A DNA stretch of 64,000 nt from a virus, in the IMG/VR virus record IMGVR_UViG_3300028666_000002; one strand, given 5' to 3'. Under the pieces are notes generated by a model. It did not search any database, was not told where the DNA came from, and saw only the letters and a list, made by a program, of their open reading frames with translations. The first letter of the stretch is position 1. The number at the start of each line of letters is the position of its first letter. The position numbers and the translations under genes were made by a program. Positions 1 to 64,000 of this stretch are shown here, piece by piece.

Positions 1-183
1 GTCCACGCCATGAATCTCGCGTGTGATTTTGATTGCAATGGCAGTCTTACTATTCAAGAAATTAAGGATAAATTAGAGCCCCTATTGGATCAATTGGAAA
101 TTCGTATGGAAAGGGGCACTACAACTTGGATACACATTGATCTTCATTCTGTCGGTCCTTCTGGCAGATATTTTACACCGTGA
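1..183 (+). CDS. Peptidase M15 family (Zn D-Ala-D-Ala peptidase/endolysin-like), 5'-truncated by window edge
   Basis: Frame 1 reads VHAMNLACDF...TTWIHID...TP* (not in ORF track); H-x3-LA-x-D and W-I-H-I-D match M15 zinc ligand motifs. Confidence 0.7.
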   Translation, partial: VHAMNLACDFDCNGSLTIQEIKDKLEPLLDQLEIRMERGTTTWIHIDLHSVGPSGRYFTP

Positions 184-186
184 ACC

Positions 187-420
187 ATGCAAAGCAATAC
201 CCTTACGGAAAAACCGAATAGGGCACATTTTACTAATCCGGGGGATTATTGCTTTGTTTCTGATGACACTATCGTGATGGCCTGCCCCTTCTGTGGCCAC
301 ATATCTCACCTAAAACATACTATTTTACAAAAATTCCCACTTACCTTAGCGCCATCAGTGGTTCAGGGTGGTTGTGGTGACCATTTCTTCGTTGGCAATG
401 GATTTGCTGTTAAAGTTTAA
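187..420 (+). CDS. Small Cys/His protein, DUF6527-like
   Basis: CPFCG...PLTLAPSV...GCGDHFFV pattern. Confidence 0.55.
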   Translation: MQSNTLTEKPNRAHFTNPGDYCFVSDDTIVMACPFCGHISHLKHTILQKFPLTLAPSVVQGGCGDHFFVGNGFAVKV

Positions 421-519
421 AATGCTGCGGGCCGGATCGAATAGTACCGACTCAACGACTCGCAAGCCGAGAGGCCATCGCTGTCAACATTACCGCAAAT
501 GATGCGATCCCTAGAGGAT

Positions 520-726
520 CTATTTTTCGAGAATAATTGTGGAAGGCTCTTTAGTGTCTATAGAAGCTAGTTTGGGTTGCTTCTGCAGACTTTCCGTTCG
601 GTAATTTACAGAGAATGATTGTTTCTTCCATTCAGGCCATGACTCAAATTCTTGCGAACTTGCACGAATATATTCCCAGTGCTTTTCTACTTCTTCCGGG
701 GTCATAAAGGGGGAATGCTTTTCCAT
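520..726 (-). CDS. Hypothetical protein
   Basis: ORF; likely start MEKHSPF at 726 after AAGGAG. Confidence 0.5.
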   Translation of the reverse strand: MEKHSPFMTPEEVEKHWEYIRASSQEFESWPEWKKQSFSVNYRTESLQKQPKLASIDTKEPSTIILEK

Positions 727-782
727 TTGAGGCTCCTTTTTATTTTTTCCCTGCAAGAAGATTCTTAACTATAATCTCTGTC

Positions 783-972
783 TCCAGATACGAGATCCGG
801 TTCATCGGAATACGCATCTGAGCATCAGATTTTGACCACTCTGCAACTTTGATGTTGGCCTCTCTCTGGTTCCCAACGGAGGGTCTACCTGAAACCCTTT
901 ATCCGCCACTGACAAGGATACCTTGCGAGTATCTCCCAGATGCGTTCAGGCTCCTACCGAGGCCTCGTAGGA
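783..972 (-). ncRNA. Putative structured RNA (multi-branch)
   Basis: GC-rich intergenic stretch; 11-bp stem 812-822/935-945 enclosing several hairpins, plus flanking hairpins. Confidence 0.35.
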
Positions 973-982
973 TAACTTCTAT

Positions 983-2461
983 TTATCCATTCTTAAGTCT
1001 AGCTCTGATCTGTTCAAATGTTTCTTCATTAAGTAGCATACCATCCTTAAAGATAGGTCGCAACATATCTACAGAAAGTTCAGAATCCAGACTATGGCCA
1101 TCGCTATAGGTGATCTTTCCACTAGTCCTGTAAACAAGAACTTTTCCCTTTTGTGACTTCTTGATGCCGTCATCAGTTTTGGGATTTTTGAAGATCTGTT
1201 TTTCTACCCCATCAACGACACAAGATGTTGATTTTAAAGCAAAACCAAACGTATCTCTGGTATTATACTGGTACGAAAAAGATCCAATTCCCAATACCAC
1301 ATTAATGGAAGCAAATCCTTTTTCGGCAAGACGGTTGATGATTTCCTCTGCACGTCGTAGCGTAATGGCATCACCGTAGATAAGGCCAATATGGGAATCG
1401 AGAAGTTTATAACCTTTCTCGGTAACGGTACCGCCAAAGATATCCCAGAGAGCTTCTACTGCACCCTTACGTTCGAGTTCAGTTTTTCCTTCTGGATCTC
1501 CGCAAACAACTAGGACCGGATCGCCAGAATCTGGACGAATAACAACCCTATCACCAAGAGGGCCACCATTGCGGGCCATGATTTTTTCCTTAAGGGCTGG
1601 AATAACTCGACCAATCACATCCCAGAAATCATAACCATCAGAGACGATGGAAACAAATCCACTATGGTGAACCTTTGAAAGCATATTGTCTAAATATGCC
1701 ATATCGTCACCGTAAACGCATTGAATACTATGTTCAGTTGCTGGGATTGAAGTGCCAACAAGTTCTTTTTCCACATTAGCACCATAGTAATACTCGGCTG
1801 CCAAAATAGCAGGGATAGTATCCGTGCCAGCAAAAGATAACAAATGACCAAGACCCGTATTAGTAGCCATTTCTAGGCCGCCCATTCCCCTCATGGAGAA
1901 ATCGTGCCCTTGAAATTGAACAAAATCAGTATTGCCAACTGTCCTCATTGCGGCATCATCAAGAAGTTTGCGATACTCATGTGCAATAGTAGCCGCTGTA
2001 TAAGCGGGCCATAGTTCACAAGACAGAAGGGTTTCAACATAGTTTGTGAGCCAGAAAAATCTGGGATCAGTATTTTGAATGGTTAAAGTAGGAACTCTCA
2101 AGGGAACAACAGTACCTTCTGCAACTCCTTTAATGAGCAACGGTAGATAGCCAAGATCGTGTAGCGCTTCAATGTGACTAACATCTGGATCAGCAACACC
2201 AAGGGTACACTTGACGATTCTAGCATATTCAGCAGCCACTTCTGCTTTTGGTCTAGAAAAGAAATTTTCTTGAAAGAAGTCATTTAGAAACTTGACCACT
2301 CTTTGATTTCCAAAAACAACTACCTCATTAACATCCTTCATTCTAGAAGCGCGGGGCGTCCACGTAGAATAAACGACTTCGGTCTTATTTGGATACATCA
2401 ATCTGTGCGAAAGTTTATAAAAATCACACAGTAGCATTGCTGACATTTTGAAAGTTTTCAT
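983..2461 (-). CDS. Nicotinamide phosphoribosyltransferase-like (Namat of NARP1)
   Basis: DFYKLSH, HDFSMRG, IPATEHS, SIVSDGYD, VIRPDSGDP, IYGDAIT, KKSQKG are NAMPT family motifs. Confidence 0.92.
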   Translation of the reverse strand: MKTFKMSAMLLCDFYKLSHRLMYPNKTEVVYSTWTPRASRMKDVNEVVVFGNQRVVKFLNDFFQENFFSRPKAEVAAEYARIVKCTLGVADPDVSHIEALHDLGYLPLLIKGVAEGTVVPLRVPTLTIQNTDPRFFWLTNYVETLLSCELWPAYTAATIAHEYRKLLDDAAMRTVGNTDFVQFQGHDFSMRGMGGLEMATNTGLGHLLSFAGTDTIPAILAAEYYYGANVEKELVGTSIPATEHSIQCVYGDDMAYLDNMLSKVHHSGFVSIVSDGYDFWDVIGRVIPALKEKIMARNGGPLGDRVVIRPDSGDPVLVVCGDPEGKTELERKGAVEALWDIFGGTVTEKGYKLLDSHIGLIYGDAITLRRAEEIINRLAEKGFASINVVLGIGSFSYQYNTRDTFGFALKSTSCVVDGVEKQIFKNPKTDDGIKKSQKGKVLVYRTSGKITYSDGHSLDSELSVDMLRPIFKDGMLLNEETFEQIRARLKNG

Positions 2462-2488
2462 ATTATAATCTCCTATATATGAAATAGT

Positions 2489-3262
2489 TTACTCACTCTT
2501 TTCTCCATCCTGAGTGAATATACGGTTGATCCCTGAATCTTTGAGAGTTTTCAAACCTTTTGAAAATATCCCATGAGTGACAAAGAGATTTACCTCTTTA
2601 GCACCTGCAGCCAAGAGATCTTTGGCTAACAATTTGAAAGTCATTCCACCATCGCATATATCATCGATAATCATAATACTTTTTCCAACAATATTGCCAA
2701 GATTACCTAAATCATTGATCAATTTATAACTAGTGATATTGCCGGTAAGTTGATCGCGGACTTTTTCTCCATGAATATGTGGTTGAGAAAATTGATACAT
2801 TGGGACGTATTTACAGTAGGCTCCGTCGTCTGGATAACAAACTACATCTGTTTTACAAGTAAACATAACAGAATTGATATAGTCTTGAGGATACCATTCT
2901 TCGCAATTGTGTATTAATGTAGACGCAACTGGACTATGCGGATCGACGATTGTAACTTTTTGAAAATTTAAAGAATTAAGTAATTTTGCAAAGGTAGTTA
3001 AGGCAAAAGTGGTATCATTTGATACTTCCTTATCTTGCCTACCGTATGGCAAATAATGCATTGTTAATTTGGAATACAATACGTTATAATAATCTAGAAG
3101 AGTCTTTAACTGAGCCAAATGAAGAAATTCGCCCTCGTTTTCGAAGATCCACACTACTTTAGCAACAACATAGCCGGTTGGGATATTTTTTACTTTCCAA
3201 ATTTGAGAGGTCTTGTCGGGAAAAATGGTAGGAACAATTTTTTCATCATTAAGATAAATCAT
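2489..3262 (-). CDS. Ribose-phosphate pyrophosphokinase-like (Adps of NARP1)
   Basis: YLPYGRQDK, DPHS, PDDGA, IIDDICDGGMTF, VTHGIFSKG motifs; directly upstream of NAMPT-like gene. Confidence 0.9.
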   Translation of the reverse strand: MIYLNDEKIVPTIFPDKTSQIWKVKNIPTGYVVAKVVWIFENEGEFLHLAQLKTLLDYYNVLYSKLTMHYLPYGRQDKEVSNDTTFALTTFAKLLNSLNFQKVTIVDPHSPVASTLIHNCEEWYPQDYINSVMFTCKTDVVCYPDDGAYCKYVPMYQFSQPHIHGEKVRDQLTGNITSYKLINDLGNLGNIVGKSIMIIDDICDGGMTFKLLAKDLLAAGAKEVNLFVTHGIFSKGLKTLKDSGINRIFTQDGEKSE

Positions 3263-3369
3263 ATAGGCTCCTTATCTTAGGTCTACGAAGCATCCACATC
3301 AATCTAGGATAACTTAGCAAACCTGCCTTACACTTAAGATTATATCACAGTCCAAATTTAAAGCTATAG

Positions 3370-3403
3370 AAAAAACAAAAACCGCCTTTTTTAAGGGCGG
3401 TTT
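3370..3403 (-). terminator. Intrinsic terminator after protease gene
   Basis: AAACCGCC/GGCGGTTT stem followed by U-tract on minus strand. Confidence 0.7.
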
Positions 3404-3433
3404 AAGATCTCTACTTACCATGGGTAAGAAAGG

Positions 3434-5680
3434 CTATTTTGTACGAGCGTTGATGTGTTCGTGGATCGACTCTCTGCTTCCACCAGTATGGGCGGGCAAA
3501 TTAACCTTATAATTCTGACCTTTAGGCGTTTTAACAGCCCAGGTATGGAAATTGTGGTCTTTAGTAGGAGGCGAAAGCTTACGATAAGTATGGCCTTTAT
3601 GTTCTCCTAATGAGGGGTGTCCCTTAGGAAGACCATGAATATACTCGGTGCCAGGTTCAGTGGGATGATATCCGCTTTGTTTAGCATGAGAAGGATCTGG
3701 TTCATAGCTCTTCTTCATATTTTCAGATTTAGGAAGATTTGGAGAGGGCATTTGTTTCAATTCATGAAGAGCTTCTTTGTGTTTAACTCTAGCCATATGA
3801 ACGTCGGCGCCTCTATAATCTGCACCTGCAGCAGAAACTCCACCTACTCTTTTTATGCCCTTTTTTCCATAAGCAATTGCTTGATCGGCTTGTGAATGTA
3901 CGCCTATTTCATGTCCGGTTTCTGCTTTTCCAAAATAACTTGCATACATCTTAGACAGTTTGCCTTCAGCCTGAACAGTCTTTTTTAATGCCAACACTCT
4001 ACCGATAGAGTCGATTTCTCCTTCGGCCAAATGAGGCATTCTTTTCTTCATATAGTCCTTAAACTGATTCTTTTTATCCCAAGTACTATAAGCTTGATCT
4101 GCACGCTCATACCAATGCGATTTTTCTTTCTTTTTCAAAGATCCACCAAATCCAAGTGCATTGTTGAATCCTGCCTGCACTCCTTCTGCGGTTACCGGTG
4201 CAGGTGAAGGCGAAGGCGTTGGAGCCGTAGGCGCCGTATCTTTCTTTAATTCTTCTTTTTTAATCATAGCATTCATCTTAGGACGTTTTTCAAGACTTTC
4301 TTTCCCCAATGCGGCGCCGCCTACCAATTGAGAAGGTGTAGCCATTGCAGATCCAGCGGTAAGAGCTTTTTTAAGATCTTCAGATTTTCTATTGTCAGAG
4401 AATTTTTTACCTTCAATTGTTTGTTTATGACTCGGATGTATTTTCAAACCAGTCTTCTCCTCTGCGTGATTATACATAGCAGAAGCAATTCCCTTCCTGC
4501 GATGCCTATGATCGACAAAGGTTTGTACGGGGTGCAAGCGTCCACCGGATGCCTTGGAATGATGCTCACTAAGTTCGGTCTCTCCAATATGATTACCTTT
4601 ATTATCAAATGCTTGAACTAAGTGTTGGCCGCCAGTATTAAAATTTCCCTTGGCATAACGTAAGGTATATCCTTCTTTTTTCCAATCTCCATTCTCACCT
4701 TTTGCTAATTTTTTTCTTGGATTCATTGCATTGATTTGTTTTGATTGTTCATGCAGATCTTTATATCGTGCCCAATGATCTGCCATCTCTGGAGCATCGC
4801 TTTTTCCGCCTGCTTTTATATGATCGTTGATTTTTCTAGACACTGCAGCCTTTCTGGCTCCTACTCTAGTTGCAGCCCCTCTCCATCGTTTATATTCGTC
4901 ATCTTCGCCCTTATCCATTTCTTCTGACATGGCTAGTTGGCTTCCAATGAATGCTCCACCGCCAGAGGCGCCTCCACCCTGACCGCCACCCGTGCTGGGT
5001 TCGTAGCCTGCACCAACATCCATTGCGGTACCTTTTACAACTTCATTGGTTTCATTTTGAGAAGTAGGTATTCTTTCGCTTTCTTTTTTCTGAAGAATTT
5101 CTTCATAAGTAGACTCAAACTTAAACAATTCCATTTCGCCTTTGAAAAGAGAGCCAAGTAGATTGTCTTTATTTGTCGATTCCTTAGGTGACGGCATTAG
5201 TTCAGCAACGCAAGTCTTATTGCAAGGTAAATTTGTGATCGTCACTTTACGAGCAATAGAACGAGTAATAGTCATTCCCTCTTTTGCTCCGGGGATTTTT
5301 GCCCCTTCTACTGAAAAACCCACGACAGGTGGTTCGTTGGGATGTTCAGCGTCGTCTTTAAACAAAGAGGCAACTTCCAAAGCAGATGGTTTTGGGTTCT
5401 TTGGATCATCAAAAAGACGACCCATTATATAAAGGAATGGAATCTTGTACTTATTCCAAAAATATGACTGCCTATCATCTTGACAGTCTTCCTTAGAGAA
5501 AATCTTGTGGGCTTTCAATATCTTACCACAAATCTGGGAAGGACTGTCGCTTTTGTGTTCCCAATTCAGAACCGCACCAATAAGAGAGGAGGTGTCTAGT
5601 CCTTTTAGATCCACTATTTCGCCGCTTGAATCTATCGCCTGAGAAGAGGCTATTCCATCAATATAAGAACACTTATTCAT
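3434..5680 (-). CDS. Prohead maturation protease with long C-terminal extension containing a GNAT domain
   Basis: N-term GIASSQAIDSSGEIV, LNWEH, GFSVEG, VTITNLPCNKT resemble HK97/Herelle-type protease; VDHRHRRKGIASAMY is an acetyl-CoA motif A. Confidence 0.8.
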   Translation of the reverse strand: MNKCSYIDGIASSQAIDSSGEIVDLKGLDTSSLIGAVLNWEHKSDSPSQICGKILKAHKIFSKEDCQDDRQSYFWNKYKIPFLYIMGRLFDDPKNPKPSALEVASLFKDDAEHPNEPPVVGFSVEGAKIPGAKEGMTITRSIARKVTITNLPCNKTCVAELMPSPKESTNKDNLLGSLFKGEMELFKFESTYEEILQKKESERIPTSQNETNEVVKGTAMDVGAGYEPSTGGGQGGGASGGGAFIGSQLAMSEEMDKGEDDEYKRWRGAATRVGARKAAVSRKINDHIKAGGKSDAPEMADHWARYKDLHEQSKQINAMNPRKKLAKGENGDWKKEGYTLRYAKGNFNTGGQHLVQAFDNKGNHIGETELSEHHSKASGGRLHPVQTFVDHRHRRKGIASAMYNHAEEKTGLKIHPSHKQTIEGKKFSDNRKSEDLKKALTAGSAMATPSQLVGGAALGKESLEKRPKMNAMIKKEELKKDTAPTAPTPSPSPAPVTAEGVQAGFNNALGFGGSLKKKEKSHWYERADQAYSTWDKKNQFKDYMKKRMPHLAEGEIDSIGRVLALKKTVQAEGKLSKMYASYFGKAETGHEIGVHSQADQAIAYGKKGIKRVGGVSAAGADYRGADVHMARVKHKEALHELKQMPSPNLPKSENMKKSYEPDPSHAKQSGYHPTEPGTEYIHGLPKGHPSLGEHKGHTYRKLSPPTKDHNFHTWAVKTPKGQNYKVNLPAHTGGSRESIHEHINARTK

Positions 5681-5686
5681 AAATAT

Positions 5687-5692
5687 AAGATT
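5687..5692 (-). promoter_or_regulatory. AATCTT putative late promoter, 6 nt upstream of protease ATG
   Basis: GGCAATCTTATATTTATG; motif recurs upstream of >12 late genes. Confidence 0.65.
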
Positions 5693-5887
5693 GCCGTATG
5701 TTTTTGAGATACTTCATAGCTATTTTATATCATGTAGTTATAGTAAAAGTGCGGTATTTTGATTATAAGTTATTGAAATTATATATTTTTTTTATCCGCA
5801 GCAATAGTTTAAGTATATCAAAGAGTTGTCATTTCTATCGAAATAGAAATGGAAAATGTGTCTAGACACAACTAAAGGAGATTTAAA

Positions 5888-6592
5888 ATGTACTCAAATG
5901 CAAAAGCTATAGCGCTCATGAGAGACCTCACAAACAAGCTTCAGATCCGTTTCGGTCAGAGCGGAACCCCAGCCTCTATGAATTCTTTTACTCAGGGCTT
6001 TTCGGCTCCTGACGCTGCGGGCGGAACGTGGCCTTATGTCCTGTTTTATAATGCGGCTGCAGGTGCCGGTACGGGCAATCCCGTTATCTTTATCGAAATC
6101 GCGGGCATTGATGCTGTTTCTAAAGATATCTTCGGAAATGACACGGATTCTTATGCTCCCCATAAGCTCCTTTTAGGATATGAGCAGGGCGCAGCGCAGA
6201 CTTATTCGTACACCGTAACTTCAGCCAATGCTACTGCAGGGGCTGTTTATACTAACAACGGTAATTCTTTTATCGTTAACTCTACGATTGCTGGCGGTAC
6301 GACGTTGACTTCTACTGGAACTCTTGCTCCTACGGCTTCGGGCACTTTGACGAAGGCTAGTGGCACTGGCGATGCAACGATTACATTCTCTGCATTCGGC
6401 ACGCCCGGCAATCCATCGACGTGGGTTTCTCCGGCTGACCTTCTTGCGGTTGAATTCGAAGCCATTAAAACTGGCGTTGCTCTTACTCTCGTTGAAGTTG
6501 CCAATGGTGCTGGAGTCACTGCGGCTACTGTTAGTGCAGCTACACCGGTTGCCACGATTGATGATCTATACTGGCCCACGAAGTTGGTTTAA
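5888..6592 (+). CDS. Putative head decoration/virion protein
   Basis: AAGGAG RBS; Thr/Gly/Ala-rich; first gene of capsid operon. Confidence 0.55.
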   Translation: MYSNAKAIALMRDLTNKLQIRFGQSGTPASMNSFTQGFSAPDAAGGTWPYVLFYNAAAGAGTGNPVIFIEIAGIDAVSKDIFGNDTDSYAPHKLLLGYEQGAAQTYSYTVTSANATAGAVYTNNGNSFIVNSTIAGGTTLTSTGTLAPTASGTLTKASGTGDATITFSAFGTPGNPSTWVSPADLLAVEFEAIKTGVALTLVEVANGAGVTAATVSAATPVATIDDLYWPTKLV

Positions 6593-6616
6593 TTGGTTGG
6601 ACTGGAGGGTTATACC

Positions 6617-7657
6617 ATGCAGTACACCGAAACACAGCTTTCAAAGCTTATACAGGACGTAGAACTAGAGTTCACGGCTCATTTGGCTAAGGCCGAAGAG
6701 GTCGGTAATACTCTTGCTAAGTCTGAAGATGGCGAACAGAAGCCTGAGAAAAAGCCGGAAGACGGCGAAAAGAAGCCGCCTTTCGAAGCTAAGCCCGAAG
6801 CTAAGCCCGAAGGTGAACAAAAGCCCGAAGGTGAAGAGAAACCTGAACAGGAAGCGGCGCCGGAAGGCGAAGCACATCCTGAGCAGGCTCCAAGCGAAGG
6901 CCATGATTATGATGAAGAGGACATGCAGCATATGCATAAAATGTATATGTCCATGTCAAAAGGCGAGCTAAAAGCACACCATGACGCGATTATGAAATGC
7001 GTTAGCGGTGGCGGAATGATGGGCAAGTCTGAAGAGGGTGGCGGAATTGGTAATACCAAATCTGAAAATCCTCCGCAGCCAAAAGTGAAGGGCGAGAACC
7101 TAGATTCTGATCCTAAAAATGGTGGAATTGATGCGGGTGCTCCTCACAATGCTCTTGGTCCGAAATCGCCAGCCAGCGATGCTAACGGCGCAAAGATTAA
7201 CAAATCTGAAGCTGCTAGACGAAATGGTGGAAAGATTGAAGAACAAGCGCCTCACAATTCGCCAGGTGCAAAATCACCGGCTAGCAAGGCAGATGGAGTT
7301 CAAATGCAAAAGTCAGAAAACACCGAAGTTGAGTTGCTTAAATCGGAACTTGGCTCGGCGAACACAAAATACGAAGAACTTAAGAAAAACTTTGATGGAG
7401 TTGCGGCTTTTTTGACCAAGCTGCTTGAGAAGAAAGCTGCTCCTGCAGGCAAGGCTATCACGTCCATGGATGTTATCGCGAAGAGCGAAGGCGCCGGGGA
7501 AGATAGTGAAAAGACACTTACGAAGGCTGATATTCATACCATTCTTTGTAAGAAAGCATCTGAACCTTCGTTACAGAAATCAGATAGAGACGCAATCAAC
7601 GTTTACTACGAACAAGGACAAGTAAACGTAACAGGAATTAGCCATTTGCTTAAATAG
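6617..7657 (+). CDS. Capsid scaffolding/core protein
   Basis: Acidic low-complexity protein directly before MCP, coiled coil, ~11 xK[S/A/G] motifs; ATG 6617 after GGAGG. Confidence 0.75.
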   Translation: MQYTETQLSKLIQDVELEFTAHLAKAEEVGNTLAKSEDGEQKPEKKPEDGEKKPPFEAKPEAKPEGEQKPEGEEKPEQEAAPEGEAHPEQAPSEGHDYDEEDMQHMHKMYMSMSKGELKAHHDAIMKCVSGGGMMGKSEEGGGIGNTKSENPPQPKVKGENLDSDPKNGGIDAGAPHNALGPKSPASDANGAKINKSEAARRNGGKIEEQAPHNSPGAKSPASKADGVQMQKSENTEVELLKSELGSANTKYEELKKNFDGVAAFLTKLLEKKAAPAGKAITSMDVIAKSEGAGEDSEKTLTKADIHTILCKKASEPSLQKSDRDAINVYYEQGQVNVTGISHLLK

Positions 7658-7683
7658 CAGTGGATTTTAATAAGGAGAATACA

Positions 7684-9081
7684 ATGATTGAACAACTTCA
7701 GTCACTTATGAAGGCGCTTGAAGCAGGAAGTTACAATGCTGCTCCAGGACAATTGGCTCAGGGAGCCGCTTTGATGGTCGAGGATCTCTCGCCCGTTATG
7801 CACAATGTAACGTTTGATGACAGTCATATTAAACTGCAAAAGATGCTTCCTTCGAAGGATGTGAAGTCTCAATTGCATCAGTTTAATCGTCAGTTGGATT
7901 ATGGTATCTTTGGTGGTTCGGCCCAGTTTGAAGGCGGAATCGGCGAAGAAGACACGTCTAACTATGTCCGTGCAGTGGTGCCGATGGCATACTACAGCAC
8001 GACTCGTAGAGTCACGGTTGCTGCTAACTACATCGGCGCGTTCGATGGCGTGAAGGCAGAAGATCGTGCGGCTGCGGACGCTGCGATGAAGCTCGCTGGC
8101 GATATCGAGTTCGACTCTTTCCGTGGACAGAGCGATTTCTCGAACGCGGGCGTGTTTGATGGTAACCCCCTTGCGGTTGCTAAGGTTCCGAATATGATTG
8201 GACTTGATCAACAGGTTCGTCAGTCGGACAGTCAGCAAAATACTCAGGATCTTATGTTTGCTGAATATGGTTCGGATCAGACGGTTGTACTGTCGGTCGG
8301 CGGAACTCTTACTCAGTCAGTGATCGAAGATAGTTCGGTTCGTTCGGCCATGAACATGGGCGCTGCGGACAGACTGGTTCTTGATCCGATCAGCTTGAGC
8401 GCGTATAACAAGATCGCGCACGCGAAAGAACGTATCATGCTTGCTGGCTCTGCTCAGGAAGCGACTGGTGCTCATTTGCGTACTCAGTGGACCTCTAGTG
8501 CGGTTGTCTCGCTCGAAGCTTCGCGCTTCCTGTCTGGCAAAACGCGCCCGGCGCGTCCGCGAAGTGGTAGCCCGGCGGCTCCGACGTTCACCATCGCTGA
8601 TGGTGGCCCGGCGGGTTCGTTGCTCCAAACCGGTAGCTATGCATATTATGTCACTGCGGTGACGATGCGTGGTGAGTCTCTCCCGTCTGCGGCGCAGACT
8701 CAGGCTGTTACGGCTGGCGATAAGGTCACTCTGACCATCACCGGTACGGGACAGTACTACTGCGTGTATCGCTCGGATCTCGGTGGAACGGCAGCGGTTG
8801 CCAAGTTCATCGGTAAGGTCGCGGCGAATGGCGCTGGATCGGGTGCGACGTTCACGGATCTCGGAAATCGTCAACCTGGCTCGGTCACGGGCTTCTTGGT
8901 TCAGGCGAATACGATGGGATTCGGACAGTTGGCTCCTTACAGCAAGCTGAAACTTGCGGTTAGCGATCTGTCACTTCCGGAGGCTCATTTCCGCTTCTTG
9001 TCCTTGGCTGCATACCAACCGAGGAAGAACGTGATCCTTGAGAATATCACGGGTCAGTTGGCTCCGAATAATCCTACGTAA
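7684..9081 (+). CDS. Major capsid protein (Herelleviridae/SPO1-like, with Fn3-like insertion)
   Basis: KALEAG...GAALMVEDL N-arm, YAYYVTAV..GES insertion, PRKNVILENI C-term; ATG 7684 after AAGGAG; terminator follows. Confidence 0.9.
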   Translation: MIEQLQSLMKALEAGSYNAAPGQLAQGAALMVEDLSPVMHNVTFDDSHIKLQKMLPSKDVKSQLHQFNRQLDYGIFGGSAQFEGGIGEEDTSNYVRAVVPMAYYSTTRRVTVAANYIGAFDGVKAEDRAAADAAMKLAGDIEFDSFRGQSDFSNAGVFDGNPLAVAKVPNMIGLDQQVRQSDSQQNTQDLMFAEYGSDQTVVLSVGGTLTQSVIEDSSVRSAMNMGAADRLVLDPISLSAYNKIAHAKERIMLAGSAQEATGAHLRTQWTSSAVVSLEASRFLSGKTRPARPRSGSPAAPTFTIADGGPAGSLLQTGSYAYYVTAVTMRGESLPSAAQTQAVTAGDKVTLTITGTGQYYCVYRSDLGGTAAVAKFIGKVAANGAGSGATFTDLGNRQPGSVTGFLVQANTMGFGQLAPYSKLKLAVSDLSLPEAHFRFLSLAAYQPRKNVILENITGQLAPNNPT

Positions 9082-9104
9082 TTAACTAGTTAGGATGTCC
9101 TTTT

Positions 9105-9143
9105 AAAAGGGTCGGTATCGTAAGATACCGGCCTTTTTTATTT
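9105..9143 (+). terminator. Intrinsic terminator after MCP
   Basis: GGGTCGGTATC-GTAA-GATACCGGCC followed by TTTTTT. Confidence 0.85.
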
Positions 9144-9182
9144 CCCTTGCATTTTTTCTAATAGTAGTGTAATCTTATATTT

Positions 9183-9938
9183 ATGAGTAAGATTAAATAC
9201 ACAAATGATATTATTTCTAAAGCAGTTGAAATGAGAATGGATGGCGAAGCTATTCCTGATATTGTAAAAGCTACAGGAATGAAAAAGCCTAGCCTACAAA
9301 AACTCTTTAGGGAAAGGGGAATAATTCTAACCCCAGAACAAAAGAAGGCGGCGCTAGCTAGACGATGGTTAAATCACGAACCAATAGTGGATGGGATGAA
9401 AAGATGCTCTAAGTGTAAAGAGAATAAACCGGTAGATGACTTCCATAAAAATGAGAAAAGACTTACAGGTTTAGTATCTTCTTGTAAGAAGTGCTATCAA
9501 GATTTTTATGAGGAAAATTCAGAAGAAATTAAGGCTAGAGTAAAAATATACAAAAATAAAAATCCAGATCTTGTTAAATTATGGGATAAAAATCGATATT
9601 TAGCTAAAACAGATGAATACATAGCTAACGCTGCTAAATGGGACAAAGAAAATCCAGAAAAACGTAAAGAAATAAAAAGAGAATACGACAAAAGAAATCA
9701 ACCTGCAAAAAATTCCAGAACGGCCTTTTATCGTGCTCAAAAAATCCAAGCTACCCCAAAATGGCTATCTGACCATCAAAAAGAAGAGATTAAACGTATT
9801 TACGTCAATTGTCCTAAGGGATTTCACGTCGATCATATCGTTCCACTAAACGGGGAAGAAGTTAGAGGTCTTCACGTACCTTGGAACTTACAATATCTAC
9901 CAGCAGCAGAAAACCTAAGAAAATCTAACAAGCTATAG
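9183..9938 (+). CDS. HNH homing endonuclease
   Basis: N-term HTH, CSKC..CKKC zinc finger, HVDHIVPL...GLHVPWNLQYL..ENLRKSNK. Confidence 0.9.
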   Translation: MSKIKYTNDIISKAVEMRMDGEAIPDIVKATGMKKPSLQKLFRERGIILTPEQKKAALARRWLNHEPIVDGMKRCSKCKENKPVDDFHKNEKRLTGLVSSCKKCYQDFYEENSEEIKARVKIYKNKNPDLVKLWDKNRYLAKTDEYIANAAKWDKENPEKRKEIKREYDKRNQPAKNSRTAFYRAQKIQATPKWLSDHQKEEIKRIYVNCPKGFHVDHIVPLNGEEVRGLHVPWNLQYLPAAENLRKSNKL

Positions 9939-10565
9939 TTCTACTACTACTGGCTTATTAGTTGGTCTATACTGTTCAGTACAAATGCTCGCATTAACAA
10001 ATGTTGTACCATTAAAAAGATGCATTCCATAAGAATGATGGATATGACCAAAAACATGAAGTTCCGGCTTTACCTCGATAACTCTTTTATACAAATCTTC
10101 ACAGCCAACCCTACTACCATCAGGACATAGGTCTAATATGCCAGCTGGTGGTCCATGGGTAAGTAACACATCGACCTTATCAGGAATCTTCTTCCAAATA
10201 GCGGCTAATTCTGGTCCTCTAGGCACATTAAAGGCCCAGTTAAAAAACTCTGGCTGCCAAGGTGAACCATAAAACACTTTTCCGTCAATTTCTACAGAAG
10301 AATCAAGTAGATAGGTGATACCGTTGTCTCCACAAAGAGTTTTCATCATTGTAGGATCTTTCTCAGCTAACCAGTCATGATTACCCGCTGTAATAATGAC
10401 ATTCTTGAAATTTGTGGCTTGTTTCTTTAAAGATTTCAGTTCGTTAGCTATCTCGTGTGTACTTCCACGATAGGTAAGATCCCCAGAATGAACAAGCACA
10501 TCCCCTTCAGGCAGGATTACCTTAGATATTTGACAGTGCGTATCGCTTATACATACTATTTTCAT
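9933..10565 (-). CDS. Calcineurin-like metallophosphoesterase
   Basis: ISDTH, HSGD, AGNHD, LTHGPP, FGHIH motifs; likely start MKIVCISD. Confidence 0.9.
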   Translation of the reverse strand: MKIVCISDTHCQISKVILPEGDVLVHSGDLTYRGSTHEIANELKSLKKQATNFKNVIITAGNHDWLAEKDPTMMKTLCGDNGITYLLDSSVEIDGKVFYGSPWQPEFFNWAFNVPRGPELAAIWKKIPDKVDVLLTHGPPAGILDLCPDGSRVGCEDLYKRVIEVKPELHVFGHIHHSYGMHLFNGTTFVNASICTEQYRPTNKPVVVEL

Positions 10566-10646
10566 AAGCCTAATATACCATATATGAAGCAATCTTAATA
10601 GTGAATATTCACTCGCATAAGCGGGAAGACCTTAAGGAGATTTTTC

Positions 10647-12779
10647 ATGGCTTTAACTAATCATACTATTATAGCTCTTCAGGATGCCCTCACCTTGGTA
10701 TCTGCCGGTAATGAGTTAGCCAGCGCAATCACAAGCGGCGCTAAACTTTCTCCGGATACTCTTACCAGGCTGCAAGATGCCATGAGTAATAAAAATATTG
10801 GTAACGATCTTCAGGCAGCTATCTTGGGAACGCGTCCTCTTTCGTTTATCGATCTTCAATACATGATTGACGGTTTCGCAGATCAAGTGGTTGCTGGAAA
10901 CGTGGCCTCTAATATGGCTGGCGGTATCTCTCCTGCAGCGATCCCCCTTCTTCATAATCTCTTTTCTGTTGTTCCAAATCCTATCACGGCTCTTGGAACC
11001 AATCCTCCGAAGAATGTTTCGTTGCCTGGTGCGACTACTTTTACGGTATCGAATCTTGGACTTCCGACTACGGTTACTCTCGGACTGTCGGCTGGAAGTA
11101 CCTTTCCTTCTACTGGCCCTGGATCTTCTTTTACGTTAGCAAATGCTGGAAATACAAATCAATATATGGTTTGGTACAACGTTGCTGGCGGTAGCAATAC
11201 GAATCCTACCCCTCCTGGTTTTACAGGAATTGAAGTTACTATTAATAGCACCGACACCAATACTGTCGTGGCCACCAAAACGGCACTGGCTATCGCAAGC
11301 GCTTTGGCTGGAATGACTTCTACCGTAACTTCTAATACGGTTACCATTGTCATCAATGCGGTTCTTAGCATGGTCGCTACTCCGACTTTCTCTCCTGCGG
11401 CTGGATCATACTATGGAACGCAATCGGTTTCTTTGTCTTCGGCTACGGCTGGAGCAGCTTTTTACTATACTACAGACGGTTCGATTCCCACTACTCTGAG
11501 TCCTCTTTACAGTACGCCCATTTCTGTTTCTGCAAATGAGACTGTAAATGTGTTGGCTACGAAGGCTGGGTTTTCAAACTCTACTGTTGGCACTGCGGCT
11601 TATGTAATCTCGGTACCAGGAACTGTCGCTACTCCGACTTTCTCTCCTGCAGCTGGATCTTATTCTGGTACGCAGTCGGTGACGGTCTCTTCGATTACGG
11701 CTGGATCAACTTTTTACTATACTACGGACGGTTCTACTCCGACTACGGGAAGCACGCTATATACTGGTCCAATTTCGGTTGCTTCTAGCGAAACCGTAAA
11801 AGTGTTGGGAGTTAAGGCTGGATTTTCAAATTCTGCTATTGGCTCTGCGGCATATACTATCTCTGGGGCGGGAACTGTCGCTACTCCGACTTTCTTCCCG
11901 GCTGCTGGAACTTATGGTACCACGCAATCTGTGACTCTTTCTTCTGTTACAGCTGGAGCAACTTTCTACTACACTACGGACGGATCTACTCCAACTACTG
12001 GAAGCACTTTGTATACCGGAGCAATTAGTGTTGCGACTGGTGAGACTTTAAAAGTATTAGCTACAAAGGCTGGTTTAACGAACTCTGCAATCGCAAGCGC
12101 AGCATATGTTATCGGTCCTACAGCTGTTAATCTCGCAACTGCTGGTAACTACAGAATTCTGTCGGAAGCTGGTATCAGCGATACGTCTGGATCTGCAATC
12201 ACCGGTTCGATGGCAGTAAGCCCAATAGCGCACACGGCTATCACCGGATTTGTTCTCACACTCGATGGCGGTGGACAATTCTCTACCGCACCTAATGTGA
12301 CTGGCGATATCTATGCGGCTGATTATGCTGTACCAACTCCAGCCAATCTTACGACAGCTATTGGCGACATGACGACCGCATACAACGATGCTGCAGGTCG
12401 TACTCTCAATTCGATTGTTAATATTGGTAGTGGAAACTTGGGTGGACTCACCCTTACTCCCGGCCTTTATACGTGGTCTACCGGCGTTACGATTCCTACC
12501 ACTCTTACGTTGAGTGGCGGACCAAGCGACGTGTTCATTATGCAGATTAGCGGTACGCTCAACTTAGCGGCCTCTACGCATATCGTACTTACTGGTGGAT
12601 TGCTGGCAAGCAACGTCTTCTGGCAAGTTACTGGCGCCGTGACGCTCGGTGTAAGTTCTATATTCAATGGTATCATTTTGTCAGCGACAAATATTGCAGT
12701 TCAAACTACAGCAACCGTACACGGAAGACTGTACGCGCAGACTGCGGTTACGTTGCAAGATAACATCGTTGGTAACTAA
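10647..12779 (+). CDS. Virion protein: N-terminal helical repeats + 3 chitobiase/Fn3-like repeats + C-terminal DUF3494 ice-binding domain
   Basis: 3x VATPTF.PAAG.Y...YYTTDGS.PT; TLTPGLY, SNVFWQV, GRLYAQTAVTL; AATCTT at 10591. Confidence 0.85.
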   Translation: MALTNHTIIALQDALTLVSAGNELASAITSGAKLSPDTLTRLQDAMSNKNIGNDLQAAILGTRPLSFIDLQYMIDGFADQVVAGNVASNMAGGISPAAIPLLHNLFSVVPNPITALGTNPPKNVSLPGATTFTVSNLGLPTTVTLGLSAGSTFPSTGPGSSFTLANAGNTNQYMVWYNVAGGSNTNPTPPGFTGIEVTINSTDTNTVVATKTALAIASALAGMTSTVTSNTVTIVINAVLSMVATPTFSPAAGSYYGTQSVSLSSATAGAAFYYTTDGSIPTTLSPLYSTPISVSANETVNVLATKAGFSNSTVGTAAYVISVPGTVATPTFSPAAGSYSGTQSVTVSSITAGSTFYYTTDGSTPTTGSTLYTGPISVASSETVKVLGVKAGFSNSAIGSAAYTISGAGTVATPTFFPAAGTYGTTQSVTLSSVTAGATFYYTTDGSTPTTGSTLYTGAISVATGETLKVLATKAGLTNSAIASAAYVIGPTAVNLATAGNYRILSEAGISDTSGSAITGSMAVSPIAHTAITGFVLTLDGGGQFSTAPNVTGDIYAADYAVPTPANLTTAIGDMTTAYNDAAGRTLNSIVNIGSGNLGGLTLTPGLYTWSTGVTIPTTLTLSGGPSDVFIMQISGTLNLAASTHIVLTGGLLASNVFWQVTGAVTLGVSSIFNGIILSATNIAVQTTATVHGRLYAQTAVTLQDNIVGN

Positions 12780-13099
12780 AAAGTCCATTTGAACAAAAGC
12801 AAAGCTTTGTTCGTTGAGCCTTGAAATTCTATTCTTTGAAAAGGGTAAGCCATATCGAAAGGTATGGCTACTTGTTTTTTCACTCCAACTGTATAGATAG
12901 TAGCCATAGCAAATCGGGCCTGCGGACTAACCCATATCACCCGTTTCTCAGCCATTATTTGAGCTTGATGCTCTATCCTCTTAGTCTTTTCTACAATTCC
13001 AGACTGAATACCTGCCGCTTCTAGACTTTTAATACATGCTGTTTTTTGAGTAGCATTGATGATGCCAGCACACATCATAGCTATCCAGGCACTATACAT
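12776..13099 (-). CDS. Hypothetical protein
   Basis: ORF coupled to tmk. Confidence 0.5.
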   Translation of the reverse strand: MYSAWIAMMCAGIINATQKTACIKSLEAAGIQSGIVEKTKRIEHQAQIMAEKRVIWVSPQARFAMATIYTVGVKKQVAIPFDMAYPFQRIEFQGSTNKALLLFKWTF

Positions 13100-13745
13100 A
13101 TTGGTCGATTATAACCTCTAAAATGTTATTTAACTGAGACTTGACATTATCCAAATCTTGATTAGCATCTACGCTAAAGAAAACAGTACCAGTTGAAGGG
13201 TCGTTGTTGTCTTCAAAGATATATTCTTCAAATGATTCACGTACTTTCTCTTGGTATTCAACACCCTTCATTTCAATAACATCCATTGCTCCACCACGTT
13301 TAACCCTGCGTTTAAGGGCAGTTTCAGTATTAACCCTAAAATAGATGACAATTTCAGGAAGCCTGGTCTCAAGCTCTAAAACGCCCCTATAAAGCAAATC
13401 TGTAAAATCTTTAGACACATTGTGGTCGGTATAAGCTAAATGACTATACCATCCACGGTCTGAAACCATCAAATCTGGAGGATTTTCACTTACTTCCAGG
13501 TTACGCAACCACTTATCATTTTCGTAACGCATAGCGGAGAATAGAAGCTCCATAGCTTCCCCGGATAGGCTGCTATTTGGGTCTAGGACGAATTCTCTGA
13601 GCTTAACGCATGCTGGGATATGGGGGTTTCCAACTTCTCGCGTTTCTACTACATTTAAGCCCCGTTTTTGAGCTTGTTCGATAAAGTATCGTAATGATGT
13701 GGTTTTCCCCGAACCATCCACTCCCTCGAATTCTATTTTAAGCAT
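13092..13745 (-). CDS. tmk: Thymidylate kinase
   Basis: FEGVDGSGKTT P-loop, TREVG, LLFSAMR, SDRGWYS. Confidence 0.9.
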   Translation of the reverse strand: MLKIEFEGVDGSGKTTSLRYFIEQAQKRGLNVVETREVGNPHIPACVKLREFVLDPNSSLSGEAMELLFSAMRYENDKWLRNLEVSENPPDLMVSDRGWYSHLAYTDHNVSKDFTDLLYRGVLELETRLPEIVIYFRVNTETALKRRVKRGGAMDVIEMKGVEYQEKVRESFEEYIFEDNNDPSTGTVFFSVDANQDLDNVKSQLNNILEVIIDQYV

Positions 13746-13794
13746 AAATATCTCCTTGACACCGTAGTTTTACCTGTGTCATAATCTTATTAAT

Positions 13795-14550
13795 ATGAAC
13801 AAGAAATTCTATGTATATTGTCACAGAAATCCGGAAAATAATCAAGTCCAATATATTGGGAAAGGACAGGGAAGAAGAGCCTATTCACTAACAAAACGTA
13901 GTGCCGCACATTTGGAATGGATAGGCCTGTTATCTAAAAAAACATTGAAACCTATAATTGATATTATAGAATATTTTGATAATGAAAAGGATGCTTTAAA
14001 CAAAGAAATAGAATTAATTAAATATTACAAACATTTAGGAGTTCAATTATTAAACATTTCCGAAGGTGGTTCGCCTGGTTCAGGCTTAACTGGACAAAAA
14101 AATGGAGCTTACGGTAGAAAAAGATTTGATTTAATAAAAAGAAATCAGGCAAATAAAGGCAAAACATTAACAGAAATTTATGGAGAACAACGGGCCATAG
14201 AAATAAAAAAGACTCTATCAGAAGCCACCATTGGTGAAAATAATCCAATGTATGGAAAATCTGGCGAAAATGCACCTTGTTTTGGTAGAAATGGTGAATT
14301 GCACCCTATGTATGGCAAAAAACACAAAGAAGAATCTAAGCTTAAAATAAGCATTTCCTTAAGAGAAAATAGGGGCATAAAAATTCAATGTTCTAATGGT
14401 ATTGTTTATGCTTCTTTATCTCAAGCTGCGAAAGAATTACATATAGGAAGAAAATATATATCTGAAATTTTGAAAAAATCAAGAATTAGCCACAAAGGGC
14501 TAACATTTCAATATGTTAACTCAACTATTGGAAATCTCAAGCAATCTTAA
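13795..14550 (+). CDS. GIY-YIG homing endonuclease (NUMOD3/NUMOD1)
   Basis: YVY..YIGKG..R, E..LI...N; NPMYGK repeats; C-term HTH; AT-rich. Confidence 0.85.
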   Translation: MNKKFYVYCHRNPENNQVQYIGKGQGRRAYSLTKRSAAHLEWIGLLSKKTLKPIIDIIEYFDNEKDALNKEIELIKYYKHLGVQLLNISEGGSPGSGLTGQKNGAYGRKRFDLIKRNQANKGKTLTEIYGEQRAIEIKKTLSEATIGENNPMYGKSGENAPCFGRNGELHPMYGKKHKEESKLKISISLRENRGIKIQCSNGIVYASLSQAAKELHIGRKYISEILKKSRISHKGLTFQYVNSTIGNLKQS

Positions 14551-14582
14551 CTATAGAATATACCCTTTTTGGAGTAAATACA

Positions 14583-15059
14583 ATGCCGTTGTTCGCCGCA
14601 AAAGTAATAACCTCTTTTTTTAATATAAACGCGTTTACCTACGGTAATCAGTGGATCGTCAACAATGGCGACCCCATAACGCTGTATTTTCAACTTTACG
14701 ATGCTAATCAGGCTACTCAAGCCTCAAATAGTAGTGGATATTTTGGCAGTATTTTCAGTGGGATAACGCCAGTAGGACCTACTGCTGGTCTAAGATATTT
14801 GGTTGGAATTGGCTCTAACAATAATCCATATCAAGTCACCGTTACTTTCCCGTCAGTTGATCTTAACACTGCCATCACGCTAATCGCAACCCAGGTCAGC
14901 CCCGCCGATAGCTCTATTTGGTCTGTTTCAGTTCCCGCAAGCCAAGCGATTTGCGGTGGAAACATTCAATTTGCAATTTATCAGGGAAATACAATCAATA
15001 GATTTAGTGTTCTTAATATGCTGGACGTTATCTTCCCAGTAAACAATGGATGTTGCTAA
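14583..15059 (+). CDS. Hypothetical virion protein
   Basis: Beta-rich ORF after AATCTT motif (14543), in neck region. Confidence 0.5.
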   Translation: MPLFAAKVITSFFNINAFTYGNQWIVNNGDPITLYFQLYDANQATQASNSSGYFGSIFSGITPVGPTAGLRYLVGIGSNNNPYQVTVTFPSVDLNTAITLIATQVSPADSSIWSVSVPASQAICGGNIQFAIYQGNTINRFSVLNMLDVIFPVNNGCC

Positions 15060-15907
15060 TGGCTAATACACCAAATAATGTTTCTACGATTATAGGAAAA
15101 GGTTACGGAACGGCTATCTATCCGGTTCACGCTTCTGTTGTGTCTGGTTTGATGCAGCGTGTCGAACCGATGCTTACTCCGCAGCAATTAAAATCGAGAT
15201 TCCTAAAGGGCATCCCTCTATTCTTTTTCAATGGCGATACATTCTCTGACGATGACCTCAAGGATCGCATTTATCTCGCCTCCAACGTAGCCGAAGTAGA
15301 TTTAAAAGTTACTATTACTCCAGAACAATTCCAAAACAAATTGCCTTTCAAACAAGAGGACTATAAGGCTTACATCAATTTGGTAGCCGAACAGGGTCCG
15401 ATTATCAGTATTGAACAGTTGGCCATCGTGAGTGCTGATAAAAATACCATCTTTGAAATACCTGCCGAATGGATCGAAACTGCAAACTTTTCTAAGAGGT
15501 TAATCAATGTGATTCCGCTCTTAGCTGCTTACGGCGTGAATTCAGTGCAGGGTGCAGTTGGAAATGCAGGTATTGCATTCTTAAGTGTCATGGACGGATT
15601 GAACTGGGTCCCGGCTTATTGGCAAATAAAATATACGGCTGGAATGTCTAATCAAGAAGGCAAGATACCTACGGTCGTCAATGAATTGATCGGCTGTATT
15701 GCTGCCATAGATATCTTGAGCGAGATTGCGGCCACATTCATCTTTACAAGTCAATCACAAAGTCAAGATGGAATTTCGCAAAGCAGCTCTATGCCTGGCC
15801 CACGCATATATCAGTTGCGCATAGAAGAATTAATGCAAAAAAGAGCAAAGCTAGAAAGGCAGATTAGAAATATTTTTTCGTCTAGATTTTTCGTCGGCAA
15901 CTTTTAA
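15050..15907 (+). CDS. Head-tail adaptor/connector protein
   Basis: IKYTAG..IP..VNELIG..AAI...SQSQDGISQSSS pattern; position after head genes. Confidence 0.65.
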   Translation: MLLMANTPNNVSTIIGKGYGTAIYPVHASVVSGLMQRVEPMLTPQQLKSRFLKGIPLFFFNGDTFSDDDLKDRIYLASNVAEVDLKVTITPEQFQNKLPFKQEDYKAYINLVAEQGPIISIEQLAIVSADKNTIFEIPAEWIETANFSKRLINVIPLLAAYGVNSVQGAVGNAGIAFLSVMDGLNWVPAYWQIKYTAGMSNQEGKIPTVVNELIGCIAAIDILSEIAATFIFTSQSQSQDGISQSSSMPGPRIYQLRIEELMQKRAKLERQIRNIFSSRFFVGNF

Positions 15908-15928
15908 TTATGGTAAAATAGTACTTAT

Positions 15929-16675
15929 ATGGCTAATAAAGTCGGAGAAGGCGTACATGACATCTACAAAGAACGAGCCCAGCAGGGTGGAGATGTTCTG
16001 TGGCATGTTAAGATAAAGGGCCAAACAGAATTGATGGAAGGGGTTCCTCTTCACATGTCCTTAAAAGTTTTTAATGACAAAAAAGAGATGAATCTTGATG
16101 AAATAAAAGAAAAGGTTAAAAAGTTTGATATAAAAACGCCAAACCCAGAGAAATTGAGATTTAAGACTACGATTTTTACATCTGAAAGAGATGGAAAAAA
16201 GTATTTTATGCTTCTGGTGGAAGGCGCAGATAAGACTTATGAAGATTTTTACAACAGCCTAAAGCATTGTGGAACTGTTTACGATAAATTCATGACTCAT
16301 ATTACTATAGATAAGGGATTGTACGATAAGATAAATGAAGAAGGATTAAAACCAGACGAAGTGGAGTTTAGCGTTCTTTCTATCGAATTTGGGGCTGGAA
16401 ATACAGTCCATGAGTTCAAGAAAAGTTTAGATGTAGAGATAATGAAAGAAACCATCTGTTTAAACTTAGATTTGTCTATAAAGCATTTTAGCGCATCTAT
16501 GTTGAAATCAGAAGTTTTTTGCAATTATTTAGAAGATCATCCGGGATTAGAACAGCAAATTGAACAAAAGCACAAAGATAGAATAGAGCATCATTTTGGT
16601 AATGATGAAAAATTAAAAGATTTCGCTTGGAAAAATGGAATAGATGCTGCTTACGCATCGAGGAATAAGAAGTAA
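15929..16675 (+). CDS. 2H phosphoesterase (Acb1/LigT-like) with C-terminal extension
   Basis: LHMSL and THITI motifs about 80 aa apart; tail with FKKSLD and MLKSEV. Confidence 0.6.
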   Translation: MANKVGEGVHDIYKERAQQGGDVLWHVKIKGQTELMEGVPLHMSLKVFNDKKEMNLDEIKEKVKKFDIKTPNPEKLRFKTTIFTSERDGKKYFMLLVEGADKTYEDFYNSLKHCGTVYDKFMTHITIDKGLYDKINEEGLKPDEVEFSVLSIEFGAGNTVHEFKKSLDVEIMKETICLNLDLSIKHFSASMLKSEVFCNYLEDHPGLEQQIEQKHKDRIEHHFGNDEKLKDFAWKNGIDAAYASRNKK

Positions 16676-17292
16676 TGGGTTTTGTATATAAAATAACCAA
16701 TATATTGACTGATAAAAAATATATTGGTCTTACCACAAGAAGCCTAGAGGAAAGATTTAGAAAACATCTTTTTGACGCTTTTGATGCACGAAGAAAAAAT
16801 GCTATTCACTATGCTTTAAGAAAATATGGTAAGAAAAATTTTGTTATAGAGGCAATTTTTGAAAGCAATTCATTAAATGAATTAAATGATAAAGAGAATT
16901 ATTTTATACAAAAATATGACACTTTGTATCCTAATGGTTATAATTTGATAGTTGGTGGCGGCGTTCGTATAGTATCAGAAATTACAAAAAACAGAATGAG
17001 AAAGGCACAATTAGGTAAAAAGCAATCTAAAAAAACAAGAAAAAAGAGATCTGACTCTCTAAAGGGCAAACCTCAAAAAAGGGTTTTTGTAAATAAAAGA
17101 GCTAAATCTATATGTAAACCTATTATGGAATTAACAACTGGTTTAACATTTAATTCTATTAAAGAATCAGCGAAATATTTTAATATAAGTTCTAGGGGTA
17201 TAAGCAAAAATCTTCACAACCAATCTGTTCATTATTTTGGTAAAAAATTTATTTTCCTAGATAAAGGAGAGTTTCATGCAAATAACAGCTAA
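16675..17292 (+). CDS. GIY-YIG homing endonuclease
   Basis: VYKITN..KKYIGLT..ERF..H, E..FI..GYN, NUMOD3. Confidence 0.9.
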   Translation: MGFVYKITNILTDKKYIGLTTRSLEERFRKHLFDAFDARRKNAIHYALRKYGKKNFVIEAIFESNSLNELNDKENYFIQKYDTLYPNGYNLIVGGGVRIVSEITKNRMRKAQLGKKQSKKTRKKRSDSLKGKPQKRVFVNKRAKSICKPIMELTTGLTFNSIKESAKYFNISSRGISKNLHNQSVHYFGKKFIFLDKGEFHANNS

Positions 17293-17776
17293 TGATGTAG
17301 ATAGAATCGAAGATTCTGGAACCATTGATGGAAATCCAGTAAAACTGGTTAGAACCAAAGGGGGGTTTTGGCTAGCGTTGGGAAGACGAAAATACAAGTC
17401 ATCTGAGGATGTTTTGGCGGCTGGGTCTCATCCTGCTATCGTAAAATATCAATTAGAAAAGCAATTCCCAGATTACCATCCAGCCATGATGAAGTCCGAA
17501 GGATTTGTAGAACCCCTTGTTATGAGTCATTCGCATTTTCTATCAGATGATTTGAGAAAAAATGGCTATGACATCTTCTCTGTTCAGACAGGGCCAAGCG
17601 TAGAATTCCTTATCACAAAACATAACAGTCAAATTGCTACCGTGAATAGCGAATTCTCTAAAGATCACCTGATTATTGAAAATCTAAATATCCCCAAAGA
17701 ATTTGCTAAAGCTATGGCGGGAGCTACAGTTGAAAAATCTGTTTCTTGTGAGGCAGGATTAAAACTGAAGAAATAA
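17276..17776 (+). CDS. Hypothetical head-associated protein
   Basis: AAGGAG RBS; MMKSEG motif. Confidence 0.5.
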   Translation: MQITANDVDRIEDSGTIDGNPVKLVRTKGGFWLALGRRKYKSSEDVLAAGSHPAIVKYQLEKQFPDYHPAMMKSEGFVEPLVMSHSHFLSDDLRKNGYDIFSVQTGPSVEFLITKHNSQIATVNSEFSKDHLIIENLNIPKEFAKAMAGATVEKSVSCEAGLKLKK

Positions 17777-17777
17777 C

Positions 17778-18140
17778 ATGTGTGTAAAAATAGCAAATTC
17801 AATTTCTGAAGTCAAATACGATTCAAAAAAACCTTTAGAAGAACAGCTTAATGGTTATAATAAGGTTATCATAAAATATGAATCAAAAGACCCTGATATT
17901 GATAAATTTTTAGAAGAAATGGAAAGATGTTGTAAGACCGGAGTATGCTTAAACATAGATGTCGATATGTCGCATGGGAATAACCTCAAAGGAATGAGAG
18001 CAAAAAGACAGGCCAAAAGATTGGTAAAAGATTTGAATCTAAATGAAGCAATTAAGTTATTGGTAAATATGCATTCACAAGCAGATAGAACTTTGAAAGA
18101 AATGTCTGATTTTTGCTTAAACGGAAAGAATAATGAGTAA
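17778..18140 (+). CDS. Hypothetical protein
   Basis: Coupled ORF in operon. Confidence 0.5.
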   Translation: MCVKIANSISEVKYDSKKPLEEQLNGYNKVIIKYESKDPDIDKFLEEMERCCKTGVCLNIDVDMSHGNNLKGMRAKRQAKRLVKDLNLNEAIKLLVNMHSQADRTLKEMSDFCLNGKNNE

Positions 18141-19131
18141 TAGGCCTCCAATAGGTATTCAAATACCGGTGATAACGCCATTTGCACCACAAGTGCAAGA
18201 ATCATTTGATCTGAATAGATTAGATGTTTTTGTTACTAGTCTTGGCGTAGATTTTTCTCATTTTAGGGCTATGATTAGTCCTTTAGGAAAGAATGATATT
18301 GGTGAAATTCGTAAAAATGATGGGGTAGACCAAATCACCTCTAATGGTATGCTTTACCGTTGTGCCGGTATTTTTACCGCTACCATGACCGACAACACCA
18401 GGGAACAGAAACGTACCCAAAGTGGAGTCACTGATCCATCAGAATCTAGACTCGTGATGCCGCGTTTTTACAATGTTCCAACGCCTACGGGGGTAGCTCA
18501 AGGAGAGCGTATATATCTAATGCCTGGAGATAGACTATACCTGTCTGATCCTAATGCAGATGTTTTGGTAGCTAATGTAGAAGAAATAGCCTATCAACCT
18601 GATATAGATAATGAGGCGATGTTTCCTATTGTGCGTTTACAAGAGAAAATTATCGATAGCCGTAACATAGAGTATACTTGCGGTATTGATTTTGAAATAA
18701 CTCAAGGTTCTTGCGTAGTTGGAGGACAGTCTTTGGGTGGCAACATCAGATGGCTTTCCGGTGGGAAAAATCCTGGAATCGACCCATTAACTGGAAAAGG
18801 GCGTGTGTTTTCAATTAGATATCTATACAAAGCTTTTTATTATGTTATGGCACTACCAAAAGAAGTTAGGGTTACTAACGTAACCGGAGCAAATGGGGTT
18901 AGGGCGCCACAAAGGGCGGCGATGCATGCGATAATAGTGAGAGAATACGTATTCCATCAACAAAATCGCGGAGATAAGATGAATCAACTTAAGCCAAAGA
19001 CCCAAGCTAGAACCATTAAGTCTCCGGTGGAAAATATTCTTTATCCTAATCAGCCAGTTAATGTTGACATTAGTAATGTACAAAAAATTGACATGAGCAA
19101 TATAGAAAATGGGGATGATGAAAACGAATAA
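18133..19131 (+). CDS. Putative neck/head-closure protein
   Basis: Size and position between adaptor and tail genes; GDRLYL and FSIRY resemble large-myophage neck proteins. Confidence 0.5.
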   Translation: MSNRPPIGIQIPVITPFAPQVQESFDLNRLDVFVTSLGVDFSHFRAMISPLGKNDIGEIRKNDGVDQITSNGMLYRCAGIFTATMTDNTREQKRTQSGVTDPSESRLVMPRFYNVPTPTGVAQGERIYLMPGDRLYLSDPNADVLVANVEEIAYQPDIDNEAMFPIVRLQEKIIDSRNIEYTCGIDFEITQGSCVVGGQSLGGNIRWLSGGKNPGIDPLTGKGRVFSIRYLYKAFYYVMALPKEVRVTNVTGANGVRAPQRAAMHAIIVREYVFHQQNRGDKMNQLKPKTQARTIKSPVENILYPNQPVNVDISNVQKIDMSNIENGDDENE

Positions 19132-19175
19132 ACTATTGTCTTTGCAAGGTAATCTTTATCATATGAGGAAAGAAT

Positions 19176-19622
19176 ATGTCTAAAAAAGTAAGAAGCATTA
19201 ATAGTGGAATGATTGTAGATCCATCCACATTAGATAATTTGAAATACAACAACCCGGCTGGCTCTCAAAAAGTTAGCGAAGTTGGAAAGCATTTGTTGCC
19301 ACTAAAACACATTAGTGGTGGTGCCGTTGCCTATACTACAGACGCAAGCACAGCGCGAGTATTAGATAGGGCTGGAGCTTGTTTGGCTATTTATAACAAT
19401 AGCGGTACTGTTCAGTCACTCACCCTGAATGAAGCCAGTACGATTGCTTCTCTGGCTCCTGGCGTCACTGATTCTGCTGGACATGTTGGAATTCCTTGTA
19501 TGCCTAATTCTTGGACTTATGTAGCTTGCGGATACTCTAATTGGGTTATCACCAGCAGCGCTAATTTGTTGGTTTTCCTGATTAACGATGAGACCTACAT
19601 CACCGTCGAACAAACTTACTAA
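19176..19622 (+). CDS. Hypothetical virion protein
   Basis: AATCTT at 19151; ORF. Confidence 0.5.
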   Translation: MSKKVRSINSGMIVDPSTLDNLKYNNPAGSQKVSEVGKHLLPLKHISGGAVAYTTDASTARVLDRAGACLAIYNNSGTVQSLTLNEASTIASLAPGVTDSAGHVGIPCMPNSWTYVACGYSNWVITSSANLLVFLINDETYITVEQTY

Positions 19623-19631
19623 GGACTACCA

Positions 19632-20630
19632 ATGTCTAATGCTGATCTATTTTTAAAGAAAGCTCTAGGTGAAGATTTTTTTGAATCTTTAGCCAAGGTC
19701 GAACTGTATAAATATGGCACCAGAAGCGTATTAGATATTGAAGAAATCAAAACGGCACTCCAGATAGTTCCTCGCACTATTATCGCCCTTCTTATCAGAG
19801 AGCTTAGTCCCATGAATGTGGGTGATACCAAAGAAATTCCTCTCCTTGTGGGCGTTAATGCTATGATTAGGGCTACTAAACATGAGAGAGATTGTTTTAG
19901 TGGTGATGTTGAAGAAGATTCCAAGAAAATAGCAGAATTCAAATTTAGATCCTTGCCTGGGGTTGGCTTGATAATCATGTCCGCCTTTGAACTTTACGAT
20001 ATGGAGAATCTGATTAACTCTCCAAGTGCATCAGATTTGCCAATGGCACCTGCCCCACTTTCACAGCCTAATTTCGCAGAAGATATCGACAGTAAAGTAC
20101 AAAAGCTCATAGATGAAAGATTGGCCCTTCACAGTCTTGTTGAACAGGTTGTAGAAAAAAAGATAGCACACAAAGATGCTATTCACCAGATGATGTTGGC
20201 TAAGCTTACAGAAGAAATCAGTTCTTTAAAAAATAAGATGGTAGTTGTGTCTGCCAAAACAGAATTGGCTAGAAAAGAGGCAGAAGTGGCTAAACAACTA
20301 AATCCAGCTGTATTTGAGATTGAGGAAGAAAAAGAAACGCCCACTCCTATGAAGAAAAGTCGGCCTTTGCAAGAATTCTTGGAAAAGAGAAAGAAACCTA
20401 AAGAATTCTCTGTACAGATGGCAAAGGGAGAGATGGTTTCTTGTCCAGATTGTGGCAAGGACATTTTTAATGGAAACTCACTAACTCCTTGTATTTGTTA
20501 TGGAGATTATGGTAAAATATTTTTGAAGAAGACGGAGAATGGAATAAAAGTTAGATTCTCTAGAAGTTGGGATATTGATAATATAGAAATGTTATTAGAA
20601 GTATTGAGAAAAAAGAATAAACATGTCTAA
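19632..20630 (+). CDS. Hypothetical head-associated protein (coiled coil + CPDC..CIC zinc finger)
   Basis: LKKAL, MKKS and MAKGE motifs. Confidence 0.5.
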   Translation: MSNADLFLKKALGEDFFESLAKVELYKYGTRSVLDIEEIKTALQIVPRTIIALLIRELSPMNVGDTKEIPLLVGVNAMIRATKHERDCFSGDVEEDSKKIAEFKFRSLPGVGLIIMSAFELYDMENLINSPSASDLPMAPAPLSQPNFAEDIDSKVQKLIDERLALHSLVEQVVEKKIAHKDAIHQMMLAKLTEEISSLKNKMVVVSAKTELARKEAEVAKQLNPAVFEIEEEKETPTPMKKSRPLQEFLEKRKKPKEFSVQMAKGEMVSCPDCGKDIFNGNSLTPCICYGDYGKIFLKKTENGIKVRFSRSWDIDNIEMLLEVLRKKNKHV

Positions 20631-21423
20631 AAAAATTACAATAGAAGAGATCCAAAAAAGAATTTTGAAGATTCACGGGAATACTATTGTTTTAGATATA
20701 GACACTTACGTAGATACTCATACTCGTGCACGTTTTATAGATAGGGAATGTGGAGAATGGTGGGCTATACCAAAAAATGTGTATGGTTTAAAGAATGGTC
20801 ACCCAAATAAAAGAGCAAAAAAAATAAGTAAATCAAAAACTTTAACTATAGATCAGGTAAAAGAAAAAATAAGAGAAAAACACGGAAATTCTGTTATTTT
20901 GATTGAATCTACCTATATAAACACTATTACAAAATGTAAATTTATAGATGAAAAATATGGTGAATGGGAAACTGTTTCACTTAATGTTTTGTATGACAAC
21001 TGTAGGCATCCCAATGGCGGGAAAGAAAGGCGAGAAAATGCTCTCTTAAAGAGTTATGGCGTAAAAAATGCCACTCAAAATAAAGAGATAGCCTTGAGGG
21101 CTGCTAAAAGTGCCAAAAATACTTATATAAAATTCCACTGGAAAACGAATGAAGAACTTGTGTGTCAAGGTTCTTGGGAAGCAAAGGTGGTGGATTATTT
21201 TAATACCAACAAAACCGAGTACGATTGGCAATCTAAAACATTTGCTATGCCAGATGGTAAAACTTATAGACCTGATTTATTTTTAATTAATGAAAATAAA
21301 TGGGTAGAAATCAAGGGAAGATTTAGAATTACGGACAAGTTAAAATGGGAGTGGTTTAAATCTGAAAACCCTACAGCAGAAGTCTGGCAAAAAAGTAAGC
21401 TAAAAGAAATGGGAATTTTATAA
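20623..21423 (+). CDS. PD-(D/E)XK-type homing endonuclease
   Basis: Two N-terminal repeats (I...HGN.I.L...TY....T...FID...GEW), C-term YRPDLFL..WVEIKG. Confidence 0.75.
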   Translation: MSKKITIEEIQKRILKIHGNTIVLDIDTYVDTHTRARFIDRECGEWWAIPKNVYGLKNGHPNKRAKKISKSKTLTIDQVKEKIREKHGNSVILIESTYINTITKCKFIDEKYGEWETVSLNVLYDNCRHPNGGKERRENALLKSYGVKNATQNKEIALRAAKSAKNTYIKFHWKTNEELVCQGSWEAKVVDYFNTNKTEYDWQSKTFAMPDGKTYRPDLFLINENKWVEIKGRFRITDKLKWEWFKSENPTAEVWQKSKLKEMGIL

Positions 21424-21424
21424 C

Positions 21425-23503
21425 ATGGATAAATCAGATAACATTGTATACATATCTTACGATGCGGATAGTGCGGGTCGCAAAATCGGTCAAGCGGTTT
21501 TGAACGATGATCCTGATGAAATGTCCAGAATTTCTGAACGCATTAAGGTCGGCAACGATCTGTTTAGCCGATGGGCAAAAGAACGAGATGGTAAGCAATA
21601 TTCTTCTGGTGGCGATCAAGGCGTATACGCTATTGATAAAAAGCATGTTGAAGGATTGGAAAAGCTAAGAAAGGATTACCACTATCTTACCGGCTTAACC
21701 GTATCTATAGGAATAGGTGTCCATCTATCCGAATCGGGACAAGCCCTCTTAATGGCAAAGTTAAAAGGGAAAAATCAGATAGTGTCTTTTGACAAAGAAA
21801 CAAAGAAAGAGATTCAGCAAATAAAAAAGCGAGTTAAGAAAGGAAAATTTAAGTCCATGGAAGAATATAAGATTGCAGAATCTTACCTGGACAAATCTGA
21901 GGCGGTTAAATCTATGAAAAAAGCTGAAAGTATCAATAATCAGAAATTAGAGGATGCTACTGAAACCGCCAATTATCAAGAGAAGCCAGAGGCTACTCAT
22001 GATGATTGTGAATATTGCAATCATCAAGAGAAGCCAGAGGCTACTCATGATGATTGTGAATATTGCAATCAAACTGATGGGATTGATCCTAATCATTGTG
22101 AATTTTGTCATGATGCTGAAACTGCAGAAGGTGAAGAGCCCTGCGAATTTTGCGATAGTTCAAAAGAATTAAATAATCCCGAAGCGTGTGAGTTTTGCAA
22201 TAGTGCTGAAACTCCAGAAGGCGAAGAGCCTTGCAAATTTTGTAGTTATGATGAGCCAGTAGATGAGGCGTTAGATTTTCCTGAGTTGGCAGAACAAGAT
22301 GATGAATTTGCTAATGCCCCTGAAAACCAGGGCTATGGAGAAAATGTAAAAACTCATCCAGACGGTCTTGGTACGAGCCTTGATTCCAACAATGATCAAG
22401 CTCCCGCTGGTTCGCCAGAAGAACATGAGCAATATGAAAAAATGGGAATGACTCCGCCAATGATAGGAAAGCCTACTTCTGAAGATCATGCCCCGCTCGG
22501 CCAAAATGCTCCCATGGCCTATGGTGCTGCTCCAGAATCAGCTAATGAAGATCCAGATGCAGAAACATTGGCCTATCAAGATCCTAGGGCCGCTGAAGGG
22601 GAAGCTGCAATAGATCCAGAAGATAATCATTCTAAAGAGGCCTTACTATCTATCGCTAGTGAAATAGAAAATGATGGTAATCCTCCCGCCCATGAAGCTG
22701 ACAGCATAGACGATACTCAAATTACTAATGATAGAATGGAAGGCAACACTAGTAGGCCAGATGGGTTCGAACAAAACACTCCTAGTGATATGGGCACAGC
22801 TGGTCCTAATAATACCGATCCAAATGATAACGAACCAGACTTTTATGGTGTTTTAGAGGAAGGTTTGAATCATGACGCCGATGGTATTCAAAAAGAAAAG
22901 GCTATCAAGTCTGTTTCTCAAGCACTAATGCAATTCAAGGGCTGTAAAGATATGCTAGAACAGTCTAAGGCTCAGATGCCACAACTTTATCAGGCTTCTA
23001 TTTCTATGCTAAAAGCCATGATTGAAATGGCTACTATGCTCGGATTAGGACAAAGCGGGGCCGGATTAGGACAAGAATCAGGACAAAATTCTGAATTAGG
23101 ACAAACACAAGAATCTCTGATGCCAGAACAACCTGAGCAATCGGCACAGCCCCAACAGGAGAATGACTGGCATGAGCCCTTTCCTACACATCCAGATCAG
23201 GGTGGAGAAGCTAAGCCCGGTCACGCGCCGTCTAGCAATGAAGAGGAGGATTCTCCCTCCCCACAGTCCCAAGCCGGTAGCGTAGGAACGCCTATCGGCA
23301 AATTATCAGCCAAACACACTACCGAACACGTTGCTAGAAATCCGATGCCAATAGGAGCAATCAATGTTTCTGGTCAGCAGAAGGTTATGGATGATCAGGG
23401 TAAAATAAGATTCATCGATAGAAAGCAAGGTCTTGTTATGGGTCCGTCTGGGGTTCCCGTAAAGCCTCCAAAAATGGGCAATGAAGTTTCTAAAAATAGG
23501 TAA
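21425..23503 (+). CDS. mCpol (minimal CRISPR polymerase/GGDEF-like) domain fused to Cys-rich and acidic head-protein region
   Basis: YISYDADSAGRKI, SGGDQG, TVSIGIG..LSESGQALLMAKLKGKN; followed by LDKSE/MKKAE motifs. Confidence 0.7.
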   Translation: MDKSDNIVYISYDADSAGRKIGQAVLNDDPDEMSRISERIKVGNDLFSRWAKERDGKQYSSGGDQGVYAIDKKHVEGLEKLRKDYHYLTGLTVSIGIGVHLSESGQALLMAKLKGKNQIVSFDKETKKEIQQIKKRVKKGKFKSMEEYKIAESYLDKSEAVKSMKKAESINNQKLEDATETANYQEKPEATHDDCEYCNHQEKPEATHDDCEYCNQTDGIDPNHCEFCHDAETAEGEEPCEFCDSSKELNNPEACEFCNSAETPEGEEPCKFCSYDEPVDEALDFPELAEQDDEFANAPENQGYGENVKTHPDGLGTSLDSNNDQAPAGSPEEHEQYEKMGMTPPMIGKPTSEDHAPLGQNAPMAYGAAPESANEDPDAETLAYQDPRAAEGEAAIDPEDNHSKEALLSIASEIENDGNPPAHEADSIDDTQITNDRMEGNTSRPDGFEQNTPSDMGTAGPNNTDPNDNEPDFYGVLEEGLNHDADGIQKEKAIKSVSQALMQFKGCKDMLEQSKAQMPQLYQASISMLKAMIEMATMLGLGQSGAGLGQESGQNSELGQTQESLMPEQPEQSAQPQQENDWHEPFPTHPDQGGEAKPGHAPSSNEEEDSPSPQSQAGSVGTPIGKLSAKHTTEHVARNPMPIGAINVSGQQKVMDDQGKIRFIDRKQGLVMGPSGVPVKPPKMGNEVSKNR
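21975..22070 (+). repeat. Perfect 48-bp tandem duplication (QEKPEATHDDCEYCN x2)
   Basis: Identical units starting at 21975 and 22023. Confidence 0.95.
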
Positions 23504-23506
23504 GAA

Positions 23507-24256
23507 ATGTCTTTAAGAATTAAGATAGATGTTCAATCTCTTTCAAAGCAATTAAAAGAATATGCTATGGAAGCAGAAGCAGATATGAGGAAAGGGGTAG
23601 CCAATCTATCTGCTTTATCTCATGCTAAAATTAGAGATCTAGCTGCAGAAAAATTACATTCTACCAGAAATACATTTTTAGACAATCTATCTCAAGTAGA
23701 GGAAGTGGTTCCTGGCGTATTTGTTATAACATTGAATGAAGCAGCATTATTTATAGAAGAAGGGATGGAAAGACATGATATGAAGCCCGATCTTTTAAAG
23801 AAGAATGCTAAAGTGGGCAAAAATGGAAGATATAAGATAATTCCATTCGAACATTCTAAACTTCCGCAGAACATGACTGGAAAAGAACAGAATATAGTAC
23901 AACAAATTAAACAGAAATTGAAGGAAGAAAAAGTACCATTTAAGAAAATTGAATATGACGCAAAGGGAAATCCTAAAACAGGAAAGCTTCATAGTTTTAA
24001 TTGGGGTGGAGAAAGGCCCGGCAAGGGCAATACTGGAGTCCTACAAAGAGTTAGTATTTATCAATCAAAAGGGCCTACAGGAAATATTCGTAGAGATATA
24101 ATGACATTTAGAACGGTGAGCGAAGGACAGACAGATAAGTGGTACCATCCAGGAATTAAAGCGGCGAAAATATTAGATGAAGCTGGAGACTGGGCTGAAA
24201 AAGAATTTTACAATTCAATACTTCCAGAAATCATTGCAAAATGGAATGGTAGATAA
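23507..24256 (+). CDS. Neck/tail-completion protein (HK97 gp10-like)
   Basis: IEEG...DMKPDLL, IIPFEH, TFRTVS..W.HPG motifs. Confidence 0.65.
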   Translation: MSLRIKIDVQSLSKQLKEYAMEAEADMRKGVANLSALSHAKIRDLAAEKLHSTRNTFLDNLSQVEEVVPGVFVITLNEAALFIEEGMERHDMKPDLLKKNAKVGKNGRYKIIPFEHSKLPQNMTGKEQNIVQQIKQKLKEEKVPFKKIEYDAKGNPKTGKLHSFNWGGERPGKGNTGVLQRVSIYQSKGPTGNIRRDIMTFRTVSEGQTDKWYHPGIKAAKILDEAGDWAEKEFYNSILPEIIAKWNGR

Positions 24257-25022
24257 ACAATAATCCTTTTACAGATTTCATTTTCCCTTTACAAACTTTC
24301 ACTATATCACTATTGTCACATTTATTTTTTGCAGCTGCTTCTATAATTGAATTATAGATTTCCAAAATAATCCTGTCTGAATTAATTTTTGCTACCCTCT
24401 TATTGTTTGTAATAGGTTTATTTTTTGGTATTGATTTTTTTCTCGGTAGTACTGCATCTATTTTTTTATTTTTAAAAAATTTCCACTGATATCCGCCAGC
24501 ACTTTTTTTCTTTCCTTTACAACATTTTCCTATATCGGAATTGTTAATATTGGTAATTAAAAAAGCATCTGCGCTAGAAGAATGTTCTTTTATAAAAAAA
24601 CCATCTTTCGTATATTGATATACAGGGATAAGGTGTGCCTCTCTTATTTTTCTTTTTTGATCTGCGCTGTGTTTCCTACCTTTTCCGGCTTTAGACAAAA
24701 GTTTGCGGGTTTCATCTGATATAAAACTCCCCCTACCATTACCTCCACTTGATAAGTTATAGCCATTTTTCATAGAATTATAGTATTCTATCCAATAAAT
24801 TTCTTTATTATTGAGATCTTCCAATGAATCTGCCGTATCTATAGTCTCTATTTTAAAGTTTTCAACCCCATATTTTTTGATAGCAAAAGAAAGTTTTCTA
24901 CATCCTCTATCGGGCTTTAAGTGATATTTAAAATGTTCTAAAACTCTTTCTTCTACCGTTCTAGTAGTTTGACCTATATAGCTTTTGCCATCTATGATAT
25001 TAGTAAGTTTGTAGACATACAT
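24231..25022 (-). CDS. GIY-YIG homing endonuclease (NUMOD3, 2x NUMOD1), antisense to operon
   Basis: VYKLTN..SYIGQT..ER..H, EIYWI..GYN. Confidence 0.9.
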   Translation of the reverse strand: MYVYKLTNIIDGKSYIGQTTRTVEERVLEHFKYHLKPDRGCRKLSFAIKKYGVENFKIETIDTADSLEDLNNKEIYWIEYYNSMKNGYNLSSGGNGRGSFISDETRKLLSKAGKGRKHSADQKRKIREAHLIPVYQYTKDGFFIKEHSSSADAFLITNINNSDIGKCCKGKKKSAGGYQWKFFKNKKIDAVLPRKKSIPKNKPITNNKRVAKINSDRIILEIYNSIIEAAAKNKCDNSDIVKVCKGKMKSVKGLLFIYHSILQ

Positions 25023-25110
25023 ATAGAAAAGATTGTGTTAGGCATTTCGAAAATGGGAATCTCATACACTAATCTTAATATAAATATTCAAATAAATCAA
25101 TAGGGTAATT

Positions 25111-26124
25111 ATGGGATTTTTTCCGTCAGATGCAGTGCTACAAACGGTCGTTAGGCTGTTTTTAGATGATATGCGCAATAATATATGGTTGATCGATCAT
25201 ATGATGGAAGATTTTGTCAAAAATCCTTATCTCAAGAAAGCATATGGTCAGAAACAGATCGATGCATGTAAGGAATTTCTCCTTAATAATCAAATAGATG
25301 TTTATGTAGGATGGCAATCTGGCAAAATAAAACCACCATGTATTTCCATAGGATTAGGGCCGATGCCAGAGCGCGAAGGTCTAAAATTCATGGCCGATAA
25401 GGATACGGAAGAGATTGTTCTTCTTCCTAATGAGATTGGTAAACCGATAGCCTATATGGTTAAACCCTTTGTTCCTACTGGTTACGATGAAACCACAGGG
25501 GAATTGGGATTACCAACAAATATAGAGATAGACCAGATAGCTCCTGGGATGGTTTTAGTTAACCCAACCAATGCTATTGGATATACTATACAAAGTATAA
25601 CGGCAAATAGTTTATTTATCGATCCTGGACTAGCCATAGATGCTAGCAAACTTGGGATTCTTCCTCGTTATCCCTTTTATAAAGCTAGAGTGGAACATAC
25701 CTATTCAACTGGCAATTACAATATCATCTGTACGGCCCATGGCGACCCCCAAAATGCCATTTGGCTACACGACATCACCTTATATGGTCTTTTACGTTAT
25801 AAAGAGAGTTTACTAGAAGCCCTAGGACTTTCTGAAACAGTAATGTCTTCGGGACCGTTGGAAGTTAATCAAGAATTAGGCACTCCTGGTGGGGATACTG
25901 TTTGGGATAGAACCATTTCTCTCGTGGGTCAAATTGAAAATACATTTATAAAACAACCGCATCGTCTCATCGAAGTAATTAATTTTAAAAAGAAAATAGG
26001 CAAAGGTCCAAAATCTGGTTGGACTGGCGGCATTATCTTCTTGGCTAATAAAACCACACCAGCTTTCATGATGGATAACGATGAGCCTTGGTCTACCGTG
26101 GAAGATGATGATTCCGAAGATTAA
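25111..26124 (+). CDS. Putative tail terminator/sheath stabiliser
   Basis: PCISIGLG motif; position upstream of sheath. Confidence 0.5.
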   Translation: MGFFPSDAVLQTVVRLFLDDMRNNIWLIDHMMEDFVKNPYLKKAYGQKQIDACKEFLLNNQIDVYVGWQSGKIKPPCISIGLGPMPEREGLKFMADKDTEEIVLLPNEIGKPIAYMVKPFVPTGYDETTGELGLPTNIEIDQIAPGMVLVNPTNAIGYTIQSITANSLFIDPGLAIDASKLGILPRYPFYKARVEHTYSTGNYNIICTAHGDPQNAIWLHDITLYGLLRYKESLLEALGLSETVMSSGPLEVNQELGTPGGDTVWDRTISLVGQIENTFIKQPHRLIEVINFKKKIGKGPKSGWTGGIIFLANKTTPAFMMDNDEPWSTVEDDDSED

Positions 26125-26141
26125 GCAATCTTATTAATACT

Positions 26142-26486
26142 ATGCCAGGATTTATTAAAACGCCAGCTGATGAGAAAAAGTGGAACGCCATCAAGCATTC
26201 TGTAGCGAAACAACGAGGTAAAAGCGTTGAAGATTTTACAGATAGAGATTGGGCTACGGTCAATGGAGCTTGGCATAAGAGTGAATTTGAAGAAATCACC
26301 AAATCTATCGCTTCCATGCCACGCATGCCAAGTGGGATGAAGATGCCTAAGCCTAAAAGCATGCCTCAAGCCCTCGATAAACCTTCGAAGTTTTTCAAAT
26401 CAGAACCAGAAGAATTTTCTCATATGAAACACCCTACTTTGATGAAATTACGTGATTTTTTGAAACATACTCGTAGTAAAAAATAA
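26142..26486 (+). CDS. Small basic head-associated protein
   Basis: MPGFIKTPADEKKW; WHKSE, ITKSI and FFKSE motifs. Confidence 0.55.
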   Translation: MPGFIKTPADEKKWNAIKHSVAKQRGKSVEDFTDRDWATVNGAWHKSEFEEITKSIASMPRMPSGMKMPKPKSMPQALDKPSKFFKSEPEEFSHMKHPTLMKLRDFLKHTRSKK

Positions 26487-26563
26487 GATTAATAAAATCA
26501 AATACTTAAGGTAAATACTAGGCAGGGGCACACAATCTTAACACTAGGTATGGAGACTTGAGC

Positions 26564-27610
26564 ATGGCTAATTCAGATAAACAGCTTACGGCAAAACAAG
26601 TGGCGACTGCTGTATTAGAAAAAGTAGGCGAACTTCTGCACAAATGTGAGCTTATGAAGGCAGAAAGTTACAAACCTCAAAATTCTGGTAAAGAAAATGC
26701 TAAGCCATCTGAACATAACTCTAAAGATGCTATGCAACATGCTGATGGACCGGGGCCGAAGGGTGAAATTCATCCTAAAGAAACAGAGGTTGGGGCGCCG
26801 ACCAATGAAAGCAGGCCTACTCCTGCTCCGGGAAATAACCCGAAAGAAAAGGCGGAAGGCAATAACGAGCTTGCAGGCACCACGCCAACTCAAGTTGGTC
26901 AAGATGGAAAGAATAAGCCTGGATATGATGAAATGAAAGGCCACCTAAAGTTGGCAAAGTTTATTGGACGTATGGAAGGGAAGAGAGAAAGAAATCTTTC
27001 TAATACGCAGACTCAAGGAGAGTCAACGACTCAACATAAAGAAGTTGTTAGCGGGATGAATAAATCAGAAGATTTGGCAAAAGCCGAAGCATTTAACCCT
27101 GCTAAAGCTACGGCACCTGCGGCTACGGCTGCAAAGCCGGGGTCTGCTAATTCTCCGACTAAAACTAACACAGAAACTGGTGGTTCAAGCCCCGGTGGCG
27201 CTTCAACGGGCGGAGTCGGAAGCGGTCTTGGTGGTGCTGGCACAGGCGGCGCCGCAACAGGCGGCGCTTCTACCGGTGGTGCTGGCACGGTAAATGTAAC
27301 AATTTCTGGTAGTAGCAGTACGGATACGAGTTCTGGAGCCGGTGCTAAAAAAGGTGACGGCGGTGGCAAACCTGCAGCCCCAATCACCATCAATATAAGC
27401 AATGTTGGTGGTACAACCGATGCTGGTAATGTTGCAAGCGGTGACGGTCCTGGTGCTTCGGGTTCAGGCGGTACTGCTCCGAATGGCTTTGGTGGTGGCG
27501 GCGGCGGAGCTTCTCCAGATGAGCCAAAGAATTTTAGTACGCAAGGCAAAGATAAGATGGTGAAGAGTCAGTACGGTATGCACACTCTTGAATGGCGCAA
27601 GGCTAACTAA
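26564..27610 (+). CDS. Low-complexity Gly/Ser-rich head-associated protein
   Basis: LMKAE, MNKSE, LAKAE and MVKSQ motifs; ATG after GGAG. Confidence 0.55.
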   Translation: MANSDKQLTAKQVATAVLEKVGELLHKCELMKAESYKPQNSGKENAKPSEHNSKDAMQHADGPGPKGEIHPKETEVGAPTNESRPTPAPGNNPKEKAEGNNELAGTTPTQVGQDGKNKPGYDEMKGHLKLAKFIGRMEGKRERNLSNTQTQGESTTQHKEVVSGMNKSEDLAKAEAFNPAKATAPAATAAKPGSANSPTKTNTETGGSSPGGASTGGVGSGLGGAGTGGAATGGASTGGAGTVNVTISGSSSTDTSSGAGAKKGDGGGKPAAPITINISNVGGTTDAGNVASGDGPGASGSGGTAPNGFGGGGGGASPDEPKNFSTQGKDKMVKSQYGMHTLEWRKAN

Positions 27611-27613
27611 TTT

Positions 27614-27883
27614 ATGGCTAAAGAAAAACAAATTAAAGAGAGTATGTCTCTAGAAGAGGCCAAGGCCTATAGAGCTTCTCAGTATAAGCCAACTATTGTT
27701 CCTTTATCTGATAAGGAAAAGAGAGAACAGTTTAGGCTTTTTTGGGCTCAATCAAAAAAGAAGTATGGCAAATCGAAAGAATTAGAACAGATCTTGTGGA
27801 TATACTTGAAGGCCACAGGACATGACGAACCGGAAAAGTTTGATGCGGGTGTTCGTCATTTTGGATTTAAGATAGGGAAATAG
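27614..27883 (+). CDS. Conserved small protein upstream of sheath
   Basis: Position typical of large myophages. Confidence 0.5.
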   Translation: MAKEKQIKESMSLEEAKAYRASQYKPTIVPLSDKEKREQFRLFWAQSKKKYGKSKELEQILWIYLKATGHDEPEKFDAGVRHFGFKIGK

Positions 27884-27894
27884 GGAGAATAATC

Positions 27895-30045
27895 ATGTCA
27901 TTACGACTAGTTACGCCTTTTATTAATACAAATATTCCAGGAAGTTATCCGAATATTATTGTGCAGAGCCAGCCCGTTGGATTGGGTAGCTCTGGCGTGG
28001 TTGTCATCATGGGAGAAGCCGCTCAGGGTCCTAGCTATCAGCAGATCCCGTTAAAGACCAACTATTTTACTCCTAATCAGCTTGCTCTTGTTACGCAAAT
28101 CTACGGTAGCGGACAAATTGTTGATGCCTTTACTGCTTTGGCCGCTCCTTCTAATGATCCAGATATCACGGGTACAGCCAATCAAGTTTACGTTGTGAAG
28201 ACTAACACTGGAACCATCGCATCTGCTGCTATTCCTGGTGGTTATGGAACTCTATTTTTTAACAACTATGGTACTCCCGGAAATAACTACGCATATCAAG
28301 TAACGAATACTCAGACCGAAGTTACTCCGACCGTTGGCGGAAATACAGTCCCTGCTTTTGGCGCACCTCTTAACGGCGCAAGTTTCACTCTTAGAATGAA
28401 TGGATTTACTGGGGCAGTAGTTACCCTGAGTGCTACTCCCGCACTGCATGCCAATATTGGTACTTTGATTACGGAACTCAATGGATTACTTCCCGCTGGA
28501 ATTACGGCTAGTCTTGGGGTGGCACTTAATAGTCTTCAACTTACCATGGCAGTTGATCCGGGTGCGAATGCAGAAGGATGGGGTAAATCATTTGAATTGA
28601 TTGATTCCACTCCTGGCGATCTCGCTTCTCTTGGGTTGGCGGCTGGACTTACGGTATCTGCTGCAGAACCGGCGATTGAAGTTGTAACTTCTAATTCTGG
28701 AGTAAATTTTAGCGAAACCTTAGACATCGCTTCTGAAATTGGTTTGCAAATTGGATATCAGGGCACGACTGCTTTGATGACAATCAACGCCACATCGCTT
28801 ATCACTACGGTTGCTGGTGGAGTTGGTGCGAGTCTGAATATTACCCTTAGCCAATTTAATACGTTGGCAGGCTTGGTAGCTTTCATTCAAACGCAGCCAG
28901 GTTATACGGTCAGCGTTTCTGCTGCAGTTCAACAGCTGTCGCCAAGTATTCTGGATCAGGTGGCTGCGATTGGTATCGCTTCTACTGGTACATCGCTTAT
29001 GCCTGGCCGAGTTAAGATAGCATTGTATAATTTTGAAACTGCGTTGGGCACCTCAAAAGCTTTGGTTTTCACAAATACCGCACATGCGGGATTGCCAAGT
29101 TCGATGAGCCTTCCGGCTTTACTGGCTGGTGGCGGAAGAGGACCCACGCTTGCGGCAGATATCGTTAATGCATTGGCGCAAATGGCCGGTATTAATGTTA
29201 ATATCATTGTTCCGTTATTTTCGCAAGATGCATCCAGAGATATTACTGCGGGGATGACATCTTCAGCGTCCACATATACGATTGCGGCTATCAACGCACT
29301 GACAAAGAGTCACTGCATCGAGTATAGCACACCACAATTGAAAAAGAATCGTCAAGCGATTCTCTCAATGTTAGATACCTACGCTAACGACAAAAGTGAA
29401 GCACAAGGACTTGCATTTTATCGTTGCTCTCTTACGATGCAACAGATTCAGCAAGTTAATTCCCAAGGAGTTATTACAACGTTTCAGCCTTGGTACGCCT
29501 CATGCTTGGCGGCGGGTATGCAAGCGGGTGGTTTCTATAAAGCCATCGTTAATAAAGCGGCCAATATCATCAGTTATATCGACCCGGTTGGGTTTGATTC
29601 GGGCGATCCCGGCGATGTGAGTGATGCTCTTTCTGCTGGTCTGCTTTTCCTGTCAACAGATACGAGCAGGGCGGGTTACTGGGTCAGTGATCAGACTACG
29701 TATGGCTATGATACTAATTTTGTTTACAATAGTATCCAAGCTGTGTATACATCCGATCTCGTTGCCCTTGATCTGGCACAAAGCTTCTGGTTACAGTTCG
29801 GCGGTCAATCAGATGCCGATGTTACCGCAGCTTCTGGATTGGCATTCTTAGGCCAAAAGATGGCTGGCTATCTAGCGCTTAAGCTTATTGGTTCAAGCAG
29901 CGATGCGCCGCTTGGATGGAAGAATCCGAATATTATTATCAATGCACCAGAAATGGATGTGTCGGTGGAAATTAAGCTCAGTACGGCAATTTACTTTATT
30001 CCGCTTAACATCAACGTTTCGCAGATAATGAATTCGGCAAGTTAA
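27895..30045 (+). CDS. Tail sheath protein
   Basis: PG.YP, VVIMGEAAQGP, VSDQTTY, IYFIPLNI; 716 aa followed by 152-aa tube. Confidence 0.9.
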   Translation: MSLRLVTPFINTNIPGSYPNIIVQSQPVGLGSSGVVVIMGEAAQGPSYQQIPLKTNYFTPNQLALVTQIYGSGQIVDAFTALAAPSNDPDITGTANQVYVVKTNTGTIASAAIPGGYGTLFFNNYGTPGNNYAYQVTNTQTEVTPTVGGNTVPAFGAPLNGASFTLRMNGFTGAVVTLSATPALHANIGTLITELNGLLPAGITASLGVALNSLQLTMAVDPGANAEGWGKSFELIDSTPGDLASLGLAAGLTVSAAEPAIEVVTSNSGVNFSETLDIASEIGLQIGYQGTTALMTINATSLITTVAGGVGASLNITLSQFNTLAGLVAFIQTQPGYTVSVSAAVQQLSPSILDQVAAIGIASTGTSLMPGRVKIALYNFETALGTSKALVFTNTAHAGLPSSMSLPALLAGGGRGPTLAADIVNALAQMAGINVNIIVPLFSQDASRDITAGMTSSASTYTIAAINALTKSHCIEYSTPQLKKNRQAILSMLDTYANDKSEAQGLAFYRCSLTMQQIQQVNSQGVITTFQPWYASCLAAGMQAGGFYKAIVNKAANIISYIDPVGFDSGDPGDVSDALSAGLLFLSTDTSRAGYWVSDQTTYGYDTNFVYNSIQAVYTSDLVALDLAQSFWLQFGGQSDADVTAASGLAFLGQKMAGYLALKLIGSSSDAPLGWKNPNIIINAPEMDVSVEIKLSTAIYFIPLNINVSQIMNSAS

Positions 30046-30075
30046 TTATTTTTAATGTAAGTAAGGAGAATTAAA

Positions 30076-30534
30076 ATGGCTGCTAAAACAATAGTTGGCG
30101 GTAGAACATTCGTAACAGTCGATGGTACTGTCGTTGGTGTGTTTGATAGTTGCACCATCAATGAAGGATTGACTCTAGAAGATATCCATATCCTCGGCAA
30201 ATATGGGGCTGACGAAATTGTGGCTACATCGTATAATGCCATAACTGTCTCTTGTACGGGGTTTAGAATTTACGGAAATGGTGTAAAGGTATTGCCAAAA
30301 TTTCCTACGGTGAATGATCTACTTCTTCTTGGTACGGTTACTCTCTCTGTTCAGGATAGACAAAACCTTAAGGGCAACCCTATCGCCACTATAATTAACT
30401 GCGTACCTGAGACCAATAGCGAGAATTTTAATGCCCGTGCAACCTCTAAGATCAATATCAGCTACCGTGGTACACTTTTAGTTGATGAAAGTGCCCCTAA
30501 TGATGGTGAAAACGGAGCAACGTCTCTTCCATAA
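30076..30534 (+). CDS. Tail tube protein
   Basis: After sheath; VVGVF...HILGKY..DEI; terminator follows. Confidence 0.85.
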   Translation: MAAKTIVGGRTFVTVDGTVVGVFDSCTINEGLTLEDIHILGKYGADEIVATSYNAITVSCTGFRIYGNGVKVLPKFPTVNDLLLLGTVTLSVQDRQNLKGNPIATIINCVPETNSENFNARATSKINISYRGTLLVDESAPNDGENGATSLP

Positions 30535-30556
30535 TAGTATCTAACTTATTAATATT

Positions 30557-30593
30557 AAAAGCCTTTCAGAGAAATCTGAAGGGCTTTTGTTTT
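30557..30593 (+). terminator. Intrinsic terminator after tail tube
   Basis: AAAAGCCTTTCAGA-GAAA-TCTGAAGGGCTTTTGTTTT. Confidence 0.85.
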
Positions 30594-30619
30594 AATTACT
30601 TTAATGATATAATATAGTT

Positions 30620-31423
30620 ATGCAAAGTAAATGGAAATTTGAAATGCTTCAAAAGGAAGCGTTGAAATATAAAACTAGAGTTGAATTTCAAAAAAATAGT
30701 AAGGGTGCTTATTTGGCCGCATATAGGAGAGATCTTCTGGACCAAATTTGCACTCATATGAGATTTCCCAAAACTAAACCCTATACCTTTGAAGAACTGA
30801 AGGTGGAGGCGTTGAACTACAAAACAAAAGGCGAATTTCGAAGTACTCCACTATATCACGTAGCACATAGGAAGGGTTTACTAGATCAAGTCTGCTCTCA
30901 TATGACACCCGTGCTTAACTATTGGACAGATGAAGAATTAATAAAAGAAGCCTTAAAATATACCACCAGAACAGAGTTTTCAAAAAATAGTTCAGGATAT
31001 CAAACTGCTCACGCTAGGGGTATCTTGGATCAGATTTGCTCTCATATGAAAATTTTGGGCGCAACATCTATACCAGAAAAGAAACTTTTTGATTTAATAA
31101 AAGAGGTATATTCGGAAACTAAGCGTTTGAAAGATCGAAGGGTGAGCATACTCAATAAACCTTATATTCATGGAATGGAAATCGATATTTACATCCCCAA
31201 CCTAAATAAAGGTATAGAGTTTGATGGTCGTTATTGGCATTCTATTCCTGGACTTAAACGCTCACACCCTAATTGGCCAGAAAAAGATCTCCGGAACTAT
31301 CATCAAATCAAAGACGATTATTTTCTCTCCAAAGGCATCCAAATTCTCCATATCAATGAGATTGATTGGTTAAAAGACAGGGAATCTTGTCTTAAAAAAT
31401 GTTTAACTTTTCTAAGTACTTAA
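30620..31423 (+). CDS. Putative homing endonuclease (Vsr/PD-(D/E)XK-like) with 3 EALKY repeats
   Basis: EALKYKTR.EF repeats; EIDIYIP..GIEFDG.YWH; paralog of 32412-33221. Confidence 0.75.
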   Translation: MQSKWKFEMLQKEALKYKTRVEFQKNSKGAYLAAYRRDLLDQICTHMRFPKTKPYTFEELKVEALNYKTKGEFRSTPLYHVAHRKGLLDQVCSHMTPVLNYWTDEELIKEALKYTTRTEFSKNSSGYQTAHARGILDQICSHMKILGATSIPEKKLFDLIKEVYSETKRLKDRRVSILNKPYIHGMEIDIYIPNLNKGIEFDGRYWHSIPGLKRSHPNWPEKDLRNYHQIKDDYFLSKGIQILHINEIDWLKDRESCLKKCLTFLST

Positions 31424-31517
31424 ATCCATTACGGTTTACTACAGCAATCTTAAAGATGTCCTCATATGGTTGAGGATTTTGTTATGCAAGGGCATAACTC
31501 CTTAAAAGGATTGGGAT

Positions 31518-32390
31518 ATGGCGTTAGAGAAAGCATGGGGATTAGTCCCTCCACAACTATTTACCAGTGATGGAACCCAATTTGGCGAAATCACAGTTGC
31601 CAATACCGCTGGATTTAAAGTTAAACAAACAGCCTATCTCAAGGCTACTGGATTGCCTGACCTACCCGTTCAAATCAAAAGAGTTCTTTCTTCCACCCTA
31701 TTAGTCGTAGGCACCGTAAACAACGCTCAGATCGCTCAGTGGCCTCCTTTGAATGTAACGGCCTACACTGTGGCTAGAAATGCGGCTATAGGGGCACAGA
31801 TACAGCCCAAAAGCAATCCTACGGTAGACGATATAATGAAGGCGGTCTATGAAACCGACCCTACCGTTGCTCTACGCGTTATATTCACTGACCAATACGG
31901 AAACCTGTACAGTGATGAAAATCCACTTCCTGCCACCTTCGAAGGTACGATATCAATAGGATCAGTGGAGGTTAAAGGTACAAATGGAAATTTTTTAGAG
32001 CCTAATGCCGATGGTTCTATCAATGTAGTTATAGAATCAACCCCATCAACCAATCAAGTGGTAAACACGTATGCCCAAACAGCGGTCGCTAGTGGGGCGA
32101 CGGTACAATTAGTCACTTATACCATTCCAGTTGGGAAAACAGCAATTTTACAAAGAAGTGCTGTAAGTGGTGAGAATATTGGCAGATATGATATATTAGT
32201 AAATGCAGTAACTCAAGATACAATTAGGACCATGTTTGGTGGCGATTTAACTCAAATGTTTGATTTTACTGATGGAATTGGGTTTGGATTACCGTTAAAT
32301 GCTGGAGATACTATTGCGGTACAAGTAAACAATCCAAGACCTTATTCTGCACTTTATAATGCTAGAATTCAAGTAATGCTAATAACTTAA
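31518..32390 (+). CDS. Hypothetical virion (fibre-associated) protein
   Basis: AATCTT at 31446; beta-rich; PNADGSINV motif. Confidence 0.55.
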   Translation: MALEKAWGLVPPQLFTSDGTQFGEITVANTAGFKVKQTAYLKATGLPDLPVQIKRVLSSTLLVVGTVNNAQIAQWPPLNVTAYTVARNAAIGAQIQPKSNPTVDDIMKAVYETDPTVALRVIFTDQYGNLYSDENPLPATFEGTISIGSVEVKGTNGNFLEPNADGSINVVIESTPSTNQVVNTYAQTAVASGATVQLVTYTIPVGKTAILQRSAVSGENIGRYDILVNAVTQDTIRTMFGGDLTQMFDFTDGIGFGLPLNAGDTIAVQVNNPRPYSALYNARIQVMLIT

Positions 32391-32411
32391 GAATGTGATA
32401 TAATTACATAT

Positions 32412-33221
32412 ATGAGAAAAAGTTGGACATTAGAAACACTTCAAGAAGAAGCGTTAAAATATAAAATAAGAGAAGAGTTTAAGAAAAATAGTAATAGTGC
32501 CTATCAGTTTGCCCAAAAAAGAAGGATTTTAGATCAAATCTGTCAACACATGAAAATATTGCATAAAAATTGGACTAATGAACAGTTGCAGGCAGAAGCA
32601 TTGAAATATGAAATAAGATGGGATTTTCAAAAAAATAGCGGTGGAGCTTATAAGGCTGCTCAAAAAAGAAAAATTTTAGATAAAATTTGCAAACACATGT
32701 CTTCTCGTCATTGGACAATCGGAGAATTGCTGGAAGAATCTTCAAAATATTCAAACGTAGGTGATTTTACATTATATAGTAGTAAGGCCTATCATTTCGC
32801 CAATAAACATAAAATGTTAGAGCAAATTTGTCAACACATGAGTCGTTCTAAAAATATTTCCTCATTAGAGCACAATTTATTTAATTCAATTAAACAAAAA
32901 TATCCAAATTGTAAAGTTTTAAGGGATAGAAAAGTTAAAATCATAAATAAACCACATATCAAGGGTTTTGACATAGATGCCTTTATACCAGAACTTTGTA
33001 AGGGTATAGAGTTTGATGGGAAGTATTGGCACTCAATTCCGGGTCTAAGACGCTCCCGTAACGATTGGCCAAGCGAAGACTTGATGAATTATCATCAAAT
33101 TAAGGATAAATATTTTCTTTCTAAGGGTATTCAACTTCTTCATATAAAAGAAGAAGATTGGATAAAAAATCAACAAAATTGCATAGATAAGTGTTTTAAA
33201 TTTTTATCAAGCAATCTTTAA
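32412..33221 (+). CDS. Putative homing endonuclease, paralog of 30620-31423
   Basis: Same repeats; GIEFDGKYWHSIPGLRRS nearly identical. Confidence 0.75.
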   Translation: MRKSWTLETLQEEALKYKIREEFKKNSNSAYQFAQKRRILDQICQHMKILHKNWTNEQLQAEALKYEIRWDFQKNSGGAYKAAQKRKILDKICKHMSSRHWTIGELLEESSKYSNVGDFTLYSSKAYHFANKHKMLEQICQHMSRSKNISSLEHNLFNSIKQKYPNCKVLRDRKVKIINKPHIKGFDIDAFIPELCKGIEFDGKYWHSIPGLRRSRNDWPSEDLMNYHQIKDKYFLSKGIQLLHIKEEDWIKNQQNCIDKCFKFLSSNL

Positions 33222-33233
33222 TATAGGTGTATC

Positions 33234-33422
33234 ATGAGCCCATTTGAATTAAAAAAGATAAGCGTAGAACTTTTACGTGTACACAGTTCACGTTGTGAAC
33301 AAGAACTACGTATAATGGAATTTCAAGAACAAATTCAACGTCTTGAAGCCAGCATAACGATCTCTATTGCTAGAGAAGAAGAGCTTAAAGTTAAACTTGC
33401 AGAAATGCAAAAACAAGAATAG
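33234..33422 (+). CDS. Small coiled-coil protein
   Basis: Heptad pattern; AATCTT at 33213. Confidence 0.5.
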   Translation: MSPFELKKISVELLRVHSSRCEQELRIMEFQEQIQRLEASITISIAREEELKVKLAEMQKQE

Positions 33423-33429
33423 GTGCTAA

Positions 33430-35337
33430 GTGGCTGATTATAATAGCGAATTACCGATACGGTCCCAGCTGCCAAGTCAGGTAAATCCTGATGACGTTAT
33501 CGTCAAACTTGGCGACGCTACCAATCCTACCACTCAGCTTGCTGCGGTCGATACTCATGGTAGTCAGTCTGCAATTGTCAGGGATGTCTCCGGCAATGCC
33601 GTCACCACGGAAGCCAACGGTGCGCAACGTGCCTTAGACGTAATGACGCAAAATTCTGGCTCTGCTGTCGGTGGAACTGCAGCTAACTTTTCAAGTTTGG
33701 CTGGCGGTATCTACAATACCTCCCTTCCCACTCTTACTAACGGTCAACAAGCTTCTTTACAACTAAATGCTAATGGGTATTTATTGGTTGCAACAAGCAT
33801 CAACAATGATACCAACTACGGTACTGTTGGCGCAAATACTCTTAGAACTGCTGCTCAAATTGGTAACGCAACTGGCGCTGCTAATTTTGGAGCAGGTGCG
33901 ACTACTGCCCAAACTCTTCGTGTCGCTTCTAACATGTACGATGGTTCTGGCAATGCTTTATCTTCTACTTCTGGTGCATTAAATGTTAGTTTAACCACAG
34001 CTATTCCCGCAGGCGCCAACAACATCGGCTCTGTTAACCAAGGTACATCTCCATGGATTGTTAAGGATCAAGCAGATGGACCGGTTACTCCAGGTACAGC
34101 TGCATCATTTTCTCAATTAGCTGGTGGACAATATAACTCTACACCTCCTACCTTAACAACCGGTCAACAGTCTGCACTGCAGGTTGATTCTGCCGGTCGT
34201 TTGTTAGTAGATGCTGCTGTTACTTTTCCTTACGATACTAACTACGGCACGGTCGGTGCAACAACTTTACGTACCGCTTCACAGATTGGCAACGCTACTG
34301 GTGCTGCAAACTTCGGTGCTGGTGCAACCACTGCTCAGACACTTCGCGTTGCTTCAAACTTATATGATGGATCGGGCAACGCAATCTCTTCCACAACTGG
34401 TGCGCTGAACGTAAGTGCTGTACAGTCGGGAACGTGGACCACAGGAAGGACGTGGACTCTTGCTTCTGGTACAGATTCTGTATCGGTTGTCCAAAGCACT
34501 TCACCCTGGATTACAAAAGATCAGTCGGATGGTCCTGTAACTCCTGGTACGGTAGCTTCTTTCTCTCAACTTGCTGGTGGACAGTATAACTCTACTCCAC
34601 CCACTCTAACCAATACCCAACAGTCTGCATTGCAATTAGATGCGGCTGGCCGTTTGTTGGTAGATGCTAATATCACCTTTCCATACGATGAAAACTGGGG
34701 TACGGTCGGCGCTACAACCCTTAGGACTGCTGCTCAAATTGGTAATGCCACAGGAGCCGCAGATTTTAACTGGGGTACTGTTGGGGCACAAACTCTTAGG
34801 GTTGCTGGTGAAATTGGTAATGCTACCGGTATTGCCGATTTTAATGCGGGCGCCACTGGAGCACAAACTCTTAGAACTGTGGCCAATCAGGGTGCGCCAA
34901 ATACTGCGGCCAATGCTTGGACTGTAGCACTTACTAGTGGCGGGACACTTAATTCTCCCACCAATCCTATTTTCGTTTCAGAATCTGATATTCCTGGTAC
35001 TTCTATTGATAAATATACAGTATCAGCTGCCGTAGCGAAAGCTGCGAGCGTTAACGTTGACTATACTGTAACTGCTGCAAAAACTTTTTACACTAGACAG
35101 CATTACGCAAGCGCTTCTGGATTAATGAAATTAGAAGTTCAATACGAGACCGCCGCTGCATCGGGTATCTTTAACTCATTTTGGGTTGGTTTTAACTCTA
35201 CTGCTGATTCTAATATTTTAATTCCAGTTCCCACGTCCAAATCACAAGTTGCCGGTGCAAGAATTAGATATATTCTTACCAATCTTGATAAAGCAGCTAT
35301 GGATTTATATTCCACACTTTCTGGAATAGAACAATAA
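33430..35337 (+). CDS. Repeat-rich fibre/spike virion protein
   Basis: Repeated GG.YN...PTLT..QQ..LQ and NYGTVGA.TLRTA.QIGNATGAA modules. Confidence 0.7.
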   Translation: MADYNSELPIRSQLPSQVNPDDVIVKLGDATNPTTQLAAVDTHGSQSAIVRDVSGNAVTTEANGAQRALDVMTQNSGSAVGGTAANFSSLAGGIYNTSLPTLTNGQQASLQLNANGYLLVATSINNDTNYGTVGANTLRTAAQIGNATGAANFGAGATTAQTLRVASNMYDGSGNALSSTSGALNVSLTTAIPAGANNIGSVNQGTSPWIVKDQADGPVTPGTAASFSQLAGGQYNSTPPTLTTGQQSALQVDSAGRLLVDAAVTFPYDTNYGTVGATTLRTASQIGNATGAANFGAGATTAQTLRVASNLYDGSGNAISSTTGALNVSAVQSGTWTTGRTWTLASGTDSVSVVQSTSPWITKDQSDGPVTPGTVASFSQLAGGQYNSTPPTLTNTQQSALQLDAAGRLLVDANITFPYDENWGTVGATTLRTAAQIGNATGAADFNWGTVGAQTLRVAGEIGNATGIADFNAGATGAQTLRTVANQGAPNTAANAWTVALTSGGTLNSPTNPIFVSESDIPGTSIDKYTVSAAVAKAASVNVDYTVTAAKTFYTRQHYASASGLMKLEVQYETAAASGIFNSFWVGFNSTADSNILIPVPTSKSQVAGARIRYILTNLDKAAMDLYSTLSGIEQ

Positions 35338-35353
35338 ACTATAGTAGGTAAAA

Positions 35354-37636
35354 ATGTCAGATTTACCTTATGTACAGCGAAACAATGAAGTACAGATAGT
35401 TGGACAGGATTCTGTCGGCAATCAGGTTAACTACGTTTCGGCTGATGTAAATGGCAACATGGCGGTGAAGGACTATGCAGATGGTTCTGCTACTGGTGGT
35501 ACCGCAGCCACTGTATCCGCGCTTGTCGGTGGTATATACAATACTACTCTCCCCACACTCACCAACGCTCAACAGGCATCTATTCAACTAGATGCTAGCG
35601 GTCGTGTTATAGTTAGAAACTCAGAATTTCCAGCAACCATTGATACTAATTATGGCACCGTTGGTGCTTCTACCTTAAGAACTGCTTCCGAGATAGGTAA
35701 TGCTACCGGGGCAGCTAATTTTGGTGCTGGAGCTACTGGCGCTCAAACCCTTAGAGTTGCTGCAAATTTAAGCGACGGTGCTGGAACCGCTCTATCCTCT
35801 ACATTAGTAAACAGCCTTCAGGCTCTTGATGTTCAGCAAGCTGCCCCAGCATTAGATAGAACTGGTACCGGAACAATTACCGCATTAAATGGCACAGTTA
35901 TTGCTAATACGCAAGGCTGTTCCATGGTTACATTTTATGTTTCCGGCACTTTCTCTTTTACTTATCTTTGGGAAGGAACTGCGGATGGAACAAATTGGGT
36001 TTCAGTTTTAGCATATAACGTCACTTACGGATATGTTCAGGGGTCCAATAACTATACAAATGTGATGTATTCGGTTGGCTGTGGTAGTTTTCAACAAGTA
36101 AGAATGCGAGCGTCCACGTATACTTCTGGTACAGCAACGATAAACTGGGATGCTGGTCAAGGCACCAATGCTGACCATATGATCAGCAATGATACTAATC
36201 CGATTAGTCAGTCTATTACTGTACTTGACACGGGAACCACCTCATATATTGGGGCAAATGGTCAGGTAATTTATGGTGGAACTCCTACCGCTGGTTCGGT
36301 CAATTCATATCCCCTTACTTCAATAGAAACTATTGCCGTTGAATGTACTGGAACTTGGACTGGAACTTTACAAATTGAAACTTCCATGGATAGTGGCGGA
36401 AGTTGGTTTGCCCGTACAGTACATCAAGCGACAACTAACATTACATCTCCTACTTTTACGGCAAACTTTTTTGCTACCGCAAACGTTGCTGGTTGTACTA
36501 ACTTTAGAATAAGGGCAGTCGCTCCAATGACTGGGACGGCAACTCCAGTTATAGTACAAAGCAAGAATGCTGCCGTTCTTAACATTACCAGTCCAGCGAC
36601 TGGTCAATATAATTCTACTCCACTCATACTAACTAATGGTGAACAATCATCGCTACAGTTAGATTCTTCTGGACGACTGGAGATAGCTTCAGGCGATAGA
36701 ACGACTTCTGGAACAATTGCTGCTCTTGCCGGAACATTCGTTATCCCAACCGTCCAATCCAGCACAGTGACTGTTAGCATCACCGGTACGTGGGTAGGCA
36801 CTATAGTATTTGAAGCTCAAGATGGGGACGGCAATTGGTTTGCAGATATTTGGAATGCCCAAATCGGTGGCCAAGGCCAATCGTCTACCACGGTAAATGA
36901 TTTCTTACTCGCTGGTGTGGGTGGATATTTTCAAGTCAGACTTAGAGCGTCAGCCTGGACATCAGGTACAGCCAATATTACTGCGACCACTAGTTTAGCT
37001 ACTAATTTTCTCCCTAATACGGACATCAGCAATAACTTACAAGTAGTAGGTAACATAGCTGCTGGTTCTGCGATTGCCGGTAATCCCGTTCAGATTGGTG
37101 GATCAGATGGAACAAATGTAAGAGAAGTTTCATTAAATCTCAAAGGCACTCAAGGTGTCTATGGTGTTGCAACTCAAAATTTAAAAGATGCTGGTAGAAA
37201 TGTAACTAATTATTTTATGATTACTCAAGTAGTTTCTACCGCCACCGATACATTGGTATCCTTAACTGGATACAAGAGTGGTGCGGCAGTTGGGGCTACA
37301 ACTACCCCAGCCGTAGTCACTGCTGGTAAGACGTATCGAATAAACATGATTGTAATGACCTATATAGCAGTCACTACCGCAGGTACTATTCATTTTACTC
37401 TAAGGGCAAATACTGGCGGTGTAGTTGCAATCGGATCTCCAGAAGTTTCTGAATATGCAATAGGTGCTGGTGCAGCTACTGCTGGAGTAGCTGAAACTGT
37501 GTGCATTCCTATTCCTGATGGATTAGAATTTGCTGCCGGAACTGGAATTGGCGTATCTATGCAAGGATTTGGAGCGACAGGGACGGCTGCAGCGGTTGGT
37601 TATGGAATGATCGCACTTAAAGGATACGAATACTAA
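35354..37636 (+). CDS. Fibre/spike virion protein sharing repeat modules with 33430 ORF
   Basis: Same N-terminal modules, then three beta-sandwich-like GT[W/F].GT repeats. Confidence 0.7.
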   Translation: MSDLPYVQRNNEVQIVGQDSVGNQVNYVSADVNGNMAVKDYADGSATGGTAATVSALVGGIYNTTLPTLTNAQQASIQLDASGRVIVRNSEFPATIDTNYGTVGASTLRTASEIGNATGAANFGAGATGAQTLRVAANLSDGAGTALSSTLVNSLQALDVQQAAPALDRTGTGTITALNGTVIANTQGCSMVTFYVSGTFSFTYLWEGTADGTNWVSVLAYNVTYGYVQGSNNYTNVMYSVGCGSFQQVRMRASTYTSGTATINWDAGQGTNADHMISNDTNPISQSITVLDTGTTSYIGANGQVIYGGTPTAGSVNSYPLTSIETIAVECTGTWTGTLQIETSMDSGGSWFARTVHQATTNITSPTFTANFFATANVAGCTNFRIRAVAPMTGTATPVIVQSKNAAVLNITSPATGQYNSTPLILTNGEQSSLQLDSSGRLEIASGDRTTSGTIAALAGTFVIPTVQSSTVTVSITGTWVGTIVFEAQDGDGNWFADIWNAQIGGQGQSSTTVNDFLLAGVGGYFQVRLRASAWTSGTANITATTSLATNFLPNTDISNNLQVVGNIAAGSAIAGNPVQIGGSDGTNVREVSLNLKGTQGVYGVATQNLKDAGRNVTNYFMITQVVSTATDTLVSLTGYKSGAAVGATTTPAVVTAGKTYRINMIVMTYIAVTTAGTIHFTLRANTGGVVAIGSPEVSEYAIGAGAATAGVAETVCIPIPDGLEFAAGTGIGVSMQGFGATGTAAAVGYGMIALKGYEY

Positions 37637-37647
37637 AGAGGAAGCAC

Positions 37648-38271
37648 ATGCAATTTGGAACGGATTGGACAACTCTTAAAAATTTCGCTGTAGCTAGGAA
37701 TTTGTCAGTGCAGTACATCGCTACACCAGATACTTATTATTTGTGGGCAATAGATGGTTCTGCCGAAGTGTATTCTCAAATAGCATTCATATCTCCAACA
37801 CCTTCTGGATCTGATCAAGCAGATTTTGAAACAAACTTCAAAACTAATGGAAACCAAAGTCTCAAAACAGCTGTTATCCAGCATTTGGGTGCCGACACTC
37901 TCACCTTATGTCCATTTGGAGTGTCCTTTACAGCTGCAGCTAATCAAGTCACCACTTTTAGTTATACGCTTACAGCCGCCACGTATCTCAAGGGCGGTGT
38001 CTTATATGTTACCCCTGGAACCATGGGAGACCAACTAACTGTACAAATTGTAGATGTCAATAATGTGTTAGGCTATGGGGCTAATTTTGTTGTAGCTACC
38101 TATGTAAATGGTTGGTATGTGATACCTAGTTTGCAAAATACTATAGAAGATATTTCTGTTAGCGCGTTGATTCCTGCAGGATTATGTGTAAATTTTCTTT
38201 ACGCTAATGTTTCTACTACTCAGGCCACACAAGTAGTTGTCAACCTTCTTTCATATACAGGTACAGTCTAA
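37648..38271 (+). CDS. Hypothetical virion protein
   Basis: ORF in fibre cluster. Confidence 0.5.
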   Translation: MQFGTDWTTLKNFAVARNLSVQYIATPDTYYLWAIDGSAEVYSQIAFISPTPSGSDQADFETNFKTNGNQSLKTAVIQHLGADTLTLCPFGVSFTAAANQVTTFSYTLTAATYLKGGVLYVTPGTMGDQLTVQIVDVNNVLGYGANFVVATYVNGWYVIPSLQNTIEDISVSALIPAGLCVNFLYANVSTTQATQVVVNLLSYTGTV

Positions 38272-38798
38272 TGAACTATGGATATGTTTGTTTCGCTTAC
38301 TCCAATATCTGGTATGACTGGTGTATAGCCAAAGTTACTGGATCAAAATGGTCTCATACTTTTATCACTATTCCTTCTATAGTAGGCAGACAAATGGTTC
38401 TAGAGGCAGTGTCTGATGGTGTATCTGCTAGCCCATTCGATATAGCCTATCGTACTAAGGCCAACGTAACCTATGAGGTTTATCGTTTTAACTGTGATCC
38501 TACTAAAATAGATGCCGCCATATCTCAATGCATGAACAGATTAGAAACATCTTATGGATACCTAGAATATCCCTGGTTATTATGGCGTTACATTAACAGT
38601 TGGTTCGGCAGGGATATAAAATCCCACAACAATTGGTGTCAACAGGGTACCGTATGCTCTGGTTTAGTTCGCGCCTATTTGGAGTCATGTGGGTGTAGCT
38701 TCTTTGATGGGTTTGGAAAAGATGCCGTTACTCCTTCAGATGCCTATAAAGTAGTCAAAACAAACCCCACTTTATTTGAATTGATAGAGTCAAAATAA
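38271..38798 (+). CDS. Permuted papain-like amidase (YiiX/YebB-type NlpC/P60)
   Basis: WSHTFI..VLEA (His first) and VCSGLV (Cys late), VTPSD. Confidence 0.75.
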   Translation: MNYGYVCFAYSNIWYDWCIAKVTGSKWSHTFITIPSIVGRQMVLEAVSDGVSASPFDIAYRTKANVTYEVYRFNCDPTKIDAAISQCMNRLETSYGYLEYPWLLWRYINSWFGRDIKSHNNWCQQGTVCSGLVRAYLESCGCSFFDGFGKDAVTPSDAYKVVKTNPTLFELIESK

Positions 38799-38874
38799 AC
38801 CTAACTAATGAATATTACAAATAAAATAAGCAATAATTGTAGAGAATAATAATCTTATAGACAGAGGATATCAT

Positions 38875-39111
38875 ATGATTTCTAACCGTACCCGAAAAAT
38901 ACTGGTTGTAGCGATGGCAGATGCCCCATCAGCAAATGAATTGATAAATACTATCGATGAACTTACTAATACTGTTAGTGAACTCACCACAGCATTGAAT
39001 CAACTAATCGTGGCCTATTCAGCCTTAGCTGCTCAGCTAGATACTGATTCAGGCGTAGCAGACAATACATATGGTACCGGAGCCGAAACTCCTCCAACCC
39101 TCGTTCCCTAA
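38875..39111 (+). CDS. Small coiled-coil head/fibre protein
   Basis: AATCTT at 38851; N-term resembles 10647 ORF repeats; LAAQLDTDSGV. Confidence 0.5.
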   Translation: MISNRTRKILVVAMADAPSANELINTIDELTNTVSELTTALNQLIVAYSALAAQLDTDSGVADNTYGTGAETPPTLVP

Positions 39112-39120
39112 GGAATAACT

Positions 39121-42093
39121 ATGTCATATAAATTAACTTTTCAAGGTTCTCAAGCTACACAAAAGGTCGTCGGTCTAGTAGAAAGCAATTTCACCAGTGG
39201 CGATGTTAGCTCGACTGCTTCTGCATCTGCTGGTTCTACTACTGGCTTTACCTTAAATGCTCCGATGGCTCCTGCAAATCCTAATGTGGCATTCAGTTAT
39301 ACTGGCCAAGTATTGATGGGTCCAAACAATTCCTCGGCAAGCGGTACGACAGGGTATACTGTAACTTTTACTAGCGGCGCGAACAATGGCCTTAGTTATA
39401 GTGCCACCTATTACAATCCAACTGGAGGAGTAAATGTTTCAAGCAGTTATTTCTATTTGGCTTCTGCTCCTGCTTCAGCACCTGCGATTAACGATACCTA
39501 TACTGTAACTGGTCCTGGTATTAGTGGATCTGCAACTGGTACTGTTGGTGAAGATTCAAATGGGAATTGGTACTATCCATTCTTGTTAGCCTCTACACCC
39601 GTAGGATGGGTAGCGCAAACTACCAATACTGCAGTTATATCTAGCGGCTCTTCTTATGGTGCTTCAGCCAATTTCTCCTATTATAATTTTTCTAGTGTAA
39701 ATATTGCATTACTTCAAGTTCCAAGGGGAATTACACCGAATCCATTTGGGAATACTGGTACTTTGATTACTCTCCCTGCTTTTGACCAAGCTGGTTACCA
39801 AAACTATCAATGGTATATGCCTCCTTCGATGCCAACTGCCGCAGGCATGTACGGGTCATGGGATGGAGTAAATAATTTTGGTGGATGGTTAGCATTTGTA
39901 AATAGTTTTTCTACCGGGACGGACTCTACCGGTGTTACTGGAGTAAATTGGCCGCAGTGGTATGGTCTCAACAATGATGCGGTTACCAATCCTATAATTG
40001 CTCTCCAACAAACTTTTAATGGAATTACCTTTAACTTTTTAGTTACTCAGGCGCCAGATACTACCAATGGTCCATTTGCAATGTTTGGGGTAGAAGTTCT
40101 TCCATCTGGCACTGTTGCCGGTGACTTAGCAATCATACAAACATATTTGAATCTTTGCGCTCAAAATTATAATTTATTCAATGGTGCTATAGTAGTATCA
40201 GATCCTGGTGGTTCAACACCTGATGCAGATGTCGCTACTTATCTTGCCAGCGGACCAACTGCTCAGCCTTTTCCTGCTAGTTTCTTGGCTGCTCAACCTG
40301 AAGTTTCGATAGCGTCAGTTACATCAACACCTATTTTGGGTGGTGGATTAAATATTATTTTCACATTAGCGAGTGTCCCTGCTGGTTTTACCGATGGAAC
40401 ACAGACGTGCATGATTGTAGATGGTAGCAATGCGGGTACAACACTAACTGGGCAATTCGAAACTGCTAACTTAACGTTTACATATCAAACCCAATTACAT
40501 TTCAACGGTTTTTTGGATGCAACTCTATTGATTGCCTATCCTACTTGGTTTACTACCACTATTTCTGGAAATTCATTGGTAATTACCTTGAATCCAGCAT
40601 TCCCAAATGTGATGGGAACTGTTGCTGGCTCTATATATCCATATTTACTCATGGGAACTGCTCCAAATCTAACTCAATCTGGAACTGACAATGCTAATTA
40701 TACAGTTTATGGAGTTGAAAATTCATTAAATGATGTAAAATCTGGAGCTTCTTCTCCAGGCGCATCAGCGTATGGATTTTTAACTGGTATTTTGTTTGAT
40801 TCTACAGGGAATTTACAAACACAGCCCGTTATAACTTCTGGTCATGTTGCTTCGGTTAACACAAATGATCGAAATGATATTTCCATTGATAATGGAACTA
40901 AAAATGCAATGCAGGCTGCTGGTTTCTATTCAGGACTTGATAATATTACACTTACGTGGCTGCCGAATAGTATTACCGCTTCTGCTAATGCTACAGTTAA
41001 AAAAGCTCAAGGAAATACGTTGCAACTTAGTTCGGCAAATATGGCTGCACTAAGTGCCGTTGGAATCACTCCAGTATCTCAAGTTAGTGTATTGGTTACA
41101 AGTGGACACTACACGGGAAAAACTTATAATGGAACACTAACTGGAGGAGTAAATCTCTCCATATTTGGACCATCTTTAGCGACAGGAACAACGCTAACAA
41201 TTAGCGCTCCTCAATCTGATAAAACTTTGAATACAGGTACTTGGTCTGGTGGTAGATGGAATGGTAATTCAACCATCTCATTTGATAACTGTTATCTTCC
41301 GCATGGAACAAAAGTCTCCGTATTAAGCCAAAACTTTAACTTGAGTCAAATTGTTGGTGGTAATAAAGGAACATATCAAGTTACTCTATATGATTCTACC
41401 ATGAGCAAACAATCAGCTATTAGTGTAAGTGGTAAATTGGATTTGGATAATGATAGAGATGATCTTTTTAATCCTCCACCGCTTGTACAGGTTAGAGTCG
41501 ATAGTACCTATGGATATGACAGCCAAACAGGTAAACAATTGTATCCAGCATTACTATCCAATCAACAGGATTACAATGCATCTTTGACCTTGAGTTCTGG
41601 GTCAACACTATCTGGCTCGATAATAACTCTCACTGCAGCAGACAATGCGGCTATGTGGACTGCTGGATTTCAACCATATTCGAATGTTAAAACTTCTCGC
41701 AATGCAATTAATTGTGGTGACCATCATGGACATCACGGCTTAACAAGTATTTGGGATGGTAATGGAACCATTACACTTGATAGCACTCCCCCTGGTGGAT
41801 TTACCGGACCATTTACAATGAATCAGAATGTAAGGCCAGATCCACACAGAATAATGCTTGCACTTAATCCAGCACAATATGCTACTGGAATGCTAAAGAT
41901 CGTTTATTCTGGTACTATTAATAAAACAGTTAATAGTCAAATGATCACTAGTCCGACAGTTGCTGACGCTTTTAATTGGCCTGCAGCTGATGAAACGCTA
42001 GAAAGTGCTGCTACAACTTCTGCTTTTGAAGTTGGACTGAACGGTCACGGAAATATCACAATTACGATTCCTTTTACGATTACGTCTGTTTAA
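39121..42093 (+). CDS. Large Thr/Gly/Ser-rich virion protein (putative adhesin/decoration)
   Basis: 990 aa beta-rich composition; no recognised catalytic motif. Confidence 0.55.
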   Translation: MSYKLTFQGSQATQKVVGLVESNFTSGDVSSTASASAGSTTGFTLNAPMAPANPNVAFSYTGQVLMGPNNSSASGTTGYTVTFTSGANNGLSYSATYYNPTGGVNVSSSYFYLASAPASAPAINDTYTVTGPGISGSATGTVGEDSNGNWYYPFLLASTPVGWVAQTTNTAVISSGSSYGASANFSYYNFSSVNIALLQVPRGITPNPFGNTGTLITLPAFDQAGYQNYQWYMPPSMPTAAGMYGSWDGVNNFGGWLAFVNSFSTGTDSTGVTGVNWPQWYGLNNDAVTNPIIALQQTFNGITFNFLVTQAPDTTNGPFAMFGVEVLPSGTVAGDLAIIQTYLNLCAQNYNLFNGAIVVSDPGGSTPDADVATYLASGPTAQPFPASFLAAQPEVSIASVTSTPILGGGLNIIFTLASVPAGFTDGTQTCMIVDGSNAGTTLTGQFETANLTFTYQTQLHFNGFLDATLLIAYPTWFTTTISGNSLVITLNPAFPNVMGTVAGSIYPYLLMGTAPNLTQSGTDNANYTVYGVENSLNDVKSGASSPGASAYGFLTGILFDSTGNLQTQPVITSGHVASVNTNDRNDISIDNGTKNAMQAAGFYSGLDNITLTWLPNSITASANATVKKAQGNTLQLSSANMAALSAVGITPVSQVSVLVTSGHYTGKTYNGTLTGGVNLSIFGPSLATGTTLTISAPQSDKTLNTGTWSGGRWNGNSTISFDNCYLPHGTKVSVLSQNFNLSQIVGGNKGTYQVTLYDSTMSKQSAISVSGKLDLDNDRDDLFNPPPLVQVRVDSTYGYDSQTGKQLYPALLSNQQDYNASLTLSSGSTLSGSIITLTAADNAAMWTAGFQPYSNVKTSRNAINCGDHHGHHGLTSIWDGNGTITLDSTPPGGFTGPFTMNQNVRPDPHRIMLALNPAQYATGMLKIVYSGTINKTVNSQMITSPTVADAFNWPAADETLESAATTSAFEVGLNGHGNITITIPFTITSV

Positions 42094-42103
42094 GGAGAAT
42101 AAA

Positions 42104-42391
42104 ATGGATATTAAACCTAAACCAAAAGTTCTTAGTTTTAATCCCAACGATTTTTCTAGGGATGCACAATTTGTTTTTTGTGAACATCAACGTGCTCTTA
42201 AAATTGTTACCGCAAAACTGGCCGCACTTCAGGCTTCTATTAATGCCCTAACTTCTAATGGGGTAACCGCCAATAGGCCAACTGGGTTAACTACTGCTAA
42301 TGCTGGATATCCATATTTTGATACCACGCTTGGTAAACCTGTTTGGTGGAATGGAACAGCTTGGGTGGATTCTACCGGAACTCCTGCTTAA
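42104..42391 (+). CDS. Short fibre-like protein
   Basis: GVTANRPT...GYPYFDTTLGKPVWWNGTAWVD is a common phage fibre C-terminal motif. Confidence 0.7.
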   Translation: MDIKPKPKVLSFNPNDFSRDAQFVFCEHQRALKIVTAKLAALQASINALTSNGVTANRPTGLTTANAGYPYFDTTLGKPVWWNGTAWVDSTGTPA

Positions 42392-42407
42392 ACGTGATAT
42401 ATCCTAT

Positions 42408-42761
42408 TTATGGATATTTTACTTTCAACGCTTCAACAGTTTCTTTGGGTAATTGCCTGTACTCCCATGGTACTCCCGCAGCTTCTGCTCTTTCTACCCC
42501 TTGTTTCATTCCATTGGAAATGCCGAAATCATCGTAAATAACTACAAGATCTGCTACGTATGTCCAAACCCAACCTGCAGCCATTCCAAGTTGGCGCTGT
42601 TCTTTATCGTTATCATCCAGCAATCCAGGTTGTGTCCACAAAAGATGAGATGCTATTGGAGCCTCATGTCTCTTAAGGCAATCCAACAAGCAAGCCTTGG
42701 CATAAGCTATATTACGGGGAATGTTTCCCGCGAAAGGCGATTCTAAGATGACTCTTTTCAT
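42408..42761 (-). CDS. Nucleoside 2-deoxyribosyltransferase-like fold protein
   Basis: VILESPFAG, APIASHLL, D.GIS.GM..G. Confidence 0.6.
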   Translation of the reverse strand: MKRVILESPFAGNIPRNIAYAKACLLDCLKRHEAPIASHLLWTQPGLLDDNDKEQRQLGMAAGWVWTYVADLVVIYDDFGISNGMKQGVERAEAAGVPWEYRQLPKETVEALKVKYP

Positions 42762-42764
42762 AAT

Positions 42765-43067
42765 TTACTTATATAGAAAATAAGTTAAGAACCAAACAAA
42801 AGTTAACCCACCATATGCTCTGGCCAACAAGGCACCTAAATTTGTTGTATCTTGCTTGTACATGTGTCCACCGATATGCAATGCATTAAAAATGCAAACC
42901 AAGGCATATGATTGCCACATAGAAGTTATGGGAGTTAGGTGCAGGATAGGACTAACGAAATTCCACACTTTCAATATAACAAACATTTGATAGAAAAATA
43001 ATCCAACGAATGCGACTATTGCGCCAATTCCAGAAAAAACCGCTTCTGTAGTAGTTTTTTTATCCAT
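42765..43067 (-). CDS. Membrane protein
   Basis: Three hydrophobic segments. Confidence 0.55.
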   Translation of the reverse strand: MDKKTTTEAVFSGIGAIVAFVGLFFYQMFVILKVWNFVSPILHLTPITSMWQSYALVCIFNALHIGGHMYKQDTTNLGALLARAYGGLTFVWFLTYFLYK

Positions 43068-43076
43068 TATAAACTC

Positions 43077-43478
43077 CTAGTTATGAATCAGCTTTGCCGC
43101 CACATATCCAGCCGCAAGCATGGTAAGGGCACCAAGACCGAAGTCTAGCCATTCGTTCTTCTTTTCCAGACTATCCATTTTCTGAACTCGATCTTCTAAT
43201 TTGCTGCTGGTGCCCATCCAAAGATCTGCTCGCTTATCGGAAGCTTGAATCGCTAGATCTTTCATCGAGATTGCACTTGTGAGATCAGTTATCTGTTGGG
43301 CCTTCACCTGATTGTCTTGTACTAAAGCGCCAACACATAAATGTAGCTGTTCAGAATATGTATACGTGCCATCTTCATTCTTTTTAATAGTAGTCCAATC
43401 GCAATCCCCGAATGATGTGGTACTGACAAAAGAAAGTACGGTTAACACATACAAAAACTTACTTCTTGTTCCAATCAT
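43077..43478 (-). CDS. Secreted/membrane coiled-coil protein (spanin-like)
   Basis: Signal-like N-term, coiled coil, C-terminal hydrophobic segment; overlaps upstream TM gene. Confidence 0.4.
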   Translation of the reverse strand: MIGTRSKFLYVLTVLSFVSTTSFGDCDWTTIKKNEDGTYTYSEQLHLCVGALVQDNQVKAQQITDLTSAISMKDLAIQASDKRADLWMGTSSKLEDRVQKMDSLEKKNEWLDFGLGALTMLAAGYVAAKLIHN

Positions 43479-43761
43479 CTGTAATTCCTCCTTCAGTACT
43501 AGGAAGCTTCTGAGCATCACTTACGAGCTTATCGGCTGCGGTATTGGCAGCATTTTCTTGCTTGGAAAGGACAGCATCTTGTTTGACCGCGCTATTTTCA
43601 ATGCTCTTAGAATCAGCCACAATTAGGCTCATCAAAAGATCATGAAACTTGATAATCAAGATAACAACGCCGAACAGAATGACAAAAATCTTACTGCTAG
43701 CCCAAAGTTCGCTAATATCAGTATTCAGTTTGGCCCACAATGCCTTTAGTTTAGCTTCCAC
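43459..43761 (-). CDS. Putative inner-membrane spanin
   Basis: Single TM followed by Ala/Lys-rich coiled coil, next to holin-like gene. Confidence 0.4.
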   Translation of the reverse strand: MEAKLKALWAKLNTDISELWASSKIFVILFGVVILIIKFHDLLMSLIVADSKSIENSAVKQDAVLSKQENAANTAADKLVSDAQKLPSTEGGITDDWNKK

Positions 43762-44017
43762 TTGGTCCTCCTTGTGTAGGGGTAGGTGGAGTATTAGAAT
43801 TGCTTTTAAAGTACTGCCTAACCGTTAAGGATGCATGCTCGAAACCGTTGGCTGCAAAAAAGCTAATCATGGTTCCCTTCATCAAATCGACGAAGTTGCT
43901 GCCACTAATATAGCCTTTGAGGGTAAAAACAATAGCCACCAAAAATAACAGTAACATCATGATAAACTTACGAAATCCGAATGCTACTTCTACGACATCT
44001 GATTCTTCTTGATTCAT
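43751..44017 (-). CDS. Putative holin
   Basis: RKFI followed by two TM segments, FFAANGFEH. Confidence 0.5.
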   Translation of the reverse strand: MNQEESDVVEVAFGFRKFIMMLLLFLVAIVFTLKGYISGSNFVDLMKGTMISFFAANGFEHASLTVRQYFKSNSNTPPTPTQGGPSGS

Positions 44018-44075
44018 ATCAATCTCCTTCTAAGCCTATCCTATCACAAACAATCTTTAAAGGATAGAGGTTTCT

Positions 44076-44447
44076 ATGGGTATTGCTATTACAACACTAT
44101 CGGCCATTGCTGGGGCACTTACTGTGTTTCTTACATTATATATGAAAATACGTAAAATTACTAAGGAACATGAGAAAAATAAGAAGGAAATGCTAGCCGG
44201 TGTGCTCCAGGACGCTAAGGAGATGGATGATACCTTGAAAGCCAAGCTAGAGTCCAGAATAGAAGCCATGAAGGCCGAACTGAAGAATTTAGAGCTAAAT
44301 GTTAATAAAGATATAGTATTCCTTAAAGAATCTTATAAATCTGATATAAAAGTGCTCGGTGATAAGATTGAGGACTTGCGAAAACAGTTAGATTCTCAAC
44401 ATTCTCAACTACTTACAGTACTTACTAACCTGATTAATAAGGATTAG
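44076..44447 (+). CDS. TM + coiled-coil protein (holin/antiholin-like)
   Basis: N-terminal TM, long coiled coil, AATCTT at 44052. Confidence 0.45.
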   Translation: MGIAITTLSAIAGALTVFLTLYMKIRKITKEHEKNKKEMLAGVLQDAKEMDDTLKAKLESRIEAMKAELKNLELNVNKDIVFLKESYKSDIKVLGDKIEDLRKQLDSQHSQLLTVLTNLINKD

Positions 44448-44451
44448 AAAA

Positions 44452-44832
44452 TTAATCAAATTTATTAGATTTTTTGGAATTATTAGACTCTGTTTTAGCA
44501 TTCACAATACCAGGATTGGCCTTAACATATTCAGCTTGAGCGGCTTTTGCTTCGGGAGTTTTAGCATATTCAATATGATAAGCTTTTTGTTTTGAAGTTT
44601 TATTATATTCAGCACTATATTTTGCATGATAAACTTTTCCTTTAGGAGAATTTCTACGCTCAGCATTGTAGGCTATTCGTTCGGGAGTTTTTTCATATTT
44701 AACACCATACTTAGCCTGAGAGGCTTTGTATTCAGGTGTTTTTCGATATTCAACCCTGTAAGCCTTATGGCACTCAGGACATTGTTTTAATTTCTTAGAG
44801 TATTCGTGCAATTTTTTCTTGCAGTATTTCAA
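44452..44832 (-). pseudogene. Truncated HNH homing endonuclease remnant
   Basis: CKKKLH..CPEC and Y.KTPE helical repeats ending at PGIVNAKT with no HNH domain. Confidence 0.5.
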
Positions 44833-44840
44833 ATAATCCT

Positions 44841-45119
44841 CTAGGGCAATAAATATGTGCCTACAGCAACCTCAAGTGTTTCCAAATCCAACAAAGAAAT
44901 GTGCAACTCTAGATTGGTTTGGTCGATCATCAAAACGTTGACCTTTCTTAATTCAATACCGTCAACGGTTAGAGCAGTATCGTAGCTAGCAACAACTACC
45001 TGTACTCCACCTGGAGCTATCGTAATTCTAGTTTTGGTTATTTCTTCAGACTCTTTTCCATCTTCTTCTTCGTGGCCATAATTAACTAACGTCAAAACTC
45101 TAATATTCACATTTTCCAT
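44841..45119 (-). CDS. Hypothetical protein
   Basis: ORF with GAGGG RBS. Confidence 0.5.
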   Translation of the reverse strand: MENVNIRVLTLVNYGHEEEDGKESEEITKTRITIAPGGVQVVVASYDTALTVDGIELRKVNVLMIDQTNLELHISLLDLETLEVAVGTYLLP

Positions 45120-45127
45120 ATTACCCT

Positions 45128-45364
45128 CTATAGGGAATATATCGTACCCGCTACTAATAAAAACGAAATAATTACAACAGCTAGAAATATGAGGCTATCT
45201 TTTCTCTGCCTTCGTACACATTTTAGACAGCCACAGTTAAATCCATAGCAAATGCCCTTTTCAATACGTTCTCCAAATCTATCAAATTTTTGTTGCAACT
45301 CTTCACGATTCTTAGCAAAATCTACTTTTATCAATTCGCCCATGTTTACCTCTTTAAGCGCCAC
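45128..45364 (-). CDS. Small Cys-containing membrane protein
   Basis: C..C.C..C plus C-terminal TM. Confidence 0.45.
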   Translation of the reverse strand: MALKEVNMGELIKVDFAKNREELQQKFDRFGERIEKGICYGFNCGCLKCVRRQRKDSLIFLAVVIISFLLVAGTIYSL

Positions 45365-45705
45365 TCCGCCAATGTACCAGTAAAACTATAGCCAGAATTA
45401 CCGTATACATCTTCTGCTTGCCATTCTATAGCTGATTTTCTGTTTGTGATAGTGAAAATTTCCAATTTAATCTTAGAACAATTCCACTCAACCCTAAATG
45501 GGCATGTACTGCCAGCATCAACAAAACACTCTTGAATGGTACGCCATGAATTAGGTAAAACATTACTCCAAGGAATAATATCGATACCTTGAAAAACTCC
45601 AGTTGTATCTTGTTTAGGTTTCTTTTCACACTCTCGACAATGCCACACATCGTGAATCAAAAGTTTAATGAGAACCATAGGTTGTTTACAATTTGGGCAA
45701 TTCAT
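45346..45705 (-). CDS. Zn-ribbon protein, paralog of 59229-59597
   Basis: MNCxxC..W.CxxCE..WRT...CFVDAGS..PF. Confidence 0.6.
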   Translation of the reverse strand: MNCPNCKQPMVLIKLLIHDVWHCRECEKKPKQDTTGVFQGIDIIPWSNVLPNSWRTIQECFVDAGSTCPFRVEWNCSKIKLEIFTITNRKSAIEWQAEDVYGNSGYSFTGTLAEWRLKR

Positions 45706-45843
45706 TCTCTTTTATCTCCACATAAGCTAACAAAATAAAGACAGCCAATACGCCAGTGACTATAGAATAGGGATTCTCACTGACAGCCAGTATTAAAGTA
45801 CCAGTGACAAGAAAAAGAAAGCAACCACTAAATAGTAGCTTCA

Positions 45844-46113
45844 TTAACTGACCCGCCTATAGGTGACGCTTCTATTCTCACTATAAAGGAAACCTCCATA
45901 TCTACCGAAACACCCAACATTATGGCCATGATTGCACATCTCCGTTATAGACAACTCGATTTCATTGATGCTGAATTTATAGAGAAGTACAGCATAAGCA
46001 ACTACTTGGGCGAATGTGCCGGAAAGTTCCCTATCATCTCGTTCATCATCAGCTAGGATTTCGAGCGTGAAATAATCAGTTTCTAGTTGGATCAAATTAA
46101 AGCCGGATAACAT
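45844..46113 (-). CDS. Hypothetical protein
   Basis: GGAGG RBS; FGRYGGFLYS. Confidence 0.5.
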   Translation of the reverse strand: MLSGFNLIQLETDYFTLEILADDERDDRELSGTFAQVVAYAVLLYKFSINEIELSITEMCNHGHNVGCFGRYGGFLYSENRSVTYRRVS

Positions 46114-46306
46114 AAATCGTTACCTCCTGATATTGAATATAGCATGTTTTGTGAGAAATAAAAAATATTTTACGATTTCTTCAAAATGCTTTCTGCGCTG
46201 TGATATATGAGAGACGTAAGTCGGCGGTCGTTCGTTCTTTTATATAATATATATTGTTTTAGAATCCCTTCCCCTATGGTTTTGGAGAATATGATATACT
46301 TTGGTT

Positions 46307-46792
46307 ATGAAGAAAAAAGAATTTAGCGCTTACTTGAAGCGAAAAGACATTACAATAGAAGGTTCTACGGCTACCTGGGAGTTGGCAGCACAAGGCGACA
46401 TTATGGGTCTTTACACAGGCCAGTTTAAGTTTCGTTGTTATCTAACCCCAACCCAGAAGCTAGCCGCAGGAAGACTATATCGCACCCTTTTGGGCGACCA
46501 TCCCACTACAGCACTTACGCACGAAGATAATATGTCTTTTACATTAGCTCAATTAAAATATAGAGTTATCTCTGGTCCACCCTTTTGGGAAAGCGCTATC
46601 GGATTAGACGGCATAGTCGGCGACATTCCAGATGAAAAGATCTTAGACATCATTTTTGAAGCCGCTGTTGCGTCGGAACTTAAATATCTTGCCACTCTTC
46701 AACAAAAGAAAACTGAACTTATTGAAAAAGCTAAGAAATCTGCCGAAAAACTTTTAAAAGATGAAGATGAAGAAGAACCAGAAGGTGAATAA
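46307..46792 (+). CDS. Tail assembly chaperone
   Basis: YTGQFKFR..L...LAQL...I..PPFW....D pattern of myophage TACs. Confidence 0.6.
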   Translation: MKKKEFSAYLKRKDITIEGSTATWELAAQGDIMGLYTGQFKFRCYLTPTQKLAAGRLYRTLLGDHPTTALTHEDNMSFTLAQLKYRVISGPPFWESAIGLDGIVGDIPDEKILDIIFEAAVASELKYLATLQQKKTELIEKAKKSAEKLLKDEDEEEPEGE

Positions 46793-47218
46793 ATGGTATT
46801 CACCGAACTCGTGAAATATTGCCAAGTTAAAGCTATTGCTGACACCCTCTATCCTACTTATGATTCTTTCTATAGGTCTGTTTGCCGCTCCTACAGTCGC
46901 AACTTTCATGTCCCCCTACCCCAAGTAGAACAACTCGATCCCGAACATGTCCTGACCGCTTATTTCGAAAATGAGATGGAAGGCATTGACCTAGAAGAGC
47001 ATCTCCCCGATTTACTTGAGAAGCTTTACACTATCGAAGACCCCGATTATATAAAGAAGCAAGATGAGGACTTAGAAGATGTGGCTGCCATGGTAGAGAG
47101 GCGAGAACAAGAACGACTCACCAAAAAAACACTTTCCAAAAAGGATAAGCCTGATGAAGAAAAACGCACTGGGGGCAGACTCAGCTTTAGTGATTTAGAT
47201 GAAAAGCTGGAAAAGTAA
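46793..47218 (+). CDS. Second tail assembly chaperone (T-like)
   Basis: YSRNFHVPL pattern; directly follows TAC. Confidence 0.5.
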   Translation: MVFTELVKYCQVKAIADTLYPTYDSFYRSVCRSYSRNFHVPLPQVEQLDPEHVLTAYFENEMEGIDLEEHLPDLLEKLYTIEDPDYIKKQDEDLEDVAAMVERREQERLTKKTLSKKDKPDEEKRTGGRLSFSDLDEKLEK

Positions 47219-47232
47219 TTAGTATTTTATTT

Positions 47233-48485
47233 TTATATAAATAGATCGAAAAACCATCCAGCCACCAACAACGGCCATAGAAAGGCCATCATTAGCCTAG
47301 CCAATAGGCTTACAACTGGTGGACTACTCATCACGCTGCTTCTAGCCTCTTTGTTTATGTGAAGGTCCATCTCTCCAACAATAAGGCCTATAACAAGATA
47401 AGTAGTGAATGTCATGAGCTTGACCATTCTTCAACAGAAATAGTAGTTTTAAACAAAGTTATACATTCGCAGTTCGGACATGACTGTGTGTGAACCCTTA
47501 TTCCTTTTTTGACTTTAATCTTTCCATGAAAATCACAGTTAGAACAATGTACCATTACTTCATAAAAGCTTTGTGCCATTTTTTCTATTTCTTCTTTTAC
47601 CTTATCCATATTTATTCCTCAAAAAGAAAGGTTTTGCCCTTTTCATCAATGAAATCTACAATAAGAATACCCCTGAGAAATTCCTTATTGGTTTTCTGTG
47701 CATTTTCTAAATCTATAAAGTTCTTCCACTCTTCTCTGCTTATACGTTCTCCTCCAGAATAATATTCTGCTCCTGGAATCTTTCTAATATCTATCCATCG
47801 TGTTTCCTCAAGCTCCGCTGCGCGTTTGGTAAATATATCCATTTTGATGTAAGCACCAGCATCAGGAATAGGATCGCCTTCCCATGTCTTATAGCCACAA
47901 CTTTCCACATAAGAAAGTGTTCGCTTCAACTCATTGTTTATCTCATGGCAAATCATTGGGCTTACTTTGCCCCTATTGTACTTCTTTAAGACTGACACGA
48001 CACATCTGTAAAAGTACTTTGCGCCACTTTCATCTTTCTTCTTTTGAGGAAAGAGCGGGGGTGGCATAGTAATATTAACAAACGGTATCATGGCTTAGCC
48101 TTGTTAATAGCATCAGAAATCTTCTTTTGAGCATCTTGGGTATCTCTAAGATTTCCAATAATAGCTTCCTTGTGTTCGCCTTCTTTTTTATCAATAGCAC
48201 GACTGTCTAAGCGTTCAACTCTTTCATCAAGAGCAATGTGAATTTGGTCTGCCTCTTTTTCATTTAATTCAACAAATACCTTTTTCATTTTACTCTCCTT
48301 TTGTCTAAAGATTGAATACCAAATTTAAATTTTTCTATTATCTCCAAACCCGTTGGTGTCCTAAGTTTTATTTCCTCTATAACTTCCGAATGAGTAAGTT
48401 CTCTTTTTTGGTCAAAAGAGTAAATTCCAGAAGGCTTGGACAGGATAGTTCTTAGATAGTAATCTCTGAATCCTTTATTTGTCAT
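47233..48485 (-). CDS. Cluster of five small hypothetical genes (47233-47427 TM, 47412-47609 Zn-ribbon, 47612-48091, 48088-48288, 48285-48485)
   Basis: Tightly packed or overlapping minus-strand ORFs. Confidence 0.5.
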
Positions 48486-49326
48486 CGCCAGTATCCTTCC
48501 ATGCTATCGGAATTCTACTTCTGAGGAACTCTCTGTCTTGGGTAAAAATGGGTGTCTCCGGCAGCCCGTTAGCCCCGGTATAAGAAACCCAGGTTGCTCT
48601 GGTTACGGTAGCATCAATAGTAGCGCCTGGCCACGACACCGCAATCTGGTGAAGTTGTTTCACAATAGCTCTGCCACGCTTCTCACCGCTAGTATAGTCA
48701 TTCCAGTTAACACCTCTTTGGTGTAGTAGCTCCTGCAATTGACTGTTGTTCTTGTTGTTACACACTGCATGAGGATAGAGAGCCCTAGCTGCCATCTGTA
48801 CACTATTCCTCGAAGCGTCTTGTTGTCTCCAAATAAAATAATTGAAAACCTCCACATGGTCTGGAATCGTGAAGACACGAGAGTCAAACAATGCAGTTTT
48901 CACTTCTCCGTTTTTGGTTAGGAACTTTTCTAAATCAGACCCATGGTTCAAAGGATTCTCTCTGTGTTTCTGCACTGCTGTGTTGAATGCTGCGGTAGCC
49001 ATAGATGCAGAGACGGAGGCGATCTTTTGGATATTACCGTCAAACCAGGCATCGGTTGTAGGACTAGAAAAGTCCGTCAAGAGTATGGAGATCTCGTCTG
49101 ATTGGGTATATGCCAATACGGCGCCCTGGATGCCCTTACATAGGGCGATTGTGGTTTGATCCATGATATTGGATAGGTCTTTATCAAAAGGACGATCAAA
49201 ACCACGAGTAAGCGTGTGGAATGCCTTACCATCGATTCGAATGATGGTGTAAGTACGACGCGGAAGCTTCACGAGTGTTCTTTGTTCGTAATTTTCTTTC
49301 ATCCGTTTACCTAGTTCGTCGTTCAT
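48475..49326 (-). CDS. tRNA(His) guanylyltransferase Thg1-like protein
   Basis: IIRIDGKAFH, YTQSDEISIL, FDG..QKI.S, FDSRVF, YFIWRQQDASRNS. Confidence 0.92.
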   Translation of the reverse strand: MNDELGKRMKENYEQRTLVKLPRRTYTIIRIDGKAFHTLTRGFDRPFDKDLSNIMDQTTIALCKGIQGAVLAYTQSDEISILLTDFSSPTTDAWFDGNIQKIASVSASMATAAFNTAVQKHRENPLNHGSDLEKFLTKNGEVKTALFDSRVFTIPDHVEVFNYFIWRQQDASRNSVQMAARALYPHAVCNNKNNSQLQELLHQRGVNWNDYTSGEKRGRAIVKQLHQIAVSWPGATIDATVTRATWVSYTGANGLPETPIFTQDREFLRSRIPIAWKDTGDDK

Positions 49327-49444
49327 AATTTATCCTATAAAGTCAATTTTTCTGTAATGAGATAACTATGCTACCAAATACTGCACCGTACCTATTAAAG
49401 AACTGCGACTTTTCCATCTCGTATTACTTTTTGCATATCGCCTC

Positions 49445-50002
49445 CTAAAATCTAATACCAACTCCCAAGAGCACAGTGCCGTTCACAGTAGCCTCAACGG
49501 TCCCTCTGATATATGAAAAATCATGTTGGTACATGAGACCAAAATCAGGTTCATAAAAAGTCTTAGCAGTAAAAGAAGTCGGCCCTGTCTGTGTTGCACT
49601 AAGCCCAGTCTGACTTGCCCCACCGACAATCGAAAAAGCATTATTGCCTTTTTCTGCTTTCTTTTCTCGATAGAAAACTTCATGCGATTTAACTACATAA
49701 TTTCTATACACAGAAAGATCATGTGCTCGCAAACCCTTCAGCTTTTCATTTTCCGCCGATTCAGCTAGCAATTTTTTCTGAAGGTCAACGATATCAGCTT
49801 TAAACTGTGCTACTTGAGCCTCCAATTCCTTAACCTTATCTTCTTGCTGCTTTGTGCGATAAATAATCGTAGGCTTACAATGCACATGCACCGTACCACA
49901 GTTCAGATTGTTTGCCGATGCTCCCGCAGAAACATTGGAATTTGATTGCTCAGCCATTGCCATCGTCGAAACTGCCAGAATCATCATAGTAAGTGTTTTC
50001 AT
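49445..50002 (-). CDS. Secreted coiled-coil protein with OM-type beta-strand C-terminus
   Basis: Signal peptide (AMA|E), coiled coil, amphipathic strands ending GVGIRF. Confidence 0.55.
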   Translation of the reverse strand: MKTLTMMILAVSTMAMAEQSNSNVSAGASANNLNCGTVHVHCKPTIIYRTKQQEDKVKELEAQVAQFKADIVDLQKKLLAESAENEKLKGLRAHDLSVYRNYVVKSHEVFYREKKAEKGNNAFSIVGGASQTGLSATQTGPTSFTAKTFYEPDFGLMYQHDFSYIRGTVEATVNGTVLLGVGIRF

Positions 50003-50017
50003 GTTATCTCCTTTAAA

Positions 50018-51103
50018 TTAATGTGTAAATGCACTAGCCGGGACAATTGAAGTAGTTCCAAGCCCAGCGTTAGCAGGACCCTTCCATTGCAACGTCAATC
50101 CCACATTGGTATTAGGGCCTTGAAAATATTCGAGATTTAGTTTATGCTCGCCAGAGAACAGAAATTTACTTCCAGAAGTCTGAGTTGCATAAGGTTGAAT
50201 CTGTGGGATGTTAATGAGCACGGTGTTGTCAATAGCAAGCTCAGAACCATCGTCACTACCCAAGGTAAACGTGTAATTGCCGCTTTCTGGAATGTTTATC
50301 TTACCACTACAGTCAGCTGCCCAATTTGTGTCTCCAATCAACGCTTGCTGAGCAGGCGTAAAACCTGTGAACAACACAGTGTCGGATTCATTAGGCACCG
50401 CAAAGTTTGCAAGAACCGTCGTGAATTTGAGAGTACCATCCCCAAACAGCGTAGCCCAATTGACTGTGCTGGCCCAATCGCTAGGAAGAATAGAATAAAC
50501 ACCACACTGCAAGCCAGAACTTACTCCTGAAGTTCCAGGCTGACCCTGCGGCCCTTGAGCACCTGTCGCTCCAGTTGCTCCCGTTTCACCCTTAGGACCA
50601 ATAGCTCCTGTAGCACCAATTGCGCCCTGAGCACCTGTAGCTCCAGTCGCCCCTGTCTCACCCTTAGGACCAGCAACCCCAGCCAATCCTGTCGGTCCCT
50701 GAAGCCCCGCAGGCCCCTGTGGCCCAGTTGCACCAGTAAGTCCAGTTGCACCAGTAAGTCCAGTGGCTCCTGTTTTACCCACAGCACCCGCTGCGCCAGC
50801 AGGCCCAGTTGCGCCAGTAGCACCCGTTTTACCTGCGGCACCAGGAGCGCCAGTCAATCCTGTCAAACCCATCGGACCTTGTGGTCCCATGAATCCTTGA
50901 AGACCTTGTGGGCCAGTCAACCCGATAGGGCCTTGTGGACCCTCTGCACCCTGTGGTCCAGCCGGACCTTGTGGCCCAACAGCGCCAGTTTCTCCAATAG
51001 AGCTACCCGTTCCCTGTGAACTAGGTTGGTCTCCCTGAAAGGTCTCTTGCTTACAAGAAGCCAACATAAAAGCCATCAACAGAATTAGAATTTTTGTTTT
51101 CAT
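50018..51103 (-). CDS. Lipoprotein with collagen-like repeat and PA14 domain
   Basis: Lipobox LASC; ~50 Gly-X-Y triplets; G.YTF.LGSDDGS.L.ID..G.H...LEYFQG PA14 motif. Confidence 0.85.
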
Positions 51104-51157
51104 AACTTCTCCTATTAGTTTTATACCGCAGCGAGTTGCTGCTGTCCAGCAAATTAT

Positions 51158-51941
51158 TTAAAGTCTTTCTGGTTTTGGAATCGCCTTTGGCCCATCTTCT
51201 GGTCCACTTTTTGCATGAGCTTCAAAATCATTAAACAACTTCTTATGTTCATCAGACTGTTCAGAAATTATTTGCAATTTCGAATACCATTCGGCACCAT
51301 CTCGATATTCTTGTCCATCATCGCGAGATTGCCATAGCCAATCATGCGAATTGAGCATGTCGTAGAATTCACCTACATCTATGGGAGGTATTGAAATGTC
51401 AGTCATAGTACCCTTCCGTCGCAGTAAAACCTATAACTAACGATAAAACAATAAACACCATAATACTTCCAAGCACTGGATATTCAGTAATGAGATAATA
51501 GCCTCCAGCTAAGCTTCCCCACAAAATTGCCACCATCAGAATCATCATTCCTAAGATAGATGCCCCTACGGCTAGAATTTTAAAGATAATCATTTTTCTT
51601 CCTCGCTTCCCTTCGCTCCGAGCGCGGCTTCACTCGTGACTAACGCTCGCTGAGCATATTCTTTATAAAAGCACATACCGTCTTTACAAGGCCCCCGCAC
51701 CTGTTTCTCTATTGGATGGGCATACCAAATAGCTGGAGTTGACTTATTTTCTAATTCTTCTAATTCTTTCAATTCTTGTTCAATCATTTTTGGCCTCTTT
51801 ATAGGGAATAAGAACACCAAATTCTTTGGCTATCTCCCTTATAATCTCTTTCTCTGTCAATCCTTCAGGATGTTTTTCCAAAATAAGAACGATAAGCTCT
51901 TCGATATCATCATCGTCAAGCGGCGCAACGTGTGAACTCAT
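51158..51941 (-). CDS. Cluster of small hypothetical genes (51158-51406, 51399-51593 TM, 51590-51820, and 51780-51941 absent from track)
   Basis: Packed minus-strand ORFs. Confidence 0.45.
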
Positions 51942-52321
51942 GATTTATCTCCATAAAGTTTATCGATTACTACCTGCATTCTCTTACGACCTACCGGATT
52001 GCTCGAAACTATCATAATCTTTTCAGGAAGATACTGTGGATATTCTTCCAAGAAGCACATGATGTCATATCCGGTTTTCTCTCTCCCATTCTCATCATAA
52101 CAACCCAAATCATGATCCAAATAGAGTAGTTGCCATTTTTCACTTTTCAAAGCCGACAACCCTTCATCGTAGGTTCGACATACCAGGGTAGCCTTGATAT
52201 TCCTCTTATCGTCAATCAAGAGCACCCTAGGCCTTGTAGCTCTATACATAATGAGAAGCCACAAGCTAAAGAGAAGAGGAATGATAGTCAGCTTAAGAAG
52301 TGGTGTAAAAAGTATGACCAT
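51938..52321 (-). CDS. Cyclic-phosphate-processing receiver-like domain protein
   Basis: LLIDDKR, LYLDHDLG, TGYD, SSNPVGRKRM. Confidence 0.75.
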   Translation of the reverse strand: MVILFTPLLKLTIIPLLFSLWLLIMYRATRPRVLLIDDKRNIKATLVCRTYDEGLSALKSEKWQLLYLDHDLGCYDENGREKTGYDIMCFLEEYPQYLPEKIMIVSSNPVGRKRMQVVIDKLYGDKS

Positions 52322-52498
52322 TTACCATCCCTCTTCATCGTCCGCTTCTTCAGCAGTGAAGTCCAGAATATCATCGCCTTCATCGTCTGCATCAATAGCT
52401 TCTTGCAGAGCTTCCTTTACGGCTTCTTTGATATCTTCCTCATCATCGCTGGGAGAAAGAATATTTTGTAAATGTATGATAACATTATACTTCTTCAT
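52322..52498 (-). CDS. Highly acidic 58-aa protein (not in ORF track)
   Basis: AGGAGG RBS; MKKYNV...DDEEDIKEAVKEALQEAIDADDEGDDILDFTAEEADDEEGW. Confidence 0.7.
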   Translation of the reverse strand: MKKYNVIIHLQNILSPSDDEEDIKEAVKEALQEAIDADDEGDDILDFTAEEADDEEGW

Positions 52499-52506
52499 AA
52501 TTCCTC

Positions 52507-52740
52507 CTATCGAGAAAGCTCTACGATAATATGTTGCATTACCCCAATTTTCACTTTTGGGTTTACGCCAACCTTAATCAGTCCACTCAATAGGGTGGTC
52601 GTGGTTACATCCACAAAGGTCTTATGGGTAATAACCCGAAAGCTACCTAAGGGAAACGTAAGAATCTCCTCAATCGTAACGTAACGTGACAGTTCCTTAT
52701 CATACAACTTTCGATTAGAATACTTTATAATATTTTTCAT
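52507..52740 (-). CDS. PhaR-like DNA-binding domain protein
   Basis: IIKYSNRKLYD...SRYVTIEEI; AAGGAG RBS before ATG 52740. Confidence 0.75.
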   Translation of the reverse strand: MKNIIKYSNRKLYDKELSRYVTIEEILTFPLGSFRVITHKTFVDVTTTTLLSGLIKVGVNPKVKIGVMQHIIVELSR

Positions 52741-52753
52741 ATTTACTCCTTTG

Positions 52754-53113
52754 TTACAGCTTTTTATAATTCTTTTCAATCCAAGTAGCAATCGCTCTAA
52801 AACTAGCACCGCCATCATTGGCTTCAGCTAGACTATCAAATCCAAAATATCCCTTGCCGCGTCTAACTTTTACGCTTCCTTCATTTGGTGCGCCAAGGCA
52901 ATCCTTAACATCACATGCGGAGAATTCTTCTCCACTCAAATCTTCATTAGTACCAATTACATCTTCCTCTATTTTACAGATAGTGGCCAGCACACCCAAG
53001 CAACAATATTCCACCTTACCATCATCAGTTTCCTTTCGAAGCTGTTCTTTATTCTGTTTGAATTTACCAGACCTAAGAGCTTTTACCCATTTCATTGCAA
53101 GTTTCTTTTCCAT
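52754..53113 (-). CDS. Conserved phage protein (WVKALRSG/YCCLGV family)
   Basis: WVKALRSGKFKQ, YCCLGVL, ND.G.SF..IA.WIE. Confidence 0.65.
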   Translation of the reverse strand: MEKKLAMKWVKALRSGKFKQNKEQLRKETDDGKVEYCCLGVLATICKIEEDVIGTNEDLSGEEFSACDVKDCLGAPNEGSVKVRRGKGYFGFDSLAEANDGGASFRAIATWIEKNYKKL

Positions 53114-53125
53114 ATATCCTCCTAA

Positions 53126-53977
53126 TTAAACTTCTTCAGTGTGTTCATGTCCACATTCTGGACAGAAGTTATGAAAGTCATCTTTATCCGCAGAACAATT
53201 CTCACAAATATAATCTTCAAATTCTTGTTCTTCTTCAGGCTCTTCCTTTGCTTCTTCCGGTACTTCTGCAGTCTCAGGCCTACCATAAAGCGCCTCTGTG
53301 CGAAGCTTCTCGCCCACGGCAACCACTTCAAAACGGCAAGTCCTCATTTTTGTGCCTGAGTAATCTGTAGGTACGCAAACAACATCCTTTGGATTGACCT
53401 TAACTTCAACCAATTGCGGACCAAAACCTTTCGCATAATCAAAACATGCAACATGCAAACCAGAAGAGCAGGTTTCATTTGGATTATCATTTACTTGCTC
53501 TCTAGGCATCTCACATACTGCACCGACACTGTTGTCAAAGGTTCCGGTATGTTTATCTTTAAATTCTGCCGTAACCCCCCTGTACGCTATGAAAAATCCA
53601 TCCTCCGTAATCGGGTGGCCATTATGTGAGAGGAAGGCAAACAATTGAGCCCTAGAGTTATAAGAAGGATTCTGCTTGAGATTCTCCCAAAATTTCAACA
53701 GTGGCTCATAAGGAAGTCCCAAATCCTTATATTTGAGGATACGAGCATTCAACTCTGATGGAATAGGTTGACCGTCCGTATAGAGTAAACCATCCTTAAG
53801 CTCCAGTCCAGTTCCTTCGAAACCCTTTTCGACTTCCACAATTGCTGGAATGCTATCCAAATCGCCATTGCGAATACATTCGAGAACATCTTCGAATCGC
53901 GAATCTCCCTTAGAGACCACAACGGTCTTTCCGAGATAGTTTAGGACAATACTTTGTTCCAATACATGATAGTGCAT
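53126..53977 (-). CDS. rIIB: rIIB-like protein
   Basis: NPS, ITEDGFFIAYR, MPREQV.D.P..TCSSGLH, VKVNPKDVVCVP.DY..KMR.C. Confidence 0.85.
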   Translation of the reverse strand: MHYHVLEQSIVLNYLGKTVVVSKGDSRFEDVLECIRNGDLDSIPAIVEVEKGFEGTGLELKDGLLYTDGQPIPSELNARILKYKDLGLPYEPLLKFWENLKQNPSYNSRAQLFAFLSHNGHPITEDGFFIAYRGVTAEFKDKHTGTFDNSVGAVCEMPREQVNDNPNETCSSGLHVACFDYAKGFGPQLVEVKVNPKDVVCVPTDYSGTKMRTCRFEVVAVGEKLRTEALYGRPETAEVPEEAKEEPEEEQEFEDYICENCSADKDDFHNFCPECGHEHTEEV

Positions 53978-53994
53978 ATAATCTCCTTATATTT

Positions 53995-54023
53995 AAGATA
54001 TCAAATCTGACACATAGTGTCAA
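53995..54023 (-). promoter_or_regulatory. Sigma70-like early promoter TTGACA-17-TATCTT
   Basis: Exact spacing, extended TG, upstream of rIIB. Confidence 0.75.
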
Positions 54024-54025
54024 TA

Positions 54026-54502
54026 CTAAAGTCCAACTTTTTTCAAATCACGAGCAATTTGACGCATTTGAAGCTTAAATCGACGCCGATTTCTTTTGTT
54101 GTATTGAACAACGCGCCTATAATCTTTGAAATTTCCAGGTAAGGTGACGCCCATCTCTCTCGCTGCGGCGAAGAGAAGTCCCCGCCTAAGGCAATTAAGT
54201 GCATACAGTTTTTGGGTTGTCTCTTGGTCAAATTCGATATTGTCACTAAAACATTCACCGAAGGGATCGACAGGGACATAAGTCTTATCTTTATCTAACC
54301 CTAAGGTATTGCTGATTACACTACCGGCAAAACAAACGGCACACTGTTTAGTTTGGTTTCCAAATGTGCCAACAGCCCCGGAAGCAGAATGCCATACATT
54401 CATATCAATTCGATAATCCTTTCGCTTTTCAACCTTGGAAAGGTCTTTCACGGCTAACAGCAATAAAGTACTCATTTTCTTGGGCAACTTAGTTTTCTTC
54501 AT
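54026..54502 (-). CDS. Hypothetical protein (CAVCFAG family)
   Basis: ORF between rIIA and rIIB. Confidence 0.55.
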   Translation of the reverse strand: MKKTKLPKKMSTLLLLAVKDLSKVEKRKDYRIDMNVWHSASGAVGTFGNQTKQCAVCFAGSVISNTLGLDKDKTYVPVDPFGECFSDNIEFDQETTQKLYALNCLRRGLLFAAAREMGVTLPGNFKDYRRVVQYNKRNRRRFKLQMRQIARDLKKVGL

Positions 54503-56523
54503 GGTTTCTCCTCGTATTTTGCATTCACGTAATATACTAGTTCCTGTACCTTTGAATTGTAGGGAGTGTAATCCCCAACCAAAGGATACTTTGTCTTGAT
54601 TAGGTTTTCAATCTTTTTATCCTGCGCTGCGAAATCTTTTACCTCTTTTTCCTTCCTTGCAATGGTCATAAGTGCATTAGGAATATGGTCAGCAGATGTC
54701 ACATGGCTGAATTCTTTGTATTCTGCAATGATATCCACCAATTCCTTATCTTTGATGCCTTTCAGCTTTTCTAAAACCTGGACAATCTCACGATTTTTTG
54801 ATTCCATATATTTAGCATATCTAATCTCTTCTTTATTGGGCTTATACTTATCAAGATACGTCTTAAGAGGAGCAAAGTTAGGGTCGCCCTTAATCATTGA
54901 AAGAGACCGCTTTGCAACGCCGCAGATGCGAGTGCCAGTAGTTCTCAAGTAATCGTCTAGCCCTTCTAAAGTATTCCTATTCCAGCCTGCAGGCATTTCC
55001 CAACCGGAAACACCAATGGGCACATAGAACCACTTCTGAGTATTTGTAGAGAGAGTAGTGTGATGAAACCTACCCCCATACCTAAGTGTATGCAGGCAGA
55101 ACTCTTGCTTATCCCTTGATACCACAACCCTTGCAGCCTTAGGCAGGACAACAAATGTAAGCGTTTGGAAGTCCTTGGCATTAACATCCCTGATAACTTG
55201 AGAGAATTCGGGATTAGCTGGAATTTCCTCAATGAGAATCATCTTTGTGTGCTTCTCGAAGTGCGTCTTGATGCGCTTGTTTTGAGTAATTTTGTTTTCG
55301 TTCACATTATTGAAGAAAACGTGCTCAAGCAATTCCAAGGGAATTCGTTTGTGCTTATCCACCAAATCAACCTTGGTAATTTTTTCAACTCTACGACGAC
55401 CTCTACCGAGACAATGAATCTCAGTCATTTTAACCTTTTGAAATAAATCACTTTCTAGGTTACTGCCGTTGATTTGATAGTTACCGTATTTAGCAAACCC
55501 ACTTTCAACATCGAAATAAGCATCCATCTCTTGGTAAGTCTTTACAAACTCACCAGATGTCTTAACAGATTTAAATCTATCAGAAATATGCTTTTTAACT
55601 TGCTGTGCTGCTTTTTGTCCAATTTGCTCTAGAGCCTTAATACTTCTCTCAGAATCGGCAATAGATTCACGACTAGCCGCTACCTCTACTACACCGTTGC
55701 CCAAATGAATCAGCATCTTTTGCTTAGAAAAGCCCTTTAACTTGTAAAGTGTAGGACACTTGCTCAAAAGCCCATAATCAATCGGATAAGGAATTCCCGA
55801 AATGATTGCCAACGCTTCGGTACCATATCTTTCATCTACATAAGACGGGATAAGCTGCGAGTTAATAAACTCTACATCGCCAACCCTATAACCCTTTACC
55901 AGCGTAGGAACATCCGTAACTCCCTTGAGATTGGGCTTTTGTTCCCAAAAATAAATAGCTCGCATTACAGCATCGCGAAACTTATTAACATCATAAGGTT
56001 TCACTGCGATTTGAATTTCGGTACCGTTTTCTTCTTTGGTTTCCTCCACGGCAACCAAATCAAGTCTACCTTGATTATTAGCTCCAATGTGAGCAACGTA
56101 ACTTCGCTTAGTACCGTCAACAAAGGTAACAATAGAGAACGAATCGGAATAAGAAAATGCACTTTTTGCGCCTAGACCTAGTCCGCCGATTTCATTATTG
56201 TTTTCGCGTTTTGTTGAACTGCCATACATGATAAAAACTTGGCTCATTCTCTGGGGATTAACACCGGGACCGTAATCGCGAATCTTCAAAACAGGATTCA
56301 ACGCAGTCGGCACGGTAATGTCAAACTTATTATCTTTCTTACCCAACTCAACGTGCGAGTCAAAAGCGTTGGAAATATATTCCTGGGTAAGTGTGCGAAT
56401 TTTATGAGAATAAATCTTATTTCTAAGAATTTCTATGATGACACTGCAATCCTGAATACCAAACGATTGAGTTTCACCGACGACATTAGTATCCAAAGTT
56501 TTAACATGTTCAAAAAGCTTCAT
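54499..56523 (-). CDS. rIIA: rIIA-like protein (GHKL ATPase N-terminus)
   Basis: IYS....QEYISNAFDSH, IRDYGPG, SSTK, IGGLGLGAKSAFSY, NGTEI. Confidence 0.85.
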   Translation of the reverse strand: MKLFEHVKTLDTNVVGETQSFGIQDCSVIIEILRNKIYSHKIRTLTQEYISNAFDSHVELGKKDNKFDITVPTALNPVLKIRDYGPGVNPQRMSQVFIMYGSSTKRENNNEIGGLGLGAKSAFSYSDSFSIVTFVDGTKRSYVAHIGANNQGRLDLVAVEETKEENGTEIQIAVKPYDVNKFRDAVMRAIYFWEQKPNLKGVTDVPTLVKGYRVGDVEFINSQLIPSYVDERYGTEALAIISGIPYPIDYGLLSKCPTLYKLKGFSKQKMLIHLGNGVVEVAASRESIADSERSIKALEQIGQKAAQQVKKHISDRFKSVKTSGEFVKTYQEMDAYFDVESGFAKYGNYQINGSNLESDLFQKVKMTEIHCLGRGRRRVEKITKVDLVDKHKRIPLELLEHVFFNNVNENKITQNKRIKTHFEKHTKMILIEEIPANPEFSQVIRDVNAKDFQTLTFVVLPKAARVVVSRDKQEFCLHTLRYGGRFHHTTLSTNTQKWFYVPIGVSGWEMPAGWNRNTLEGLDDYLRTTGTRICGVAKRSLSMIKGDPNFAPLKTYLDKYKPNKEEIRYAKYMESKNREIVQVLEKLKGIKDKELVDIIAEYKEFSHVTSADHIPNALMTIARKEKEVKDFAAQDKKIENLIKTKYPLVGDYTPYNSKVQELVYYVNAKYEEKP

Positions 56524-56542
56524 TTGTAATCTCCTTATATTG

Positions 56543-56571
56543 AGATTAACTGATTTGCTGCAGCGTGTCAA
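56543..56571 (-). promoter_or_regulatory. Sigma70-like promoter TTGACA-17-TAATCT
   Basis: Upstream of rIIA RBS. Confidence 0.6.
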
Positions 56572-57024
56572 TATCTTTTAAAAACTTTTCCAACCAAACC
56601 TTGTATTCTTCAAAATTCCCAGGAATATCATGTACCAATAAGGTGTGTCGGGTAGCTAACCATGTTTGAGAAGTGTCATCCTCAATAGCCAAATCCATTA
56701 TGGGCTTATCCTCTTCTTTAGCATCATATATGCTGTACTTACTCTCGGCTGTGGCTATAATACCGTGAGCCTCAAGTTTCTTTACCCATTCGGTTGTAAA
56801 TGAAAACAAGCTAGACCAAACTATCTCAATCATTCCCATTCCTTTTTGGTTTCAGGCGTATATTTAATTAACACATTCTTTTCTGCCGCATCAACTGCTT
56901 CGCAAAGCTTTAAATACGTTGTGTAGTACTTACCGTTGCTTTGTGCCTGCAGTCGCAACTTCTCTGTAAGCCTAACTAACTTCTTCATATGTTTAGCGTA
57001 TCGAATTTTCACTTTTCCTCCCAA
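56546..57024 (-). CDS. Two small hypothetical genes (56546-56839, 56830-57024)
   Basis: ORF track. Confidence 0.45.
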
Positions 57025-57091
57025 GGGTTAGTGGCTAGGATGGTCGTTTCGGAATGCTCAGAGTAGAGCACGCCACCCTAGCCACCAGATA

Positions 57092-57580
57092 TTAAGCAGC
57101 GGCCCTGGATAGATTGGCCGGGATAGGATTACTGATAGCCAAATCCGTAACCCTCTTAGCAAGCCTTACCCCTGCGGTAAAATCACCCTTGCCAGCATTG
57201 GTTTCAATAGTAACAGCCTTACCAAGCCTGTGCTTGAGAGTTACCAAGCAAGCCGTGATCACCACATCATATGGGAGCCCATATGTAGCAACAAAGATGC
57301 CAGAGTAGAGAACTGAGGGAGAGAGAAAGTTCTGCCGAAAGTGTTCAGGCAAAGAAAACAAATCGCCCCTCTCATCGCCCGCACCATTGACTTCCAATCC
57401 ACCATATTGCCCAAGCTTCGTGTGAGCACTAAAGCCTGACAATCCACCCTTAGAGCGATAGTAAGCTTTGATAATTCTTTGGCAATCCCTGAGAGCGAGA
57501 AGGTATTGCTTCTCCAACTTCTCTGCCGTTCCCTTTGGTCCCTTCAGATTGTGAAAAACAATTGAGTGTCCGTAGTCCAT
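57092..57580 (-). CDS. Conserved phage hypothetical protein
   Basis: AAGGAG RBS before ATG 57580; PYDVVITACL motif. Confidence 0.6.
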   Translation of the reverse strand: MDYGHSIVFHNLKGPKGTAEKLEKQYLLALRDCQRIIKAYYRSKGGLSGFSAHTKLGQYGGLEVNGAGDERGDLFSLPEHFRQNFLSPSVLYSGIFVATYGLPYDVVITACLVTLKHRLGKAVTIETNAGKGDFTAGVRLAKRVTDLAISNPIPANLSRAAA

Positions 57581-57859
57581 AAGTGTCTCCTTTTTAAAAT
57601 AAAAAAACAGTCGCAAAAGCAACCACGATTGCGGCAATCCCAAGGCCATGCTGGCCGCCTAAACAATAACCTGCTAAGAGCACGCAACCAGTAAAAATAG
57701 CATCAGTCATACGCTCTCCCTTTAAAGAAATTGAATAAAAGTAATTATAACCGCAGCAATACCAAGCCCAATGTGGCCACCAAAACAATATCCCGCTATC
57801 AGCATACAGGGAATAGTAACAAGCGTCTTTATATTAATTCTCATATTGCCTCCATCTTT

Positions 57860-57888
57860 AAGATATCAAAGATAACTCATCGTGTCAA
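57860..57888 (-). promoter_or_regulatory. Sigma70-like early promoter TTGACA-17-TATCTT
   Basis: Same TTTGATATCTTAAA -10 context as 53995. Confidence 0.75.
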
Positions 57889-58736
57889 GCAGTATCTCTT
57901 TCCTCATCTTCTTCTACTACAAAGCCAGTAGACTTGCAGCAATTGTGTGCTTGCAAATCTTCTTCACAATCAAAGCATGCGTAACGATGACAGCTCTCAC
58001 ACTGGTCCAATTCATCTTGGTCCTTAGGCTTCTGACAAAAATAACACTTAGCGAACATTACTTTCCTCCTCACGAAATGAATCCTCTAATTCTACCAAAT
58101 CCTCAATACCAAAAACTAATTCGTACAAAACTCTAATATCATTCCAAATGTGCCCTTCCTTTTGGAATCGTCCGCCAGCATTCTCGCACTCATCCACAGC
58201 TACGTAGCTTACCAATGCTGTCAATGCTTTAACCTGTTCTTCATTCAGTTTCATAAATTCTCCTTGGCCTAGGGGATAGAGAGCACGACCATCTTATAGC
58301 TCCCTATCCCCAATTATTAGGCGACCCTCGCTCCACACCACTTAGCGTTTGCTAAGACCTCTATAAAGTATCAAGTTTGATTCAACGCGTCAAGTCTTTC
58401 TTTTTCTTCTTTCAACCAACGGATAACACCAGCTTTAATACCCGAACCATCAGTGCTGTCTTTTCCAAGCCTATCGTTAACTCGCCAAAAGTAATAAATC
58501 TCACCCTCCTCCTCAATATCTCTGTGCCAATATTGGGCGCCTTGATTATTACGATAGATATTCTCTAGTGCATTAGCCTCTTCTGTTTTGGTCCACCTAC
58601 CTCCCGCTTCTCTAATGCCACAATGTCCTAATGCACAATAAGTATCATTGGAAGCATCGTAGACAACTCCTCTGGTCCACTTCTCTGCCGGAATAGCCTC
58701 AAACTTATCAATGAAATATTGGATATCGTATTTCAT
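57885..58736 (-). CDS. Three small genes (57885-58073 Zn finger, 58048-58254, 58371-58736 YCALGHC family)
   Basis: ORFs with RBS. Confidence 0.5.
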
Positions 58737-58895
58737 TCGTCCTCCTATGGAATGTCCATCACAATAGCATCAATAACTTCGCCAAAATTCTTAGAATTTA
58801 CCGCCATTAGCAATCCAGCCATAGCAGCAACGAGAACTAATACCATCAATACGTTTGTTGTCCACTTGAGTAACCTCATTTGTTCTCCTAAATTA

Positions 58896-58924
58896 AAGAT
58901 ATCAAATATAACTTGCTGCGTCAA
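58896..58924 (-). promoter_or_regulatory. Sigma70-like early promoter TTGACG-17-TATCTT
   Basis: Same -10 context. Confidence 0.7.
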
Positions 58925-58926
58925 TC

Positions 58927-59232
58927 CTAAAACTTAAATAGCACAATTGTAGCATCAGAGCCTACAACGCCTATAGCATTCTCCAGCATTGGTCTACGCC
59001 AATCCAATACTTCGGGCTCACCAAACTTATACAACGCACCCACAGCCAACGTAGCCGCTGCAGACACGATAAAAGCGGCTGACTTGCTCATCCCCATCTT
59101 AGTAGATACCCCATAAACAATAGTGTTTATGATATAGGACGCACCGACGTGCGCAGTCAAATGTAAGATATCATTCTCATTCGCTTTAGCCTGCGAGCAC
59201 AGCATTAGAAGTATGAGCAATCGAAATTTCAC
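58927..59232 (-). CDS. Secreted/membrane protein
   Basis: Signal peptide (AKA|N) and hydrophobic helices. Confidence 0.5.
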   Translation of the reverse strand: MKFRLLILLMLCSQAKANENDILHLTAHVGASYIINTIVYGVSTKMGMSKSAAFIVSAAATLAVGALYKFGEPEVLDWRRPMLENAIGVVGSDATIVLFKF

Positions 59233-59597
59233 TTTTCACCTTTATATAGGCGAAATTGATTGCTTATTTCCTGCCAAAAACAATTTGATTGAGATTTCCA
59301 TTGCATACCATCCTTGGAAATTATTGTCAAATCCTCCAATGTGTAACACTTTAAATTATTTCTATTATATATAGTAGAAGCAAGCCGATATTCTATTTCG
59401 AAAGGAAATTGACTACCAGCATCGACAAAACACTTTTCAAGTGTGCGCCAAGGATTCGTATCGCTACCACCAACAACGTTGTACCAAACGGTATACGCGG
59501 GTGGACCAACCCCTACTTCACATGGCTTACAAATCCACTCTTCAAATTGAAAGAGCAGAATTTTACTTTTGGGATTGCCACACTTTTCGCAGTTCAT
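59229..59597 (-). CDS. Zn-ribbon protein, paralog of 45346-45705
   Basis: Shared CxxC pairs and WRT...CFVDAGS. Confidence 0.6.
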   Translation of the reverse strand: MNCEKCGNPKSKILLFQFEEWICKPCEVGVGPPAYTVWYNVVGGSDTNPWRTLEKCFVDAGSQFPFEIEYRLASTIYNRNNLKCYTLEDLTIISKDGMQWKSQSNCFWQEISNQFRLYKGEK

Positions 59598-60578
59598 TTG
59601 CCCTCCAAGGCGACACTAGCTATGTGGCTCGTGCAACTAACAGAATGTACATACTTAATTGGTACACCGTGAATAGTTAGTATTGGTTTTTCACAATTGC
59701 ACACTTCTTTTAGAACATTCAAAGCTTTTCTAAGCTTAGCAATCTCAGTTTCCTGAATAGCAATGCGGGCCTGAAGCATATCTACCATAGCGATTTTCCA
59801 CTTAGCAAGTTTCTCATTGGCTGCATTGGCAGCCTGATATGCGTTTAACAAGCCCTCGCCTTGACTATGGAAATCCTGAATTGTGTATATGAGTTTCATA
59901 TTGTTTTTAAATTTATGAGGGAAGTTTTTAGCGTCGTATCCCCCTCGACCTCGACGGCAACGCATTATTTATTGACCACCCATTCACCCAAGGCCGGAAA
60001 AGGATTCTCACGATTGGGAGAATTGCGCAGTCGATAGTATCCAGCTTCATGGATTTGCACGATTGAACCATTAAAAAGGCTCTGGTACGTCTTCACCACA
60101 TTCTTCTTGCCGAATTTGGGAACATCCACGATGAGCACAATACCCAGGTACTCGTAACCGTGGCCGAAGGGATCGTTGACAACTTCTTGGTCTAGCATTT
60201 GTTTTCCTTTAGTATTCTCTCTACTTCACCAAACCTATGGTGTTGCTTCGAGAAGTCCATCTGTTCTAAGAATACCAGAATTGACCTAATGCGTCAATCC
60301 TCTTTCTTAAATCCTTCTACCTTAGCTACAGTCTCGCTATAACGGTCCTCCACGCAATCATCGCATAGGCCTAATAGCATGTTAGTTTCTCCAGCGAAAA
60401 ACGTTTCTCCATCATGAAGAGTTATCAAAAGCAAATCAGATTCATCTTGTAACTCATTAATTTGATCGCAATAATTTCCGTTGTCGTTATCCTCATTCTC
60501 ATCATTTAAACCATAATAATCAAATTTACCCTTTGGCAATACAACTTCACCTATCTTAATGAATTTAATGCTTTTCAT
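59594..60578 (-). CDS. Small hypothetical genes (59594-59965, 59965-60198, 60294-60578)
   Basis: Packed ORFs. Confidence 0.45.
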
Positions 60579-60579
60579 A

Positions 60580-60930
60580 CTAATCCTCTACGTTTTCGTT
60601 AATCCAGGTCTTGAGAGCCTCTCGAACATCGGTACCGCCAGGGTTTCTATCGTGTACAAGCTGCAAAGCCTCAAGCCCATCTACTGGCAACGGCACGCGG
60701 TCTACGAGAATAGGAAAATTGTTGATTAAGCCCGTTGCACTCAAGCACTCCATATTATCGCTATACACTTCATCAGGAATAAAACAACCTACAGCACAAG
60801 CATTATTTTTGTCTCCGCGATAGGCGCAGTACCCATTTTTAGAGGAACGAAAGCCGTCGTTGCCCTTATAAATCTGTTCAATGATTTTACTTTTGGTCCA
60901 TCCATTAATTGCTTTGTACATAAAATTCAC
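60580..60930 (-). CDS. Hypothetical protein, paralog of 62241-62615
   Basis: MYK.INGWTK..C.YRG..NNACAVGCFIPDE.Y..Q..HD..WINENVED in both. Confidence 0.7.
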   Translation of the reverse strand: MNFMYKAINGWTKSKIIEQIYKGNDGFRSSKNGYCAYRGDKNNACAVGCFIPDEVYSDNMECLSATGLINNFPILVDRVPLPVDGLEALQLVHDRNPGGTDVREALKTWINENVED

Positions 60931-60950
60931 TCCTGAGTTTTACTTTTGGT

Positions 60951-61496
60951 CTATTGACATGCTGTGATAATACCATTAGTCAAAGTCAAATTCACCAAGT
61001 AATTTGTAACATACTTCTGTTTTGTTGGTGCGTAGGTCGCAGTCAATCCAATCTGTGCTTGTTGTGTTGAAACAGTTGTCGTAACCGTTGTAGAGCCGTC
61101 CCCATTATCTCTACTGCATGGACTGATAGTCGTTTGTGCGTTGGGTACTACCGTAGTCGTAGTAGATTGTACCACTGGAGAGCCTATAGAAGCTAAGGTA
61201 ATGCCGGTTACGTTAAGTCCCGTTGCAATATTAGAGCCCACAGCCAGCAAGTTAGCACCGTTAGACAGCTTAATAGCTGGCGTAGTAGCAAATGATTGTA
61301 CAGTAGCACTACAGGCCGCCAAATTCAATAAGTTTTGCGTTACATTAGCCTGCGTTGAGGTTAGCAATTGTTTACGTTGCACCGTTGCTTGTTGCTTAAA
61401 AGCTACAGTAAACATTGACATCATTCCCTGCATAATGATGCCCATCAATGCCACCGATACCAATACCGAGATTAGAGATTGTCCTTTGTTATTCAT
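60951..61496 (-). CDS. Type IV prepilin-like protein
   Basis: MNNKG|QSLISVLVSVALMGII class III signal-like N-terminus; C-terminal Cys. Confidence 0.65.
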   Translation of the reverse strand: MNNKGQSLISVLVSVALMGIIMQGMMSMFTVAFKQQATVQRKQLLTSTQANVTQNLLNLAACSATVQSFATTPAIKLSNGANLLAVGSNIATGLNVTGITLASIGSPVVQSTTTTVVPNAQTTISPCSRDNGDGSTTVTTTVSTQQAQIGLTATYAPTKQKYVTNYLVNLTLTNGIITACQ

Positions 61497-61498
61497 AA

Positions 61499-61917
61499 TT
61501 AATCCTTTCTAATCATTCCATTAAGAGCCAAACACAATGCGATTAGCTTAGCGTTAACTTTATCCTCCAGAGCCACCAAAGTCGCTCCGCAGAACGTACA
61601 TCTCCCATGCTTAAGGCAAGCCCTGGTATTTCGATTATTGCACTTGGGACACCGAGTTACCTTACTCATGCTGCGTCCTTCCAAGCCTGCGAATGCATAG
61701 AAGCATACCGCGTCACAGCCAACGATTGCAAGTCAGTCAAGCCAGCTTCGCGAAGCATTCCAATGCAATCGGTATAGGAATGCTCAAGCGACCACAGATA
61801 GAAAGACTTAGCGTGCATTTCGAACTGTTCGAGCGTCAACTTAGATACTTTTACTTTCATCACAATTGCCTCTAAATCTGTTCGTCGTTGTCCGTCTGTG
61901 AATATCAATACCGACAT
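61499..61917 (-). CDS. Two small hypothetical genes (61499-61684 Zn-ribbon, 61666-61917)
   Basis: ORFs; AGGAGG RBS for 61917. Confidence 0.45.
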
Positions 61918-61950
61918 CTAGCCTCCTGTTTGGTTACACTTAAACTATAT

Positions 61951-61967
61951 TGCAATCTCAATGCCAA
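61951..61967 (-). promoter_or_regulatory. Sigma54-like -24/-12 promoter
   Basis: TTGGCATTGAGATTGCA (GG-N10-GC), intergenic, correctly oriented. Confidence 0.5.
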
Positions 61968-62014
61968 GAGTTTTGTGCCTAGCTAATTGTGAAAACTAGC
62001 ATATCTTTTGGTCA

Positions 62015-62239
62015 TTAGTATGTGTCGTAGCCATTAGACTTTAGTAGCCTCATATCAACACTATACTCGCTTACCCGATGATTAACGTTTGGCCTAAGCT
62101 TTTCTCTCACAATTACAATTTCCTCTTCAATACTAACAACTAATCCCTCTACGTATAATCCTCCATAATAGCTCTCATCTTCTCTGTTCGTTAGTTCGAC
62201 AATATCGCCAACTTGGTATTTATTATAGTGTTTATTCAT
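62015..62239 (-). CDS. Small KOW/SH3-like protein
   Basis: YQVGDIVEL...GLVVSI. Confidence 0.45.
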   Translation of the reverse strand: MNKHYNKYQVGDIVELTNREDESYYGGLYVEGLVVSIEEEIVIVREKLRPNVNHRVSEYSVDMRLLKSNGYDTY

Positions 62240-62240
62240 A

Positions 62241-62615
62241 CTAATCCTCCACGTTTTCGTTAATCCACGCAGTCAATCTTTCGACCACATTTAGTTGAGG
62301 ATAACGATAGCGAGTTTGCGTATCCCCTGCGTTATAATCGTGAATGTTTTGCATAGCCGCAAGACCGTATGGGTCTAGCGGCATAGAATCTCTAATATTA
62401 ATAAATTCGCGAACTAATGAGCGAGCAGGATAGCCCTTCTCCATTCTGGGAACATACAATTCATCCGGTATAAAGCAACCAACTGCACAGGCATTATTGT
62501 TAGGGCCACGGTACATACAAAATCCACTTTCTTCCATTGATTTTGTACTATTATTTCGAAGCTTTATCTGTTCAATCATCTTAGCTTTGGTCCAACCGTT
62601 AATAGTTTTGTACAT
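62241..62615 (-). CDS. Hypothetical protein, paralog of 60580-60930
   Basis: See paralog; start MYKTING. Confidence 0.7.
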   Translation of the reverse strand: MYKTINGWTKAKMIEQIKLRNNSTKSMEESGFCMYRGPNNNACAVGCFIPDELYVPRMEKGYPARSLVREFINIRDSMPLDPYGLAAMQNIHDYNAGDTQTRYRYPQLNVVERLTAWINENVED

Positions 62616-62616
62616 A

Positions 62617-62853
62617 TCAATCATCTCCCATAAAGTCAGCACGCCCTATCTGGTGTTCATACCAAGCCTCGTGCAGCGTGTCTGGGTAGTCCTCTGTTAG
62701 CTCTTCAAGTACTTCATCGGGCACTATAGCCTTATCATCGTCAGTCTCATCTAGGTACACTGCAGCGGCTATAAACGTGTCTACGCTATCGCCTGAGGAA
62801 TAGTCAATCTCTGTGATTTCAACTTTCTTTCCTTCGCGTGTCGTGAGTATCAT
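62617..62853 (-). CDS. Acidic hypothetical protein
   Basis: D/E-rich 78 aa. Confidence 0.55.
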   Translation of the reverse strand: MILTTREGKKVEITEIDYSSGDSVDTFIAAAVYLDETDDDKAIVPDEVLEELTEDYPDTLHEAWYEHQIGRADFMGDD

Positions 62854-63111
62854 TCGTTTTCCCTTTCTAGTATTTCCTGTGCTCGTGTCAATAGAACCAC
62901 ATCCTCTACTGGCTCGTAACCATTATCGATTAACTCAGTGTTAACATGGGTAGGTATTCCAGTACCGAACGCTAAAGCTGCGTTAATCAGCCTGTCAATA
63001 TAACTTTGGCTGGCTTTCATATAACTCCTTATTTACACTTACATTTATACCAAAACTGTTTACATCTGTGACACCATTGGCCTACTGGCGTTGTCCATCT
63101 TATCTGCATGC

Positions 63112-63800
63112 TTATCGTCCTTTCTCTGCATATGCGCCCATGAAAAAGCCAGCCGCGAAATGTCCGCATACCAATCCCAGTGCTGGCAAAAATCCCCAAC
63201 TTACTGCACCTACTAATCCCGCAAGCATTAGCATTCCTAAAGTCATTTCGATGATTGCGTATATTGCACAAATAGTTGCATTTTTTGTGTTATGATGATT
63301 CATAAAATTCACTTCTCACTTTCCTTTGGTCTACTAAAATAGGATTCACCAGGGATATAGCAATCAAAGATGAATTCTTTCTCACATCAACGCAATCATA
63401 GCGACCAAATCATAGGCAGCACTTATTGGGTGGGTTTGCAGTTCAATAACGTATAACACGCCAAACACACAACCTGTTAAGAATGTTAAGATATTCATAT
63501 CACACCTTAAGTTTGCAGATATACTGCGTTAATTTCATTTCGAGTTTACACAATAGTTTAAGCATGGTTTGCCTCCGCGCATGCGTCAATAGCAATACCA
63601 ATAGTTGTCAGGATATCCCAGAATTCTTCTTGGATATAGAAACCGTCAAGCTGTTCTGAGATGAGGAATAGCGCGTTTAGGTCTAGTATATCAGCCTCGT
63701 TTGCCTGTGTAACCCTTTCCAACGCTTGCTTAACCTCTGGGTTACGTGCCTTGCGTGTTTGAGACATTAGCCGCCACGTTTGATAAGTAGAGAGTTTCAT
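63112..63800 (-). CDS. Small hypothetical genes (63112-63312 TM; 63558-63800)
   Basis: ORFs with RBS. Confidence 0.45.
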
Positions 63801-64000
63801 TAAATTTCTCCTTCTGTTTCGAGGAATAGAGAGAGCAACATAATTCTAATACCTTTGTGTTCTTCTCTGTCCTTATTGTACTCACTCATTCCGTCCAGAT
63901 AGGTTTTATCTTCAAAATAAAACAAATAATTATATTGTTGATAAAACTGACGATATTTCGTTGCTAGCTCGTTGCTCCCCTCTTTTTTCAGGGCTGAGCA

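Follow-up and report, generated by a model that had tools for sequence, protein, structure and literature searches.

Protease, scaffold and capsid protein genes

The window is a 64,000-nucleotide stretch of DNA from an uncultured phage related to Myxococcus phage Mx1 and represents the head-to-tail module of this Mx1-like myovirus, whose genome measures ~170 kb. It was compared with 71 IMG/VR relatives and Mx1, a set that yields 63 distinct scaffold homologues (Mx1 among them) and whose members do not support motif conservation independently of one another; one complete relative, G001, comprises 176,870 bp and 261 ORFs.

ORF 3434-5680, on the minus strand, opens with a prohead serine protease domain (5171..5680; residues 1 to about 170) that is 40% identical to the N-terminus of the Mx1 "putative prohead protease" and partially matches phrog_1028, head maturation protease. 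Its AF2 model (pLDDT 83.5) has an assemblin/gp21-like fold, herpesvirus assemblins and T4 gp21 forming the Foldseek top list with weak E-values (0.035-0.1), and His42 and Ser123 (in GFS[IV]EG) are invariant among 28 homologues; the domain matches no Pfam peptidase family. As modelled, residues ~1-170 are a capsid-maturation serine protease of assemblin/gp21/HK97-gp4-type fold with a His42/Ser123 pair. The rest of the ORF (3434..5170, minus strand; residues 171-748) is a polyprotein tail, modular and variable between relatives, with predicted cut sites at LFK/GE178, MDK/GE255, LAK/GE325, LKK/AL436, FGK/AE583, LPK/SE649 and MKK/SY655 (slashes mark presumed scissile bonds). Many of 48 homologous ORFs, 302-947 aa long, likewise have a site at the end of the protease domain, within residues 171-207.

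Between the LAK/GE and LKK/AL sites of the tail lies a minimal cassette (4376..4693, minus strand; residues 330-435) that is probably a GNAT acetyltransferase: it falls 0.3 bits short of the Pfam Acetyltransf_1 cut-off (E 6e-4, 20.4 versus 20.7 bits), matches two more GNAT Pfam models below cut-off, contains HRRKGIA as motif A and has PDB profile matches that are nearly all GNATs, with weak E-values (0.01-2). Hydrophobic-x-KGE-x-GDW opens all four known copies of the cassette, which in relative G008 stands in tandem within a 2081-aa island protein. Residues 434-470 (4271..4381, minus strand) then repeat the N-terminal arm of the major capsid protein (MCP), including its K/AL site (BLASTP, E 2e-7, 51% identity over 37 aa), and a regular expression finds such a mimic in 31 of 49 protease ORFs, namely 30 of 48 from relatives and the window's own.

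On the plus strand lie the genes for the scaffolding protein (6593..7657, start probably the ATG at 6617) and the MCP (7660..9081, start probably 7684), the latter matching phrog_752 (E 2e-43) and sharing 52% identity with the Mx1 MCP. Ten predicted cut sites punctuate the scaffold (LAKAE31, LAKSE41, MSKGE121, MGKSE143, INKSE202, MQKSE238, LLKSE248, IAKSE295, LTKAD309 and LQKSD327), and all 63 scaffold homologues, Mx1 included, bear 2-11 sites despite strong sequence divergence. The MCP is predicted to carry a short propeptide, MIEQLQSLMK/ALEAG; LxKALE[AV]G recurs in every full-length MCP relative, down to 50% identity, and this N-terminal site matches in position the one at which related capsid proteins (HK97, Herelleviridae) are trimmed. 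The sites that an earlier note on this DNA had listed in the scaffold, the protease tail and the MCP (...SLMK/ALEAG) are all present in these ORFs, and what they share acts, as that note had proposed, like a common protease recognition site.

Distribution of the lysine motif

Counts refer to a strict five-residue motif, [LMIFV]-x-K-[SAG]-[ED] (hydrophobic-x-Lys-small-acidic), with expected numbers taken from composition-preserving shuffles. Positions 3434-27610 contain 26 occurrences versus 4.2 expected, and the rest of the window 3 versus 4.6; after removal of scaffold and protease, the region retains 11 versus 3.3 (Poisson P 6e-4). In G001 the excess is confined to the head module (19 versus 3.5, P 5e-9; 17 versus 23 outside it). 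The enrichment in head genes anticipated by the earlier note is borne out for the five-residue motif, which is the informative form, but the four-residue form written there is less specific, with 61 versus 34 expected inside the region (~1.8-fold) and 41 versus 40 outside.

By protein, the window's scaffold has 10 strict sites versus 0.38 expected, the protease ORF 5 versus 0.53 (all in its tail), 26558 3 versus 0.16 (p about 0.001) and 21425 3 versus 0.39 (p about 0.005), one of these last three being the initiator MDKSD. The lone sites of 15929, 17276, 19632 and 26142 reach no significance by themselves in window shuffles (p 0.1-0.27); their support comes from relatives. There, mean sites per member exceed expectation in the families of the scaffold (6.7/0.38), protease ORFs (2.1/0.48), 19632 (1.47/0.30), 15929 (1.07/0.27), portal (1.05/0.29) and 17276 (1.0/0.15), and are at or below it in those of the MCP body, 14583, 15050, 18133, 19176, 23507, 25111, sheath and terminase. 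Neck, sheath, tube, fibre and early proteins lack the motif; in the window, not one strict site occurs in the sheath, tube or fibres, where the earlier note had judged the pattern much rarer by eye. Motif-bearing genes are interspersed among motif-free neck-region genes, an interleaved order from which a head-interior location is not obvious.

Proteins rich in Lys, Glu, Ser and Ala, as these are, could yield such a pattern by composition, and the slight enrichment of the loose form would fit; this is nevertheless extremely improbable and is already contradicted by the controls. The shuffles preserve composition; reversed, shifted, Arg and charge-swapped forms are all flat, the 63 scaffold homologues containing 423 forward motifs, 13 reversed, 2 Arg-for-Lys and 3 charge-swapped; and the Lys-rich homing endonucleases of the same region have 0-1 site each. 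It is also very unlikely that the motif serves docking or modification (through acylation of the Lys, for which the GNAT is one candidate, or through its cross-linking) or caps helices, rather than being cut. Such a role would suit an invariant Lys and a GNAT within the protease ORF, but few relatives have the GNAT cassette, while the whole family has the motif, and sites lie in linkers after folded domains, where AF2 models lose confidence, and precisely where the protease domain ends. Moreover, about ten copies per scaffold fit the known fate of scaffolds, digestion, and the MCP site coincides with the trimming place of related capsid proteins. From its sequence context, the motif is most likely the cutting site of the capsid protease; the presumed scissile bond follows the Lys, although the cut may instead fall after the acidic residue.

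Cargo island, linker sites and the mCpol protein

The gene at 15929..16675 (plus strand) belongs to a hypervariable cargo island and encodes a 2H phosphoesterase domain (residues about 10-160) followed by a C-terminal SLT remnant. The modelled fold (pLDDT 89.5) and two invariant HxS/T motifs (H42, H124) identify the former as 2H, with viral 2',5'-PDE, poxvirus cGAMP PDE, AKAP18, phage PDE, LigT and Acb1 as top Foldseek matches. In relatives the 2H domain is fused to a full SLT with the catalytic ESSGGK (L022, L024, L026 and L054 have both in one polypeptide), a segment that the window lacks, leaving its SLT a catalytically dead remnant. An SLT lytic transglycosylase is found in the island protein of at least nine relatives, the aligned ones retaining ESSGGK, and known phages use SLT at the stage of entry (T7 gp16); its presence points to a virion-associated island. 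The island's enzyme types include 2H, NUDIX, kinase, GNAT and a sub-threshold SAM-lyase match, and in Mx1 it holds a 1479-aa NUDIX protein with three sites and a 619-aa kinase with two. The motif sits at domain junctions of island proteins, 15929 included, where the conserved junction site is FKK/SL163 in the window, without the acidic P2', and the strict MLK/SE191 is not kept in relatives. Some island proteins bear short N-terminal leaders ending in LxKAE; the window's 15929 has none.

In further families of the head-to-sheath module, the site keeps its position across relatives while P2 varies. The two-domain protein at 17276..17776 (plus strand) has a linker site, MMK/SE71, that 32 of its 35 distinct homologues share in the same column of the alignment, with P2 free (M, N, C, Q, T, A) and P3, P1, P1' and P2' retained. 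At 19632..20630 (plus strand), MAK/GE263 immediately precedes a C-terminal CPDC...CxC zinc-ribbon domain, and in most family members the site lies ~70 aa from the C-terminus (VVKSE244 in the Mx1 orthologue). The small protein at 26142..26486 (plus strand) has FFK/SE84, and F[FG]K[SA]E recurs close to the C-terminus in about 8 of the 12 relatives' proteins at this position. Finally, the low-complexity, scaffold-like protein at 26558..27610 (plus strand) has an N-terminal helix ending in LMK/AE32, followed by MNK/SE167 and LAK/AE173; all 13 proteins at this position bear sites, 12 of them within residues 1-36, and their leader (kkYTakeaa..vl.k..e.LkKSE) is similar to that of the scaffold (qYTetql.kli..ve.ef..hLaKAE).

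The conserved virion-module protein at 21425..23503 (plus strand) carries an mCpol palm domain at residues 9-121 (Pfam E 1.3e-11, 45.3 bits versus a cut-off of 26.4), then LDK/SE155, MKK/AE164, CxxC repeats, an acidic disordered region and a conserved C-terminal part. YDxD and GGD[EQ] are retained in most homologues, and the palm domain of the Mx1 orthologue is degenerate. With a probability not far below even, 21425 is a conserved protein of the neck or tail, or one outside the virion, being neither protease substrate nor head cargo, and the window's two sites are a lineage-specific accident: a site follows mCpol in about 5 of some 20 homologues, all near relatives of the window, YL[DE]K[SA]E being found only in the window, L075, L004 and L010; homologues from L077, L083, L084, L091-L093, L095 and L098-L100 have no strict site; and those of L012 and L013 are entirely without the mCpol domain. 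On the other hand, the two strict sites stand 9 residues apart exactly on the domain boundary, VQKSE273 and IPKAE281 also form a pair, spaced by 8 residues, in the Mx1 orthologue, and the neighbouring 19632, 26142 and 26558 bear conserved sites.

The enzyme assignments made in the earlier note hold for 2H and mCpol and, as probable, for the GNAT. Its description of all three as delimited by the motif stands for the GNAT, flanked on both sides, but 2H is bounded on its C-terminal side only and the mCpol site is missing from most of that family. The occurrence of the motif in 15929, 17276, 19632, 21425, 26142 and 26558 is likewise confirmed, its position being conserved at the island junctions and in the 17276, 19632, 26142 and 26558 families, not in that of 21425.

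Proposed processing and comparison with known systems

Comparison among relatives gives good support to both cleavage and prohead loading of the motif-bearing proteins, and the overall reading is reasonably probable: a prohead protease would cut the scaffold, the MCP, itself and a defined set of cargo proteins at the motif, inside the prohead. The enzyme would read hydrophobic(P3)-x-Lys(P1)/Ser/Ala/Gly(P1')-Glu/Asp(P2') and, at the MCP N-terminus, a special form, hydrophobic-x-K/A-L-x-A-G. It would chop the scaffold into about 11 pieces, take a 10-residue leader off the capsid protein and free itself from the tail holding the GNAT cassette and the MCP-arm copy, the latter perhaps being the anchor that draws the protease-GNAT polyprotein into the shell. 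Inter-domain linkers of 15929 (2H/SLT remnant), 17276, 19632, 26142 and 26558 would also be cut and, in this lineage, so would the mCpol protein 21425. Because the protease should work only there, its substrates must be inside the prohead; head-loaded proteins would then be predictable from sequence through the motif.

After release, the enzymes might stay inside the DNA-filled head and be delivered to the cell along with the genome as pre-formed effectors, a step proposed tentatively, with the balance against it; the 2H enzyme would then degrade cyclic or 2'-5' nucleotide alarm signals, the GNAT and mCpol would act on other targets, and an anti-defence role may be theirs. Since T4 heads lose their scaffold fragments, cleavage by itself implies neither retention nor ejection. 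It is possible, if unlikely, that the motif is a protease site serving morphogenesis only, the cut proteins being assembly factors (core/scaffold-like proteins, portal accessories) whose fragments exit before or during DNA packaging, with enzymes that act in the producing cell or the assembling head and no delivery to the next host. The scaffold and the 26558-position proteins do resemble disposable low-complexity core proteins with many sites, the dead SLT of the window fits, an ejection signal is not readable from sequence, and heads normally lose their propeptides and scaffold fragments (PMC10052503). Against this, the 2H domain of relatives is fused to an intact SLT lysin, of use at entry only; a hypervariable island with defence-related enzymes is what conflict genes, rather than assembly factors, typically show; and T4 IPs and Alt, P1 Dar and SPN3US E proteins are precedents for cargo kept and ejected.

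Among known systems, those nearest to this one are T4 IP/Alt, P1 Dar, the ejection proteins of SPN3US and the predicted polyvalent proteins. Much as is proposed for the present phage, the single T4 head protease, gp21 (substrates gp23, gp22, IPI-III and Alt, with a capsid-targeting sequence), trims the MCP, degrades the scaffold, cleaves itself and also processes internal proteins whose short leaders end in the cut motif, part of this cargo being enzymes injected with the DNA (PMC9024508, PMC5512222). Unlike the T4 motif, (L/I)-x-Glu, the present one has Lys at the presumed P1, then a small and an acidic residue; the protease matches no Pfam S77 model; many sites fall inside the protein, between domains, instead of following an N-terminal leader; and the predicted cargo is 2H, GNAT and mCpol. 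In giant phages (SPN3US, phiKZ, 201phi2-1), one motif is likewise common to many head proteins including portal and ejection proteins, the protease sheds its own C-terminal part and propeptides are cut several times (PMC10052503, PMC7411985), SPN3US gp245 cutting nine head proteins, ejection proteins, portal and itself included (PMC10052503); however, their motifs end in Glu (A/S/G-x-E) and their heads are much larger, with an inner body, whereas here a ~170 kb genome goes with a Herelleviridae-type capsid protein.

The Herelleviridae link drawn in the earlier note holds at the level of sequence for Bacillus phage CP-51 (gp32 protease, gp33 scaffold, gp34 MCP): its MCP is related (25% identity), its scaffold has 13 hydrophobic-x-K-[SAG] sites, and LNK/ALSAG occupies the matching place in the MCP and appears again in the tail of gp32, which also bears an MCP-arm mimic. 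CP-51 differs in having no acidic P2' in its sites, a protease of just 253 aa that is free of enzyme inserts, and a stretch of only six small genes, without a cargo island, between MCP and sheath. P1 Dar proteins are large myovirus proteins built into the head, some processed, and injected to protect incoming DNA (PMC9024508), but they belong to another capsid lineage, with other cargo, and a shared cut-site code is not described for them. Polyvalent proteins (Iyer et al. 2017) similarly join several enzymes, their genes lie among those for the virion, and packaging and injection are predicted for them; their domains include 2H phosphoesterase, proposed to degrade defence nucleotides, NUDIX and GNAT (PMC5512222). 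Whereas their processing is ascribed mainly to embedded zincin-like peptidases (PMC5512222), the modules here are separated by the prohead protease's own presumed motif, and one of them lies inside the protease gene.

Organization of the structural module

ORF calling and family scans identify the window as a phage structural module, in which a 748-aa protease ORF (3434-5680, minus strand), whose N-terminus matches head maturation proteases, adjoins the divergently transcribed genes of a 354-aa scaffold-like protein (6593-7657, plus strand) and the major capsid protein (MCP; 7660-9081, plus strand; phrog_752, E 2e-43), a neighbourhood shared by Myxococcus phage Mx1 and 53 loci. ORF calling also places a 234-aa protein (5888) divergently from the protease ORF. 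The annotated TTG (6593) and GTG (7660) starts of scaffold and MCP are probably over-long, homologues beginning with MQYTETQ (6617) and MIEQLQ (7684), respectively. The MCP gene is followed by ~18 kb of mostly unannotated genes, beyond which lie the tail sheath (27895-30045) and then the tube. Mx1 is the nearest isolated phage (52% identity for the MCP, 40% for the protease N-domain), and Herelleviridae are more remote capsid relatives. The comparison set consists of 71 related IMG/VR loci, many of which derive from 150-177-kb genomes. Because a related-locus search with the mCpol protein (21425; window ORFs and their families are named by start coordinate) or the sheath alone returned 1 and 10 loci, respectively, comparison drew instead on ten complete relatives, each taken from MCP to sheath, plus one whole genome.

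Five homing-endonuclease-like genes break up the stretch after the MCP (HNH/EndoVII, 9183-9938; NUMOD3, 13795-14550; GIY-YIG, 16675-17292; HNH, 20623-21423, all on the plus strand; and GIY-YIG, 24231-25022, on the minus strand); in most relatives the corresponding positions are empty of them. Between the capsid and neck genes lies a 710-aa Ice_binding-domain protein (10647-12779, plus strand; E 6e-65) with three CHB_HEX_C/Fn3-associated repeats, found in only ~12 relatives, which might decorate the head or form a fibre on it. On the other side, the protease gene adjoins those of a nicotinamide/nicotinate phosphoribosyltransferase (NAPRTase, E 4e-37; 983-2461, minus strand) and a 257-aa partner (2489-3262, minus strand), likely an NAD-salvage pair, which is kept in some relatives (for example locus L097).

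A lysine motif in the head module

The earlier note had proposed that a hydrophobic-x-Lys-small motif marks proteins packed into the prohead and cut by the protease, and every site that it listed was found in the ORFs. A fifth position is common to all ten scaffold sites and to most others, so that the informative form is [LMIFV]-x-K-[SAG]-[ED], with the presumed cut (|) after Lys. Against expectations from composition-preserving shuffles, this form occurs 10 times in the scaffold (0.38 expected), 5 times in the protease ORF (0.53), 3 times each in 26558 (0.16) and 21425 (0.39), and 26 times in the whole region 3434-27610 (4.2), compared to 3 times in the rest of the window (4.6). Since the motif was defined on scaffold and protease, the remaining ORFs constitute an independent test, and they contain 11 sites versus 3.3 expected (P 6e-4); the single sites in 15929, 17276, 19632 and 26142 are each non-significant alone in shuffles of the window. 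The same excess is seen in the head module of a complete 177-kb relative (19 sites versus 3.5 expected), outside of which 49,380 residues contain 17 sites versus 23 expected; the predicted enrichment in head genes is borne out in the window and in this relative, with none elsewhere. Amino acid composition was considered as the cause of the motif and rejected, on the basis of the shuffles and of control motifs (reversed, shifted, Arg-for-Lys and charge-swapped), all of which stay flat; the 63 scaffolds contain 423 forward copies of the motif and 13 reversed ones.

Clustering of all ORFs of the loci finds enrichment in the scaffold, protease, 19632, 17276 and 15929 families, as well as in the portal and a post-portal protein, and background levels in the MCP body, 14583, 15050, 18133, 19176, 23507, 25111, sheath and terminase. 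Between 2 and 11 sites are present in each of the 63 distinct scaffold homologues, among them that of Mx1, which is 38% identical over the last third only. In the MCP, every full-length relative has the string L-x-K-A-L-E-[AV]-G, which would delimit a leader of ~10 residues, as most homologues begin with MIEQLQSLMK. In the 17276 family, the site occupies one alignment column within the linker between two domains (32 of 35 sequences), with P3, P1, P1' and P2' kept and P2 free; in the 19632 family, Mx1 included, it precedes a C-terminal zinc ribbon, a protein atlas search with 19632 giving sub-threshold leads only (the best of them, at 0.76, was a zinc-finger cluster). The 13 proteins at the 26558 position span 130-539 aa and are barely alignable, yet each contains sites; in 12 of the proteins, one site falls within the first 36 residues, preceded by a leader similar to the scaffold N-terminus. 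A leader ending in the protease motif, the mark of T4-type capsid-targeted internal or ejected proteins, is seen unevenly: 12 of 13 proteins at this position and ~10 of 29 proteins of the 15929 family from relatives have it, and 15929, 17276 and 21425 of the window lack it, their sites being internal.

A cut after the acidic residue, following the x-E| rule of T4 and phiKZ, was considered and rejected: all that the MCP site (K-A-L-E) has in common with the scaffold sites (K-[SAG]-E) is hydrophobic-x-K-small, which makes this alternative less parsimonious. For cleavage after Lys, the earlier note had cited Herelleviridae capsid proteins as precedent; this precedent rests on sequence comparison with the Herelleviridae phage CP-51, as literature searches for a documented Lys cut in capsid proteins of A511 or other Herelleviridae found nothing usable. 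Altogether, cleavage at the motif sites and encapsidation of the proteins that carry them are well supported as predictions from sequence.

The protease and its modular tail

His42 and Ser123 are invariant in an alignment of 28 protease homologues (43-71% identity) and are the putative catalytic residues. An AlphaFold2 model of the N-domain (pLDDT 83.5) retrieves herpesvirus proteases (assemblins) and T4 gp21 as its top 19 Foldseek matches in the PDB, a coherent list in which every single match is nevertheless weak (E 0.035-0.18, TM 0.27-0.46). The ORF has no Pfam peptidase match (S77, S78, S21) at E <= 0.01 and only a partial PHROG match (phrog_1028, residues 2-44), and a PDB profile search with the domain found nothing. 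Many relatives have a motif site where the protease domain ends (residues 171-207).

The tail that follows is modular, with protease ORFs spanning 302-947 aa; on the tails of ten of them, Pfam recognizes nothing beyond DUF6321, DUF5661 and, below threshold, FlgM. The tail of the window protein contains a cassette at residues 330-435, between LAK|GE and LKK|AL, which is probably a GNAT. This assignment, made in the earlier note, is favoured by acetyl-CoA motif A (R/Q-x-x-G-x-G/A), kept as H[RQ]RKG[LI][AG] in all four cassette copies, and falls just short of the Pfam threshold (Acetyltransf_1, 20.4 versus 20.7 bits; Acetyltransf_10 and Acetyltransf_7 also below cut-off). PDB profile matches are GNATs at E 0.01-2; neither a single-sequence PDB search nor a word search of 5.8 billion proteins returned anything for the region. 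All four known copies start with hydrophobic-x-KGE-x-GDW, and three of them reside in proteins encoded by the cargo island of relatives.

Directly after the cassette is a 37-residue copy of the MCP N-arm, cut site included (E 2e-7; 4271-4381, minus strand, versus 7699-7809, plus strand, in the MCP), the two sharing a K|AL.AG site that is also common to the protease (4249-5010) and MCP (5863-7272) of CP-51. A regular expression picks out this mimic in CP-51 and in 31 of the 49 protease ORFs (that of the window and 30 of the 48 from relatives). The copy may act as an anchor or signal that takes the protease polyprotein into the shell; a complex prediction of the MCP (residues 41-465) with the mimic scored 0.00, which is evidence neither way. 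Near the C-terminus, many protease ORFs conserve a helical module (residues 517-590 of the window ORF; 4132-3911, minus strand) with consensus W..RAE..Y..W.K...F..FM..R.P.[LM]TKGE[IV].AIGQ..AL.KS, whose internal site reads LAEGE in the window, the Lys having been lost.

Enzymes of the cargo island and the mCpol protein

Between the homologues of 15050 and 17276 lies a cargo island whose gene content differs from phage to phage. In the window it encodes 15929, in which the 2H phosphoesterase named by the earlier note is confirmed by two HxS/T motifs, H42 (HMSLK) and H124 (HITI), invariant in 20 homologues, and by fold. The model of this domain (pLDDT 89.5) has 40-odd best Foldseek matches that are almost all 2H enzymes, headed by viral 2',5'-oligoadenylate and cGAMP phosphodiesterases (rotavirus VP3, at 8.5e-4, and penguinpox) and also including AKAP18, phage BCSR5 phosphodiesterase, LigT and Acb1; a PDB profile search matches 1vdx (E 0.05), and Pfam gives no match for 15929. 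The island protein of relatives combines a hydrophobic helix with a full SLT lytic transglycosylase, which contains the catalytic ESSGGK and passes or nears the Pfam threshold (PF01464); in several of these relatives, the same chain also includes the 2H domain, and motif sites separate the parts. The window protein retains the C-terminal half of SLT only and is missing its catalytic Glu-Ser segment. At the level of sequence, fusion with an entry-stage lysin is the best argument that island cargo would travel in the virion. Other island proteins include one that matches S-AdoMet lyase below threshold (E 2e-5), with MKKSE/LKKSE after the match (locus L037, 2303-3505, minus strand), and one of 2081 aa whose tandem GNAT cassettes each begin with FGKGE (locus L100, 12733-18978, minus strand); the Mx1 island encodes a NUDIX protein of 1479 aa and a kinase of 619 aa.

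The third enzyme domain of the earlier note, the mCpol of 21425, is likewise recovered: residues 9-121 match Pfam mCpol (PF18182) at 45.3 bits versus a cut-off of 26.4 (profile positions 1-113 of 114), and the palm motifs YDADS and GGDQG are kept in most homologues. Within the module, 21425 is conserved, also in Mx1; motif sites after mCpol occur in the window's near relatives only, and cleavage there is plausible for this phage and not a family trait. No Panoptes-type partner effector (2TM-beta or CARF) was found next to mCpol, the neighbours being virion-module genes and homing endonucleases; mCpol is a domain of a 692-aa protein, not part of a defence operon. In several relatives, the last ~55 conserved residues of this family form a separate small ORF just downstream (L069, 6904-7080/7086-8558; L077, 4230-6017/6080-6238; L083, 3778-5484/5517-5705), which could reflect a split gene, a frameshift or a sequencing artefact.

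Ejection of these enzymes and a role in anti-defence are plausible, though unproven. A more complete reading, which we put forward as speculative and rather doubtful, is that Mx1-like phages use the Lys code to load and free swappable enzyme modules (2H phosphodiesterase, GNAT, mCpol cyclase, SLT lysin, NUDIX, kinase and possibly a SAM lyase) that would enter with the DNA as counter-defence, housed either in the hypervariable cargo island or in the protease gene, anchored by the N-arm copy. On this view, the 2H enzyme would destroy alarm nucleotides, and mCpol would replace the decoy nucleotide, the loss of which sets off guards of the Panoptes type (PMC12657230, PMC12657218). Should the code prove real, head cargo could be read from sequence for an extensive, widely distributed group of uncultured phages (71 IMG/VR loci, 150-177 kb), for which the cultivable member, Mx1 on Myxococcus xanthus, offers a direct test bed; orphan families 17276, 19632, 26142 and 26558, as well as phage-borne mCpol, would gain a first functional context. 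It would also suggest an encapsidation mechanism by N-arm copy in the protease tail, common to Herelleviridae, and such a copy, like the T4 CTS, could serve to pack foreign proteins into heads.

There are precedents for parts of this scheme. In T4 and the SPN3US/phiKZ group, one protease code runs across MCP, scaffold, protease and internal or ejected proteins (PMC10052503, PMC7411985, PMC9024508); anti-restriction proteins are packed into the P1 head (PMC9024508), and a 2017 study predicted that polyvalent proteins bearing 2H, NUDIX and GNAT domains are packaged (PMC5512222). Purely as context, the CBASS and type III CRISPR island that blocks Mx4 is escaped by Mx1 (PMC11506125), and Panoptes is set off when 2H enzymes such as Acb1 remove the product of mCpol (PMC12657230). 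Relative to the known systems, what is new here is a Lys-based code in the Mx1-like lineage, with a loose form in the Herelleviridae phage CP-51, together with the cargo island, the enzyme cassette within the protease gene, the N-arm copy and a phage mCpol.

Follow-up and report, generated by a model that had tools for sequence, protein, structure and literature searches.

An mCpol-type palm domain on a protein with an acidic tail in the structural gene block of Mx1-like phages

Overview

The first 157 residues of a 692-aa phage protein are almost certainly an mCpol-type palm-domain nucleotidyl cyclase, joined to a long acidic tail and encoded within a fixed block of virion genes. The best overall explanation, held at a probability of about 0.5, is that of an mCpol-type enzyme which is packaged, freed by the prohead protease and delivered by the virion. 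The gene lies in a stretch of 64,000 nucleotides (IMG/VR record IMGVR_UViG_3300028666_000002), referred to here as the window, and the source is a large, uncultured phage related to Myxococcus phage Mx1. The features discussed are collected in Table 1.

The only role described for mCpol so far is that of constitutive synthase in a bacterial guard system, which detects tampering with cyclic nucleotides by phages. Here a catalytically intact-looking mCpol is fixed in a large phage clade, where it is associated with genes for building the particle and with a probable site for the head protease; this suggests that phages may also make, and perhaps deliver, mCpol-type nucleotides. A literature search for mCpol in connection with virions, polyvalent proteins and bacteriophages found no description of a phage mCpol, and there is no mention of one in the Panoptes papers (PMC12657218, PMC12657230) or in the type II paper (PMC13577387).

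Table 1. Coordinates of the features in and around the mCpol gene of the window.
Feature	Position	Strand	Basis or remarks
Prohead-protease-like N-terminus fused to GNAT	3434..5680	-	4 motif sites
Scaffold-like acidic protein	6593..7657	+	8 [LIVM]xK[SAG]E sites
Major capsid protein, N-terminal LQSLMK↓ALEAG	7660..9081	+	52% identity to Mx1 counterpart
HNH-type homing endonuclease, directly upstream of the mCpol gene	20623..21423	+	phrog_559/945
ORF, mCpol domain and acidic carrier tail	21425..23503	+	692 aa, 75.7 kDa, pI 4.5
mCpol palm domain, aa 9-122	21449..21790	+	Pfam, PDB profile, AF2/Foldseek
D13-A-D15, first metal-binding motif; D13 = KpOptS D6	21461..21469	+	Alignments A1, A2; HMM alignment to 9mnr
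G62-G63-D64, GGD hairpin motif; D64 = KpOptS D57	21608..21616	+	Alignments A1, A2
Two basic helices after palm, aa 123-154	21791..21886	+	AF2 helices 124-138, 145-154
LDKSE, aa 155-159, candidate site LDK↓SE at fold/disorder boundary	21887..21901	+	Motif enrichment, conserved position
MKKAE, aa 164-168, second candidate site	21914..21928	+	Motif match
48-nt tandem duplication, 2.1 copies, 98% identical	21970..22071	+	Adds one CxxC unit
Six CxxC motifs, aa 195-273, acidic segment	22007..22243	+	Sequence, homologue alignment
Acidic proline-rich disordered region, aa 286-472, net charge -37	22280..22840	+	
Conserved helical hairpin, aa 473-538	22841..23038	+	AF2 on alignment A3, pLDDT ~80 there
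C-terminal module GxPIGKL..TTxHVAR..GQQKV..RFIDRK; small beta hairpin aa 651-665	23282..23500	+	In frame here
HK97 gp10-like lead (tail-completion/neck)	23507..24256	+	Atlas features 0.93, structure TM 0.45-0.62
Tail-terminator-like protein	25111..26124	+	Atlas: SP10_terminator 0.94, neck terminator, T4 gp15
Tail sheath	27895..30045	+	phrog_279

The mCpol palm domain

The assignment to mCpol was first proposed in a sequence-only reading of the window and is borne out by sequence, profile and fold. The 692-aa protein matches the Pfam family mCpol (PF18182; gathering score 26.4) at E=1.3e-11 and 45.3 bits, over model positions 1-113 of 114. A family profile run against the PDB retrieved the OptS mCpol structures 9mnr and 9pd0 at E=3.6e-15 and 9nwn at E=7.5e-15. 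The AF2 model of the N-domain has a pLDDT of 92.3, and its palm fold is closest in Foldseek to OptS chains (9pd0_C: E=5e-9, target TM 0.88, rmsd 1.6 A), with GGDEF and Cas10/Csm1 palms following as second-tier fold matches. The agreement of these searches places the match far beyond chance. No other recognisable enzymatic domain is found in the protein by Pfam. The span first singled out, 21425-21900, corresponds to aa 1-158, the folded N-terminal domain, and the strings on which the proposal rested are located at aa 9-18 (YISYDADSAG), aa 61-66 (SGGDQG) and aa 92-117 (TVSIGIG...ALLMAKLKGKN).

The candidate metal-binding Asp residues were correctly described as intact. D13 and D64 align with D6 and D57 of KpOptS, both catalytic, whose mutation abolishes product formation (PMC12657218). 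Across 21 diverse homologues D13, D15, G62, G63, D64, K112, G115 and K116 are invariant; a GGD[EQD] motif is kept in 145 of the 154 homologues retrieved, and both catalytic motifs in 141. Conservation of these residues indicates that the palm is probably catalytically competent. The palm is also the best-conserved part of the protein in alignments of homologues, with a mean column identity of 60% for the N-domain against 32% for the whole protein (alignments A1, A2). PF18182 is found in nearly all of the 51 full-length homologues.

An identity as a GGDEF diguanylate cyclase was rejected on the basis of the second-tier fold similarity, of the motif, which reads GGDQG and not GG[DE][DE]F, and of the Pfam search, where GGDEF (PF00990) gave no match to the 692-aa protein at E<=1. 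In PHROGs, no family was found for the whole protein or for its tail, and aa 1-142 gave one weak match to an unannotated family (phrog_14697, E=0.006).

The palm is followed by two basic helices that OptS does not have, and aa 123-157 carry a net charge of +5. Of the 797 clusters that represent the family, most match palm and helices together, typically over aa 8-160. Homodimer prediction for aa 1-158 gave a score of 0.44, the control scoring 0.35, a result that speaks neither for nor against a dimer.

The acidic tail and C-terminal module

The tail that follows the mCpol domain is a conserved, acidic and mostly disordered segment of 58 kDa. Its CxxC motifs are likely to be zinc knuckles; their modal number per homologue is five, and the tandem duplication in the window adds one unit. 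Short conserved motifs (MGMxPPxIGKP, IDPEDNHSKEA and EGNxSRPxG..QNTPxDMG) punctuate the proline-rich region, and the helical hairpin beyond it recurs in 29 of the 38 related loci. Among PDB sequences, a tail-derived profile found no match at E<=1, and the tail model (pLDDT 60) gave nothing below E=0.04 in a Foldseek search against viral models. The poor model and the lack of a Foldseek match leave the fold of the tail unassignable beyond the helical and beta hairpins. BLASTP detected no similarity between the tail and the scaffold protein.

Many relatives reach the C-terminal module by a -1 frameshift. Of the 13 relatives with the module in the -1 frame, 12 have C CCA AAA/G as a slippery heptamer a few codons ahead of the zero-frame stop; it opens the module in a manner similar to the -1 frameshifting of lambda G/GT, although the locus lies upstream of the sheath and not between tube and tape measure. 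The window has no such combination of slippery heptamer and -1 extension; since the module is fused in frame, no frameshift is needed. The window encodes only the long, in-frame carrier, whereas many relatives are predicted to make both a short and a long form. Products of -1 frameshifting in a fixed ratio are typical of virion assembly proteins.

Gene neighbourhood

The mCpol gene is a core gene whose place between capsid and tail sheath is strictly syntenic across 38 related loci. Downstream of it the gp10-like gene and the tail-terminator-like gene are each found in 36 of these, followed by the sheath in 34 and the tube in 31. The gaps to its immediate neighbours in the window are only 1-3 nt. 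The upstream homing endonuclease stands outside the conserved block and is missing from the same place in the related locus L001. A scan for promoters and terminators around the mCpol gene returned no more sites than in shuffles.

With the homing endonuclease and the gp10-like protein as its neighbours, the gene has no S-2TMbeta or CARF-TM operon partner. CARF, SAVED and S-2TMbeta are absent from the Pfam matches listed for the 98 ORFs of the window (25 of 26 families), as is any sponge or Acb-type gene from those listed for the window.

Candidate prohead-protease sites and possible packaging

LDKSE and MKKAE lie directly at the end of the folded domain with the acidic region after both, as had been noted from the sequence. 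In the AF2 model pLDDT falls below 50 from aa 157, so that disorder begins at LDKSE. Both strings fit [LIVM]xK[SAG]E, a putative recognition motif of the prohead protease. The window has 22 occurrences of it where shuffles give 4.25 +/- 1.9, an enrichment of about 5-fold, and they are concentrated in the scaffold and prohead-protease proteins: the scaffold holds 8 sites (0.24 expected), the protease-GNAT protein 4 (0.28 expected), of which three lie in the stretch linking the protease-like N-terminus to GNAT, and the ORF at 26558 holds 3 (0.10 expected). The enrichment is repeated in L001 (14 versus 1.5) and in Mx1 (15 versus 1.8), where three sites fall between the domains of a polyvalent protein. 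The site after the palm has kept its position in 36 of 38 close homologues, with a variable x residue.

In SPN3US, phiKZ and T4, head proteins and ejection proteins are known to be recognisable by their prohead-protease motifs (PMC10052503). The mCpol protein had initially been predicted to be an internal head protein. The location of its gene, among neck and tail-completion genes and not head genes, speaks against that description, whereas the match of LDKSE and MKKAE to the motif enriched in scaffold and protease, together with the conserved position of the site in close homologues, speaks for it and makes packaging through the prohead a reasonable conclusion. On the evidence of the motif, the chances of such packaging are about even. 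Several observations weigh against it in addition to the neck-gene location. The excess of sites within the mCpol protein taken alone is modest (2 versus 0.21, P=0.018), and more distant homologues carry YLxP in place of the candidate site. In Mx1 the candidate sites come after the hairpin and not after the palm. The enzyme would also be the N-terminal piece, which in SPN3US-type systems is normally a discarded propeptide (PMC10052503).

Family distribution and the Mx1 orthologue

The family comprises 797 clusters at 50% identity, most of which match the mCpol domain. Distant members have a polyvalent-like architecture (mCpol+NUDIX+DUF5661 or mCpol+DUF5661), and relatives show sub-threshold Pfam matches to Cas10-Cmr2_palm2. 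Where mCpol is internal (P0081, P0097, P0099 and others), the N-terminal extensions are unlike the neighbouring genes of the window. Searches of the gene and of aa 1-145 by blastn and tblastn against 50,697 deposited phages gave no match at default thresholds, and the Mx1 orthologue surfaced only in a local tblastn. Among 185,579 species genomes there was a single strong match, on a phage-like contig of a MAG. In the phylum to which that MAG belongs, PF18182 turned up in 2 of 131 genomes, one of the two being the carrier of the phage contig, and the host link is weak.

The orthologue in Mx1 has lost D13, D64, K112 and K116 and its palm is dead. The carrier can therefore persist without catalysis, and Mx1, the only cultured relative, is unsuitable as a model for the enzyme. 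Mx1 has a separate, intact GGDEF cyclase (WNM70324.1) in its head module, between the protease and capsid genes, which may replace the lost activity of the palm.

Relation to known systems

The closest counterpart is OptS of Panoptes (9mnr, 9pd0, 9nwn). It has a minimal Cas10-like palm of about 115 residues with 26% identity to the phage domain, and the DxD motif and an acidic residue in the hairpin are common to both. The phage domain differs in keeping the GGD motif, largely lost in OptS, and in its fusion to an acidic tail of 535 residues. Panoptes is a two-gene bacterial defence operon, whereas the phage gene belongs to a structural block of a virulent-type phage; in all 38 loci the setting is that block and not a bacterial chromosome or defence island. 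The palm fold is shared with Cas10 of type III CRISPR, Csm1 structures being among the Foldseek matches, but the phage domain is one minimal palm on its own, lacking HD and other Cas10 domains, a crRNA complex and a CARF effector.

For the GGDEF domains of phage polyvalent proteins, delivery by the virion and disturbance of the host's nucleotide signalling have been predicted (Iyer, Burroughs, Aravind 2017, PMC5512222). These proteins and WNM70324.1 of Mx1 resemble the present one as related palm cyclases borne by phages beside virion genes. The protein of the window has, in contrast, a single enzymatic domain, which is of the mCpol type, NUDIX and DUF5661 being added only in distant homologues; the locus of WNM70324.1, in the protease-capsid interval, is also different. 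A likeness exists to T4 Alt and the IPs and to the E proteins of SPN3US and phiKZ (PMC10052503), in that a protease motif is common to the protein and to scaffold and protease proteins, and that an enzyme may travel inside the head and reach the cell along with the DNA. The motif differs from those of T4 and SPN3US, being LxK↓[SAG]E, and the mCpol gene is placed among neck genes.

Possible function

In the proposed mechanism, the domain would, like OptS, join NTPs (most likely ATP) into a cyclic di- or oligonucleotide, using D13/D15 and the GGD64 hairpin with a divalent metal. The tail, which in Mx1-like myoviruses belongs to a fixed block of late structural genes beside the neck genes, would be the carrier that brings the protein into the assembling prohead. 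Cleavage by the prohead protease just past the folded domain, at LDK↓SE and MKK↓AE, would free a basic enzyme of 17.8 kDa in the capsid; the enzyme would then enter the next cell together with the DNA. Its nucleotide could there interfere with nucleotide-based immunity or signalling of the host, for example by silencing guard-type effectors or as a decoy. Interference of this general kind is a tentative proposal, put at somewhat below even odds, and its Panoptes-specific form is improbable.

An intact, conserved palm and a gene in a late operon would also fit a late cytoplasmic enzyme that is never packaged and supplies nucleotide in the producing cell during late infection. It could keep guard effectors quiet despite sponges or nucleases of the phage, or set the timing of lysis or exclusion, with the tail regulating or localising it. 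OptS-type enzymes are constitutive (PMC12657230), and packaging is itself predicted from a motif. Such an enzyme, however, leaves unexplained the strict placement by the neck genes in 36 of 38 loci, the carrier of two lengths set by frameshifting in relatives, the conserved protease-type site at the domain boundary and the polyvalent-type architectures of distant members, and is considered rather unlikely. The same placement beside gp10-like and terminator-like genes, and the same frameshifting, so typical of assembly, would suit a protein with a mainly structural role, as a component for neck or head completion. The palm would then serve in oligomerisation or in binding nucleotides or DNA ends, assisted by the zinc knuckles, and signal synthesis would not be the selected function. 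KpOptS is a tetramer in solution (PMC12657218), and Mx1 retains the protein without either catalytic Asp or either Lys. A purely structural role would nevertheless have no need of catalytic residues that are invariant or nearly so over hundreds of divergent clusters, nor of a palm better conserved than the rest of the protein, and the loss in Mx1 may be made good by its head-module GGDEF cyclase. This role is judged to be improbable.

The sequence-only reading had proposed a counter-counter-defence, in which mCpol delivered by the virion resupplies the Panoptes antidote (2',3'-c-di-AMP or cA3) so that a phage with a sponge or nuclease escapes killing. The enzyme family and catalytic residues are those of OptS, and loss of the mCpol product does trigger Panoptes (PMC12657218, PMC12657230). 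However, a fixed core gene of a large clade is unlike a mobile accessory counter-defence gene, and Panoptes is described as relatively rare. PF18182 is sparse in the candidate host phylum, which is itself weakly linked. Neither a sponge or Acb-type gene nor an effector partner is among the listed Pfam matches of the window, and Mx1 keeps the protein without the catalytic Asp pair. Resupply of the antidote is an improbable function.

The packaged, protease-freed and virion-delivered enzyme stays the preferred reading. Its full form, in which Mx1-like phages package an active mCpol, release it by proteolysis and inject it with their DNA, so that the invader makes an immune-type cyclic nucleotide early, is unlikely to hold in every part. 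If true, Panoptes-like guards could be held 'off', or CBASS or type III receptors swamped, only minutes after infection starts; such an enzyme would be the first synthase of an immune signal to arrive with the virion, adding another layer to the arms race over nucleotides. LxK↓[SAG]E meanwhile provides a candidate sequence rule for predicting head-packaged cargo in a poorly known group of phages.

Identity of the N-terminal domain

On every feature testable in silico, sequence and structural model alike, the N-terminal domain of the 692-residue protein is confirmed as mCpol. Pfam assigns PF18182 (mCpol) to aa 9-121 with 45.3 bits against a gathering score of 26.4, covering the whole model. A profile built from residues 1-160 of 21 homologues matched the structures of OptS, the mCpol synthase of the bacterial Panoptes system (9mnr/9pd0, E=3.6e-15; 9nwn, E=7.5e-15). 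The AlphaFold2 model of the N-terminal segment has a pLDDT of 92.3. The Foldseek comparison with mCpol, GGDEF and Cas10 proposed in the sequence-only reading returned a palm fold, with OptS chains as the top matches (E=5e-9, target TM 0.88, rmsd 1.6 Å) and GGDEF domains and Cas10/Csm1 palms in a second tier.

The strings on which that reading had relied are all present: YISYDADSAG (aa 9-18), SGGDQG (aa 61-66) and TVSIGIG...ALLMAKLKGKN (aa 92-117), as are LDKSE (aa 155-159) and MKKAE (aa 164-168). The candidate metal-binding Asp residues are indeed intact, as D13 and D64 align in the HMM alignment with D6 and D57 of KpOptS. These are catalytic residues, and both wild-type and mutant enzyme have been assayed (PMC12657218). 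Across 21 diverse homologues D13, D15, G18, G62, G63, D64, T92, G96, K112, G115 and K116 are invariant. The phage domain differs from OptS in its retained GGD motif and in the two basic helices that follow the domain.

Architecture and distribution of the family

The palm and the two helices form a basic unit of 17.8 kDa (aa 1-157, pI 9.2). The acidic disordered region expected after the motifs is borne out: aa 158-692 (57.9 kDa, pI 4.2) carry a net charge of -73, and the model is disordered from the motif site onward. The segment aa 195-273 holds six CxxC motifs (the modal number among homologues is five), one unit being contributed by a 48-nt tandem duplication, 98% identical, at 21970-22071. 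An acidic proline-rich disordered stretch bearing short conserved motifs follows. A helical hairpin (aa 473-538) and a small C-terminal beta-hairpin module each reach a pLDDT of ~80, the rest of the model being poor. The tail had no match in PDB, PHROG or viral models.

A word-indexed search gave 51 full-length homologues (32-100% identity), all metagenomic, on contigs of at most 177 kb and nearly all with PF18182. An exhaustive phmmer search gave 797 representative clusters at E<=1e-3 (556 at E<=1e-10), most of them proteins of 300-1100 residues that match over aa 8-160. Of 154 homologues retrieved, 141 keep DxD..G followed by GGD[EQD]. Conservation peaks in the N-domain, with a mean column identity of 60% versus 32% for the whole protein. 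Some distant members resemble polyvalent proteins, one combining mCpol, NUDIX and DUF5661 (P0151) and another mCpol and DUF5661 (P0052). In GTDB, at one genome per species, the single strong match lies on a 69-kb phage-like contig in a bog 'Deltaproteobacteria' MAG; the family is thus one of free phages, not of cellular genomes. JGI automatic annotation names the mCpol domain on a few homologues, and the literature searched yielded no account of mCpol encoded by a phage or placed in a virion module. What is new here is a known enzyme family with a new carrier, a new context and a probable mode of deployment.

Genomic context

The window comes from a large myovirus, which further encodes a tube protein, rIIA and many GIY-YIG/HNH homing endonucleases. 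The only cultured relative is Myxococcus phage Mx1 (169.6 kb), which alone is likewise matched by the neighbouring genes. The context was compared across 38 loci (33 IMG/VR contigs and L001-L005). Downstream of the mCpol gene are the 249-aa gene (36/38), the 337-aa gene (36/38), the sheath (34/38) and the tube (31/38); three genes upstream are conserved in 26-30 loci, the capsid gene being 9-10 kb away. The gaps to the adjoining genes are 1-3 nt. With such conservation the mCpol gene counts as a fixed part of the block that joins head to tail rather than as a mobile accessory. By its Atlas matches (SP10_terminator, neck terminator, T4 gp15) the 337-aa protein resembles a tail terminator, and for the 249-aa protein a likeness to HK97 gp10 is a lead. 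The HNH gene immediately upstream is a homing-endonuclease insertion. The load of such genes is unusually dense and spread over the structural module, with two flanking the mCpol gene block.

Features of the window
Feature	Position	Strand	Remark
NAMPT/NAPRTase-family enzyme	983-2461	-	
Adjoining PRPP-synthetase-like phosphoribosyltransferase	2489-3262	-	
748-aa protein	3434-5680	-	
Major capsid protein	7660-9081		52% identical to capsid protein of Mx1
710-aa protein, three CHB_HEX_C/Fn3-associated repeats and ice-binding-like domain	10647-12779	+	E=6e-65
Homing endonucleases (GIY-YIG or HNH)	13795-14550, 16675-17292, 20623-21423 (HNH, upstream of mCpol gene), 24231-25022 (-), 30620-31423, 32412-33221		at least six
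mCpol protein	21425-23503	+	692 codons; feature noted earlier is the ORF start
249-aa protein	23507-24256	+	
337-aa protein	25111-26124	+	
350-aa protein	26558-27610	+	
Tail sheath	27895-30045		
DUF7768 protein	42408-42761	-	E=2.3e-28
Thg1-family tRNA-His guanylyltransferase	48478-49326	-	Pfam E=1.9e-30
Collagen-repeat plus PA14 protein	50018-51103	-	
cREC_REC 'cyclic-phosphate processing receiver' domain protein	51941-52321	-	E=1.1e-19

Possible packaging and proteolysis

The motif [LIVM]xK[SAG]E occurs 22 times in the 98 ORFs of the window, against 4.25 +/- 1.9 (maximum 10) in 200 composition-preserving shuffles. It is concentrated in the scaffold-like protein encoded immediately before the capsid protein (8 sites versus 0.24 expected, P<5e-5), the prohead-protease-like/GNAT protein (4 versus 0.28, P=1.5e-4, three lying between the two parts), the low-complexity ORF at 26558 (3 versus 0.10, P=1e-4) and the mCpol protein (2 versus 0.21, P=0.018). 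LQSLMK|ALEAG lies close to the N-terminus of the capsid protein. The related locus L001 has 14 motifs against 1.5 expected, seven in a scaffold fragment, and Mx1 has 15 against 1.8, three between domains of a 1479-aa GNAT-ART-NUDIX polyvalent protein. In 36 of 38 close homologues of the mCpol protein a site, variable at x, stands ~43 residues past K..GK and coincides with the start of disorder in the model. More distant homologues have YLxP in its place, and in the Mx1 orthologue the sites come after the hairpin.

In T4, phiKZ and SPN3US, head and ejection proteins are recognisable by short protease motifs, although N-terminal pieces in SPN3US are usually discarded propeptides (PMC10052503). 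Motif enrichment, the conserved site and this analogy suggest that the mCpol protein would enter the prohead and be cut by the prohead protease directly after the enzyme domain. We put the probability of packaging, with the predicted protease motif, at about 0.5. The earlier description as an internal head protein is a possible reading: LDKSE and MKKAE fit the motif enriched in scaffold and protease, but the gene lies in the head-to-tail joining block.

In the 748-aa protein, LxK|GE motifs separate a prohead-protease-like N-terminus from a GNAT acetyltransferase domain. Its gene is on the strand opposite to that of scaffold and capsid, and the product has the look of a protease-linked cargo polyprotein. 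The Gly/Ala/Ser/Thr-rich 350-aa protein, with three LxK|[SA]E, has its gene after the terminator-like one and before the sheath, outside the head module; its sequence makes it a further candidate substrate of the protease.

Function and relation to Panoptes

No S-2TMbeta, CARF or SAVED gene is among the listed Pfam matches (25 of 26 families) of the window, so the mCpol gene there is not a Panoptes system. Action of the phage enzyme against Panoptes is improbable. Panoptes has been described as relatively rare (PMC12657218), and a counter-measure to such a system would not usually take the form of a core structural-block gene. Of the 131 genomes in the phylum of the one MAG carrying a related phage contig, a weak host link, 2 have PF18182, and that MAG is among them. 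Interference with host nucleotide signalling has been predicted for GGDEF domains of phage polyvalent proteins (PMC5512222). A phage-made, possibly delivered nucleotide that would disturb host nucleotide signalling is still the simplest account of a cyclase so intact and well conserved.

The syntenic orthologue in Mx1 (WNM70340.1, 468 aa; 23964-25370 in OR576727.2) has an mCpol palm scoring 21 bits, which is probably inactive because D13, D64, K112 and K116 are replaced by S, A, Q and G. With its catalytic residues lost, the orthologue indicates that the carrier can persist without catalysis. A separate Mx1 protein with an intact stand-alone GGDEF is encoded between the protease and capsid genes (7174-7905 in OR576727.2); no such gene was seen in the window. 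This hints that in Mx1 one cyclase (GGDEF) may have replaced the other (mCpol).

Probable frameshifting in relatives

The reading frame of the C-terminal module differs among 29 related loci: 12 have it in frame, 14 in the -1 frame and 3 in the +1 frame. A zero-frame heptamer C CCA AAA or C CCA AAG (DPK) stands a few codons 5' of the stop in 12 of the 13 -1-frame loci examined (L005, L013, L015, L016, L023, L026, L027, L029, L031, L032, L034 and L035). This supports programmed -1 frameshifting, with two predicted product lengths, in the -1-frame phages; the gene concerned precedes that of the tail sheath. The window and IMG/VR contig L010 (99% identical) both carry the module as an in-frame fusion, and so the long form alone is expected in the window.

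Other genes in the window

The Thg1-family protein is a palm-domain relative of GGDEF/Cas10, and it and the cREC_REC protein may make up a module for RNA or tRNA repair. The NAMPT/NAPRTase and PRPP-synthetase-like enzymes are together reminiscent of the NAD-salvage modules that phages use against NAD-depleting defences. The 710-aa and collagen-repeat proteins are probably fibre or host-recognition proteins.
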